A stretch of DNA of 63,997 nucleotides, counting the filler, from Asterionella formosa (lineage: Eukaryota), in the NCBI GenBank assembly GCA_002256025.1. It is 8 parts of 8 records of this genome, joined end to end, with 100 filler letters (N's around TTAATTAATTAA, not from the genome) between each part and the next. Parts side by side here need not be neighbours in the genome. Positions count along the whole stretch, not along the records: positions 1 to 8,002 come from NKIB01012343.1; positions 8,103 to 16,100 come from NKIB01012344.1; positions 16,201 to 24,193 come from NKIB01012345.1; positions 24,294 to 32,282 come from NKIB01012346.1; positions 32,383 to 40,369 come from NKIB01012348.1; positions 40,470 to 48,444 come from NKIB01012349.1; positions 48,545 to 56,511 come from NKIB01012350.1; positions 56,612 to 63,997 come from NKIB01012460.1. One strand, given 5' to 3'. Every line of letters begins with the position of its first letter. Within the stretch, counting starts at the first letter, position 1. Below are positions 1 through 63,997 of this stretch, in pieces. The notes under the pieces are model-generated. The model did no database searches, was not told the DNA's origin, and saw only the letters and a program-made list of their open reading frames with translations. The translations under genes were made by a program, and so were the position numbers.

Positions 1-1
1 A

Positions 2-310
2 AGGATAGGGACTCATGGTATGTGGTGCTGAATGGCGCAGAGGAGGCGCAGAACGATGGGAGGAGGATGCGATGAATTCTGGCGACGAAGAGAAGTAAAC
101 CGGGAAGTCGTGGGCCGAGGGAAGGGAATACCCAGTGGGGACCGATGAAGCGGAAGGGCGCCCGTGTGCAGCAGAGATAGCGGCGGGATATGGATGGGCG
201 GTACCCCCATGATGGTGCGGTGGCGCTGTAGGCCATGAGGGCGTGGTTTCACCAATAAATGTGGCAGGGAGAGGGGCAAGATTGGTGTCGGTCGGCGATG
301 GGGATCGCAT
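2..310 (-). mobile_element. Pro/Ser-rich ORF running off the window start; probable gag N-terminus of an LTR retrotransposon
   Basis: ATG at 310 gives the stop-free frame MRSPSPTDTNLAPLPATFIGETTPSW...TMSPYP to the window edge (absent from the ORF track because it has no stop). The coding strand is C-rich like the copia relic at 21.4-22.7 kb, and it lies just downstream of a TG...CA-bounded segment. Confidence 0.45.
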
Positions 311-407
311 TGCTCTCCCAGGGATCAAGAGGGATCAATAACCTGTGGAGGAGAGATGGGTGACGAGTTCGTGCAATCGGGTTGAGGACAACGTAATTAC
401 AAGTAAC

Positions 408-540
408 TGAGGGTTTAATTAGATTATCTATTTCTGTTGTGTATCGGATATACCGGGATCTGCGCACTTACGTGGATATTAGTAGAGTATACTGAAGTAA
501 CTGGTATGCAGTACTAACAGTTGGCCTGTCACCGATGACA
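408..540 (-). mobile_element. Putative short 5' LTR (TGTCATCGG...AATTAAACCCTCA)
   Basis: 133-bp minus-strand segment starting TG and ending CA, immediately upstream of the gag-like ORF. No second copy is in the window to confirm it. Confidence 0.4.
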
Positions 541-1186
541 ATCCTTCTTACTCCATGATACTACACTATGATACAAATTAATGATACAGTGTCAAGTTTG
601 GAAAAATGAATGAAATTCAGTTCAAATCGTGTTACTGTTGCTGATACATTTTCAAAAAATTTCAAATTCCATGATTCACGAAAAAAATGATAAGAACGGC
701 CCCAAGAAATTTTTAAATGTGAATCAAGTATGGCCGGTGTGGGTTTGCAAGACCTCGCAAACCGGGTCAATCAAATATATTGATAAGTAAATTGAATTTG
801 ACCAATCAAAATTTTTATAGTGAAGCATGCACTTTTACCAAAGTGTTTTTTGTATAGGCGATTGTAGGACGAAAAATTGAATCACAAGACTCTGATTCCG
901 ATATATGACGTTTCGGGATTCTTGAGACCGCTGAAAAGGCCGATATTGTTAAATATTTGTACCACCACAACAGCTCCACGTTGGCAGGGTTTGAGGAACA
1001 GTTAAGAATTACATATTAAGTGTGTGGAGGATGAGAATAAAAAAATTACCGGTAGTTCGTATCCTTTGGCCCATAATGAGGAGCGAAGCAGAAGATTTTT
1101 TCACGATAGATTTTTTATCCCTCCTCATTAGTCATAGTTTACCCTCCTCACTTCTGTCCTGTGTCGACACCGTTCACAGCAAATCC

Positions 1187-3418
1187 ATGTCAAGGAACAA
1201 TCAGAACAACAAGAATGGCGATGGCGGATTGAAGAAGGATGAACCCAATGACAAGCAATACCTTGACATTAGAGGTCCCGATGAGGAGAACCCCCCAACT
1301 TTGTCGACTCCCCAAGAAGGAACTCATGGTGGCGGAGAAGGATCTTCTTTCCTAGCAAGGAAGCGCCTTATAGCTGGGAGAAGCCCTACTGCATCAAAGC
1401 AAATGAACAAGACACTTGCTATGGGTTCTCATGGTGGAGAAGAGTCGCCGTTCCTCACAGAGAACCTTCATTCTCCTGACAGCATTTCCTCAGTCGTCTC
1501 ATCAACAACTCAGGAAATAATGGCACTTCCATCACAACAAATGAGTATTGGAGCTTTCGCAGTTGGAAGGGGTGATCCCGTTTTTCATGACCACACCACT
1601 GTCGCTCCTAATAACGAAAACCAGGGTGAACATGGCAATCAGGAAATTGCAACAATGCTCAATGCCATTCTAGTGGATGATTCTGCATTTGCAAATGCTT
1701 CTATTGTTGACTGTGAAGCAGAAGAAAAAGCAAAGCGTCGACTTCAAGTGCGAACAGCCTTGGTGTTATTTTTTGTGATTGGCATATTAGTTGCCATTAT
1801 TGCTATTCCGATTCAGATCACAAAACCAGAACCATCATTTTCTGTTCCAACATCACCAGGAGTAACTATTATTTCATCATTGGCTCCATCAGAATACCCG
1901 TCAGCAGCCCCTTCTTCAAGTTTGTTCAGTTTTTTGGCTGCACACTCGTTTGATAATGGAACAGCACTTTCAACTACTGGCTCCTCACAGCAGAGGGCAA
2001 TGACATTGGTGGAACAATCATCAGTATATAGCAGTACCACAGACTATTTTGTGTTGCAATTCTATGCCTTGGCAGTGCTCAATTATGCAACTGGTGATAC
2101 TCTTTATCCCAAATCACGGTTTCAAAATAATGAAACCGTTTCTCAATACAATTTTTGTAATTGGAACCCTAACATCATAATTTGCAACAGTGAGACAGAA
2201 ATTACAGATTTGAGCCCTTCTTTTCTTGAACTTGTTGGATCCCTTCATTCTGAAATAGGACTTTTGACAACTCTCACTCTACTTTCCTTGAATGTCAATT
2301 ATTTCACTGGTACACTTCCCTCAGAGATTGGACTCTTAACAAGTCTCAAACATCTCGATTTGTCCACCAACACATTCACTGGCTCACTTCCCTCAGAGAT
2401 TGGACTCTTGACAAGTCTCCAATATCTAGATTTTTCCTCCAATATGTTCAACAGCACAATTCCCACCGAGATTGGACTCTTGACAAGTCTCACTGATCTG
2501 TCCGTATTCCTCAGTACATTCCCTGGCTCACTTCCCTCAGAGATTGGACTCTTAACAAGTCTCAAACATCTCGATTTGTCCACCAACACATTCACTGGCT
2601 CACTTCCCTCAGAGATTGGACTCTTAACAAGCCTCCAACATCTAAATTTTTCCTCCAATATGTTCAACAGCACAATTCCCACCGAAATTGGAATCTTGAC
2701 AAGTGTTGAACTTCTAGATTTTAACCTGAATACTTTTACTGGCACACTTCCCACAGAGATTGGACTCTTGACAAGTCTCACTGATCTTTATTTGTATGAC
2801 AATACTTTCAATGGCACATTTCCCACAGAGATTGGACTCTTGACAAGTCTCACTCATCTAGATTTGATCTCCAATAATCTCTCTGGCACACTTCCCATGG
2901 AGATTGGATTGTTGACAAGTCTAAATGTTCTAGGTTTGAGTGAAAACATTTGGAATGGCACACTTCCCACAGAGATTGGACACTTGACAAGAATCACTGT
3001 TCTATATTTATCCTCCAGTACTTTCACTGGCACACTTCCAACAGAGATTGGACTCTTGACAAGTCTCAATTATCTATATTTGTACTCCAATACATTCACT
3101 GGCACACTACCCACAGAGATTGGACTCTTGACAAGGCTTGCTGATCTGTTCATGTTCCTCAATACATTCACTGGCTCACTTCCTTCAGAGATTGGACTCT
3201 TGACAAGTCTCACTGATCTTTCTTTGTTCTCCAATTCTTTCACTGGCACACTTCCCACAGAGATTGGACTCCTGACAAGTCTCTTTAATCTAGATTTGTC
3301 ATCCAATATATTCACAGGTACAGTGCCAGCAACAATATGGCCTGGACTTAATGCAACTCTCTTTGCACTAAGATTGAGCAACAATGTATTCAATGGATCA
3401 GTCCCTCAAGATTTCTAA
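1187..3418 (+). CDS. Type II transmembrane leucine-rich-repeat receptor-like protein (plant-specific 24-aa LRRs), intronless, 743 aa
   Basis: Likely start is ATG 1187 (MSRNNQNN; its 5' context resembles the paralog starting at 6321). Disordered N-tail with GAFAV motif, one TM helix (TALVLFFVIGILVAIIAIPI), Ser/Pro stalk, LRR N-cap (QFYALAVLNY...CNW...C), then about 17 repeats of LxxLxxLxLxxNxFTGTLPTEIG. No kinase domain. Confidence 0.9.
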   Translation: MSRNNQNNKNGDGGLKKDEPNDKQYLDIRGPDEENPPTLSTPQEGTHGGGEGSSFLARKRLIAGRSPTASKQMNKTLAMGSHGGEESPFLTENLHSPDSISSVVSSTTQEIMALPSQQMSIGAFAVGRGDPVFHDHTTVAPNNENQGEHGNQEIATMLNAILVDDSAFANASIVDCEAEEKAKRRLQVRTALVLFFVIGILVAIIAIPIQITKPEPSFSVPTSPGVTIISSLAPSEYPSAAPSSSLFSFLAAHSFDNGTALSTTGSSQQRAMTLVEQSSVYSSTTDYFVLQFYALAVLNYATGDTLYPKSRFQNNETVSQYNFCNWNPNIIICNSETEITDLSPSFLELVGSLHSEIGLLTTLTLLSLNVNYFTGTLPSEIGLLTSLKHLDLSTNTFTGSLPSEIGLLTSLQYLDFSSNMFNSTIPTEIGLLTSLTDLSVFLSTFPGSLPSEIGLLTSLKHLDLSTNTFTGSLPSEIGLLTSLQHLNFSSNMFNSTIPTEIGILTSVELLDFNLNTFTGTLPTEIGLLTSLTDLYLYDNTFNGTFPTEIGLLTSLTHLDLISNNLSGTLPMEIGLLTSLNVLGLSENIWNGTLPTEIGHLTRITVLYLSSSTFTGTLPTEIGLLTSLNYLYLYSNTFTGTLPTEIGLLTRLADLFMFLNTFTGSLPSEIGLLTSLTDLSLFSNSFTGTLPTEIGLLTSLFNLDLSSNIFTGTVPATIWPGLNATLFALRLSNNVFNGSVPQDF

Positions 3419-3490
3419 TCACTTATGACATTATAGTGGCCCATATGTGTTATGGACAGAATATGGTTAGGGAAAAGGGAAGACGCATAG

Positions 3491-4413
3491 ACCAGGAGGT
3501 ACGGAAAACTCCGTACTTCCTTGCTATGTGGAAAATTCCTTTTGTGTATTGTGCACAGACCTTTTTTTCAAATATCTTGCAAAATTCTAGTTGTGTGTTC
3601 TTCTGCGAAGTTCGCGTTCTATTATGAAGTTCACGTACTTCTTGAAAAGTACGTGTGACTACCATTTCGTCAAATCGAGTTTGAGCTCTGATCAGGCATT
3701 AAACATCCACAGGCAATAACATTGCTCATCACACAGTATACTGGTGTCAGGTACCGATACCTGGTATGGAGTACTGGTATTCTGTTTCTAATCATTCAAC
3801 CCTCTACCTGTAGTTACCCTGGTACCAGGCACCAATTGTACCAGATACCATTAGGGTACATATTGGCACCTTGATGTAACTTCACGTGCCAGTATGTGGA
3901 TGATAATATACTGGTAGTTTCAGAACTGAATGTATCCCCTACTACCTGGTATGTACTGAGTTCTGAGTACGCTCAATTTTGTTTAGATAGAAAACCATAG
4001 ATCCTATATAGCATGGAAATAAGTTCAAGGAATAAAAAAACCGGTAATACACATTACTGGTACAAATTATTTTTGATATTCGTTGTCACACCATGCTCAA
4101 TGCATCGTTCTTGGTTTCAAAAAAGCAGTCATTATCCATTTGACCAGTGGATGATAATGACAAATATGTAACACACTGATGGAGATCAAACAAAAAGACT
4201 GCAAAAGAACGCGAAGTTCACAAAAGTTTGCAAAAGACCGCAAAAGAACAGAAAACCCAGATATACGACGTTTTTCTGCAGTCTTTTGCAAACTTTGCAA
4301 ACTTCGCGTTCTTTTGCAGTCCTTTGGGAAAACGTGATGCGAGGTCGATTTTAGATAAAACACTGATTTTTATGTGACTTTTTGTACTTCGGAGTTTCCG
4401 TCAACTCCCAGGT
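3491..4413. mobile_element. Degenerate non-autonomous DNA transposon (MITE-like) with imperfect TIRs and an internal palindrome
   Basis: Left end ACCAGGAGGTACGGAAAACTCCGTAC resembles the reverse complement of the right end GTACTTCGGAGTTTCCGTCAACTCCCAGGT. A T(T)CGCGTTCT subrepeat occurs at both sides. A related end ACCTGGGAGTTCCGGGAAAGTCCG is at ~41168. Confidence 0.45.
4191..4326. repeat. Long imperfect inverted repeat (about 57-bp arms, about 20-nt loop)
   Basis: Arm 4191-4249 (CAAAAAGACTGCAAAAGAACGCGAAGTT...) is the near reverse complement of arm 4270-4326 (...AACTTCGCGTTCTTTTGCAGTCCTTTG). Confidence 0.85.
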
Positions 4414-5805
4414 GGAGTACCACCAGCATTTTTCCAATAAATGTACATGTTGTACTGATACCTGTGTACCAGTACACTGGATATGGATAAATAATTTCTC
4501 AAAATGTCCTCATCAGTCATGCAAAGTTTTCATACAAGATGATCCATTCTGTATTCTGCACAAGTTTATATTTCGCTATTAAATATTTACAATGATATTT
4601 ATTGACAGCTGTAGACTATACATGTGACTAACAATATTTTTTAATCATATACACAAAAGCCCTTTCAACACCATATTTTATTGCTCATATAGTGCAAATA
4701 TCAGGAAGGGCATATGTACAAACATATATTATGATGGACAAAAGTTCCGACATCAGGGAGATGATTTCATGTAGAACTTACTCAATGACATCAGGTTGTA
4801 GAGAAATTATTTCGATTACTAACTATGATGGACAAGAGTCAAGAATTACAAACACGAGCGACATCATGTTAAAGTATTACCTTTTGTATAGATCTATATT
4901 GTTAGACAAAGAAGACTATAGATAGAGACGTTCGTTTCTCTTTCTGTTTCTATATTCTTATTGTGAGTTTACTAATCTAGTTTAGGTTGTTCTGTTTGAA
5001 CAAAACAAACGAACTATTCTCCAAATGCTGTTTGCATTTCTAGGAACATACAATCATAGATAGACCCATGTCTATCTCACACTTACTGATCATAGGTTTT
5101 TAACCATGATCATTCATTTCAAACTATCGGTCTTCCGAAATAGCTTATATTGTCCGGCTCATTATAGTCGGAGTAACAAGGTATAATGTGTGGTTGATGA
5201 GAGCTTGGTACATCAAAGTTGACTCATTCGAATCGGTTGACTCGTTTGACTCCGAGTCCTAACTACGTAGATGAGCTCACTTTAACAACATCATACAACA
5301 TGCACGCAAGTGAATGTTATTTTTACATATGCCTACAGGTATACCGGTATAAAAGCCCTTTCATCACTCCCTCTATCGGTAGTCCAATCGTATACATACC
5401 ATCATCATCATGTATCATATGTAGCTATATGCACTACATATTGGTACCGATTTATGTGGGTGGACAAGGTACCAGGTACAAGGTACAGGTTCATGAGGAT
5501 CGACAAAATTTCCGGCATCATCTATTATCATGCATGAGGAAAGATTTGCGTAGAATTCTACGACAAGTGGTAGAAACCCTATTTTGGCAGCACGAGAAAA
5601 GGAGTTTTAACACCAAAAACACTTTTCACTCGAACAAGAAAAAGTCAACACAATAGACAACTTCCATTCCCTCCACTACATGATACCAAATCGAAAATGA
5701 TAAGAACGACCCTTTTGGAGAAAGTTATAGTGATCACGTTTTTACTATTTACATAGCAAAATACTATGGCCCATATTTCGATTCATGACGTAAGTTTGCA
5801 ATTTA

Positions 5806-6321
5806 TTAGGCTTTTTCAGCTGCTTCATGATCAAAAATGGAGGCACTTGGAATCTCAGAATCGTCCACAAGAACAGCTTTGAATAGTGATTCAGGTTCCA
5901 CCTGCTCAAGTTCATCCTGAACGTTGTTACCGGTAGTGTTAGTGGGAGCAGTGTCGACATGCAAGAAGGAGTCATCCTGTGGAATGTCTCCTGGTCCTCT
6001 GACTGCAAAAGCGCCAGGAACGTGTTGTTGTGATGGTGCTGCCACAACATCTCGAGGCAGAGCTGCTGCTGTTGATGATAAGACTGCTGGAACAACAATA
6101 TTAGATGAATCGTTGCCATCTTGAGGAGGCACGACAACTGCGGCTTTCTTCTGTTGGTCTTCCACTTTCACCAACGACATATCTTGAGGGAGCATTGCTC
6201 CTGCCAAATCCTCCGATGCAGTTGCTTCCATCTCTTCCTCCTTTGCTTCTTCTGCAAACCGATGAGCATTGAGGCTAGCACCATGATCATTCTTCTTGTT
6301 ATTGTTGTTGCTTGATGACAT
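5806..6321 (-). pseudogene. Truncated paralog of the TM-LRR family retaining only the cytosolic N-tail
   Basis: MSSSNNNNKKND...FAEEAKEEE...PGAFAVRGPG...FKAVLVDDSEIPSASIFDHEAAEKA aligns with the N-tail of 1187-3418 and stops (TAA TAA) just before the position of the TM helix. Confidence 0.75.
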
Positions 6322-8002
6322 GCTGGTCTTGTTGTGAACGATATCAAAAAGACGACGAGCGACGAGAAAACAAAAAAAGGTTTCCACAGTAAATTCTGGT
6401 CCCAAGGTAAAACGTCGCTCTCGAATGTGTGGAAAGAATCCCATTCGTAACACCGCTCTTCCAAAAGGTCAAGGCGGCATTCGAGCTCACCACTGTGCCC
6501 AAGAGGATGAGCTTTAGGCTCACTGGTGCTTTGATTGATAGCTAGAAGCCTCTCTTCTGGCTCGTTATCGAAGAAAGTACACAAGTGAGGAAATGCATGG
6601 TGAGTGTAGTTGTCCTGTCCTGTCCTGACGTTATTTTTCTTGTAAGCAAAGGAGCGGATAGAATAATACTCTGCAATCAGCTGAGCCGAATTTGACATCA
6701 TGGTTGATTTCAAGCAATCATGAGGGAGCAAGCAAAATATTCAGAAATTAGGTCAACGATGTTTCTTGTTAGAAAGGGTGCTGGGACAAGGATTTCCTCG
6801 TCTGCATCATGGTGGAAGAGAGGGTCGTAAATTTGAGGAGAATTGTCAAAAGCAGTCGTCTTGGCTGGGCAGCTGAAATCCAACAATCAACCGAAATTCC
6901 CATTTTCTAGAGGGACAAGCACAAACTCTTGTCAATGAAGATGTGTAGTACTAGATAAACTAGCTAGCTAGTTTCTATATATATAGTTTTTTAACTATTC
7001 TCCTGCTATGTAGCAGGACAGCAGCTGTTTCTAGACTAGCAAAAAAATTGTACTAATTAGCTAGCTACAAACATATTGAGACCAGGCAAGCAAGGTTTTC
7101 CGTACATGATGAATTTCGAAGAACTGAAAAGGAAGCAAGTCTTACTCTCTGACTTTGTCTTTACAGTACCTGGTAGACTAATACCATTTTGTAAGGGCCG
7201 GTAGGGTGAATGGGAAAACAAATCTCAATCATTTCCTGCATTTCCTACATTTTGCTTATTGCCCTTCTTACAATTATTACGGTACATACATATCAGTTCT
7301 TGTTTTCCAATAAATGTACCTCCTGTGCATTAAAAATGATACTGGTGTATTCAGGACACTGTAAAGATGTTGACATACATGTCGCTCGTAATTTCTCAAA
7401 ATGTCTTTATGATCTCATTCATCATGAAACAACGTAACAGATGCATGCATGATCGCGGCGGAATGATGGTGTGAGGCAGAAACATGCTACCCATGTGTTA
7501 ATGTATCGTGATACATCATTATGTAACCCTTCCTGCCTATCACAGATGTAAAAATGATACCATTATGCATTTATGTGAAGATATTAGCAATCATACTGGC
7601 TGAACCCCCAATATGGAGCGACTTTTAATGTCCATGTGGAGTTATTCTTTTATTATTATATCCGTGGAGATATCCGGTACTCCCAGATATCTGGTACATT
7701 GAACTACTGGCAAACCTAAGATGTATACTTTCACCTTACCGTAAAACCTGGTGTCTCGTACCCCTCAATGTACACAGCCACGACTGATTTTACTTAGAGG
7801 GGAGTACAAGACATTGGAACTTTTTTGATTGTCAAACTTTTATGAAAAAACCAACTTCACCACCGTTTTCTCCATAGTCTAAAACATAAATAGCAACATT
7901 AAAAGATATATTGTTTTAGGTTCAATCGGCTTCTAGGATCAATTGAATTTCTATTTTTGGAGCACTGGCGCGCCCGAATTTCGTCATGACTTCAACAGAA
8001 AT

Positions 8003-8102
8003 NNNNNNNNNNNNNNNNNNNNNNNNNNNNNNNNNNNNNNNNNNNNTTAATTAATTAANNNNNNNNNNNNNNNNNNNNNNNNNNNNNNNNNNNNNNNNNN
8101 NN
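8003..8102. other. Artificial 100-bp contig linker N44-TTAATTAATTAA-N44 (also at 16101, 24194, 32283, 40370, 48445, 56512)
   Basis: Identical linker with stop codons in all frames; flanking contig lengths decrease monotonically. Confidence 0.97.
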
Positions 8103-9475
8103 GGAAGCAGACGAGGATTCATGATACCTTTAGGATGATTGATGTGTATATGTATATGCATGATACCGACATCTTTTTTGGTAAGAGCAAGCCATTTCGG
8201 GTATGAGCAAGCAAGTCTTGAAATATTCCGGGAAATTCTTTATAGTCATTCATGTCTGAACATCTTTTTATATAATGCACTGTTATTTATAACTGTAAAA
8301 AATTTGTGTTTGTGTTGACCAAATTTGGTAATCCTGGTAAGCACCCCCTAGAGGACCAAATCAATTATTGGTAGGTGTGTGTATGTCTAATATACATAAA
8401 CCCAAAATGAAGTGAAAACAATCTAGTAGTAGTATGAAATCATGCATCAGTGTAATAATAGCCTAAATACATACTAGCTGTGTATGACCACCAGCATGAT
8501 GATCAGCAGATATCAATTGATTGGCAATCTAATCTGTGGCATTGCTCTATCTGGAATATATACCTCATACATTTTGTCAATTTGCAATGTGGCAGTGAAA
8601 AGAACACAGCTCAAAGTAGGGCAGTCATCATATCCCACACACAACGCTATGCCAACCAACAAAACTCCACCATTCTTACTATATCCTGCTCAACCCTTCT
8701 TGTAAAATTTTCAGCAACCTTACAAACCTAATTCCAACTTTTTGCATTCCTACCACAGAACAAATAGTTTTTGGTGTAACAGAAAGACTACAATACTGAC
8801 AGAATTGCTTCCTCCCTCCTACCTCTTTGACACATTTCCTGCATCATTTCTGTTGGTTCATCAACTTGTTAATTGTTGAAAACTTCTTCAAACACCACAT
8901 TTGAGGCATTTCTGGACTCTCAATCATCATTCTGCAAACTTGTCACTCCTGCTACCACCAATAACTAGTAATCAGGGGGAGTCAAAACTCCTTCAAGACA
9001 AGAGTCGACTGGCTGATGTCATCCACCTTAGTTTCAAAACTAGGCTTGTTTCTTCACATGAAGATCATACATATTGCTAGACAAGATCTGGATCCTGATC
9101 ATGTCTTTATTAGAAAAGAACTTGTCAACAACCATTGATTGGGCACCGAATGGTCATATCACCATGATGCATATAGACATGATCCTCAAAGCATTGTCTG
9201 CATGTGAAATGATCTTTGCACATGGAAACAGAAGTAGAACCTTTTGCCACACCCAAGATATAGTACAGCACTTTCATTCACATTCATCATTCCATTTATC
9301 CCACTGTATGCTTGTTTGGGATGTGTTAGACTAACTAGCTCACAATAATTATAAAGGTACAATCTGATCAACTTCACTTGTTCACAATAGTTATCTTTTA
9401 TAATTGTTGCATTGCCTATATCAGCTTTGCATTGCAATTCCCACAAAGTGGAGTCTTGGCACACAAGACACATTG

Positions 9476-11271
9476 TTATGTTCTATCATTCAGGTCATGA
9501 TTTTCAAAGGCAATTCTCATTTGTGACGATTCAGATCCCCCATTATGATTAATCTTTGGCCTCTTCGAGCGATTTATCATTTGTGGCGATTCACATCCCC
9601 CATTATGATCTGTTGGCCTTACAAGTTGACCCAATTTTTTGACCAATTTAATAGTTGTTGGTCTCTTTGTGCGATTGTTCTGAATGCAATGAATGGCTAA
9701 TGTACAAACCGAGGCCAGAATTCCATCTTCCCATTCCTTTGCTAGAGGATCAGCATCCTTTACCAATTTTGGAATTGCCTCCTTTACTACCTCTGCTGGA
9801 GCTTTTTCATCATCATCACTTGGTAAGTAGTGTTCAGAGAACTGTCCCAACTTTGTCACATCATTTTGGAGGCAGCCTGTCACAAGCTCAATCATGACAA
9901 TGCCAAATGAGTAAACATCACCTGATGCTTCAAATTCTTTACCCGTAGAATGAAATGGACATGTGTAGCCAGGTGTCCCATATGTTCCATCACCTGCTGT
10001 GTAACAAAATGAAGGAATTGGGTTGGTTTTTACTGAGCTACCCTTAGGCACAAACTTGGCTAAGCCACAATCAATAAGCTTGGCAGTATAGTTCTGATCA
10101 AGGCAGATATTAGCTGACTTGATGTCACGATGAAACAGAGTGTGGCCATCCTGTTTTATAGTATGAAGGAAGTCGATGGCAGAAATAATTTCGTTCATGA
10201 TTCGAAGTCGGATCTTACTTGTAAGACTTGATCTTTTTTGTTCACTCTTATAGAATCTATCAAGTGACCCCTTGGATAATAGCTCATACACCAGGTATTG
10301 ATCAGATACCACGTGTTGATCAGATGAAACAGGGGACAAATGATAGCCATACAAAGTTACAATATGAGGGTGTCGGAACCGCTTTAATACCTGAAACAGT
10401 ATGATGGAAGAATCAGAAACATAATAGACTTGAAACAACCTGCAATAGATGATACTACAGATGATCTTACCTCCAATTCTTTTTTAAAACTCTTACTAAT
10501 TCCTTTTTTCTGATCTTCCAAAAAACCTAAATTGAAACGAAGACATTTCACAGCAAAATACCGGTTATCATCCACACCTTCATAGACAGCACCAAAAGAA
10601 CCATGACCAAGTTTTTTCTCTTCAGCAAAATGGTTTGTACAATAAGTAATGAATTCCTTAGGAAGCTCGATTGGTCTTGAATCCACATTGTCCATAGCCA
10701 ACTTCATTTTCGATCGACCTTCAGAAATGAAATCAGTTGTGTTGGCTGCTGTTTGGTTGCGGTTCTTGTTTGCATCAACCCGTATTTGAATTTCATATAG
10801 TAAACCTTTACCAATATCATTATCTTCGAGTTCAAGTTCAGTCAAGACAGTATTGACCTTGAGAGCCTCTGCAATGGCCTTGGCTCCGTCATCACCAATT
10901 GAATTACGATAGAGATAAAGTGTAGTCAAGACACTATTGACCTTGAGAGCTTCTGCAAAGGCCTTGGCTCCGTCATTACCAATTGAATTATTAGAGAGAT
11001 TAAGTGAAGTCAAGACAGTATTGTCCTTGAGAGCTTCTGCAATGGCCTTGGCTCCGTCAACACCAATTGAATTAATAAGGAGATCAAGTGTAGTCAAGAC
11101 AGTATTGACCTTGAGAGCCTCTGCAATGGCCCTGGCTCCGTCAGCACCAATTGAATTATATGGGAGATCAAGTGTAGTCAAGACAGTATTGTCCTTGAGA
11201 GCCTCTGCAATGGCCTTGGCTCCGTCATCACCAATTGAATTATTATAGAGATCAAGTGTAGTCAAGACAGT
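9476..11271 (-). CDS. RI-type (NLRC3-like, 28-aa) LRR fused to a Pelle/IRAK-like protein kinase; 5'-truncated; exons 11271-10471 and 10390-9476
   Basis: About 5.5 repeats of TTLDLxxNSIGDDGAKAIAEALKVNTVL, then T..FAEEKKLGHGSFGAVY, FAVK, FKKELE. An 80-nt GTAAG...TTTCAG intron (10470-10391) joins in frame to VLKRFRHPHIV, LVYE, HRDIKSANI, DCG, GTPGY, DVYSFG, C..RP. No ATG or splice acceptor upstream; the repeat breaks into a pogo relic. Confidence 0.85.
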
Positions 11272-11272
11272 A

Positions 11273-12447
11273 CATTTACAAATGGATTTCAATTGCCAAG
11301 TCCGCAACCCCAGAAGGTATAATGAAAATTGTTCTATTGAGGAAGCAATATTTGTTTGTCATGCATACTAGTAAAACCAGGAGACAAGATTTGATCAAAT
11401 CAAAACATTTGAAAAAGTATTTGTTAATAGTGCAACAACTGGAAAGAAGTGGAAGCCAGAAGCAACTTGTATTCCAAAATACAAATAATTTTCTCCACAA
11501 TTGGCAGCTTTGTCAAAAGCAAAGAAAAACAACTATGCATTATGGAACATTGGATCCGCTAATTGATGCATTCCACATGCTACAAAGGGACCTGCTCTAG
11601 GGTCCACCCTTGGACATCCAATCAAATATCTTGATCTTGTCACCAACATGACCTACTCTAGATTTGAGCGTCGTCATGCTGCTTCATTTGAAGTAGCTAG
11701 TTATTGTTTCACTGTGACATCGGTTTGGTCAACAGAACTACTCTGAAGATTTTCATAAGTTATTAAAAGATCCTGGAAGTATTCGTACCTGGACTAGAAG
11801 AGTTATTTCAAGGGCTCAGTTTTCGGAGCATGTAAACATAATTTCACAAAAGGTTCCTGTTAAATGGTGGGCTGATATTGCCCAGAGTCAGTCATTACCA
11901 TTGAGCTCCAAGTGGATAATGTTTTCAACATGGATGAGACTTTCATTCTTGTCTACCCTGGTAAAGACAAGGTACTTTTACTAAAAGATCCTTGGTTCCA
12001 GTTGAAAATGACAAAAAGGGAGTCACACTGGCAGTCATAGCTAGTCATCTTCCTTCACAACTTCTCCCATTATTCATCATTGATACTGGATCATTTGGAG
12101 CAGATCTGATGACCTCTTGGTGCAACAACTACACAAAGTCAACAGTTATTTTCAACAAATCAAATTCATGACTCAATATGCTTTTATTATATATCTTGAC
12201 TGGCTATTGAAAAATTTTCAAATGTCAAAGGTCTATGCTTATTGTAGATCGATCCAAAATTCATTTTGGAACATTCTTGTCTCCAGGTATTCCTGTCTCC
12301 AGGTACCCTGGTAAAGACAAGGTACTTTTACTAAAAGGAACAAAACAAGTAGGCTCCTTGGTTCCAGTTGAAAATGACAAAAAGGGAGTCACACTGGCAG
12401 TCACAGCTAGTCTTCTTTCTTCACAACTTCTCCCACCATTCATCATT
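11273..12447 (+). mobile_element. Degenerate pogo/Tigger-like DDE_1 transposase (with a short internal re-duplication at ~12300-12447)
   Basis: Frameshifted VDNVFNMDETF...PG...GTKQVGS...DKKGVTLAVTAS...LLPPFII...MTQYAFIIYLDWL, typical of the pogo DDE_1 catalytic region. Confidence 0.75.
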
Positions 12448-13805
12448 TCATAACAAAACCACACAATTTGGTAATGATGGTTTCCCAATACTGATGATTC
12501 ACCTATAACTTCATCAATATTCAATCAACCCACTATGTTAAACGTCTCAATTCAATGGCCCATAGTATTGAATAACTTACTATCAAGGAATCATTCATAC
12601 AACAAAGACCATTCTCCAGATAAAGTCACTATATCATTTCGTAACAAAACCACACAATTTGGTAATGATGGTTTCCCAATACTGATTCACCTATAACTTC
12701 ATCAATATTCAATGAATACATCATGTCGAACCGTTCTTTTTTCTGGCACAAAGTATAGAATAAGATACTATCAATATATCATTCATACAACAAGGACCAT
12801 TCTCCAGATGATATCACTATATCATTGTATAGCAAAACCACACAATTTGGTAATGATGGTTTCCCAATACTGATTCACCTATAACTTCATCAATATTCAC
12901 TCAACACATCACGTTGAACGTCTCAGTTCCTTGGCTTATAGTATAGAATAAGGTACTATCAATATATCATTCATACAACCAGGACCATTCTCCAGATAAG
13001 GTCACTATACGATTTCATAACAAGACCACACCATTTGGCAATATGGTTTTCCAATACTGCTTCAGCACCTATAACTTCATCAATATTCAATGAATACATC
13101 ATGTTGGAAGTCTCAATTCCCAGGCGCGTAGTATAGAAAAAGATTTATTTAACAATATGTCATTCATACAACAAGGACCATTCTCCAGATGAGTTCACTA
13201 TGTCATTTCATAACAAAACCACAATATTTGGTAATGATGGTTTCCCGATAATGATTTCACCTATAACTACATCAATATTTACTCTAAACATCATATTGAA
13301 CGTCTCAGTTCATTTGAAAATAAGTTTAGAATAAGGTATTATCAATGTATCATTTATACAACAAGGAACATTTTCCAGATGAGGTCGCTACATCATTTCG
13401 TAACAAAACCACACAATTTGGTAATGATGGTTTCCCAATACTGATTCACCTATGACTTCTTCAATATTCAGTCAACACATCATGTTGTACGTCTCAATTC
13501 ATTGGCGCATAGTTTAAAATAAGGTACTACTATCAATATATCATTCATACAACCAGGACCATTCTCCAGATAATGTCATTATATCATTTCATAACAAAAC
13601 CACACCATTTGGTAATGATGGTTTCCCAATACTGACGATTCACCTATAACTCCATCAACATTCAACAAACAAATCATAATGAACCTTTCTTTTTTACTGG
13701 CACAATATTCCAGCAACGCATTATGTTGATCGTCTCAATTCACTGGCTGGCACATAGTATAGAGTAAGGTACTATCAATTTATTATTTATGCAAAAAGTA
13801 CCATC
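12443..13805. repeat. Tandem satellite, about 7 diverged units of about 190 bp
   Basis: A CAAAACCACACAATTTGGTAATGATGG-type anchor (with point variants) recurs at 12454, 12645, 12833, 13021, 13214, 13404 and 13595 (spacing 188-193 bp). Confidence 0.92.
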
Positions 13806-14594
13806 TTCATGATTAGTTGTGTCGGCATACAATTCTATATCAATGCTGCACACCTAATCCTTGCTACTGACTCTTCTATATCTGTATCAATATGCATCCA
13901 ATGTATGATGATGTGGAATGATTCAATTTACTGGAAGATTTTTTACAATAAGTTACTATCACTATGCAAGTCACTGGAAGATAGTATACAATAAGTTACT
14001 ATCAATAGCTATATCATTCAGCATGCAATTAGCACAATATTCTATTGCTTTCAGCATGCAATTAGCACAATATTCTATTGCTTTGATGATGTCACCACAC
14101 CATTTTATATCAAAGCAACACAATTTTGCTAATGATTGTGTCCCACTACTAATTTTCATATAACTTTGTTTATCAAGAATATACCACAAATAGTAGCCAC
14201 TTGAGGTTGAAATTAATGTATACCAAATCTTCCTTGATTTCGTACTTTTTATAACCATGGGAAGGTTCTTGGGATGCTCTCACTCATTATCATGGCTGGC
14301 TCACTCATTAACTACATTGCATTACTCTTAGTTGTCACCACTGTCAAATATTTTACATGGTTTCATGTATGTATAACATGTGTACCAGTATTTATACTAA
14401 ATTTTTATATGGATGGTGTCTTTTGCTATTTATTTTGGTGTTCGATGACGTCATGAAACCTATCCCTATCCCCAAATTTGGGCGGGTTAGGGTTATGGTT
14501 TCACAATATCTCCACGACAGGTTTTATAACATCACTAAGCGTGCTCCACAAAACCCGAAAAGTACGTGGAGATATTAAGAGGTTTACGGTATTG

Positions 14595-15205
14595 TCACCT
14601 CATACTCAGGCTACAACACGTTCTTGTACAGACAAGATGACGACATTGGTATCGTCTATTGGTGATGGAGGGGACGCAATAACACTCTGTGGGAAGTGTG
14701 CTATTGAAAGTATTGCCGGACAAATAAAGATAAGTGAGACTTGTCAAGAGTCCAAAGTACTCTGTGGGAAGTATACCAGTGAGACTTGTCAAGAGTTCAG
14801 AACCCGTAGGTGACGGTGCTGCAACCAATGATGATTTAGATTTTGTGAGCTGAATGGGAGTTGCGATGATGGTTACTGACAAGCCAATTACCAAAAATAG
14901 CACCAAGGCAGTCCGCACTTGACGTTTACATTGAGCCCTTGCTTTTGCTTTAATGTCAACAACAGAGGCACTGGCAAGTTCTGGATCAACCACTAGCTCA
15001 GCATTGAATAGTGTTGCACGTTCTAGCTGGCCATGTTCACTCCTAATCTCGTTGGTGTCAAAATCAAAATCAACATTACCATTCACAAAGGAATAGTTCT
15101 GTGAAGATGTCCATAATCCCTGAAACGCACCAGGACCAGGAAATGAATCAACTCCGAGATTCAAACATTCTGTTTCTGTCTTCTTTCGACGAAAAGCTCT
15201 TAGCA
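14595..15205 (-). pseudogene. Internally deleted, 5'-truncated TM-LRR paralog
   Basis: PGAF...LFNAELVVD...RQVRTALVLFLVIGLSVTIIATPIQLTK matches the juxtamembrane and TM region of 1187-3418. The stalk then jumps directly to about 1.5 LRRs (GLLTSLTYLYLSGNTFNSTLPTE) and a Cys-rich tail. The 5' end abuts the second pogo copy. Confidence 0.8.
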
Positions 15206-16100
15206 TTTGTTAATAGTGCAACAACTGGAAAGAAGTAGAAGCCAGAAGCAACTTGTATTCCAAAATACAAATTAAATACAAATAATTTTCTCCACAATTG
15301 GCAGCTTCGTCACAAGCAAAGAAAAACAACTATGCCTTATGGTACATTGGATCCGCTAATTGACGCATTCCACAAGCTACAAAGGGACCTGCTCTAGGGT
15401 CCACCCTTGGACATCCAATCAAATATCTTGTCCAGCAGATTCATGTCACCAAAATGACATATTCTAGATTTGAGTGTGGTGATGCTGCTTCATTTGAAGT
15501 AGCTAGTAATTGTTTCACTGCAACATCGGTTTGGTCAACAGAACTACTCTGAAGATTTTCAGAAGTTATTGAAAGATCCTGGAAGTATTCGAACATGAAC
15601 TAGAAGAGTTATTTCAAGGGCTCAGTTTTCGGAGCATGTAAATATAATTTCACAAAAGGTTCCTGTTAAATGGTGGGCTGATATTTCCCGGAGTCAGTCA
15701 TTACCATTGAGCTCCAAGTGGATAATGTTTTCAACATGGATGAGACTTTCATTCTTGTCTACCCTGGTAAAGACAAGGTACTTTTACTAAAAGATCCTTG
15801 GTTCCAGTTGAAAATGACAAAAAGGGAGTCACACTGGCAGTCATAGCTAGTCATCTTCCTTCACAACTTCTCCCATTATTCATCATTGATACTGGATCAT
15901 TTGGAGCAGATCTGATGACCTCTTGGTGCAACAACTACACAAAGTCAACAGTTATTTTCAACAAATCAAATTCATGACTCAATATGCTTTTATTATATAT
16001 CTTGACTGGCTATTGAAAAATTTTCAAATGTCAAAGGTCTATGCTTATTGTAGATCGATCCAAAATTCATTTTGGAACAATTATTACAGATTGGCTAGAA
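15206..16100 (+). mobile_element. Second copy of the degenerate pogo-like transposase fragment
   Basis: Near-identical to 11420-12273 (offset about 3.8 kb), including shared disabling lesions. Confidence 0.85.
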
Positions 16101-16200
16101 NNNNNNNNNNNNNNNNNNNNNNNNNNNNNNNNNNNNNNNNNNNNTTAATTAATTAANNNNNNNNNNNNNNNNNNNNNNNNNNNNNNNNNNNNNNNNNNNN

Positions 16201-16529
16201 TTTTGGAAACAAGGAGCTGGCTGGTGGTGCATCGTGGATACTGTGCCTGTATGTCTACCCTTCTCTTTCTTGTTCTTTGACCTCCGTATGAACTGAATAT
16301 GCATTGTTTGTTAAGATATGGAAAAAGGTCTTATGTGTGTTTAAACAGCTATGATCTTACTCTTTGAGTCATGTTCTTCGCTTCCAGAAAAGCAACGAGG
16401 ACTCAGTTGCGGGCCGGTCCTGGAAGAAACAGCCAGGCAATTGTTTTGTTATTCCTCGTCAGGAGTACAGAAAGGATGCATCTGTAAGTTTGAGAAATAT
16501 TTTGGAAAATGGAGACAGGTTGTGCGTTA

Positions 16530-16598
<69 letters not shown>

Positions 16599-16985
16599 CA
16601 CTATCGCTGTTGTTTCTGCTGTTATCCTTTTGGATCTTATTTTTGGAAACAAGGAGCTGGCTGGTGGTGCATCGTGGATACTGTGCCTGTATGTCTACCC
16701 TTCTCTTTCTTGTTCTTTGCCCTCCGTTTGAACTGAATATGCATTGTTTGTTAAGAAATGGAAAAAGGTCTTATGTGTGTTTAAACAGCTATGATCTTAC
16801 TCTTTGAGTCATGTTCTTCGCTTCCAGAAAAGCAACGAGGACTCAGTTGCGGGCCGGTCCTGGAAGAAACAGACAGGCAATTGTTTTGTTATTCCTCGTC
16901 AGGAGTACAGAAAGGATGCATCTGTAAGTTTGAGAAATATTTTGGAAAATGGAGACAGGTTGTGCGTTACATTGTTGTTGTTGTT
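16201..16985. repeat. 440-bp tandem duplication containing a variable-length (GTT)n microsatellite
   Basis: The unit starting TTTTGGAAACAAGGAGC occurs at 16201 and ~16641. The (GTT)n tract is long in the first copy (16532-16598) and short in the second. Confidence 0.9.
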
Positions 16986-17789
16986 CCTCTTGTTGCTCTG
17001 CACCATCGTGTTCTTCGACTGTGTTTGGAACTATGTTCGATTGTTGTTGTAGTTCCTCTACCTCCATTTCGTCATGACTTACTCTGTGAACCTTGTTCTT
17101 TTCCTACAGACAATCAAACTGTTTTTGGCAGTGCAGGGTTGAACCTTGGGAAGAATGAAATGTGTCATGCTCTGTGTCAGGCAGGCTATCAATCATTTGT
17201 TTTTCGCATTGTCGAAATGATTCCTCTGGTGCAAAGGGGACAATAATATACATGGTAAGCAAGCTCAATGTTTTCTTGCCTTTTGTTGCTTGATACTGTT
17301 TGCTGTTGCTTGTTGTGGGCGGATCTCCTCTCCTATTTTCCTTCGTCTTTGTTCGGAATTGTTAGCGCATGAATTGCTATTTGTAATGAATTATAAAAAG
17401 GGCTTGATTGTGTGCTTGTTACTTGCTTGTTGATCACGAACTTACTCTGCAAACGCTGTTCTTTGTCTACAGACAATCAATCTGTTGAGCAAGAGATTTG
17501 TTGGGAATCAGGCTGCGGCATAGTAGCTAAGCACAACGAAAATGATGCCTTTGTATTGATTGTTTGTTCATGAACTCACTCTGCGATTGTTGTTCACTGA
17601 TCGCAGACAATCATATGATCAGGGGTGGGTTGGCCATTGGGGAACATGGTAAGGAGCACAGCAGAACCGAAATCATGGCTTCGTAACTTTTTTTTCTCAT
17701 CAACTCACTCTGCAAATGTTTCCCTCTTTCTTCAAAAGACAATCAATCCGAGCAATGAGAATGAGCCGCTGCTATGACTTGATCTACCG

Positions 17790-20700
17790 GTAGTAGTAAC
17801 AGGGATTCCTGCAACTCAATCACTGCTGCTCTTGAATATGCTGCCCTGTTTCAAGATGGTGAGACTCTCATTCATGTTGATACTGGAGCAAATGGAAATG
17901 TGACATGTGTCAGTAATGAGCTCCATAACGTGGTCAGCTCTACCGTGGTCTGTCAAACTGCCAAAATTGGAGACAATGATCAGGTTGGTTATATTGGCAC
18001 ATTACTACCTTGTTTCATATTTGCTGATCGTACACTCGAATTAGAAATATCCTTGCCAAACACTGTTGAACTTCCCCATTATCGCCGACGGTCACTTAGT
18101 ATTCATGCCCTCAAACGACTTGGATATGAAGCTGATCATTGCCTTCGCCGACATGGGAACCTCCTCTGGTTAAAGCTCCCTAATGGAAAAGAATACTCAT
18201 TTAAACTTCTTACATTCGATGACGCTGATTATCTAATTGTGCGCCTCCATAAGCTTGCTCTCACGATCACTACATCTGCTATTAACCTAGTTAATACTAT
18301 GAAACCTAAAGGGCTATACCAAGGCGCTCTTAGATCATCCAGCTGGTGATCAATCAGTAGCAACGCACACCATGGCTCTGCGACATGCTATTGATGATCT
18401 TATACCTAGCTGTTCGCCGTGGTTACCTCATGACATGTCTATAACGGAAATTTCAGATCTTCTCCCTGATGAGGCACATGGACTGATGTTAGAATATCTC
18501 CCTGATTTGGCTCGCTGCGAAATTATTGGTATTGAACCTTGCAGTGCCTTTGGACGACATATGACCAAAGGACCTACGCAATTACTCCGTGGTCGCATTC
18601 TGTTACAGATTAACGGTAATGATGTTCGAACGGTTAATGATGCAGAAGAGTTATTAGATGGATATGTGAGCGCAACCCATGGTCGTTTATCCTTAAGGGA
18701 TCACTATGATCCTCGCTTTGTCCCTGGTATTCTTACAAACTTGACCATCCTGTCTGTGAAGAAACCTCGCGCTAATGCTCTATGGCATGACACCTTCATT
18801 TTTGGTGCAGGTGATCTCAGTGTGCTCAGATCAGGGTTCACAGTCTCTTTGATAACCTCTACGCCAGCGAGCTAATGCCCTCGCTCTTTTCACGAAGCAA
18901 TGAAAGGACCATTTAAAGGGGAGTGGAATGCAGCACAGTTGTCACAGTATTGGAACATTTGGACCACCATCACTCGCTCCTGCCAATGCAACGATACTTC
19001 CAGCTGTACTGGTCTTCAAACATGTCCTTAATACTGCAAAACAAATCAATGATCGCAAAGTTCGCCTCTGCGTGAATGGTAGTTTCCAAATCAAAGGAGT
19101 AGATTACACTGAATCTTTTGCACCAACCATCTTGGCTATGTCTATCAAAGTTTTTCTTGCCATTGGTACATATCTGCATTATGATTTTTACCATCTTGAT
19201 ATTAGCAATGCATTTCAAAATACACCAGCAACTCCCAATGAAGCTGGCAATCGCATTTGGATCAGAGTGTTTCCTGAGTACATCCTATGGTTCCAAACTA
19301 GATTCCCTACTGAATATGCCTCAATGACTAAAACACTCCCGGCTAGTAACAAATATGCATGGAAATCTCTTGGAGTTGAAATGTTTGCACATGTTCAAGG
19401 TCGCAAAGATGCATCCCGTGAATGGGGAGAACATATTGACAAAGTCATATGTGGGGAACTTGGACTACTAGTAAAGAATCGAGCAGATCAATGCATTTAC
19501 CAAGGAATTATTAATACTCACCATGTCATCATGGCCAGAGCTACTGATGATATCCTCATTGGAACACATTCTCTCGCTACGTACAAGCACATTGTTGCCA
19601 CCTTAGAATCTCAATGGAAGGTTCATAACTTGGGAATTGTCTCACAATTTTTTGGACTTCGGTTCCTCTTAAGCCCCAATTGTATAAATATTGATCCAAT
19701 CCATATGGTTTCGGAGATATTAACATATGTCTACGGTACCACATGGAATAAGCAAGCACTCTCCATTGCAAATATAGTCCCTATGCTTGCTGGAACACAG
19801 CACGAGGAAGCCTTGGCAAGTTGTGTACCATATTCAAGCCTCGAGATGAAAACAGCCATCAAAACATACTATGGATTTGAATATTGCACACTGTTGGGGC
19901 AGCTTCAACATCTCTGTCAATGGACTAGATTAGATATTCAAACTGCAGTTCAACGTCTTGCTCAATATCAAAATGCTCCTGGCATGTTTCACTTTGAGGG
20001 ACTCCTTCAAATTGCTAAATATCTTCGTCGCTATCCTGACCTTCCTCTTACTTTCAATCGAAACATACCACGTGGTTCAGTTATTTTTATTGCCCACATC
20101 AGCCAAGCAGCTCCGTGGTTAGGCGAACCCACTGTTATTAGTGTCGAAGCTCATCAGTTTGACAAAGAGCAAACATTTTGGCACATTCCTAGTAAGCTGA
20201 CGACTAGTGGAGTGATTGAAACTCATCATATTAATGCAATCAACTTGCCTCACCTTCTGCAGGAACAGAAGCATTTTTCGGGTGTGAGAAGTAGCCAAGG
20301 TTTAGCCGCGATAACCAAGGGATTTGCCGATGCAAATTTTGGAGGGGCGGTTTTTGACCGTCTTGCCTACTCTGGCGGAGTAGTCATGATCAATGGTACA
20401 GCTGTTATTACATTGTGTCGCAAACAAAGTACCACTGCTTACAATAAAACAGAAGCTGAACTAGATGCTGCTACTACATTATCTAAACATGTGCTCTGGC
20501 TCCTACGAATTTATATGGAAGACATGTATCTCCCTTACCACACTCCTATTGCTATCGGTGAAGATAACTCTGCTGCACAAATTATTGCTGAGACTGGCAA
20601 ACTCACTCGCAATGTTCGTCATATAGCCACTAAGACACAGGCTCTCCAGGAACATGTTCGCCATGTTCGAGTCTCTTTTCACCATGTGTCATCTGCTCAC

Positions 20701-21056
20701 AATTATGCGGACCACTTCACCAAAGCTTTACCATTTGCTACTCTCAGTGCTCACTGCATGACCATGATGGGATATTCTTTCCTTGATGCTGGTCATCGGG
20801 CTCTTGCTCATCCATTTTCTTCCGTCCTCTGACAACTATTGCTTTCATTTTCTTTCTCTTTCATTTTCTTCTTCCAGAGATGGGGGGATATTATAAATCG
20901 CAAGTCTGTCCTTCTGATCTATCTTTTATCTGACGCATGAAGTATTCTGTACTCGTGTGACTCATTATTCTAGTCAAGTTAAACTACACTAATCACTCTT
21001 TTAACATACCCACTTCCAAACTCTTTTTGAGCTTGTCAGGTTTGTTAATCGACTCA
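17790..21056 (+). mobile_element. Ty1/copia (CoDi-type) LTR retrotransposon relic: protease, PDZ-like region, RT, RNase H, PPT and 3' LTR; integrase apparently deleted
   Basis: IHVDTGANG protease motif (~17870). RT motifs KVRLCVNGS.Q..GVDY.ESFAP, LDISNAFQ, ATDD. RNase H motifs GFADANF, TEAEL, EDNSAA, NYADHFTKAL (ORF 18928-20832). Polypurine tract GAGATGGGGGG at 20877-20887, then LTR ~20889-21056 ending CA. Confidence 0.92.
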
Positions 21057-21399
21057 CACTACTCTCCAATCTCGGAAAGGATGCAGCAGCTCAAAATGCA
21101 AGAAATACCTCAACCACTTTTTTGTACTGATAATCATGTATGTACCAGGTGGTACTTCACGTCGTGTAGCATACTTTTGTGGAATCTGAATTAGGTCATT
21201 CTGTTGTGTATTACAGACATAGATACAAACTTTCAACAATACACTCCTTGTTGTTCTTTAGGCGACTAAAAAGTTCGATGTTAAAATGTAAACACAAACT
21301 CCCCGAGTGACGGTTTATGCTTTTTCAGACACTTTTATGCAAAAATTGTATTCTTTCCTGGTCTGAAATCTTCCCTCCCCTCCTCTGACACTACCACTC

Positions 21400-22690
21400 C
21401 AGTTTCCTCTTCTTCTTGGATAGATACCACCACGTTTAATCATGCCCAGGACGGTTCCATGTCCAATTTAAATGTCCAGTGCACTGTTGCAACCTCCACG
21501 ATTTAGCAGCCTGTTCTCTTGTCACCTCTCGCTACACCATTACCCCAAAACATCCCCTTTCTGTCAACAACCCCCCATCATGCCCCAATCCCACTGCACC
21601 CATTCCCCCTGGTGTCCTGGGCTCTGGCCGGCTTGTCTGTGATGCTTCCCCTGCTGACCCAATGCCTGCGCAGCCCCTTCCTATACGTCCTCTGTTGCGG
21701 CTCTCCCTGCTGTACCCAATCCCACCAGGAGCACACCCCCACCTGTTCCCCATGCTTCCGCCCATCACAAAAACCAGGTCCACAGTATCTCTGATTCTCC
21801 TACTTACAACCCCTATTCTCCTCCCCTCTCCGACTTTGCTATGGATGACTGTCCAGATGAAGCTTTCTCTTACCTCGATAGTGATGATCCATTTCCAGCC
21901 TTGCTTGGCTGGCTCTGCCTGCCATGTTGGTGCTCCACCCTTGTCCCCTGCTTGATGTTTGGGTACTCTCCGCCATGTTTCTGCCCTTGCCAACCGACTC
22001 TGCCCGGACTCAGGCGCATCCGTTGACATGTTTCCTCTCTGCTCTTGCTTTTTGACCTACACTCCCCTCACTAATTGCTCTGTCGTGTTGCCACCAATGC
22101 TCACACTCCGGTCATGGTTTGTGGTACTGTTGCCATCTGCCTTGGTGGTGACACCCACTTTGTTCGGCTCTCCAACTGCCTTCATGTTCCCGATTTGGAT
22201 ATTCCCCTTCTCTCCATTCAGGTCCACCGCCATTGTGGCCAAGGTTGCACATTTCTTGCTGATGCTGGTGGCTGTGTCCTTACTTTCCCTTCCTTCATCC
22301 TTCCAGTTGATGACACTACCAACTGCCTCATCGCATACTCCCCTGCTCCAAATGCTACCCATTTCTCCTGTGATGATCCGATCCCCCATCCCAGTACAAC
22401 AACTACTGATCCCGGCTCGCATTGTGACGCTCCTGCGGATCTGCTGCCACCAATTGGTCGTGCTGTCCATCATTTCTCTTCTCACAACCTCCATAAACTC
22501 TTTAGAAACCGTATGTTCCGGAACGATTCCATCTTTGCCACTGTGGATTGTGGTGGGTGGTATCCAGCTATCTGAACGCTATGAACATCCTCTCTTTATT
22601 GGTGATGTTGTCAACATCAAGCGCAGTCCCTCTGGTTCTCCTCTTTCCTCTCCCACGTCCATCCTCCATCGCGTTGGGGAGGATATTGCA
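21400..22690 (+). mobile_element. Second copia relic: gag knuckle, protease and pre-integrase, frameshifted
   Basis: CPVHCCNLHDLAAC knuckle, LCPDSGASVDMF protease motif, LHVPDLDIPLLS, then IGDVVNIKR...HRVGEDI at the integrase entry. Confidence 0.8.
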
Positions 22691-23179
22691 TCTAAGACAC
22701 CGTTTACGGCACTTTTTCGAATTTATGTTTAAAGTGACTTATTTATGCTACTTTTTCCGGAATTTATTTGGGTCAAACCAGAATTTATGTGATCTAAAAC
22801 AAAAGTCATTTCCCTTATCGAATAATTATGTGAACAACCCAATAATTATGTGTGTTTGCAAAAATATTCACTGACCAACTAGCCGTTACTACAGTATGAT
22901 GGCAAAATTATGCTACTTCGCAGCAATATTATGCTGGTTTCACCAAATAAATAAATTAAGAGTCCCCAATATCGATTCAATTATTATTTTTTCTGCTTTC
23001 AAATCTTTTTGGTATCAACTGCCAAAGAATAATACATTGCTTTGTCGGCACTGATACCTGCATTAACGACTACACATATTGCCGGTACAATCAATAAATC
23101 AATTCTCACTTGATAAAGATCGATTTTTACATCTTTAGCTTCAACTCATCATGCTATTGTCATAGCCGTAGTATTATTC

Positions 23180-23470
23180 ATTTTTCAGCTACTGTGAAAG
23201 TGTCGAATTCCTTAGAAATATTGTCATCTTCAATTGTGCATTTCTAAATTAGCTACATAAAAATGGCGCCATCGGCGACTTTAATTTTCATCGTCAATTT
23301 TAGTGTTATTACAGTTATTCTTTTACGATTGTATTGTCTATGTTTTGCTTGACATATGCTCAAAATAGGAAAGAGTCGCTCTCAGTCAAGGCTTAAACGA
23401 CATGCTGCAGGATGCTCCAGCCGATCATGACAACTACACTGCAGTGTTTTGTATATGAAAAAAATTGCAT
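23180..23470. repeat. Interspersed repeat; diverged inverted homolog at ~30405-30720
   Basis: The reverse complement (AAAACACTGCAGTGTAGTTGTC...GGCTGGAG...GAAAATTAAAGTCGCC...ATGCACAATTGAAGATGAC) aligns collinearly with 30405-30720. Confidence 0.65.
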
Positions 23471-23520
23471 CATGTGAGCTAAATAAAATACTTGATAGCG
23501 CTAACGAGGGGGGATACAGG

Positions 23521-23717
23521 TGAGCGATCTTGCGCATCAATACAGATGTATATAGGGTTAGTGTTATATCATATATGTATCAGAACTCAATAATGAGAGA
23601 ACTCGACTAACCCTCATTGTATACTTTGGTGTCGACTTAGAGAACAAGTTACACACAAGGATTAACAAATAAGCTCATATATTCAACAAATACTACTACT
23701 TCTAGTTAGATACTTCA
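23521..23717 (+). mobile_element. LTR of a gypsy-type family (copy 1, apparently solo)
   Basis: TGAGCGATC...TACTACTTCTAGTTAGATACTTCA; homologous to the minus-strand copies at 28868-29060 and 53627-53829. Confidence 0.8.
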
Positions 23718-24676
23718 CTTTGAATTCAAAAAGAGTCCAATTAGAATTAATATTGTTGATGTCCTCTCAAGTTCCAGTGGTCCCATTGATGAAGGATAAC
23801 AACATACTAAACATCAAGATTCAAACTTCTTTGTGTATCCTTACAAGCCAGGTCAACATTTGGAGTCTTACAGCAAAGATATGATCAATTGACGCTCAGG
23901 GGAAGCTTGTTTATTGATTTCAGTAAATCCTGTGGTATGGCTTACACATATATCTTCAGTCCAGCAAATTTCTTGCTTGTTCACCTACTGCTACAAAAGA
24001 TGACTCATAGATATCGTCTTGTCTGACTGGATGAGCGTTGCAATACACTCAGATGCTCAGTCCCACCATAACAGTCTCAACAAGAAAGTCATAGTGATGT
24101 GGCTGGAAGATTACCTTCTTCATGATATCTCTGAGAGTCAATAACAGTGGCTGGATGCCATGATATTACTCAATAAAATATTTCAACATGTTTNNNNNNN
24201 NNNNNNNNNNNNNNNNNNNNNNNNNNNNNNNNNNNNNTTAATTAATTAANNNNNNNNNNNNNNNNNNNNNNNNNNNNNNNNNNNNNNNNNNNNTTCAATC
24301 ACTTGGAGGAGAAAGCACTCATTTAGTCAGTATTGTCAACCCAACAATCAAAGATCCTGATATATTCCCTTGACCTACCTTGGCTTATTTCGTTCACCTT
24401 TGGTATGTATTTTCAGTACCAGGTACCAGGTACCATGGACCACAGTCAGAGACAATCCAACCAATAAAAATGATGCAGAAAAAAATGCTGAACTACAGTA
24501 TCACGCACTGATGGGCAATATTCCCGCCCTCTCGTCTGTTCCACTTCGCTTTCCACCTGGTTCACGATCCGATAAAACTCTCGGCTAACCCTTGATCAAT
24601 TCCATCCATTCCTTCCATTCCTCTCCTTCTATTCAACTTGCAACCATCATCTTCCTGTCCACACGTTATTTATACC

Positions 24677-25724
24677 ATGGTATCAGCCAGTACTATCGTT
24701 TTGGAATGGATTTGCCCGGCACTTGGCGTGGTCATGGCGAACATTATGTTTTTAGGTGAGACGTGCGAGTCAGCCACAAGTCGAGGGTGAGGCAAAGGAA
24801 TCTCACGTGTTTGAACCAGCAGCATTGCTCACACATTCACACACAGCCCCTGTAAAGGCCCTCCGACAAGCCGTTTCCAGGGGACAATTGGGAGATTTGA
24901 ATCCAACTCCCTGGGCCTTCATGCTGGGGAATTGTTTGGGATGGATCGCTTATAGTTTCCTCTTGCAAAATCTTTTTATATTCTTTGCAAATGCACCGGG
25001 ATTTCTGCTGGCGGTGTGGTTCAACCTATGTGCCGCAAAACTTCAGTATCAAACGCACAGAGCCACCGAGATGCGACGCTCTCTCGTTCAACTCGTAGAA
25101 GAGGAACAATCCAAAGAGTTTACACGCAGTGGGACTCTATCCGACAAAAACGAAGGTACGTCGCCCGACGCTACAATGGTGTTGGGAGAATTTGCCAAGA
25201 CCGTTCTGCAAGTCACTACCCAAGAAATGACGGCACCTGCTCCGCATGAAAATTTGGTGGTGGCTATTGTTGTGATTTGGACTGCGACTCTGTCTATCCT
25301 AGGATTTGCTAGCACCTTGGACGAACGCACGAAGGAACTTATCGTGGGGTTTCTCGTGAATGTCAACGTCATGTTCTTCTATGGAGCACCTCTTTCCAAG
25401 ATATTCACGGTTCTCAAGACGAAATCATCCTCGTCCATTCATATTCCGACCATGGTTACCAACACATTGAACGCTGTCTTTTGGACCGCCTATGGGTCGG
25501 CTGTCGCTGATCCCTTTTTGTATGTGCCGAACGGCATGGGCGCTTTATTTGGTGGTTGTCAAATCTTGCTCTTGGTACTCTTTCCGAGAAAGAAAATGGC
25601 AGATCTGAAAGAGGCAAAGATTGACGAGGGGGTCAAAAGCATTGATGTGGAAAGTACAGGAAGTCAAGTCGAGACTGCCGACACTGGGGTCGGGACTACA
25701 AAGCAAGTTGAGCCGCAAGAATGA
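24677..25724 (+). CDS. SWEET: SWEET/MtN3-family sugar transporter, 318 aa; exons 24677-24755 and 24847-25724
   Basis: Exon 1 MVSASTIVLEWICPALGVVMANIMFL, then a 91-nt GTGAG...ACAG intron, gives MFLAPVKAL...LNPTPW...NCLGWIAY...NAPG. Second MtN3 repeat: FYGAPLSKI..V.KTKSS.SI.......N...W..YG....D.F..VPNG.G. Confidence 0.93.
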
Positions 25725-25920
25725 AAGCTTGATAAACCGGCCTCGTTCAAAGAATTTTGCTGTGTAAAGAGTTTTCTGTATCACGATAGGGATATTTTAC
25801 TTTTACTTTAAACAACACGAGCTGGCACCAGGCACTGACTTTACACTCTTCCAGACTGTCGTGTTGAGAGCTGGAGATCTATTCTATAATTTCAAATGGA
25901 AGGGGAAGGATGGGGCATGG

Positions 25921-28263
25921 CTAGCAGTTATAAAAGTTCCAAGGTCGTGGACTCAACACTCGTACACGTCCTTGTTTGGTACCATAAACAAATCCATAAC
26001 CAGAGTCTGGATGAAATCGGGCAATGTTAACATCATCGTCGCCACTAAGCATTGTGGACACCTGTGTCATTCCACCGCGAACTCGATAAAGGGCTGTTAC
26101 GGGGTGAAGCCCGCTGTCTTCTCCATTCTCATTTAGTGGTTCTCGTACTCCGTAACCCAATAAGCAGAACTCGGACGACGGGGAAAATTTCACGCAAGTT
26201 ACAGCTGAGGCCTTGGCTCCGTCCAATGGGCAGGCCTCAAGTAATTGACCAAGTCGAGGCCGATGACCTCGAGCGACAGAGGCAATAAGTCCTCGTTGCT
26301 CTGTCGGTACGGTACTGGTAGCTGCTAGGGGTGATGTGTCCAAACTCACGGTCACAACATGTGGGACATACCGACCCGGTAGAGACGAGACATACTGCGA
26401 AACATCCACCATGGACACTCCCATAATAACGGAAAGTGGATGTGGTGGTCGAACCGGGGCGACTGTCAAATCATGCGGATCTACGCCTTGTTGGGATGGG
26501 GGCATTCCTGGGTGTCCACGGCCATTAGTGTTGCCATTGCGGTTGGATCCAAGTCCACCAGGAAAGCGACGACCAGGAGGCGAAGGGGGCGACAGCGGCA
26601 TTAGTGAGCGTGACGGATTGGGCGGAGTCAACGGCAGCGGCATTCCTGCACGTTGACGTGGTGGTGGTATTGATGCTGTGAAAGTAGATGCTCGCTCTCT
26701 TGGAGGAGACTGAAACGAGACTCCATTCGGCATCGTCGTGAATGGACACTCCGCCTTTGCTATCGGAGGTGACGACACATCGCCTTCTGATTTGCTCTTC
26801 ACTAATGAACTCTGCAGGGATATCTTCGTGTTTATAGGGGAAGCAATGATTTCTTCTTCTACAGAATAATCTGGATCATCATCTTCACTTCGTTGCGCAA
26901 ATATTTCCTCTTCCTTTTCCAGCAACTCTATTGCACTGTTGACACCATCAGGTAACCAATATTCGGCACAGGCACATAGCACTTTTCCATCTGGGGAAAC
27001 ATCAAATCCTCCGTCATTATAAAGCATGGCCCTAGGAATTATTGTTCGGGGCTAGAGACAAATTTGGAATTGAGTGCACTTTGTTGACAAGGCCCTACAT
27101 GAACTAGGAGGATAACGAGCGACAAGACTGAAAACAATAACTACAAGCCATATTGCACACAGACACACCGAGCCACTCACATTTCCCATTGACTTTCTCC
27201 GAATGGTAGAGGTTTGTAATACCCCAGTCTCGGGGTGCAAGGCTACGTCAAGGTCAAAGTCCCATAGCTTCAAGTAAAATGAGATAGCTCCTGTCGGAAT
27301 CCTGCCTTGCCGATTTTCGTTGGGATTCATCCCACCCACAATAACCGACTTTCCGTTCGGCGGAAAATGCACACACCTTAACATGTGCCGTTGTTCCACT
27401 TCCGTAAGTACACCTCGTGTTGATTTTCGGCCCTGGTCATCTAGACGCCCCCCTGCGTTGTCATAGTCCCAAAAGTGCAAGCGAGTGCCGCTGGCGATGG
27501 CAAGTATGTGTCCGGATGGATGAAAGGATAGACTTATGATAGCATAATCCAACCTAATCATTTGTAAGCACTGGCCTTGCTCCCAGTTCCAAACCCTAAC
27601 TTGAAAACCAAGACAGCCACTTGCCAGAATCTCCGGGGACAGTGGATGGTACTTGACAGTCCACGGTGTTCTCGGATGTCCTTCTAGGCTCTTTAACAGT
27701 ACCCCCGTCGAGCAGCACGTAATCTTAACAGAGTGGTCTCCATGCGTGGACGCCATAGTTCTCGCATCTGGTGAAAACGCGACACTAATGGTTGAAACAG
27801 CCTTGGAGGACGACGGGCGTTCCCCAGTAGCATCCCGGACATCGTCGCCGCCCAAGTGTTTAAAAAAAGCTGTTTGAAATGCAGTAACAGACACGTATTC
27901 CGCAAACGACTGAATTTCCGATAGCAGAGGAGCCGGGTAGGCCGATCTTGATCGAATGGCCGCACTCGTGTCGTCGCCTTGTTCGTCGCTCCGCTTTCGC
28001 TTCGGGGAGGTAACCTCAGCAGCCAGCACTGTATACCTGCATCCTCGCACTTCTCGCTGGCACAGAACGTCCAAAATGTTGCGACCATTCCGCGCGTGTG
28101 AATGTATTCTCCTGTGGAGCAAGGATTCTCCTTCGATCGTCTTGCGAAAGGCCCATCGTTGCCGTAGTTGAGCGAGGGAGGGATGCTCCAGAATCAGGTC
28201 AGGTGCCTCGCGGCTTGATCCCGAAAGCCCCATGAAGTCTTCCCAATCGAAGGAACCATTCAT
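25921..28263 (-). CDS. AMBRA1: AMBRA1-like split WD40 protein (DCAF-type); exons 28263-27181 and 27051-25921
   Basis: AFSPDARTMASTHGDH..KI......L.GHPRTPWTVKYHP...LASGCLG..VRVW and LYNDGGFDVSPDG match the N- and C-terminal AMBRA1 WD40 halves. A 129-nt GTGAG...CTAG intron restores the frame. Start taken at MNGSFDWEDF. Confidence 0.85.
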
Positions 28264-28867
28264 GCTGCCACTGCCTACTATTGAAGTGGGCGCTGCGGCA
28301 AGACAAGACGACAAAAACACGACCTCAACGTTGATGTTCCTCTTCAGTCTTTGTTCTGTTTCGTCGGCACTGCCATGACAGCGCCAGGAATTTGATTGAA
28401 CAAGAATACATTAGCATTACAAAAAGCGGCAATTCTAGGAATAGTTTATAATATAGAATAACTACGGTATATTTCGGTGAATAAATAAGCAAAACTAAAC
28501 TAACATTATGTGAATACTGGCACAGACGTACAATATTCGGTAGCTGGATCACAGGTTGCGTCAGGCAGATATGCTGTATCTAGTGCTGTGTAAGCTACTT
28601 ACGTACTGGTACCAGGTACTCCATCTAGTAGAAAGGAAGACAGCAGGGCGGAGCGAACAAAAATGGGGAGAGATCCTTACCACTAATTAATCGCTAGTGC
28701 CGGTACCAGGGTACCTGGTACCAGGTACCAGGTAGCGTAATACCCATCAGGTAAAGAACAACGCACAGAAGTGGTGGGATCAGCGGTCGTACATGTACGT
28801 GGTAAGTATCAGACGATACAGTATAAATGCTACTGGTACTCGCTGTAAAATTTTAGGGGGACCAGGC

Positions 28868-29330
28868 TGAAGTATCTAACTAGAAGTAGTACTTGTTGAA
28901 TAAATGAGCTTATTAGTTAATCCTTTGTGAAACTCGTTCTAGGTTGACACTAAAAGTATTCAATAGGTGTTATTTGAGTTCTCTCCTAATGATAGAGTTC
29001 TGATATAATCTATGAAACCCTAACCCTATAAGTGTGTGTGTAATTGAGTGGGATCGCTCACTCACCCACACTACCAGTAAGGGAAAACCTTTCACCAATG
29101 AAAAGGTTAGATATAACAAATATAAATTTCTTCAGTAATATGCAATTGTTGAAAAGTGACTGTGCCATTGGCATGTATTTGAATAATAGTATAAGAACCT
29201 TGTTGTCCACAATCATCCAAGGTAGTTCTTGGATTATGCAATAGGATCAGAATCTCGTCGCCAACTTTGTAATCACAAGACCAATTGAGTTTGGGAGAAT
29301 CCTGTCATATAAAAGAATACTGACATGTAT
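28868..29330 (-). mobile_element. Gypsy-type 3' end: integrase C-terminus remnant plus 3' LTR (28868-29060)
   Basis: Minus strand reads HNP.TLDD...GSYTIIQIHANGTVTF, typical of gypsy pol C-termini, followed by the LTR shared with 23521 and 53627. Confidence 0.75.
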
Positions 29331-29953
29331 TTGAAGAAAAAGTATTTGTTGCATGTGAACATTTGATAAACTCAAATTATTAGGGACAAAACAGGTTCCA
29401 ATGCATTGTAATTTTGGGTTAAAGTACTTAAGGACTATTTTAGTTTAAACAAATGGACCCTACTTTAAGCAAACGAACATGAAGAAAATCTACTTCAAGC
29501 AAAACTTCGCTGAAGCCAAATTTTTTCTTTAACTGGACAAGCAAACATAGTCCTTTTTTCATTTGTACATGCTGCCTAGGATTGCAGTTACAAAGTCGTA
29601 TGTGGAATAAAATATAGCAAACTTATCGCAACTTGCTGGTACAGTACCAGGTAACTGGAAGGTCCAGTAATGCTTACCTTTTCAGTTACAATTTACTCCC
29701 AATGATTAGTCTCATGCCTGCCAGACAAAATACGCCAGCTTTCGATGAAATTAATATTCCTTAAGTAAGTTGCTTAGTAAAACGTTACTCATATTGACCG
29801 ATGATGATATGCAGAATCAAACTCTGAACAAGACTCAGATTTGCTGCCTTATCAACCGGTTCAGCAGATCGTCGTCTTGCTTCGGAATACAAATAGGAAT
29901 CATTCTACGTTTAGAACCTGCTGACAACGAAAAGAAGATGCTGACAACAATAG

Positions 29954-30172
29954 NNNNNNNNNNNNNNNNNNNNNNNNNNNNNNNNNNNNNNNNNNNNNNN
30001 NNNNNNNNNNNNNNNNNNNNNNNNNNNNNNNNNNNNNNNNNNNNNNNNNNNNNNNNNNNNNNNNNNNNNNNNNNNNNNNNNNNNNNNNNNNNNNNNNNNN
30101 NNNNNNNNNNNNNNNNNNNNNNNNNNNNNNNNNNNNNNNNNNNNNNNNNNNNNNNNNNNNNNNNNNNNNNNN
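29954..30172. other. Scaffold gap (219 N) inside a contig
   Basis: Run of N without the linker sequence. Confidence 0.95.
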
Positions 30173-32394
30173 TTTGTATCCCCTGATAGCAATGGTAATA
30201 CTGCTAGCTATGTATGAACATCTATACTAAAGTTATATCTATAGACATAATAGCAGTCATTATAACGCCTGATGCAACAGCATACCAGGAACCAGCATAT
30301 CACATATACCGGTACTATCATGGTTACATAGGACATATTCTTTAGGGTACCCGAGGTAGGCCTTTAAGAAGCTGGTATATAATTATTTAGCTTAGATGTT
30401 GCGATTTTTTTCTATATATAAAACGCTACAGTGTAGTTGTTGTTAGCGGCTGGAGAATTCTGCATCATGCCATTTCCGCCTTGACCATGACGAAAAAAAT
30501 GAATATCTCCATGGAAAATGAGAACGACGCTATGAGTTTTGGTACATATATCATGCATGATGTATACAATACAATCGTAGAAGAATCATTGTGATATCAC
30601 TAATAATGACAACGAAAATTGAAGTCGCCATTGGCTCACTGCTTCACATAGTTTAGGCACCAATGCACAATTCAAAATGACGAAGATAAGAAAAGATTTT
30701 AAAACTTTAACAGTATGCAACACGCTACACTGCGGTAATCTGTAGGTCGAATTTTTTTGTTTGATTTGCCATTGAACGATAACAAATAATAGACCATTGA
30801 TATTTTCAAAATGACTCTTTTGTTTACAAGTACTGATCCCCAGTTGGTGACTCCATATATGACTAGAAATTTACTGGCAATGACTAGAACTTGCTGACAA
30901 CTACTAGATGGTACTGAGCGATTTGTGAACTCTATAGTAACCAAACCGTCTTTCACCTGAATACTATTACCAGTAGAAGTAAGTGAACATGACTTGGATT
31001 TAATTAATGATAATTCAACGGCCCAGAAAGGTAGCTAGTATGTAAGAGAGTTTGGAATGGAAAGACAGCTTAAGAACCTTTCCGTAGGCATGAGACGAAT
31101 CATTGGGAGTAGTTAGAAATCAACTCGGTGAGTAGTATGAGTACGGATTACAATTTACGATTCAATATTCTGTTGAAAATCTTAGTAGTTTCACTTGTGT
31201 GCTTTCTAAAAGAGTGAGCTTAAACTAAATGTAATTTTGAAATGTAGTTTTGATTGAAACATGGCAACTCCTACATGTTTCTGAAATGAATTTGTTCTTT
31301 GTTCCTTGGAGGCGAGGTTCGTCGTAGTTCCTACAGCTGTAGCGAAGTAGATTACATCCTCTTCCTTGTAATATATATATCCATCTAGCCTAGATAGATT
31401 CTAGGGCATAGATGTTCCTTTACTGAGATACTTCTTTCAGGTATCTGCGTTATGATGATTGGATTGTTTCTCAATCCTTTAATGGGATGATTGTTCTTCA
31501 ATCCTTTGGACAGAACTGATTTGTCTCTCCAATCACTCGTAGTTTAGGGCTTACCAAGCTTGTTTGGTAAACATAGGGAAAACTTGATAGAATTCGCCCT
31601 TCAACATTGTTCTTCATCAAATTTCTGAAGGTTTTTTGACCTTGGTACCTAATTGTGCGTTGTTCCATCAAACACAACGACTAGTAGGGAAATGTTGTCT
31701 TCACATAAAAGTGGAGACCTAACTGGGAATCGGGAATCAAGAATTCTTCTGTGTTTCAACTGGTGTGAGTCGAAACTGAAAAAGTGCGCGTAAAACATGC
31801 ACCAAGGGGGGGGGGGCTTTCTGGTACGTTGTACTCAAAATACCACCTAAGAACTGAGACTCAAAGTTTGGAAGATTTTGAATTGAGAATCGGTGGAAGA
31901 ATGCCATATGGCGCTATTTCTGAAGTTATCCTTGCTGAACAGAAAATTTACCCTGGAAACTATTCATCAAGTAAAAAATCAATAAAAGAAAACTGCACAG
32001 CTTTAATTATACTGGTACTACTACTTGTTATCCTGTTGTAGGTGCTGCTTCTGCGATTCCTTCCATATCAATATCAACCACACTTTCAACATTGACATAG
32101 TAATATGAATATGGAACACACTCCCCCCCCTCGTTTCATCCCGAAATTCAAACAACCAGGACAAATCTGAAACCCATCTATGAATTTCTCACAGCAGCAA
32201 CCACAAACACACTCCCAGGTGAATTGAATCTCCGATCTGGCTATGCTGGTAATGACTCCTGAGAGAGAGGTTCCGGTTTTTTNNNNNNNNNNNNNNNNNN
32301 NNNNNNNNNNNNNNNNNNNNNNNNNNTTAATTAATTAANNNNNNNNNNNNNNNNNNNNNNNNNNNNNNNNNNNNNNNNNNNNTTAAATTTCCAT

Positions 32395-32527
32395 AGTCAA
32401 AAGGGTTACTATTTAAATTACGAGGGCATTTATCAAAATAATTAGATGATATAACGAAAAATTACAATCAGATGGTCATAACCCAATGATTGATGATAGG
32501 AATATGATGGTTTTTATTGGCAGACGG
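32395..32527 (+). repeat. Interspersed repeat; second copy at ~48659-48790
   Basis: TAGTCAAAAGGGTTACTATTTAAATTAC...GCAGACG is shared with 48659-48790. Confidence 0.8.
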
Positions 32528-32949
32528 AATTTTTTCAAGTTGTTGTGTCGATTCTTGTACCTACAGGTCAGGGGCAGATTTAATTAAGCCCCTCAATAAA
32601 TGGAAGTCATCACCAATTTTTCAAATGCTGGTCTAAATCATACATTTATGAATATAGACATATTGACCATATACATTCGAAAAATTCACATGGCCTAGTA
32701 CTGGCTGTATACTTGCTGAGTATTACTTCTATCATGGGATTATCAAAGTAGTGCAGCAGAAAACTGAATATCATGTGTTTAGGATTGTTTGATCATATTT
32801 TAACATCAATTTATCCTTGTTCCTGAAATTATGTTTTAATCTTTCATTTTCGCATCAATGACCACACCGTTTATCATATGATCAATATGTTACGATCAAA
32901 GGTATAGGATGAACAAATCAAACTTTATTGATTAAAGATCATACTTTAT

Positions 32950-34800
32950 GTCGGAGTAGCTGCTCACATGCATACATGACTCCTGCTTGTATACACAGTG
33001 TGAAAATGATGACCAGACTACCAGACCTATGGTTCTTGTAGAATTATCGCAACATGGCTGGCTGCATATCTAATGAAAGGGAGGAGTCATCCATGCACCT
33101 GTATATGAAATATGGAAATGATTGATTATACACAAGTGATCATGTACGCCCCGTTATTTTAATTCCTATGAAATCATCTCTTGATCTATTCTACGCTTTT
33201 TCGCCACAATTGTGCTGTTTTCATTGTTTCACTGCTGGACAGCATTCGAAATAATTGGCTTCGAACGAAGCAATGATCAAAGACCACCCGATTGCAGAAT
33301 GATGAGTCATGACAACCAAATAAATGGTTGATCACTGGGCAGTGCTTTGGAAGACTCAGTGAATTCGGTCAGTGAGAGGTTCCGGTTTTTTATTCCAAGC
33401 GCCACAATAAATTTTCAATCGGAGGAAATCAGCCTTGGATGGTTGTTCAAGAGAGACTGGGCAATTTGATTTAAGGAAAGCTGGACGTATAAGAACGCGG
33501 ATCCTGTGAGATGAATAAGACAGAAATCTAGGTTCTGGAATATGCAGTGGGAGGCACCCTTTTTCGGCTTTATTAATCCTTTCAATGTTCTTGGCCATGG
33601 AAACGCAGGCTGTAAATTTGATAAAAACTTATAGGTCCATTTTGAAACAGCTCAAATAGTAGAATCGTCATCACAGATGATTGTAGAGTAGATTCCATGC
33701 ATTGTACTTAGCCACTGCATCAACCATCATTTCCAAACCTGCATCTGGTTTCATTCTTGCCTTCGAACTACCAGTGACGTGATTCTTGAGGCAACAATGT
33801 TTCTTGATTGGCTTCTTTTACCAGGTAGCTCTGTTGCACACATTACAGATCTTTTTCGTTTAGCCACCAATACAAAACGCATGTCCACTTGTGGAGTTGT
33901 ACTTGTTCCCGCTTGATTGCTGCTGCCAGCCCATATCATAAAAAACTATCAGGTGCGGCATATTATACAGCATAGCAGTACAGTCGGTATCACTTATGTA
34001 GTGATTTCCACCATTGGAAATCACATCCTTGATCCGCCTAATTGACTCGTTCATGAACATCAAGTGTCTGATATATTTCTGCATGGCTGACATGCCTCTT
34101 CCATCGCAAGAGCTGCTGTTTCTACTTGTGCCTTTCCAAATAACTCTTCCACAACACAGAAATTTCCTTGCATTCTTGACCAGTACCCAACTGGAATTGG
34201 TAAGTTGATTGCAGAGCAAATGATGTCTGCGTTGCCAGGTCCCATTCCCGCCTCATGAGAACCCAAAATAGACCGTTTGTTGATTGAAAAGGTTTTTGCT
34301 TCTATTTCCTTATTTGTTATCTCAACATTGTCTTCGGCGTTCTTGCTTCTTGTAGATTCGAGTTTAGATATCACTTTCTGACAGGTCAAACAGACGATTT
34401 GTATTTCGCTTGATAACCCGAAATTCTCAGCGGACACAACAATCAATGGTTGCGGTATGCACGGGATTGCGGAGTCTAGCAAAGCTTGTTCCAAAAAGGA
34501 TTCACATTTCTTGTTCAGCCATGCTACTGTGATAGGCCCTATTGCTATCAAGGTAAGTTACAAAGTCAAGAACTGTTTGCTTACAATATTCTTTGACATA
34601 TGCATTAACACAAATCTTGCAAATCACATCTTCATTCAGCATTTTGGTGAATGAATTACAGTCAAGAAAGTGGTTTCTGTTTGCTTTTCAGAAGGTTGTT
34701 GTTCATGTTGGTGTGTAGTAGTCGCTTTGATTGTAGGGGGAGGATGAGAAAATGCTGTTGGTGACAGCCACTACCGACTCTGATTGTCATCGCCGATTCT
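32950..34800 (-). mobile_element. Degenerate Kolobok-type DDE transposase
   Basis: Across stops and frameshifts: C..C, INKRSILGSHEAGMG...INLP, YDMGWQQ.SSGNKYNS.SGHAF.IG..TKKI, H.C.KN..GSSKA.MKP, IICDDDS, EP.FL...SHR.R. This is the motif order of Kolobok (Mutator-like) transposases. Boundaries are approximate and TIRs were not found. Confidence 0.75.
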
Positions 34801-35034
34801 ATTTCGACGTCCATGTCCACCAGTTCCAATCTGAGACACAAGACGGCTACCTCTGGAATGCGTCATATTGCTGTTATGTCTTAAAAAATAGAAATGAATT
34901 CGATTTGTTACATAAGAATCAACGCAAAGAATGCATGCCACCTCATTTCCAATAGATATTGAAATGACATACGTAGGTGGGTTGAAGTATAAATTCTATT
35001 AAAATGAATGAAAATAGTAAAATTGTAAAACAAA

Positions 35035-35495
35035 CTAATCACTATTAGATTGAGAGCGTTTACAAACAGGTTTGAAGCCAGTGTACATGTCGTTTGGGTC
35101 CTTGTTTTTCAACAGGGATCAAACCCCCTTCAAACAACAGTCAGGAAGTTCCATCCGAACACCTCTTCCCAATGGTCCACAGAAAACTCTGATTAGCTAA
35201 AAAACTTGTACAGAAGATTGCAGGCTCTCGATGCTGTTATGTCTTCGTCCTTCACTCAGCTGAGAATGGATTCACCTTCCAAGAACTTTTCCACCAACTC
35301 TTCGACTTCATCCCATCAGCACTGGCATTCTCGCAACTAGCTAAAATCACAGCATTTGCAGAAGATGTGACTCTCACATCCCTCCAACAAAGCTGACTCT
35401 ACAATCAACCGGTCTTGGCATGTAGGACAACTATAATGACTGTAGTTGAATTTGTCATTGCCATTGTCATCATTGTGATGTGTAATTTTGCTCAT
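35035..35495 (-). pseudogene. KolX / P2X7-ballast-like Cys-rich ORF (pseudogene)
   Basis: MSKITH...CPTC...FCKCC...CQC*W...RACNLLYKFF (frameshift) GPLGRGVRMELPDCCLKGV*SLL...DPNDMYTGFK. Not in the ORF track because of in-frame stops. Confidence 0.7.
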
Positions 35496-36560
35496 GGTGG
35501 TTGATTGTTGTATTTTTTGTTTCTAGCTCATCAACAATATTTGATATGCTGCCAGCTCATGTGACACGACATATACATTGACTGTATTTTGGGTATATGT
35601 ACATCAAGCGATGTAGAATGTTTATAACAATATTTAGCGAATTCGAAAGGGAATCTATGTTCGTTTGCGCAATTTCGTCCACTAATTTAAATAGTTCAAA
35701 TGTAATCATGTCATTCAATTTCCTAAAATGCTTAGTTCCCCCAGGGGATTTCGACAACCCTAAGCAATATTTTCATTTTTGCCGTAGGGTTGAGGAGGGA
35801 CGTACCCCCAGACAAGCCACGAGGATGGGAATTGTTCCCCCGTACCAGTGTGTACGTAGGCTACAGGATAAATAAGTCCATACAGGCAGTATTGGACGAA
35901 ATAAGTCGTTGTCCACAGATGACTTCCACTTTCGACAACGGCTTTCTTCGCCTGCTCTCTATAGTGCTGGTACCGGTACCAGCTTACCAGGGACTTCAAC
36001 CAAGGTGGATGACCAGTACAAGGTAGCCCTACCTAGTACCTGGTACCAGTACCATCCCTGGTGAGTTCCCGTAACAAGGGATCATACCAAATGCGATGAC
36101 TGGTTACCTCTACCTGGTAGCATCAGGTAGTCGTGATATGATGAACTCGTGATTCACAGATGACCCTAGTACTATCTGTACACTCGTAATCGGCCACAGG
36201 TGACTTCAGACACTGATGGAAGTGACATTCTTCGCTAGCAGTGCAGGATGACCCTGAAAGGTGCCTTACAAAATTACTCCGAAACTGGCATCATGTACCA
36301 GCATGATACCGGTACTTGTTTACTAGAGACATTGCCCTACCGGTACATACAAATCCAATATTTCATAGGGTCCATATGCCATCTGGTAGGGTACCAGGTA
36401 CCTGGTACCAGGTACAAGTGACTATGAGCCAACGAGCCATACACACAACACGAATTGTACGCCAGTAACTCACATTTTAAGTTTCTATTAGTCCCCTTCA
36501 TCCACTTCATTGAGTACATATTTCTAATACACTATCCACCAAAACTCAACGCACTTTGCC

Positions 36561-48794: not shown

Positions 48795-50151
48795 GCGGGA
48801 TACAGTCGACCTTCAAATTGAAGGATGATTGAGTCGAGAAACCGGAAATTACCTGGGAGCCCAGGTAATGCAGAAAATAGTCGGCGGAGTTGAGTGTTGG
48901 GCCATGACTTCAGAGCAGTATGTCAAGGCGGCCATTGCCAATGTAGAGTTCAAACTCGACGAGTTGGGTCAGCGGCTTCCGACAAGGTGCACTACCCCAT
49001 TGCAGGGAAATATAGACAGGAACTGGATACCTCTGCCGAACTCATGATTGAAGGCGTGAGATACTACCAGGAATTGATCGGCGTGCTCCGCTGGGCATTG
49101 GAGCTTGGACAAATAGACATTGCTATGGAAGTTTCTATGTTATCCACTCACCTAGCGTTGCCGATAAGCGGACACTTACAGCAGGTATATCACATGTTTG
49201 GATATTTGAAATCCAAACCCAAGAGGACGTTGATCTTTGATCTGACACACCCCTATATAGACGAATCCATGTTTGTTAAATGCTATTGGCATAACTTTTA
49301 CAGGGGAGTGCAGGAGTCTATTCCAGGGGACGCACCCAAGCCCAGAGGTAATGTTGTAACTATTCACTGTTTTGTGGATGCGGATCAGGCGGGGAATTGG
49401 GTGACGAGGCGCTCGCAGACCGGGATACTGATTTTTGTGAATCAGGCTCCAGAAGATCTCGGTCGAACTGACCGAGGCATTGAGGTATAAGCTGAGAATG
49501 TTTGGAATCCCAATCGATCGACCGACTAACGTTTTCAGCGACAACGAGGCGGTGACGAAGAACACGATTTATCCAGAAAAAGAAACATAATGCGATAGCG
49601 TATCACAGAGCGAGAGAAGCTGTGGCGGCAGGGATGATTCGGGTAACGAAGGAAGATGGAAAGACTAATTTGGCTGTTGTGCTGACGAAGCCATTACCCC
49701 AAATTACACGACAGTATTTGAGCGACAAGTTCATGTATTGATGGCTGTTGGATCACAGTGGGTCAAAGATTGAAGCCAAGGTTCATCACGATGTCATAAC
49801 CTATGACACCGTTTACCTCCTGGGCACGCAATGACGTGTGGCACCAAATCCAGGTCGATGTTTAGTTGTATATTTGTTTGGTTTCACCTCCCATGAATTC
49901 AAGGGGACTGAGCAAATATTGCAGTGCAGTGTGGGCGCGTGGGTGCGTGTACCGTGTCATACGGTACAGTGTACTAACTAGCCGTTAGAGTGCTTTAGCA
50001 ATAGTACAGCGTATGTATATAAATCTTTAAGATTATGTTTTAACCTTTATCTTTCTTTCCTTCTGCACCATGTAAGTTGTTCTGCTGACCACGCTAGTGT
50101 ATTTATTCGGGGGACATCATCAGGACAAGCCGTGGAGAACCATGTTTAACA
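48795..50151 (+). mobile_element. Copia relic: RT C-terminus, RNase H, PPT and 3' LTR (49909-50151)
   Basis: YLGA...YVKAAIANVE...YQELIGVLRWALELG.IDI..EVS.LS...FVDADQAG..VTRRSQTG...LRYKLRMFGIP...SDNEAV...HNAIAYHRAREAVAAG. PPT CAAGGGGAC, then TGAGC...TTAACA. Confidence 0.92.
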
Positions 50152-51449
50152 GGAGACAAATCTGGTATGACCAAATTTCAACTCAGTCTTCGGGCATAGT
50201 TTGACTTGCAAACACGTTTTGTTGGTTCGCTGATCAATGCCAGTACAGAAGCATTTTGCTTCTTGGTGCTGAAAGGAAAATTCCGATTGCAACAAAAATA
50301 TTTGGGTTTCAATAAGCAACAATATTCGTCATTCTACCGATTTTGTCGACATTGGTGGGAAACCACTCGTTTATTATAAGGAAATCTACACTGGACTTTC
50401 ACAAAAGAATCGATCTGAATATGAAAGGCAGGAATCCTAGTGGAATTGCTTTTCCCACCACAAATATCATCTACCCACACTCATACTTCTCATTTCCTAA
50501 CTTAAGTCAAGAAGATATGCATGAATTTGTTGAATCACTTTAACCAAATGTTCCTGAAAAGAATATTGATTATAATGACCTTATTAATCAACGGGACATT
50601 GATGACGATGTTGATTTTGATTGGATCTAATACAATCCAATGCATACTTAGTAGTTACATATTAACTATAGTTAGTGTGAGACTTCTACAAATGCAAGCC
50701 ATATCATAGATGATAGGAAAACATTGATTCTGCTCTATACTACTATTACTATTAGTGCCGCCTGTACTACATGTAGCAGTATACCTCCATTTTTACTACT
50801 ATGGTGGAGTAATAATTTCACGACTCTGTATTTTCCAGCACAGCATGTTCGAACTGGCGCTCAATTTATTATTATAAATTAATTCATTTTCATTCTATCC
50901 TTTTCATATCCTGACTTGTTCATCATTTGCAATTTGCAATGTATTTGCGGACATTGCAATGGTGTTATCTGTGTAACTACAAATTTCGGAAGAACAAATT
51001 CCCATCTGAGTCTCACAACTGAAATTGTAGCAACCGTGTTTTCTATGCATATGGTCACTGTCGACATTGCATGAAAGAACATTGAGACCCTGGAATACAT
51101 AATCAAACTATGTATTGCGGTAGTGCATCGAATCATTCAAGGAAAGAAGTTGATGGCAGTGTAACTACTGCATCATTTAGGAACAATAGACAACAAGAAA
51201 AGATTATGTGCCCAAACCCTCAATCAAGTAGGCACAATCAGCTATTTCATGATGACAGCAACGATTCAGTTTATAACAATATTCAGTAACAACAAGACGA
51301 ACAATTGAGACTAAAAACTCTCCAAGGATCGAATTCAGAAACCATGCAATATTCACCAGCTTTCTCGCATAAAATGCAATGGAAATGCCCCTTCTTCCTC
51401 AATTTTAACTTCCAAGTAAACATTCCCTAAACATGCATCCAATAGAATT

Positions 51450-52600
51450 AGAACTCATGCCATTCCTTAACGAGAACTACCTACCATCTACCAGTTTACT
51501 TTGATCATCTAGTCCAATCGGATTAAAACTCATGTTATCTCTTAACAATAGTTATCTTCCACCAGTTTACTTTGATCATAAATAGCTTTTGAAGAAAAAA
51601 AAATATTTTGATGGAAGGCAGGTATCAAGCTCCTTCCTACCAGACTTTGAAAAAACGCATGCATATTTTATTTCCACCAACATTAGCTAGTTGTCAACTG
51701 TTGACCAAACAAATAATGGTCAAATTATAAAGATTGATGACAATTCAAACATGATCATCCCACGCACACTCCAATATTTCGAACCAGTACAGCTCATGAC
51801 AGGATTGTTACGTGATTCCGATATCATGCAACATTTTGTATGTCACCCACAAGTGAAACTTACAACTTGTGGAGAACACATGCATATATGACGAAGTAAC
51901 TTCCGCGACTTGGTTTGAAAATGCATTCAACAATTCTCCTGCATCAGAAAATGGAGTGTTGAAGACAGGGTGTTTATTTGTTGCCATAGCAGTTTTCAGT
52001 GATGATGGTTCACCTATTGATAAACAAATGAAACATTCCAAGCATCCGTTTTTGCTGACAATGTTACACTTAACGTTAGAAGGAAGAAAAAAGGTTGATG
52101 GATGGCATTTAGTATCTCTTTTGCCAGACATTGAAGTCAGTGATCTGGAGAAACAAATGAAAAATAAGTTATCTGGTGAGCGCAACGAATTGTCCTTATG
52201 TAGACTCAAATTATATCACTTTGTTACAGGATTTCTATTGTCGCCTTTCGAAGAGCGATCCAAACAAGTCATACGATATTTGGGTTCATGGTCTTGGTAT
52301 GACAAGAGTTTATTTCCAGATTGGAATGATCATTGGTGATACAGAAGAACACATCCAAATTTATGGCTTCAGGGGCGGTATTGGATTATATCGATGATAT
52401 GTTTGTCGTGATTGCCTGGCTGGTTTCAACTGAAGATGCTGATAATCCCGATATTGGATGTGAATGTCGTAAAGTGCTAGATGCTAAAAAGTTTTTAAAC
52501 ATATTTCTTGAAGAGAATTATATCAGTTGCTAAGATTTTGATTGGTCCTCAACTGGAAATGATATCTCAAATTGGCTTACGAATGGCAAAATTTCATGGA
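51450..52600 (+). mobile_element. Degenerate Plavaka-like (CACTA-related) transposase
   Basis: LLRD.DIM...YDEV.SATWF...IAVFSD...D......PF..T.......R....W.LV.LLP...LKLYH...L...MIIGDTEEH....G....CRDC fits the Plavaka motif order. Fragmented. Confidence 0.6.
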
Positions 52601-53626
52601 ATGAAACATTACCCTCATCTGATTAGGAAGTTTGTTCTGATCTCCTCTTAATTTCTTTGGTTATTTGGAATCTTTTTTGAAAGACAAAATTGAAACGAAC
52701 CAGTAAGCGTGTCATTGGACAATTACATCGATTAAAGCATGACATTTTAACAAGGTCATATGAAACAAGGCAGTTTTCCGTGGCATGATTTGTTTTGCAA
52801 GTGATACATTACATAAAGAAAACAAAGAAAAGAATATGAGTAAAGTATATATCAAAGTAAGTGAGGGTATTTCAACAGAAATTGATTTCGAAGGAATGAT
52901 TCCAGATACAATGATGTTGCCTAGTACTAGTATGTCGCCTGATAATTTGGGAATATCGCATACCAGGATCCATTCACCATCTCTTCCTGTTAAAGTTCAA
53001 TTTGCTCTCTGCTTCATCATCAAATGGTCTAATGTCGATGAATGAGAGAATGAGGAAAGGGGTGAGCCCGATAACTAATCTTACAAGCTCAAAAGGAGTT
53101 TGGAAGTTGTGTTTGTTAACAGAGTGATTAGACAGGTTTTACCGGACTAGAATAATGGGTCACAAGAGTACACAAGAACACTTCATGTGTCAGATCAGCA
53201 GGACAGAATAGTAATTTATAACACACACAGATAAATTCTTGCATACATTTTTTTGATCTCGCCCTGCCGCCCATAAATTAATAATACAATACATAAAGTG
53301 GATTTGTAGATATCATCAGCCATGTGATGGAAGAACTGTACTTGGTACTGAAAAATGTGGATTTTTATTTTCTGCACGAAAATCTGTCAGGGATCTCGTC
53401 TACTTTTTTCCTATTAGTAAGATCTGCCTGTCAGCAGCGGGTTCTTCTTGCTTCCGCCATGATTCATTTTTCGGCCCTTGCTGTCTAGAAAATGTGGATG
53501 ATTTCTAACCGCAGAAATGTGTAGAAAGATTGTTCATTTTTTTACCAGCCACTGTAGGTCTACATAAATAATAGATTCACTACAAATATATATAGTAGCA
53601 GGTACTCCCCTGTACCTAGTACCTGG

Positions 53627-54345
53627 TGAAGTATCCAACTAGAAGTAGTAGTATTTGTTGAATATATGAGCTTTTGAGCTTATTAGTTAATCCATGTGTG
53701 CACTTCCCCTAGGCTTACAATAAAGTATTCAATAGGTGTTAGTTGAGTTCACTCTTGATAGAGTTCTGATATAATCTAAACAACCCTTAAAGCCCTACAG
53801 AAGTATGTGTGGTTGAGCGAGGTTGCTCATCCTCCCAAACAAAGGGAAAACTCGTTCAGTAATATGCTATAGTTTTTTGAAAAGTGACTGTACCATTGGC
53901 ATGAACTAGAATAATAAAATTTGGACATCATTTATGACATCCAAGGTATTTGGATTATGCAATAGGAATAGAATCCCATGGCCAACTTTGTAAATCACAA
54001 GAGAAATGGGAGAAATAGCATGATGGAGTCGTTTGTCAATTATCGCTTGCCAACGGTGATGTATTAATTGCAAATCTTTAATTAAGGAATATTTCACATC
54101 ATATATCATGTTGGAAAACCAATGCTCCTGGTGAAATATGAATGTTCTTTGCCTGGTAGCTCGAGCTGTATGTGATGCAGCTACAAAACATGTATCAACA
54201 ATACTCTGAGTTTGAAATTCATTAATGGGAACGAGGATGAGCCATTAATATGAGAACCCATAGACTGTTACTGATATATTGAAGGAGACATTTCACAAAT
54301 AGCATTAGCTTGTCGTGGATTCTTGCTTGTAATTATCGTGAAAAA
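53627..54345 (-). mobile_element. Gypsy-type relic: integrase core and C-terminus plus 3' LTR (53627-53829)
   Basis: KNP.QANAICE...VDTC..AA.H.ARAT...DLQLIH.R.QAIID.RL...HANGTVTF, followed by the LTR family seen at 23521 and 28868. Confidence 0.8.
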
Positions 54346-56061
54346 AATTTATCCAGGTAATGACTGACATGAGACGTATTCAAATATTTTGTCGTATGTA
54401 TATATATAATAATAGCATCGCTATTTTCGCATATATGCGATCTGTTCATCATATTGCTGGCTGGTTTTTAAGGTATATTGTTCACCAGCTGACAAATAGG
54501 AGGGTTCGTGACCACTTAAAGTTGCTAGGAGTCGGCAGGTATGGCCCTTGGCACAATACCCTAACTAGACATCATCATAGTGTCACCCCATGGATTTGAA
54601 GAAAACATGCATGCAAGAAAAACTGAATAGGGTTAGCTGTGTCAATATGATGAGGAATGTCAATGAATGAAAAATGCGTTAGACAGAACACTTTTGCTTC
54701 ATTGTCGACTGCCCCAAAAATTATCATATGGTTATAGCAATTTCTATTTGTTTACACTTCAACTAGCAATCTGTATTTTATGATTGATACATTTGCGTTC
54801 TTTGTTCCTACCCTGCAATCTAATGCCTTTGTATTCAATTGAACGCCTTTGATCGCTCCTAAGCATTGCAACCGAAATAACGAAACATGATCAAGTATTG
54901 ATTTATGATGTTGTAGTGTTTATAACTTTCTTTTTCTATTATTCTGGATGGAGAACAGGGAAAGATAGAATGTGATATGTGAGCGAAATTTTTGGACTAT
55001 CCATTCAGTATCCTCCCTTACTTGTGCATAGCTTCTTACATTCTCGAACATACATGTGACTTTGTTTCTGAAAGCGATATGATGGGCAAGTAAGTAAGTT
55101 TCAATGATTCGAACATGAACGACTGCATATCAATATGATAAACATTTTTATTTTGGCTTAGTACCTCGTCACTGGGTTGATAGTTCCTTTTCTCTTAGTT
55201 GTCTGTAGTAAACAATGGAAGCCAGAAGTCAGAGCTTGTATCATTGAACTGTTCATTTATACACACACATGTTCAACAACGATTTGTTTCCTCACATATA
55301 ATTCCTGATTGAAAATTCAGAATAACTCTTTATGGTAGCATGAACTTTCATCTCGAAAAGCCAGCTATCATTGATCCTGAAAGGGATGAGAATTGATGGG
55401 CTGGTCACGTAAGTTTGAATGATTCGACCTGATATAGCAAACTGCACATCGACAGCAACATTTCAATTTTGACTTACCTTGTCCTCAGATTGATTGTTCT
55501 TGTTGTTTTATTTATCTGTAGCAGACACTGATTGTGGTGACATGTCAGAACTCGATAATGAGCATAATATCAAGCAGTCAAACAACAATATTACTACTCA
55601 CATTTGTTCATTGCAGCATCAACAGATGGATTCAATTTTGCAATCATTTCTATAACACGCACATCATCGTCAATATCCATGTTCTTCTTTCAACAAACGC
55701 AAATAAGAAGTCAAGTTTTTTATCACGCTGCGGCCCACAAGTAGGCTACTTTACTTTTCATCATAACATGATCAATGGAGATGTGAAAATATCCAATTTT
55801 CACAATTTTGCATCGACAGCAACTTTGGGCAATAAAACCTAAATACAAAGGTACACAATGCAACAGTACATCCATGTAATTATTTACTTGCTATATAAAT
55901 CTGACAAACTTGTTTGTGAAAATAAATAGCATGTCTTGCAAACTTTAGTTCAAACCATGCGTTTACTTCGTTTAGTGGTGGCATACAGTTCAAAAGTCGC
56001 CGTAGTAGTGGCTTACAATATTAAGTGGTACCTGGTACTGGTAACATCATTTATTGACAGT

Positions 56062-56480
56062 TCATGTAGGACAATGATGCCTCTCCATCAAGGTCAAAAC
56101 ACGCAAAAGTGACTCAATCGAGCTCTTTCGATGACTAGGACTCAAATGAAGGGGCTCATTAGCTTGAAGCCCCTTGATCAGATTCCGTAAATCACTAGTT
56201 ATTTCGATCAAAGAAGATTTCTCAACTTGATCCTCAGGGTGCAAATTCAGATTTAGCACGGAAGGCTGCTTCACAGCCACCCCCGCAAAGACACGCTTAA
56301 TTGTCTCACTTCCAATTTGATCAGAAGCCTTTCTCTTGAGTGTGGTAGTTGAAACTTTGGAGACTGTATCAATGTCCTTGATAACCCTGACATGGACATT
56401 GTTGTCAGGTTGTTTAAGGATCAATGGAGGAAACGTGTGATCTTGCTCTACTACGAACCTTTGAGATTCACCGCAACATT
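56062..56480 (-). CDS. 3' end of an unknown protein near the contig end
   Basis: Open frame (...LKRKASDQ...SIESLLRVLTLMERHHCPT*) with gene-like composition; the 5' part is presumably lost at the linker. Confidence 0.4.
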
Positions 56481-57543
56481 GTCGTAAGCTACCAGATTCC
56501 GGATCGGAATTNNNNNNNNNNNNNNNNNNNNNNNNNNNNNNNNNNNNNNNNNNNNTTAATTAATTAANNNNNNNNNNNNNNNNNNNNNNNNNNNNNNNNN
56601 NNNNNNNNNNNGCAAGCAATATTCTCAAGGGAGGTCTGCAAAAAGAAGATTCCAATTTGCTTTGCGTATGTTGGAAAATACAATGTACAGGTGGGCTTTA
56701 GAAATACCCACTTACTGTTTTTTGGGAATTCGTCCCAGGCAGACCACTTGGAATCGATTTTCGCTAGAGTATGTAGTTTCTAGAGGGACAGTGTACATCA
56801 TGCATATATATGTTATTAGGGTACAAAAAATATTTATCGAGGAATATTAGAACAGATGGATAAGTTCCGATTACAGATGAATAAGTTCCGATTATGAGAA
56901 TTTGAGAAAAAGGACTACCTATGTTTGCATACCACGTCAATTCCGAGATTACGTATGCATTATTTACGAATGGAATCAGTATAGGAAAGGCACCCTTTTT
57001 CTTGGGGCCTTATTGCGACAATGATCCCCAAGGATGGGCTTTCGGCCGAGTTGCACTGATCGATCACTGTGGTTCTACTTGTGGTGAGATTGAGAGCCTA
57101 TGCAACGATGATCCATCCATTTCTTTTGGGCCAGAGTGGTTGTACCAGGAGTTTCCTGACTGCTGTTTTGGCTATGAACCCACCTATTGGCATTACCATC
57201 ATGTGGTTGCCACTCAATCCCATTTCTGTCCTTGCATCATTCGGGAGAAACAAAAGACCCTGACCTCATACAGAACAGTTTGGAGTTTATGCATGAGTTG
57301 TCCTCACCTCTTGTGATTAATTACAAATTTCCCTAACTAACCAAGAAGTATTGCACTAAATTAACTTTCCTGACCAAAATTTGGAAGGACCATAATTTGG
57401 CTTCTTATTAGATAAAAACATAAAATAGATTGAATATATAATTGGCTAGAGGCAAAACCCACAGATGCTTGTAAGTCCACTATTCTGGCAACTGCAAGAT
57501 CAGAAAGGGTATGAATGTTCACAAATCATCAAAGCAAAGGTCA

Positions 57544-59776
57544 CTAACCAGCACAAGATTTACTATTTTCACAGAAACTGCCACAGTTGCAAATCAGTAG
57601 TGGACAAGCATAAATGCCCTGTATTGGTGCAATATTACATGCTTCTGTTGGAACTGCCCCTGTGAAATAATTTTTTCCAAAAGATAATATGGCTATCAAA
57701 AAAGTGAAATATCAGAACAAATGGTCAAGAAATGTAAGTTTCATATTAAAAAAACTTACTCAATGAAGACATGAGACCAATTTCTGTGGGAATTTCATCA
57801 GTAAACATATTGGAATGAATCTGAAAATTATTGACTTTTGTCAAATTGCCAATCTCTGTCGGAAGTGCACCAGTCAACTGATTATCATATAGATACAATT
57901 TCGTTAGATTTGTCAAGTATCCAATCTCTGTTGGAAGTGTCCCATTTAACTGGTTGTTGTCGGCTCCAAATTCTATGAGGCTCGTCCAATTTCCTATTTC
58001 TGTTGGAAGTGCACCAGTCAACTGATTATCATATAAATACAATAATGTTAGATTTGTCAAGAATCCAATCTCTGAAGGAAGTGTTCCATTGAAATGGTTT
58101 GTGCTTGCATCAAATGTTGCAACATTTTTCAAATTGCCAATTTCTTTCGGAAATGCACCAGTCAACTGGTTTACCCAAAGAACTAATACTGTTAGACCTG
58201 TCAAGTATCCAATCTCTGTAGGAACTGTGCCAGAGAGACGGTTGGAATTTGCTCTAAAATCAATGAGATTTGTCAAATTGCCAATCTCTGGAGGAATGGT
58301 ACCAGTGAATGAATTGTTGAAGATATATAATTTCATTAAACTTGTAAAGAATCCAATTTCTGTTGGAATTGTTCCCTTCAAAAAATTTATTTGTAAAGAC
58401 AAAAATTCAACAAGGTTAGTCAATTTGCCAAGTTCTGTTGGAAGTGTTCCAGTCAACTTGTTACCATACAATGACAATGCTGTGATGTTGGTCAACTGTC
58501 CAAGCTCCATTGGAATTGGTCCAGCAAGCTTGTTATTGCTTACAAACAACCCTGTAACACTTGTCAGTCGACCCATTTCACTTGGTAGTGATCCACTTAG
58601 AATATTATTTGACAAGTGCAACATTTCTTTGTTGTAAAATTATATTACTCATTTCATTAGTGAGCGATTCTCAATAATAATTTGATTTTTTCTTGCTGTG
58701 ATTGTATACTTACCTAAGTTTGATAAAAGACCAACTTCCAGGGGAATGGACCCCATTAAGGTATTGTTGTACAAATCTATCGAAATGACCTGGCTACTAT
58801 CCATATTGCAAGTCAATCCAAACCAATTGCAATAATTGTTGGTGCTAAATAGCCACAATGAACGGTTGAGCCACTGGTCTCCAGAAGTTGCATAATAAAG
58901 AGTCACCAAGGCATAGATTTGGAGCAACGTATCATTATACATGATATCTGCAGTACCTGGCTCACTTTCCAACCAGAGCATTGCCTGCTGTTGTGGCGTG
59001 CCATTAGTCAAAAGTGCAGCCCCATTATCAAACGAGTTATTTGACAAAAACAAAAAAAATGGTGTAGAGAGAATTACAAATGTGGGAGCCAACTTTTGAT
59101 TGTCCGGAACATAAGATGTTGGAACCAATGTTGGATTATTCGGTTTGCTGTTCTGAGTAAGCACAACTGCAAGTACAACAGCTACGATGGCAACAAGACT
59201 TGTGAAACCGCAAGATACCATGATGTTGATCATGCTACGGTGACGTTGGGCCTTTGCTTCAGCCTCAGTGTTGATGGCCGTCACAGTGTCAATCAAAATA
59301 GTGGCAGACATAAAGGTTTCAAATTCATCAACAGGAGTGGCATTCACTGTCTCCTGTTGGCCTCCCTCTATGGCATGAATGGCAAGTGGTTGTTGACTGA
59401 TTCCATGGGACTCCTCTTCATTCCATTCATTGTTTGTAGCTTCAGTACTAGGACTTGCACGATCTCTCGCTCCCACCGCAACTGCTCCAGGAATTGTTTG
59501 TGGAGGTGCTGGTTCTTCATGCTCCACCGCCACCTTGGAAGAATCCTGGTACGAAAAATTAGACCCTCGCCCGGCCTTGTGGTCAACATGTTCCTTCTCA
59601 TCAAACACTTGTCCATGTGAAGAGTCAGAGTCCCGTGCTCGTTCTTCCTCCTTTGCTTCGTCAGCAAAAGGCAAGGTGGAATCAATACTCTTCTTTTTTG
59701 CAGGCAGAGAAGGTTTCACTGCACTTACGTGATCACCTGGGCTGCCTTTCTTGATATTCTTTTTATCGTTGTTCAT
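57544..59776 (-). CDS. Type II transmembrane LRR receptor-like protein, 692 aa; exons 59776-58714, 58626-57760 and 57692-57544
   Basis: N-tail with FADEAKEEE and PGAVAV, TM helix (LVAIVAVVLAVVL), N-cap YALVTLYYATSG..W....W......C.WFG..C, about 13 LRRs. Two GTAAGT...AG introns (87 and 67 nt, both phase 1) restore the frame and add the Cys-rich end ACNIAPIQGIYACPLLICNCGSFCENSKSCAG*. Confidence 0.9.
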
Positions 59777-60439
59777 AATGCTGATTGAATATTGTGTTTA
59801 ACGAACAGGATAACCATAACAGTAAGACACGATTATGTGAAGAATAAAATATAAAACATTAATCAAACCAGCAAAATATCGGATGCAATATTGCTCAAGG
59901 AAGGTTCGGGAAATGAAGATTGTTGGTTTGAGTTTTTTTACCGTGAAGTTATTACTATATGGGTATAAGAAGGCTGAGTTTCGCTTAATCCTGGAGGCAG
60001 AAATCTTGAAATCCTTCTTTCAAGGTTTGTTTCTACAGGGACAGTATATTTGTTGACCCGACAAGATAGATGCATTGTTATAATTGCACATTACTCCGCA
60101 GCTGGCACTACCTGGTACCTGGTGAAGGTGCTCGTACCCGGTAGGAGCACCAGGGTACCCTGGTGTCACCCTGGTACTATACATTGTCTTCCGGTACTGG
60201 TAAGCTTCTTCCAATTACCAGCACCCGGAAATGCAGCCCAAGGAGAAATCTCGAAATCGTTCTTCTTTCAAGGTTCTTACTTCTAACGGACAGGAGATTA
60301 CTGGTACGCAACGGTATAATGTGTTTTGGTGGCCCGATGATATCTTCATCGTTATTGCACAGCAGGCATGTGGTACCTGGTACCCGGTACCAGGTAACTG
60401 GTAATTAGGATGGATGGTGATGATGATGATGATATGGTT

Positions 60440-60640
60440 ATCCTACATCCGCCGGCATAAAAAAATGCGGCCCCGCAGTTACACATCGCGAGGTCTGAAT
60501 GTTCCCAAAGTACGTGGAGATAAATAAAATACCGGTAGTTAAAGGAAAAAATAGCTGTTAGGGTTAGGGTTAGGGAAAAGGGAAGACGCCTCTAGGCGTC
60601 ATCCCTATAGAGCATCCAGCCCTTCTAGGGCTGGACATGT
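60440..60640. mobile_element. Element terminus with (TTAGGG)3 and paired hairpins; Helentron/HINE-like
   Basis: GTTAGGGTTAGGGTTAGGGAAAAGGGAAGACGCC-TCTA-GGCGTC and TCCAGCCC-TTCTA-GGGCTGGA hairpins. GGTTAGGGAAAAGGGAAGACGC recurs at ~3465 and AAAGTACGTGGAGATA at ~14559. Superfamily assignment is inference. Confidence 0.45.
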
Positions 60641-61241
60641 AACTGTAGCACGCAGTATGACTAATCCTACAGATGGAAACTGGTATGAGAATGAATGTGT
60701 AAGTACCAGTTGTTTGTTTTTGATATGAATATGTAGAAGGGCACTGTTTTTGTACTTACCAGAGTGATGGTCATGTAAAATGTTACACATTATGTTATGC
60801 ATGTCATATATTTATATAATTCGAATTCGCGGGTGCGTCCTGATTGACATGGTGGAGTGGAAATATTCGTTATTTCTTTTTGGTGTGGTTTTGCAATTAC
60901 GTGGGCACGGCATCAGGTGCGGCATGATGATATGGTTTGAAAGATGTAATTGGTATCGTTACGAAAAAGAATTTCATGTCATATGTGAAGATGAGTTGGG
61001 TTCACTGAATCGAGTAAAGACGTTGTCATTTGGACAAGAATTGAATGAGAAACAATGGACGGTGTGATCGTCATGGTGTGTTTGTTTTTGATGTTAATGA
61101 TAATGGTTGTATGACAATGTTAACAGGCTACTGTACAGTACAATGTACTTGTATCTTGTACCTTTTTATATTTGTACTGGTTTACTGGTACTGATTTGAA
61201 ATGACGATCGGTATTTTGTTGTGATTATTTTTATGTACGCC

Positions 61242-61513
61242 GTATTGGTACGTGGTACCTGGTACCTGGTAGGTCATTGATCTATCCGGTAGCATGTTCT
61301 CCGTAGACTGAGAAGAGATCCTTTTTTTTACTGTACAGTATATGTATTTTGTTATGATCATTTTTATGTAGCTGCACATACGTGTATTTGTTTAGTACCT
61401 GGTACCTGGTACCTGGTATGATGTATTGGTACGTGGTACCTTGAAGTTCATTGATCTATCCGGTAGCATGTCCTCCGTAGACAGAGAAGAGATCGTTTTT
61501 TTACTGTACAGTA
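61242..61513. repeat. Direct repeat of about 95 bp (61242-61340 and 61423-61513)
   Basis: GTATTGGTACGTGGTACCT...CATTGATCTATCCGGTAGCATG...TACTGTACAGTAT present twice. Confidence 0.85.
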
Positions 61514-62118
61514 TAATGAATAGATTTATACTGGTGACGGACACTGATTTGAAATGTTCAGTATAATGTATTTGTACTTGTACTTGTACCTTTGTTGATT
61601 TATACTGGTGACCGACACTGATTTGAAATTATGGTACCTGGGATTTGGTGCAGTCACAGGCACGTTCTTATTTTGTTTGTATGTTCTTCTTTGTTTTTCA
61701 TGTAGTATGTACTTCATACCAAGAAGAGAGAGCCTTAACGCTAACCCTAACAGCAGAATTTTGAAATTATGGTTGGCACTTTTTATGTATACATCGGATT
61801 ATTTGTATTCCTTCTTTATGTTTTTAACTTCTTAGTTATACTTCAAATTTTTGTAATTAAGCGAGTTTGATCTTTATGCATTAATTTATGTGTTATTGTT
61901 TGTTATTTTATTCATGTAGGTACATACTTAGTTTTTTTTTATAGATAAACTGATGTTATTGAGAGACAGTTTGTTAAAAATTCTTCTTGTTTAGCGAGTT
62001 GAGCGATTTGCTATTCCATTCATTTATTGAACAGTTTTGTGCGTTCATTTATTGAATAGTTTTGTGTGTTCATATATTGTCTCAAATTATCTTCATATTT
62101 TTAATTTTATTTGAAAAG

Positions 62119-63531
62119 ATGAGTTCTGAAGGTATCTGTGATGTTTTAATTGAAGATGAGAAAAGTCATGATCCAGTTGGTGGAGAAGGTGGTGTTGAAT
62201 CTAACAATTTGGGAGATTTAGACTTTGAATCCGATGCAAAGGAAATCGAATCTATTGAGAAGGACAAGAATGTACTTTCCAATGTCTCACAAGGGTCTTC
62301 AAACAGAATTCCCATTTCGAATGTATATCGTTCTTCTATGGCAAAGTTTCCACGTCCTAATACGGATCCAAGAGTTATCCGAAAAAAACTTGTGTTTGAT
62401 TCTGGGCAAAAACATTTTCGAAGTGATATTGTGACACCAGAGTCTGTAAGAGTTGATAACACTGCAGGCAGGCTTTTTGAAGACATTGAATCCGAAGAGG
62501 AAGGAGTTACTTTGGTTTGTGGTGATATTGATGGCAATGAACTGAGTTCTGGTGGAGGAGCTGTTTGTAGTTTTCAGAGTTATAATCAGCATGTTCGAGG
62601 GAACGATTTGCTAAAAGGAGAAGGTGGGATTTTAACAATTAAAACATTTGGTCAGTCAAGTCATCTTCAAAGTGTCGCCATGATGGCACAAAGGAATCAA
62701 TCATATCATCCTACCATTGTTGCACGCCTTCCTTCAGGATGTGAAGCAACTATTGGGATTGCAAAAATTGGAGAAGATCATGAAGAATATGGGATTGGAA
62801 TATTGAGTAATCCTCTTTCTGATCTTCTCAGTGAAAAATGTGTGAATTTATTCTCTGATATATTTCAGAATATCGGTGTATACAGGTTGTCTGATGCTTC
62901 TGATTTTCTTGAGATTAATAAAAATGGTTTTGGCCTAACCAACAAGCCTATGACATTATTGTTTATGGCAGTTCCTGCTGTTGACAAAAAACCCTCGAAG
63001 GTCAATGTAAATGGGCAAGAGGAATTCTCTGTTAACCAGAATTTTTTTCCTAATTTCTGGAATAATCAACTTCGATACAGGAATAATACAAGGGACAGTG
63101 GTATTACTTGTTTTATTGACATTTGTGGCAAGATGCCCGAAGTTCTTTTCCCCGCACAGCAGAGGATCAGTCATGCAGAGGGTCTTGTTTCTCTCAAATC
63201 TATTGGTCCTGTTGTCAGTAATGATTTTTGGTATATGACCTTGTATGGTTCGTATGCTCAGTGTTTTGTTGCATTTATGAACTCTGAATTAACAATTACA
63301 GGTAGGTGCAATGGTTTTAGACCCCTCTTTGTTATGACAAATACCAATGTCCAACAAAAATGTCACTGGGGTGTCAACGGGACCAGACTTACTAGTATGG
63401 AAAATGGGGCAGTATCTTTTCTTTCTTTAATTGGTTTTTGGAAACAGAAAAGTAACAATGTTGATGAGTGCGAAATCATTTCTATTTCGCGTGAGGGCAT
63501 TCCTCTCACTTCAAATGTCTTGGTACATTAG
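62119..63531 (+). CDS. Orphan ORF, 470 aa, acidic N-terminus; possibly transposon cargo
   Basis: Uninterrupted ATG-to-stop ORF in AT-rich DNA with a T-rich coding strand. No domain I can recognise. Confidence 0.6.
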   Translation: MSSEGICDVLIEDEKSHDPVGGEGGVESNNLGDLDFESDAKEIESIEKDKNVLSNVSQGSSNRIPISNVYRSSMAKFPRPNTDPRVIRKKLVFDSGQKHFRSDIVTPESVRVDNTAGRLFEDIESEEEGVTLVCGDIDGNELSSGGGAVCSFQSYNQHVRGNDLLKGEGGILTIKTFGQSSHLQSVAMMAQRNQSYHPTIVARLPSGCEATIGIAKIGEDHEEYGIGILSNPLSDLLSEKCVNLFSDIFQNIGVYRLSDASDFLEINKNGFGLTNKPMTLLFMAVPAVDKKPSKVNVNGQEEFSVNQNFFPNFWNNQLRYRNNTRDSGITCFIDICGKMPEVLFPAQQRISHAEGLVSLKSIGPVVSNDFWYMTLYGSYAQCFVAFMNSELTITGRCNGFRPLFVMTNTNVQQKCHWGVNGTRLTSMENGAVSFLSLIGFWKQKSNNVDECEIISISREGIPLTSNVLVH

Positions 63532-63997
63532 GATATTTCAAAATCTGCTCAGCAATTTGTCAGTTGCATGGTGTTGGTTGACCTTTTTTTTTTCTTATAA
63601 AAAGTTCCTTTATGTTATTGGGTCCTGGATAGGAAAGTATTCAAATGACTCCGATTTGCGTTGCGGTCATACATCTTGTTTTTAATCAATAGTGAGGCCA
63701 TTGATTACGTAATGTTAAATACTGCTTAGGATTTTTCATATTATTAATTAGAGACTAAGGTTCAGAAAATGTTTCTAATGACTTCGATATATTTTGGGGT
63801 CATTGATGATGGACCTTTACAATCTATTTAATTAAAGGTCTAATTTTATAGAATGTTATCAGTGACCCGACTTCTTTGTTGCTATCAATTTCATCAACTA
63901 TATTCGATTAACACAGTACTAGGTTCAAGGCCGTCATTGTCGATTATGGTGGTTGAAACAAAATTGTCTTGAGATAAAATAAAACAAAAGGAACAGC

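What the first reader, a model, noticed from the sequence alone, without database searches (positions are those of the whole stretch)
1187..59776. Expanded type II TM-LRR receptor family with conserved short motifs in a disordered cytosolic tail
Four members on three unlinked contigs (1187, 6321, 15205, 59776) share an inverted topology: no signal peptide, N-tail inside, LRRs outside. Their otherwise divergent tails keep (P)GA(F/V)AV (PGAFQ in the 15205 copy), xAxLV(D/V)D (NATPVDE in the 59776 copy), a juxtamembrane EA.(E/A)KA and, in two members, FA(E/D)EAKEEE. With no catalytic domain, these motifs are candidate docking sites for adaptors or kinases. One broken member lies 3.3 kb from the LRR-IRAK kinase on the same contig. 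Inference: a receptor plus cytosolic-kinase recognition system analogous to plant RLP/RLCK or Toll/Pelle signalling, but with reversed topology.
Basis: partly seen in the sequence, partly recalled or inferred. Interest (0 to 1): 0.72.

Follow-up and report, generated by a model that had tools for sequence, protein, structure and literature searches.

The report
Diatom type II LRR surface proteins
A large diatom family of membrane proteins shows variable leucine-rich repeats outside the cell and keeps two old, undescribed short motifs in a floppy inner tail; its tie to the neighbouring kinase family is gene shuffling rather than a shown signalling partnership.

Summary
The family and motifs are real; the member list is overstated. 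Only 1187 and 59776 are whole type II TM-LRR genes; 6321 is a tail-only stump, 15205 a truncated chimera. Family matches lie on 146 contigs (lower bound). PGAxx[VIM] and Ax[LP]V are old: 38 and 39 of 49 in-genome representatives, 37 and 39 of 60 distant relatives (shuffles 0.5-3.6), with a clear case in Pseudictyota and looser ones in Seminavis. EA.(E/A)KA and FA.EAK are mostly local (3 of 60 outside). Topology is supported by charge bias, absent signal peptides and ectodomain cysteines, and is already published for diatom MRM2 with the RLP analogy. LRR binding-face codons diversify (pN 0.47, pS 0.33). The kinase link is genetic: 15205 belongs to a young 14-copy subfamily joining an LRR_6-kinase gene's start to the tail from its PGA codons, often followed by LRR_6/ARM cassettes; RNA pieces cover these joints. 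Without chimeras, DCG kinases lie no nearer the family than other kinases (p=0.38). Best reading: recognition proteins whose tail motifs dock an unknown general cytosolic adaptor. New variant of a known kind.

The parts
1187..3418 (+). Whole type II TM-LRR gene, 743 aa, one open frame: 190-aa tail, TM (about 1757-1813), S/T/P stalk, helical Cys cap, about 16 plant-type LRRs; ends GSVPQDF-stop like several paralogues
1547..1564 (+). Motif 1 (IGAFAV)
1661..1732 (+). Motif 2 (NAILVDD), following ASIV, and juxtamembrane EAEEKA (start of the helix that runs into the TM)
5806..6321 (-). Tail-only stump of a family member (FAEEAKEEE 6258, PGAFAV 6018, KAVLVDD 5880, EAAEKA then stop); no TM, no LRR
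9476..11358 (-). LRR_6 plus RLK/Pelle/IRAK-like kinase (DCG in place of DFG), intron 10470-10391; no in-frame ATG ahead of the LRR_6 repeats
11416..12081 (-). Dispersed repeat upstream of the kinase (45 matches in the genome)
14595..15206 (-). Truncated chimeric copy: kinase-gene-type start MLRAFRRKKTETE, short linker, tail from PGAF (15134), NAELVVD (15005), TM (about 14909-14853), no cap, about 1.5 LRR
15202..15887 (-). Second copy of the same dispersed repeat (93% identical), abutting the ATG of the chimeric copy in place of its own 5' UTR
57544..59776 (-). Whole type II TM-LRR gene, 692 aa after removing two GT-AG introns (58713-58627, 57759-57693; inferred, no reads laid): 186-aa tail, TM (about 59218-59162), Cys cap, plant-type LRRs, C-terminal Cys cap
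59251..59668 (-). Tail motifs of the 59776 gene: FADEAKEEE 59668, PGAVAV 59491, NATPVDE 59344, EAEAKA 59266

Best explanation
These are single-pass type II surface proteins of diatoms, the same build as the MRM2/MRP2 'transmembrane LRR' proteins. The TM acts as a signal anchor (inferred from sequence); a mucin-like stalk and a Cys cap lift a plant-type LRR solenoid outside, whose concave face varies and binds outside ligands or cells (variation shown, ligand inferred). The tail is unfolded and carries two old short motifs, PGAxx[VIM] about 60-100 residues and Ax[LP]V about 30-45 residues before the TM, often followed by a third A-x-x-hydrophobic stretch and a juxtamembrane helix (shown). I infer that they are docking sites for a general diatom cytosolic adaptor, most likely one that sorts, clusters or internalises the protein, with any signal passed on by a separate co-receptor or adaptor, not by the DCG kinases directly. 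The link to the kinases is at DNA level: one young subfamily arose by recombination between a TM-LRR gene and the shuffled LRR_6/ARM/kinase gene pool (shown).
For: Topology: more K/R on the N side of the TM in 46 of 49 in-genome representatives and 55 of 60 distant relatives; 1 of 60 has a hydrophobic N-terminus; Cys 2.1% after the TM against 0.5% before. Tail unfolded, EAEE.A opens a helix running into the TM, cap helical with pLDDT about 90. Motifs: 38 and 39 of 49 in the genome, 37 and 39 of 60 outside, shuffle means 0.45-3.6; genome-wide DNA patterns 53 against 28 and 93 against 15 for the reversed pattern; 6 of 19 hits found through the cap alone still have PGA in place; motif-bearing rows lie on both sides of a cap-only tree, median cap identity 31%, minimum 17%; named carriers Pseudictyota dubia and, more loosely, Seminavis robusta. 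One type II protein with a non-LRR Cys-rich ectodomain has PGAVAM and two A-x-x-V stretches (L214), hinting at a general tail module. LRR face: pN 0.47 against pS 0.33 at five face codons, 60 repeats of 10 genes. Chimera: three-part DNA mosaic, 14 copies, same start as kinase genes.
Against: No partner identified, so adaptor and sorting role are inference. 11 of 49 in-genome representatives and 23 of 60 relatives lack motif 1 in the window scored, so it is dispensable. The relatives were found with a profile that contained the motifs (bias; only the 19 cap-only hits are free of it). N-glycosylation sequons are not enriched after the TM in the 60 relatives (209 of 1873 Asn against 189 of 974 before). 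The non-LRR case is single and does not align to the tail profile (E 0.056). Topology is predicted by simple rules, not by a dedicated predictor or experiment. pN/pS is uncorrected and from within-gene repeat pairs.
Confidence: 0.5

Rival explanations
1. One reading: the tail motifs dock the DCG-type IRAK/Pelle-like cytosolic kinases, giving an inverted RLP/RLCK or Toll/Pelle pathway.
For: Both families are expanded here (55 kinase matches); the kinase is closest to FERONIA, RIPK, BRI1 and IRAK among solved structures; none of 30 kinase loci shows a tail-TM fused ahead of the kinase; both are covered by poly-A RNA contigs (for the kinase and chimeras); 7 of 51 kinase contigs hold a family member against 0 of 177 retrotransposon contigs.
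Against: 3 of those 7 are chimera contigs; against 105 contigs with other kinases the excess is not significant (same contig p=0.13; within 10 kb p=0.064; without chimeras p=0.38). The kinases carry their own LRR_6/ARM repeat arrays, as stand-alone sensors would. The motifs are old and shared across diatom groups, while the kinases here are 59-91% alike in the kinase domain (a young radiation); whether motif-bearing species lack such kinases was not tested.
Confidence: 0.12
2. The motifs are self-association (beta-zipper) segments that cluster the receptors when the ectodomains are brought together.
For: The motifs are short, Gly/Ala/Val-rich, beta-prone stretches in an unfolded tail; some tails repeat them (P0011, P0042, L074).
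Against: The single-chain model shows no strand in the tail; no oligomer model was run.
Confidence: 0.15
3. The proteins are adhesion or mate-recognition molecules with no signalling output; the tail only anchors them to the cortex or cytoskeleton.
For: Diatom TM-LRR proteins MRP2/MRM2 are proposed pheromone receptors or adhesion molecules (PMC6261938, passages); long stalks and LRR arrays fit adhesion.
Against: Rapid birth and death, many broken copies and face diversification suit non-self recognition better than a fixed adhesin; window tails are about 190 aa, MRM2 tails about 50 aa.
Confidence: 0.18
4. The motifs are leftovers shared by recent duplicates or low-complexity coincidence.
For: True for FA.EAK and EA.(E/A)KA, seen in only 3 of 60 relatives each.
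Against: Motifs 1 and 2 persist at 17-31% cap identity and in other diatom genera.
Confidence: 0.05

Closest known systems
Diatom MRM2 / MRP2 transmembrane LRR proteins (Russo et al. 2018, PMC6261938, passages read; bioRxiv 10.1101/2024.04.15.589526, section 20 read)
   Same: One TM, plant-type LRR outside, N-terminal intracellular part without kinase; the authors draw the RLP/co-receptor analogy.
   Different: MRM2 is an 11-gene conserved family with a tail of about 50 aa; here tails are about 190 aa or longer, the family is expanded and turning over, and conserved tail motifs are not mentioned in the passages read. The preprint also words the TM as 'on the C terminus', so its topology statement is not fully consistent. 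Orthology not tested.
Plant LRR receptor-like proteins (Cf-9, TMM, RXEG1 type; features recalled)
   Same: 24-residue plant-type LRRs, Cys-pair N-cap, no catalytic domain.
   Different: RLPs are type I with a signal peptide and a short C-terminal tail; here the tail is N-terminal and long, and the cap has extra helices (only weak fold matches, E above 2.9).
Toll/Pelle and TLR/IRAK signalling (recalled)
   Same: Extracellular LRR sensor plus an IRAK-like cytosolic kinase in the same genome.
   Different: No TIR or death domain in the tail (no Pfam match; unfolded); no partnership shown.
Shuffled LRR candidate immune receptors of brown algae (ROCO; PMC11378527, abstract and outline read)
   Same: Recombining LRR modules with diversifying selection in a stramenopile.
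   Different: Those are LRR-ROC-COR proteins shuffled by exon; here whole cassettes are joined inside exons, and a membrane-anchor module enters the pool.
Expanded LRR families of Seminavis robusta (PMC7335047, passages read) and LRR 'receptor-like' genes of Pseudo-nitzschia (PMC5485032, passages read)
   Same: Tandemly expanded diatom LRR genes, some under positive selection; two Seminavis proteins are direct relatives.
   Different: Topology and tail motifs are not discussed in the passages read; supplements not opened.

Membership tests
Diatom TM-LRR receptor-like proteins (MRM2-type build) | Single TM with plant-type LRR (NxLxGxIP) on the outer side | tested here: met
   One TM; repeat consensus LPTEIGLLTSLTGLYLYSNTFTGT; Pfam LRR_14/LRR_1; charge and Cys bias. 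Holds for 1187 and 59776 only.
Diatom TM-LRR receptor-like proteins (MRM2-type build) | N-terminal intracellular part without kinase or known signalling domain | tested here: met
   No Pfam match in tails; unfolded in the model; no Atlas feature hit.
MRM2 clade proper | Short (about 50 aa) intracellular tail | tested here: not met
   186 and 190 aa.
MRM2 clade proper | Orthology to MRM2 and mating-type-biased expression | not tested
Plant LRR-RLP | Signal peptide and type I topology | tested here: not met
   N-terminal hydropathy -1.58 and 0.03; TM at residues 191 and 187, LRRs after it.
Plant LRR-RLP | Cys-pair LRR N-cap | tested here: inconclusive
   Invariant C-x-W...C; no Pfam hit; Foldseek rows are plant receptor caps but E 2.9-9.5.
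Plant LRR-RLP | Works through a co-receptor kinase | not testable with these tools
   Needs interaction data.
Toll/TLR receptor | Cytosolic TIR domain | tested here: not met
RLK/Pelle/IRAK kinases (the neighbour) | Kinase domain closest to RLK/Pelle/IRAK | tested here: inconclusive
   All 45 solved-structure matches at E up to 1e-20 for paralogue L176 are plant RLK/RLCK-type, IRAK or generically named entries, scores only 78-87 bits; no tree built.

The most novel reading that the evidence does not exclude
The segment from the PGA motif to the TM is a portable membrane-display and docking cassette of diatoms, read by an undescribed cytosolic adaptor, used with LRR and non-LRR ectodomains, and now being grafted onto the diversifying LRR_6/ARM sensor cassettes of the kinase gene pool, so that recombination turns intracellular sensors into surface-anchored ones within one recognition system.
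Probability: 0.2. Interest if true: 0.8.

Novelty: new variant of a known kind. Interest (0 to 1): 0.52.

Why it matters
Diatom TM-LRR proteins include proposed mate-recognition receptors, and how they pass a signal without a kinase is open. Two short motifs kept across distant diatoms give concrete baits and mutation targets for finding the partner. The chimeras show that a surface-protein family and a cytosolic sensor-kinase family exchange modules, which bears on how an alga might diversify recognition proteins. The architecture itself is not new.

Tried and rejected
Complex prediction of a DCG kinase domain (L176, with an in-frame intron left in) and an 84-residue tail: no answer, score 0.00, alignments not used; not evidence either way. 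Co-location: the first test against retrotransposon contigs looked strong (7 of 51 against 0 of 177) but that control is weak, since such contigs are mostly element; against other kinases it faded. Sequon enrichment as a topology test failed in the relatives. Word-indexed protein searches reached little: 2 hits for the 59776 N-terminal part, 18 for the tail profile, only its own sequence for the non-LRR protein L214. Atlas search of the tail gave no hit; the whole 1187 protein gave diatom LRR clusters. Foldseek gave no match at E up to 0.001. Of 18 pattern hits outside known members that were read, 2 were further TM-LRR genes, 1 the non-LRR type II protein, and 15 chance. About 50 further PGA[FY] hits on other contigs were not read, so how widely the tail module serves non-LRR ectodomains stays open. 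RNA was laid only on 8103-16100; for 1187 there is only an unlaid share of 0.42 of sampled words of 900-7000 in run X1. Uncovered stretches in contigs prove nothing. Schulze et al. 2015 (Phaeodactylum LRR survey) could not be read; it is known here only as cited in the MRM2 preprint and by recall. Literature searches for the motifs (five literal strings, 2 listings with unrelated titles) and for the topology found no description of the tail motifs; subscription papers and preprint supplements were out of reach.
Full report
Setting. The window is eight contigs joined by N spacers, from a 68 Mb, 15,436-contig assembly G000. Relatives are diatom proteins.

Check of the members. 1187 is a whole 743-aa gene in one frame; its abrupt end (GSVPQDF-stop) is shared with several paralogues. 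59776 gives 692 aa after two GT-AG introns, with a C-terminal Cys cap (introns inferred). 6321 is only a tail: it stops after EAAEKA and has no TM or LRR; likeness to paralogues ends at 5807. 15205 has tail, TM and about 1.5 LRRs, without cap. So two of four show the claimed build.

Family size. Searches with the two N-terminal parts gave 124 and 129 matches; the union lies on 146 contigs. These are lower bounds and include fragments and near-identical copies.

Topology. K/R are more frequent before the TM in 46 of 49 non-redundant in-genome representatives with a tail of 100 residues or more (9 of the 58 were left out: 8 with shorter tails and one two-TM copy). The same holds in 55 of 60 relatives under 60% identical to any held in-genome frame; 1 of 60 has a hydrophobic N-terminus; Cys is 2.1% after and 0.5% before the TM. 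Sequons do not help: 28% of Asn after the TM in the two window proteins, but 11% after against 19% before in the relatives. A model from a 63-row alignment shows an unfolded tail, one helix from EAEE.A through the TM, an unfolded stalk and a confident helical cap; the cap has only weak matches to plant receptor caps. Type II is thus well supported by prediction, not shown.

Motifs. [PIHL]GAxx[VIM] occurs in 38 of 49 and Ax[LP][VI] in 39 of 49 in-genome tails (shuffle means 0.45 and 3.2), and in 37 and 39 of 60 relatives (0.7 and 3.6). EA.(E/A)KA-like and FA.E.K occur in 24 and 23 of 49 in the genome but 3 and 3 of 60 outside: these two are marks of the local expansion. The relatives came from a profile holding the motifs, and some may be unfetched paralogues or near species; among 19 hits matched through the cap only, 6 still have PGA in place, 4 in strict form. 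On a tree of the cap alone, motif-bearing rows lie on both sides, with median identity 31% and repeated losses. A conserved subfamily keeps RPGAVEMEGRAFG, IEAxPV and IVYAE in relatives about 50% identical. Named carriers: Pseudictyota dubia P0161 (PGAVAV, AHLV) and, loosely, Seminavis robusta P0101 and P0111. Genome-wide codon patterns gave 53 against 28 and 93 against 15 for the reversed control. Reading 18 hits of the first pattern outside known members found 2 more TM-LRR genes and one type II protein with a Cys-rich non-LRR ectodomain and similar motifs (L214); it does not align to the tail profile, so it is a lead.

Ectodomain. In 60 repeats of 10 genes of the expanded clade, the five face positions have 2.3-3.3 bits of entropy, pN 0.47 and pS 0.33; the rest pN 0.09, pS 0.28 (scaffold positions were fixed by the search pattern, values uncorrected, and the 59776 repeats did not fit the pattern). 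This fits a diversifying binding face.

The kinase. It is LRR_6 plus an RLK/Pelle/IRAK-like domain, 55 matches in the genome, joined in other copies to ARM or LRR_6 arrays before or after the kinase. The window copy has no in-frame ATG before its repeats. It and the 15205 copy each follow the same dispersed repeat. 15205 belongs to 14 copies at 84-100% identity that begin MLRAFGWKKETE or MLRAFRRKKTETE, the start of LRR_6-kinase genes such as L159, L163 and L164. In L137, bases 10-243 match kinase-gene 5' ends (70-92%), 275-547 match TM-LRR donors (84-86%) from exactly the PGA codons, and 562 onward match LRR_6 genes (91%). Of the 14, 6 continue into LRR_6, 3 reach ARM repeats in the same frame (one of them also among the 6, one with a broken TM), 4 are cut by contig ends, and none shows the Cys cap. 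No locus among 30 showed tail-TM fused ahead of a kinase.

RNA. In poly-A run X1, contigs cover the kinase frame and 14511-15311 and not 11307-14510; X2 covers nearly everything and may hold DNA. Loose ends at 15176 and 15207 read as the paralogues' start and 5' UTR, so the covered copies are mostly paralogues. One X5 piece spans the kinase-type start and linker (15135-15207); one X1 piece spans linker and PGAF with 30 and 38 letters on the sides, one short of the tool's bar. This is fair, not firm, support that chimeras are transcribed.

Clustering. 7 of 51 DCG-kinase contigs carry a family member, 6 within 10 kb, 3 of them chimeras; 7 of 105 contigs with other kinases do, 4 within 10 kb, and those read are copies of one CDK-like gene beside 59776-type members. 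The excess is not significant (p=0.13, 0.064, and 0.38 without chimeras). The fragmented assembly limits this test.

Mechanism. Shown: build, old motifs, variable face, chimeras. Inferred: outside ligand, docking role of the motifs, a general adaptor for sorting or clustering (0.5). Direct kinase docking 0.12, self-association 0.15, pure adhesion 0.18.

What is known. MRP2 and MRM2 of Pseudo-nitzschia are TM-LRR proteins without kinase, proposed as pheromone receptors or adhesion molecules (PMC6261938, passages). A preprint describes MRM2 homologues with an N-terminal intracellular part of about 50 aa and outer plant-type LRR and likens them to RLPs (10.1101/2024.04.15.589526, passages and section 20). 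LRR expansion is reported for Seminavis (PMC7335047, passages). No IRAK-like kinase was detected in Thalassiosira pseudonana (PMC3019232, passage). I found no description of the tail motifs; Schulze et al. 2015 was not readable and supplements were not seen. Earlier notes of this scan already describe the shuffled LRR/ARM/kinase pool; the entry of the TM-tail module into it was not in the notes shown.

Verdict. Observation partly confirmed; interpretation partly supported; new variant of a known kind; interest 0.52.

Noticed in passing
window 11416-12081 and 15202-15887: A dispersed non-coding repeat (45 matches) lies upstream of LRR_6, ARM and kinase modules and of one unrelated open frame (L113); it may be part of a mobile element or a recombination hot spot that carries gene pieces.
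   Followed up: partly
window 12428-14126: Array of about eight degenerate 188-191 bp units between the kinase and the chimeric copy.
   Followed up: no
L214 (G000:C13281): Type II membrane protein with tail motifs like this family and an ectodomain of Cys-rich repeats without Pfam match.
   Followed up: partly
L080, L081, L084, L086, L088: Old subfamily with very long tails that repeat an 'LVVQYMISxGxDPxxAEQxAxxFEEQQ' unit and keep RPGAVEMEGRAFG in distant relatives.
   Followed up: partly
L074 and L203: Type II LRR proteins whose tails repeat short helical units (LDERIAAK, LEQDALAK) and several PGAV motifs.
   Followed up: no
tails of the 1187 clade, just before motif 2: E-x-x-x-L-F/L (EPATLF, ERATLF, EPESLF) resembles an acidic dileucine sorting signal (definition recalled); absent from the 59776 clade.
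   Followed up: no
L188, L190, L194 and contigs C14198, C14199: Copies of a CDK-like kinase gene lie 0.6-1.8 kb from 59776-type members.
   Followed up: partly
L090, L073: Family-type cap and LRR with a long PT-rich stalk and a C-terminal Cys-rich unit that looks like a chitin-binding (hevein-type) domain (recalled likeness).
   Followed up: no
window 42283-44514 (+): M6-family metallopeptidase gene (Pfam PF05547).
   Followed up: no
window 17783-20832 and 44864-49490: Decayed retrotransposon frames (RVT_2 match at 18904-20832; integrase-like frame at 45824-46735 with 152 matches).
   Followed up: partly
window 24756-28410: SWEET-type sugar transporter (+) next to a WD40 gene (-).
   Followed up: no
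window 62056-63531 (+): 491-aa open frame with no Pfam match.
   Followed up: no

Follow-up and report, generated by a model that had tools for sequence, protein, structure and literature searches.

The minus strand of the Asterionella formosa window, i.e., the whole 63,997-nt stretch of DNA that was analysed, carries a single open frame in which an array of five LRR_6 units of 28 residues each, completed by a capping unit (11271-10768), is followed by a 47-residue linker and a protein kinase (Table 1). In Pfam searches, LRR_6 was recognised on exon 1 (11358-10471, minus strand, E 7.3e-32) and Pkinase on exon 2 (10390-9479, minus strand, E 4.7e-26). Tandem Repeats Finder reported a period of 84 nt, corresponding to 28 residues, with 5.3 copies and 90% matches over 10828-11272. 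The solved chains nearest to exon 1 are ribonuclease-inhibitor-like proteins, DRC5, RanGAP1, and LRRs of the NLRP/NOD type. A transmembrane helix is absent from the spliced 600-residue product: the maximal Kyte-Doolittle mean over 19 residues is 1.33, it lies inside the LRRs, and no segment of this length reaches 1.6. The first-pass annotation had described RI-type LRRs of 28 residues joined to a kinase with no membrane helix between them, and this layout was recovered with the same coordinates and on the same strand. Units 1 to 5 of the array differ at 10 codons, concentrated at unit positions 7, 9, 10, and 15, and nine of these 10 changes alter the amino acid. Since dN exceeds dS in all 10 pairs of units, the substitutions suggest past selection on the array.

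Table 1. Features of the LRR-kinase locus and its flanks (positions along the window)
Feature	Position	Strand	Remarks
Repeat immediately upstream of the 5' break	11416..12273		Second copy at 15202-16079, 94.6% identical
Non-LRR open lead, 29 codons	11272..11358	-	Without ATG; tandem-repeat array ends at 11272
Five full RI-type (LRR_6) units, 28 residues each	10852..11271	-	DNA 88-94% identical between units
Sixth unit, divergent LRR cap (TVLTELELEDNDIGKGLLYEIQIRVDAN)	10768..10851	-	Similar cap before the linker in P0083, P0202, and P0203
Soluble linker, ending in juxta-kinase motif SRPIELPKEFITYCTNHF (10680-10627)	10627..10767	-	
Kinase N-lobe, exon 1	10471..10626	-	Gly loop GHGSFG (10608-10591), Lys in FAVKC, Glu in FKKELE
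Intron, 80 nt, GT..AG (GTAAGA..TTTCAG), phase 0	10391..10470	-	Splits the kinase; position conserved in relatives
Remaining kinase domain	9623..10390	-	LVYE, HRDIKSAN, DCG for DFG, GTPGYTCPF for APE, DVYSFGIVMIELVTG, to LGQL
Low-complexity tail with internal duplication	9476..9622	-	TAA stop at 9478-9476; P0125 ends at the same place
Relic of family linker, RING-like finger, and following segment, in three frames	9046..9281	-	VNESA 9281-9267; RING piece 9238-9128; next piece 9126-9046

The copy had been suspected to belong to a larger family. Intact relatives were indeed found, and the kinase tree places the window copy among them. In proteins P0083, P0085 (Prymnesium parvum, haptophyte), P0202, and P0203, LRR_6 precedes a kinase with 34-41% identity to exon 2 (E 7e-41 to 2e-44), and no hydrophobic segment lies between LRR_6 and kinase in any of the four. 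The layout is thus not peculiar to this locus, because intact relatives with the same kinase keep LRR_6 before it without a membrane helix. Elsewhere in the family, ankyrin, Kelch, or other N-termini stand in place of LRR_6. What follows the kinase is, in most members, a RING-like finger and a domain of unknown type, and in a few CHAT and a STAND NTPase. The named members come from diatoms, one haptophyte, and one oomycete, and the best named relatives agree with a diatom origin of the copy. The pattern xIDCGxxK is present in 112 of the 371 collected proteins, and one HRDxK followed by a C3HC4 pattern in 78 of 252.

The model of P0243 compared to RING domains gave Z of 6.8-5.8, modest values below the level that excludes a mere common arrangement, and it has no Pfam match. 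Atlas features for P0243 residues 115-373 are at most 0.81 and are leads to RING/IBR only. The domain behind the coiled coil has no Foldseek match at E 0.001 or better and belongs to no known family; the VIA-align rows went to the RING, the coiled coil, and the kinase C-lobe and hardly probed this domain, and none of the collected proteins consists of it alone. NB-ARC, located behind the kinase and CHAT domains, was identified in P0227 (E 2.3e-5), with weak matches in P0203 and P0250. Protein P0240 of the same tree has a U-box behind its kinase.

In the tree, the window copy groups with P0001, P0121, and P0127 (SH-aLRT 99) inside a 23-row clade (support 97) that also holds RING-bearing and ankyrin-bearing forms. 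The rows bearing LRR_6 are scattered, with four changes needed for four rows. P0001, P0121, and P0125 end soon after the kinase, so this short form may be a working subtype; P0001 is a complete short form of 759 residues, ending 17 residues past LGQL. Six further proteins with LRR_6 and a kinase were rejected as family members. The kinases of P0277, P0302, P0321, P0353, and P0357 are unrelated (24-27% identity), and P0288 gave no match. Fusion of LRR_6 to unrelated kinases indicates that such combinations arose more than once.

The kinase domain has its nearest solved relatives among plant RLK/RLCK proteins and IRAK. For exon 2, these make up 53 of the 60 best chains, with a lectin-RLK on top (71 bits), IRAK4 at 63 bits, and CTR1 as the first other kinase at 54 bits. 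For P0001, an intact relative 71% identical, the count is 58 of the 60 best, the remaining two being CTR1, and for family member P0227 it is 56 of the 60 best (BAK1 105 bits, IRAK4 98 bits, CTR1 67 bits). Across the three queries, CTR1 as first outsider is 17-38 bits under the top match. Hallmarks of RLK/Pelle/IRAK kinases are an extension motif ..EL...TNxF....LGxGxFGxVY.G before the Gly loop and a gatekeeper Tyr (LVYE). The window copy has PIELPKEFITYCTNHFAEEKKLGHGSFGAVYEG before the Gly loop and YLVYE at the gatekeeper stretch, and the P0001 motifs ...CTNxF..KLGxGxFGxVY and LVYE align with plant lectin-RLK 6cth. The juxta-kinase motif of the linker is the start of a module common to the window copy, P0001, and P0127. 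Plants supply the named non-protist matches to the kinase, three of which bear the annotation RLK-Pelle or LRR receptor-like kinase. The affinity to RLK/Pelle/IRAK proposed at first therefore stands as a resemblance by similarity and motifs. A death domain was found neither upstream of the window kinase, where Pfam shows only LRR families, nor in P0001, P0083, and P0085. Across the family, the APE Glu varies and DFG is replaced by DCG; with these two departures, catalytic competence of the kinase is assumed only.

The same data bear on a somewhat unlikely reading, in which the kinase would be an independent protist TKL lineage outside the IRAK/Pelle/RLK clade, with RLK and IRAK as no more than its best-scoring matches. 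Such a lineage would agree with the family's own motifs DCG and CP(x), unlike those of RLK and IRAK, and with the P0001 query, where Raf-like CTR1 (76.5 bits) exceeds BRI1 (74.8 bits) and BAK1 (72.8 bits). It would also agree with the tree, which covers only the protist family, plant rows, and four LRR_6 kinases from outside the family, and in which the protist family (38 rows, support 82) stands apart from a 13-row group containing 12 plant RLK/Pelle rows (support 93). The available text of PMC3019232 likewise reports no IRAK-like kinase in Thalassiosira pseudonana. Against these points stand the first place of RLK/RLCK and IRAK for three independent queries with the bit-score lead given above, the alignment of the RLK/IRAK-style extension motif and of LVYE, and the plant origin of the named non-protist matches.

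The 5' end of the window copy is missing, as was already noted at first annotation. A TGA at 11361-11359 bounds the open frame upstream, the first in-frame Met is residue 218 (10707-10705), downstream of the LRRs, and LRR homology starts abruptly in mid-unit at about 11280. No other LRR_6, LRR cap, or kinase coding sequence was found elsewhere in the window. A possible splice acceptor is located at 11334, and an upstream exon may lie beyond the window. The plus-strand ORF fragments of the repeated element next to the break resemble a DDE transposase, as a weak lead (Atlas 0.87-0.88, DDE_1 on 11% of one cluster); Pfam identified no transposase in seven ORFs around this repeat.

The 3' side is decayed as well. 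P0243 is collinear across the window stop and then continues in two further frames, while its last 181 residues (193-373) have no counterpart. The RING relic piece is 73% identical to P0243, with the first CxxC pair lost. An HMM of the family RING and C-terminal domain matches in the window the RING piece at 9128-9277 only (E 2.5e-6). Among all GT..AG pairs behind the kinase, no combination joins its frame to an intact RING. The 236-nt relic holds two frameshifts, as against 600 lesion-free codons of LRR and kinase. By arithmetic, uniform decay would give this pattern roughly once in 75 cases, which suggests that the LRR-kinase part was kept under selection longer than the relic.

The intron has canonical ends and lies where it was first described; it is read through in P0083 and P0127. 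Its spliced junction was seen in RNA contigs of three out of four runs (X2, X6, and X8), but not demonstrably from this locus. The only spliced contig with its pieces listed, from X8, comes from a relative, because it is only 91-96% like the window copy. Short RNA contigs with one mismatch were found on the kinase exon (190 and 112 nt in X6, 125 nt in X2), and so transcription of the locus, or else of a near-identical copy, is probable. A 377-nt contig of X2 (depth 7.9) runs unspliced through 11272 to 11394. RNA cover upstream of 11280 is low or absent in the bins of X2 and X6, from which nothing is concluded. RNA depth over the LRRs is inflated by contigs fitting several units; in X2, 3902 out of 6114 contigs fit two places.

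Probably, the locus represents a copy, truncated at both ends, of a gene whose family comprises cytosolic multi-domain TKL kinases of protists. Beside repeated DNA, it would have lost its start codon together with the N-terminal cap and the beginning of an LRR unit, and the working RING and the C-terminal module were lost too; with these losses, the window copy is most likely a transcribed remnant. The product would be at best kinase-only or a decoy, not a working sensor.

An unlikely alternative is a functional short-form gene, consisting of sensor and kinase with no RING module, with an unrecognised first exon or a non-standard start, the relic being old 3' UTR debris. It would account for the intact 600-codon frame next to a twice-frameshifted relic, the near-identical RNA contigs on the kinase exon, and the excess of dN between LRR units, and it has parallels in the complete P0001 and in P0125, which shares the window stop. 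It is opposed by the lack of an in-frame ATG ahead of residue 218 and by LRR homology that halts in mid-unit without a nearby AG. Neither an LRR cap nor further LRR_6 coding sequence is found elsewhere in the window, and the X2 contig runs unspliced from 11272 to 11394. Also, identity to P0243 is nearly the same for the RING relic (73%) as for the kinase C-lobe (about 70%), which argues for a recent rather than an old loss. An assembly or recombination chimera peculiar to this locus is highly improbable, even though repeats surround it, P0001, the closest full-length relative, carries no LRRs in its N-terminal region, and LRR_6 rows are scattered on the kinase tree, as LRR, cap, linker, and kinase N-lobe share one uninterrupted frame, one 372-residue match to P0083 spans LRRs, linker, and N-lobe, four relatives of the same family have the same domain order and a similar cap, and P0001 keeps the N-terminal cap-like 'NDPSLTKLSL' also present in P0083 and P0203.

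Among known systems, plant RLK/Pelle proteins (RLCKs PBL2 and BIK1; lectin, LysM, and LRR receptor kinases) are the best sequence matches to the kinase domain and share with it the juxta-kinase TNxF..LGxGxFGxVY, LVYE, HRDIKxxN, and DVYSFG..ELxTG; RLCKs are soluble like the window protein. Plant-type LRR receptor-like kinases carry a signal peptide and extracellular LRRs of 24 residues, and a transmembrane helix precedes their kinase domain. The window protein, in contrast, has neither transmembrane helix nor ectodomain, its cytosolic LRRs are of the 28-residue RI type and not of the 24-residue plant type, and its kinase has DCG and CP(x) for DFG and APE and falls in a separate tree group. Animal IRAK1/IRAK4 and Pelle are also soluble signalling kinases with a similar kinase domain (IRAK4 63-98 bits, IRAK1 57-94 bits), as judged by sequence similarity, but the window protein lacks their death domain and has the LRR array at its N-terminus. 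Animal IRAKs act upstream of the RING E3 TRAF6; this E3 step is separate in animals, whereas the full-length algal proteins have it in the same chain.

Plant U-box kinases and other kinase-E3 fusions are comparable to the full-length family, which likewise joins an RLK-like kinase to a RING-like finger, although of the RING only a broken relic is left in the window copy and the domain after the RING is of no known family. NLRC3 and other RI-type LRR proteins have the same LRR type (LRR_6, 28 residues), and RI, NOD2-like, and NLRP chains are among the nearest solved ones. Compared to NLRs (STAND), the window gene has no NACHT or NB-ARC, and a STAND NTPase occurs only in the distant P0227, P0203, and P0250. 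LRRK/ROCO proteins are likewise soluble with LRRs upstream of a TKL kinase, but here no Roc-COR lies between the domains (the 47-residue linker has no Pfam match), the LRR type is another one, and no LRRK chain is among the best 60. In the available text of PMC3268121, PMC3019232, and PMC6040629, oomycete LRR receptor kinases and choanoflagellate 'Kinase TLRs' also combine LRRs and a kinase in one protein outside plants and animals; these are membrane-spanning with extracellular LRRs, the choanoflagellate ones with TIR in addition, in contrast to the soluble window protein with its RI-type LRRs.

Intact members start with N-terminal protein-binding repeats, followed by a short soluble linker with the RLK/IRAK-style juxta-kinase motif and by the DCG kinase. 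Behind the kinase, a C3HC4 RING-like finger, a coiled coil, and a domain of about 130 residues of no known function come in most cases, and in one branch a CHAT caspase-like domain and a STAND NTPase instead. The concave face of the LRRs could bind a cytosolic ligand or partner, and this binding would relieve autoinhibition or bring kinase domains together. The activated kinase would then phosphorylate its own long activation segment and substrates, and in full-length members the fused E3-like or protease module may pass the signal on. A role as innate-immune or danger receptor can be inferred only from this association of domains.

Viruses, chytrids, and algicidal bacteria cause heavy mortality in diatoms and haptophytes, and to our knowledge no pathway from receptor to effector has been established in these algae. 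In its available text, PMC2939053 reports no LRR-receptor with an attached domain in diatoms; like PMC3019232, it targeted membrane LRR receptors. Fusions of RI-type LRRs and IRAK-like kinases had been attributed at first mainly to Capsaspora. This attribution found no support, as PMC6040629, in the part available, describes choanoflagellate kinase-TLRs and not Capsaspora LRR-IRAK fusions, and states that MyD88 and IRAK were not found in choanoflagellates. A literature search of available paper texts, with supplements outside its scope, found no paper describing soluble RI-type LRRs with IRAK-like kinases in diatoms.

Being decayed, the window copy is chiefly a pointer to the family and an example of turnover within it. 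Greater interest attaches to the gene family, since intact relatives keep the same layout. Proteins in which RI-type LRRs or other repeats are fused to an IRAK/RLK-like kinase with an E3-like or caspase-like output would be testable candidates for algal intracellular sensing, and the family would bear on how often sensor-kinase fusions arose. A speculative and rather doubtful extension is that the family forms a one-chain cytosolic surveillance system of phytoplankton, leading from interchangeable repeats through the IRAK/RLK-like kinase to a RING-like E3 or to CHAT and NB-ARC, in which the LRR concave face would diversify as in an arms race with viruses or parasites. If this is true, one polypeptide would combine steps that animals split among NLR/TLR, IRAK, TRAF6, and caspases.

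The minus-strand gene copy at 11358-9476 encodes ribonuclease-inhibitor-type (RI-type) leucine-rich repeats (LRRs), a linker, and a protein kinase domain in two exons. LRR_6 was recognized by Pfam on exon 1 (E 7.3e-32), the last 50 residues of which also match the start of Pkinase, weakly by themselves (E 0.0018), and exon 2 matches Pkinase (E 4.7e-26, profile positions 51-259 of 263) and PK_Tyr_Ser-Thr (E 1.3e-20). In Tandem Repeats Finder, the LRR array spans 10828-11272 as 5.3 copies of an 84-nt period with 90% matches. The best class of solved chains for exon 1 was ribonuclease-inhibitor-like proteins (E 6.7e-42), with a designed RI-type LRR, DRC5, ribonuclease inhibitor, RanGAP1, and NLRP/NOD-type LRRs as further matches, and 82 distinct solved chains were matched at E 0.001. 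The spliced product has 600 residues and no membrane helix, because its highest Kyte-Doolittle mean (19 residues) is 1.33 and is located within the LRRs. The layout described in the first-pass annotation, 28-residue RI-type LRRs joined through a soluble linker to a kinase, is thus borne out, as is the intron that it placed here.

Features of the LRR-kinase locus and of its surroundings in the window
Feature	Position	Strand	Remarks
Exon 1, open frame	after TGA 11361-11359, to 10471	-	
Five full 28-residue LRR units	11271-10852	-	sequence reading
Divergent capping LRR unit	10851-10768	-	sequence reading
Intron	10470-10391	-	80 nt; donor GTAAGA, acceptor TTTCAG; phase 0
Exon 2, open frame	10390 to TAA at 9478-9476	-	
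Repeated element, copy 1	11416-12273		second copy 15202-16079, 94.6% identical
Tandem array between the two repeat copies	12442-13684		period 188 nt, 6.5 copies, 81% matches
LRR gene, plant-like LRR_1/LRR_14 type	14595-15209	-	hydrophobic segment, then LRRs
LRR gene, plant-like LRR_1/LRR_14 type	995-3415	+	
LRR gene, plant-like LRR_1/LRR_14 type	57749-58639	-	
Copia-type reverse transcriptase	18904-20829	+	RVT_2 E 2.6e-17, 642-codon frame
SWEET-type sugar transporter domain	24756-25721	+	ordinary neighbour
WD40 protein	27055-28410	-	ordinary neighbour
M6 (immune inhibitor A-like) peptidase domain	42283-44511	+	ordinary neighbour

Part of the stretch is contained in 24 RNA runs (at most 0.28 of sampled words), mostly lake, freshwater, or estuary metatranscriptomes, and four of them from four studies (X2, X5, X6, and X8) were compared with the window at 90% likeness. 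A joint that omits 80 nt (10393 to 10474) occurs in X2, X6, and X8, each time in one contig. The contig from X8 shows 96% likeness to the window on one side of the joint and 91% on the other, and therefore comes from a relative. No such joint was found in X5, where one contig covers the intron unspliced. The joint is shifted by 3 nt relative to the GT..AG borders, and we infer that the last exon 1 codon of a relative equals the last three bases of the intron. The same intron position is read through in the stored relative proteins P0083 and P0127, which together with the RNA joints argues that splicing at this site is real in the family. Some contigs on the kinase exon differ from the window by one mismatch (190 and 112 nt in X6, 125 nt in X2), and the exact window locus is likely transcribed.

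All but two catalytic landmarks of the kinase are present: GHGSFG, Lys in FAVKC, Glu in FKKELE, HRDIKSAN, Asp in DCG, DVYSFGIVMIELVTG, and Arg in TKRPT. The two altered motifs are DCG for DFG and CPF at the APE motif, and because of these changes the predicted catalytic activity is assumed only. The pattern xIDCGxxK was found in 112 of 371 stored proteins, and the residue following CP differs among the relatives inspected (E, W, F, R, Q); judged from the sequences, DCG and the altered APE motif are marks of the family. Exon 2, the intact relative P0001 (71% identical), and the family member P0227 were compared with all solved chains, and the best 60 of each were counted. Plant RLK/RLCK or IRAK chains made up 53 for exon 2, including 2qkw and 3hgk (label "Protein kinase" only, taken here to be tomato Pto), 58 for P0001, and 56 for P0227. 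The top match of exon 2 is a lectin-RLK (71.2 bits), with IRAK4 at 63 and IRAK1 at 57.5, and the first outside kinase is CTR1 (53.6 bits), then SPAK, BRSK2, and NEK2. The remaining two chains of P0001 are CTR1, at 76.5 bits higher than BRI1 and BAK1. P0227 scored 105 bits with BAK1 and 98 with IRAK4, its other four chains being CTR1 (best 67 bits) and OSR1 (64). The pre-Gly-loop stretch and LVYE, both typical of RLK/IRAK, are aligned between P0001 and a plant lectin-RLK (the former as PIELPKEFITYCTNHF..KLGHGSFGAVYEG). By similarity and motifs, the locus kinase is assigned as IRAK/RLK-like in every similarity comparison made.

When longer proteins were searched with exon 2, 187 matched at E 1e-10. 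Among the best 120 of the 187 are named diatoms (Fragilaria crotonensis in many rows, Epithemia, Amphora coffeaeformis, and Thalassiosira oceanica), the oomycete Aphanomyces astaci, the haptophyte Prymnesium parvum, and also plant proteins, of which three bear the label RLK-Pelle or LRR receptor-like kinase; according to precomputed Pfam, 24 of these 120 have ankyrin repeats, two Kelch, and two LRR_6 (P0083 and P. parvum P0085). An exhaustive search gave 153 cluster representatives at E 1e-30, of which 150 were listed, and 45 of the 150 (at least 36% identical, shortest fragments omitted) were scanned for domains. LRR_6 before the kinase was found in two of the 45 (P0202 and P0203), ankyrin repeats in three, CHAT after the kinase in three, U-box in two, and plant-type ectodomains in seven. 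Identity to exon 2 is 34-41% for the four LRR_6 members that share this kinase type (E 7e-41 to 2e-44). No hydrophobic window of at least 1.6 was found between LRRs and kinase in any of the four, which supports the soluble layout. P0083 begins with Met and a "LRKNDPKLTYLNL" cap, has no signal-like segment, and is aligned to the window in one 372-residue match spanning LRRs, linker, and N-lobe. Because the four relatives share it and P0083 is aligned across these parts, the soluble LRR-kinase layout is real and conserved beyond the window locus. LRR_6 is combined with an unrelated kinase in six of the best 120 matches to P0083 (P0083 itself excluded), five with 24-27% identity to exon 2 and one with no match to it, so such fusions arose more than once.

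A quick maximum-likelihood tree was built from 54 kinase domains of protist family members, plants, and four unrelated LRR_6 kinases (P0125 left out, with a kinase stretch under 200 residues). In it, the window kinase clusters with P0001, P0121, and P0127 (SH-aLRT 99), nested in a 23-row clade (support 97) that also includes RING-bearing forms and ankyrin-bearing forms of Fragilaria. The 12 plant rows fall apart from these, in a group of 13 rows (support 93). LRR_6-bearing rows are dispersed, with four changes needed for four rows, and the putative N-terminal sensors were clearly exchanged within the family.

Many metagenomic reading frames start exactly at exon 2 of the window and extend about 350 residues past the kinase, and in 78 of 252 stored proteins a C3HC4 pattern comes after a single HRDxK. 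The structure model of P0243, a 373-residue relative 68% identical to the window kinase C-lobe, has a mean pLDDT of 75 and predicts a kinase C-lobe, a zinc-finger domain, a 50-residue helix, and a small alpha/beta domain. The modelled finger may be RING-like (modest Z of 6.8-5.8 with IRF2BP2, ARIH2, HOIL-1, and RNF213) and the modelled C-lobe may resemble IRAK1 (modest Z 5.9); Foldseek gave no match to the model at E 0.001 or better. A separate branch of the family has CHAT and a STAND NTPase after the kinase: P0227 with CHAT (E 2e-8) and NB-ARC (E 2.3e-5, barely over the Pfam cut-off), and P0203 and P0250 with CHAT plus weaker AAA_16, NB-ARC, or NACHT matches. The N-termini of these three are LRR_6, helicase-associated, or ankyrin, and their kinase-protease-NTPase chain is unusual. 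P0127 and P0005 are tandem kinases among the close relatives. In P0127, a complete kinase is directly followed by a second juxta-kinase motif and an N-lobe with the same intron, and this structure probably explains a joint that goes back in one X2 contig.

We lean towards regarding the window copy as a remnant truncated at both ends. The missing 5' end reported earlier was confirmed, as LRR homology starts mid-unit at about 11280 ("KC-TVLTTLDL") after 29 unrelated codons, and the first in-frame ATG is at residue 218, beyond the LRRs. No further LRR_6 or kinase coding sequence was found elsewhere in the 64-kb window. Downstream, P0243 is collinear with the window in four steps: the kinase C-lobe and expanded linker, through the in-frame stop, to 9461; VNESA at 9281-9267 in a second frame; a RING piece at 9238-9128, again in the kinase frame, with 27 of 37 residues identical and the first CxxC pair replaced; and the following 27 residues at 9126-9046 in the third frame. 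The window has nothing that corresponds to P0243 residues 193-373, and no GT..AG pair repairs the 3' frame breaks. Caution against calling the copy dead comes from its 600 unbroken LRR-kinase codons, from P0001, P0121, and P0125, which likewise end shortly after the kinase (P0125 at the same stop), and from dN exceeding dS in all 10 LRR unit pairs, with small numbers. Variable codons among the five LRR units are residue-changing in 9 of 10 cases, and the changes cluster at unit positions 7, 9, 10, and 15, presumed to form the concave face and the loop that follows it; gene conversion could contribute to this pattern.

The two copies of the repeated element form a direct repeat of 878 nt, each directly upstream (in minus-strand sense) of an LRR-containing frame. 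Its plus-strand ORF fragments are DDE transposase-like, with Atlas scores of 0.87-0.88 only, and no transposase was found in the repeat by Pfam. An X8 contig joins LRR-like sequence to 11386-11633, which suggests that the element lies next to LRR arrays elsewhere too. The frame at 14595-15209 resembles 1626-1839 (74% in DNA). Since plant-like LRR genes are coded in the same window, the LRR-kinase remnant sits amid unrelated LRR genes. The RVT_2 frame represents retrotransposon content near the locus. Paired 44-base N runs occur about every 8.1 kb (8003-8046, 8059-8102, 16101-16144, 16157-16200, and onward), the pair at 16101 interrupting the second repeat copy, and a single run of 219 N is at 29954-30172. 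The regular spacing looks like masking or scaffolding and non-biological.

In the sections consulted, five Phytophthora infestans kinases are classed as IRAK, with no IRAK-like proteins detected in Thalassiosira pseudonana (PMC3019232); LRR-receptors of non-oomycete stramenopiles are without attached functional domains (PMC2939053); a count is limited to LRR kinases with a membrane helix (PMC3268121); and kinase-TLRs are described in choanoflagellates, where MyD88 and IRAK were not found (PMC6040629). No published description of this family was found in the portions of the literature searched. For the family, a candidate role as immune receptor would be a reasonable hypothesis, favoured by the relatives with CHAT and NB-ARC and by the pattern of LRR variation.
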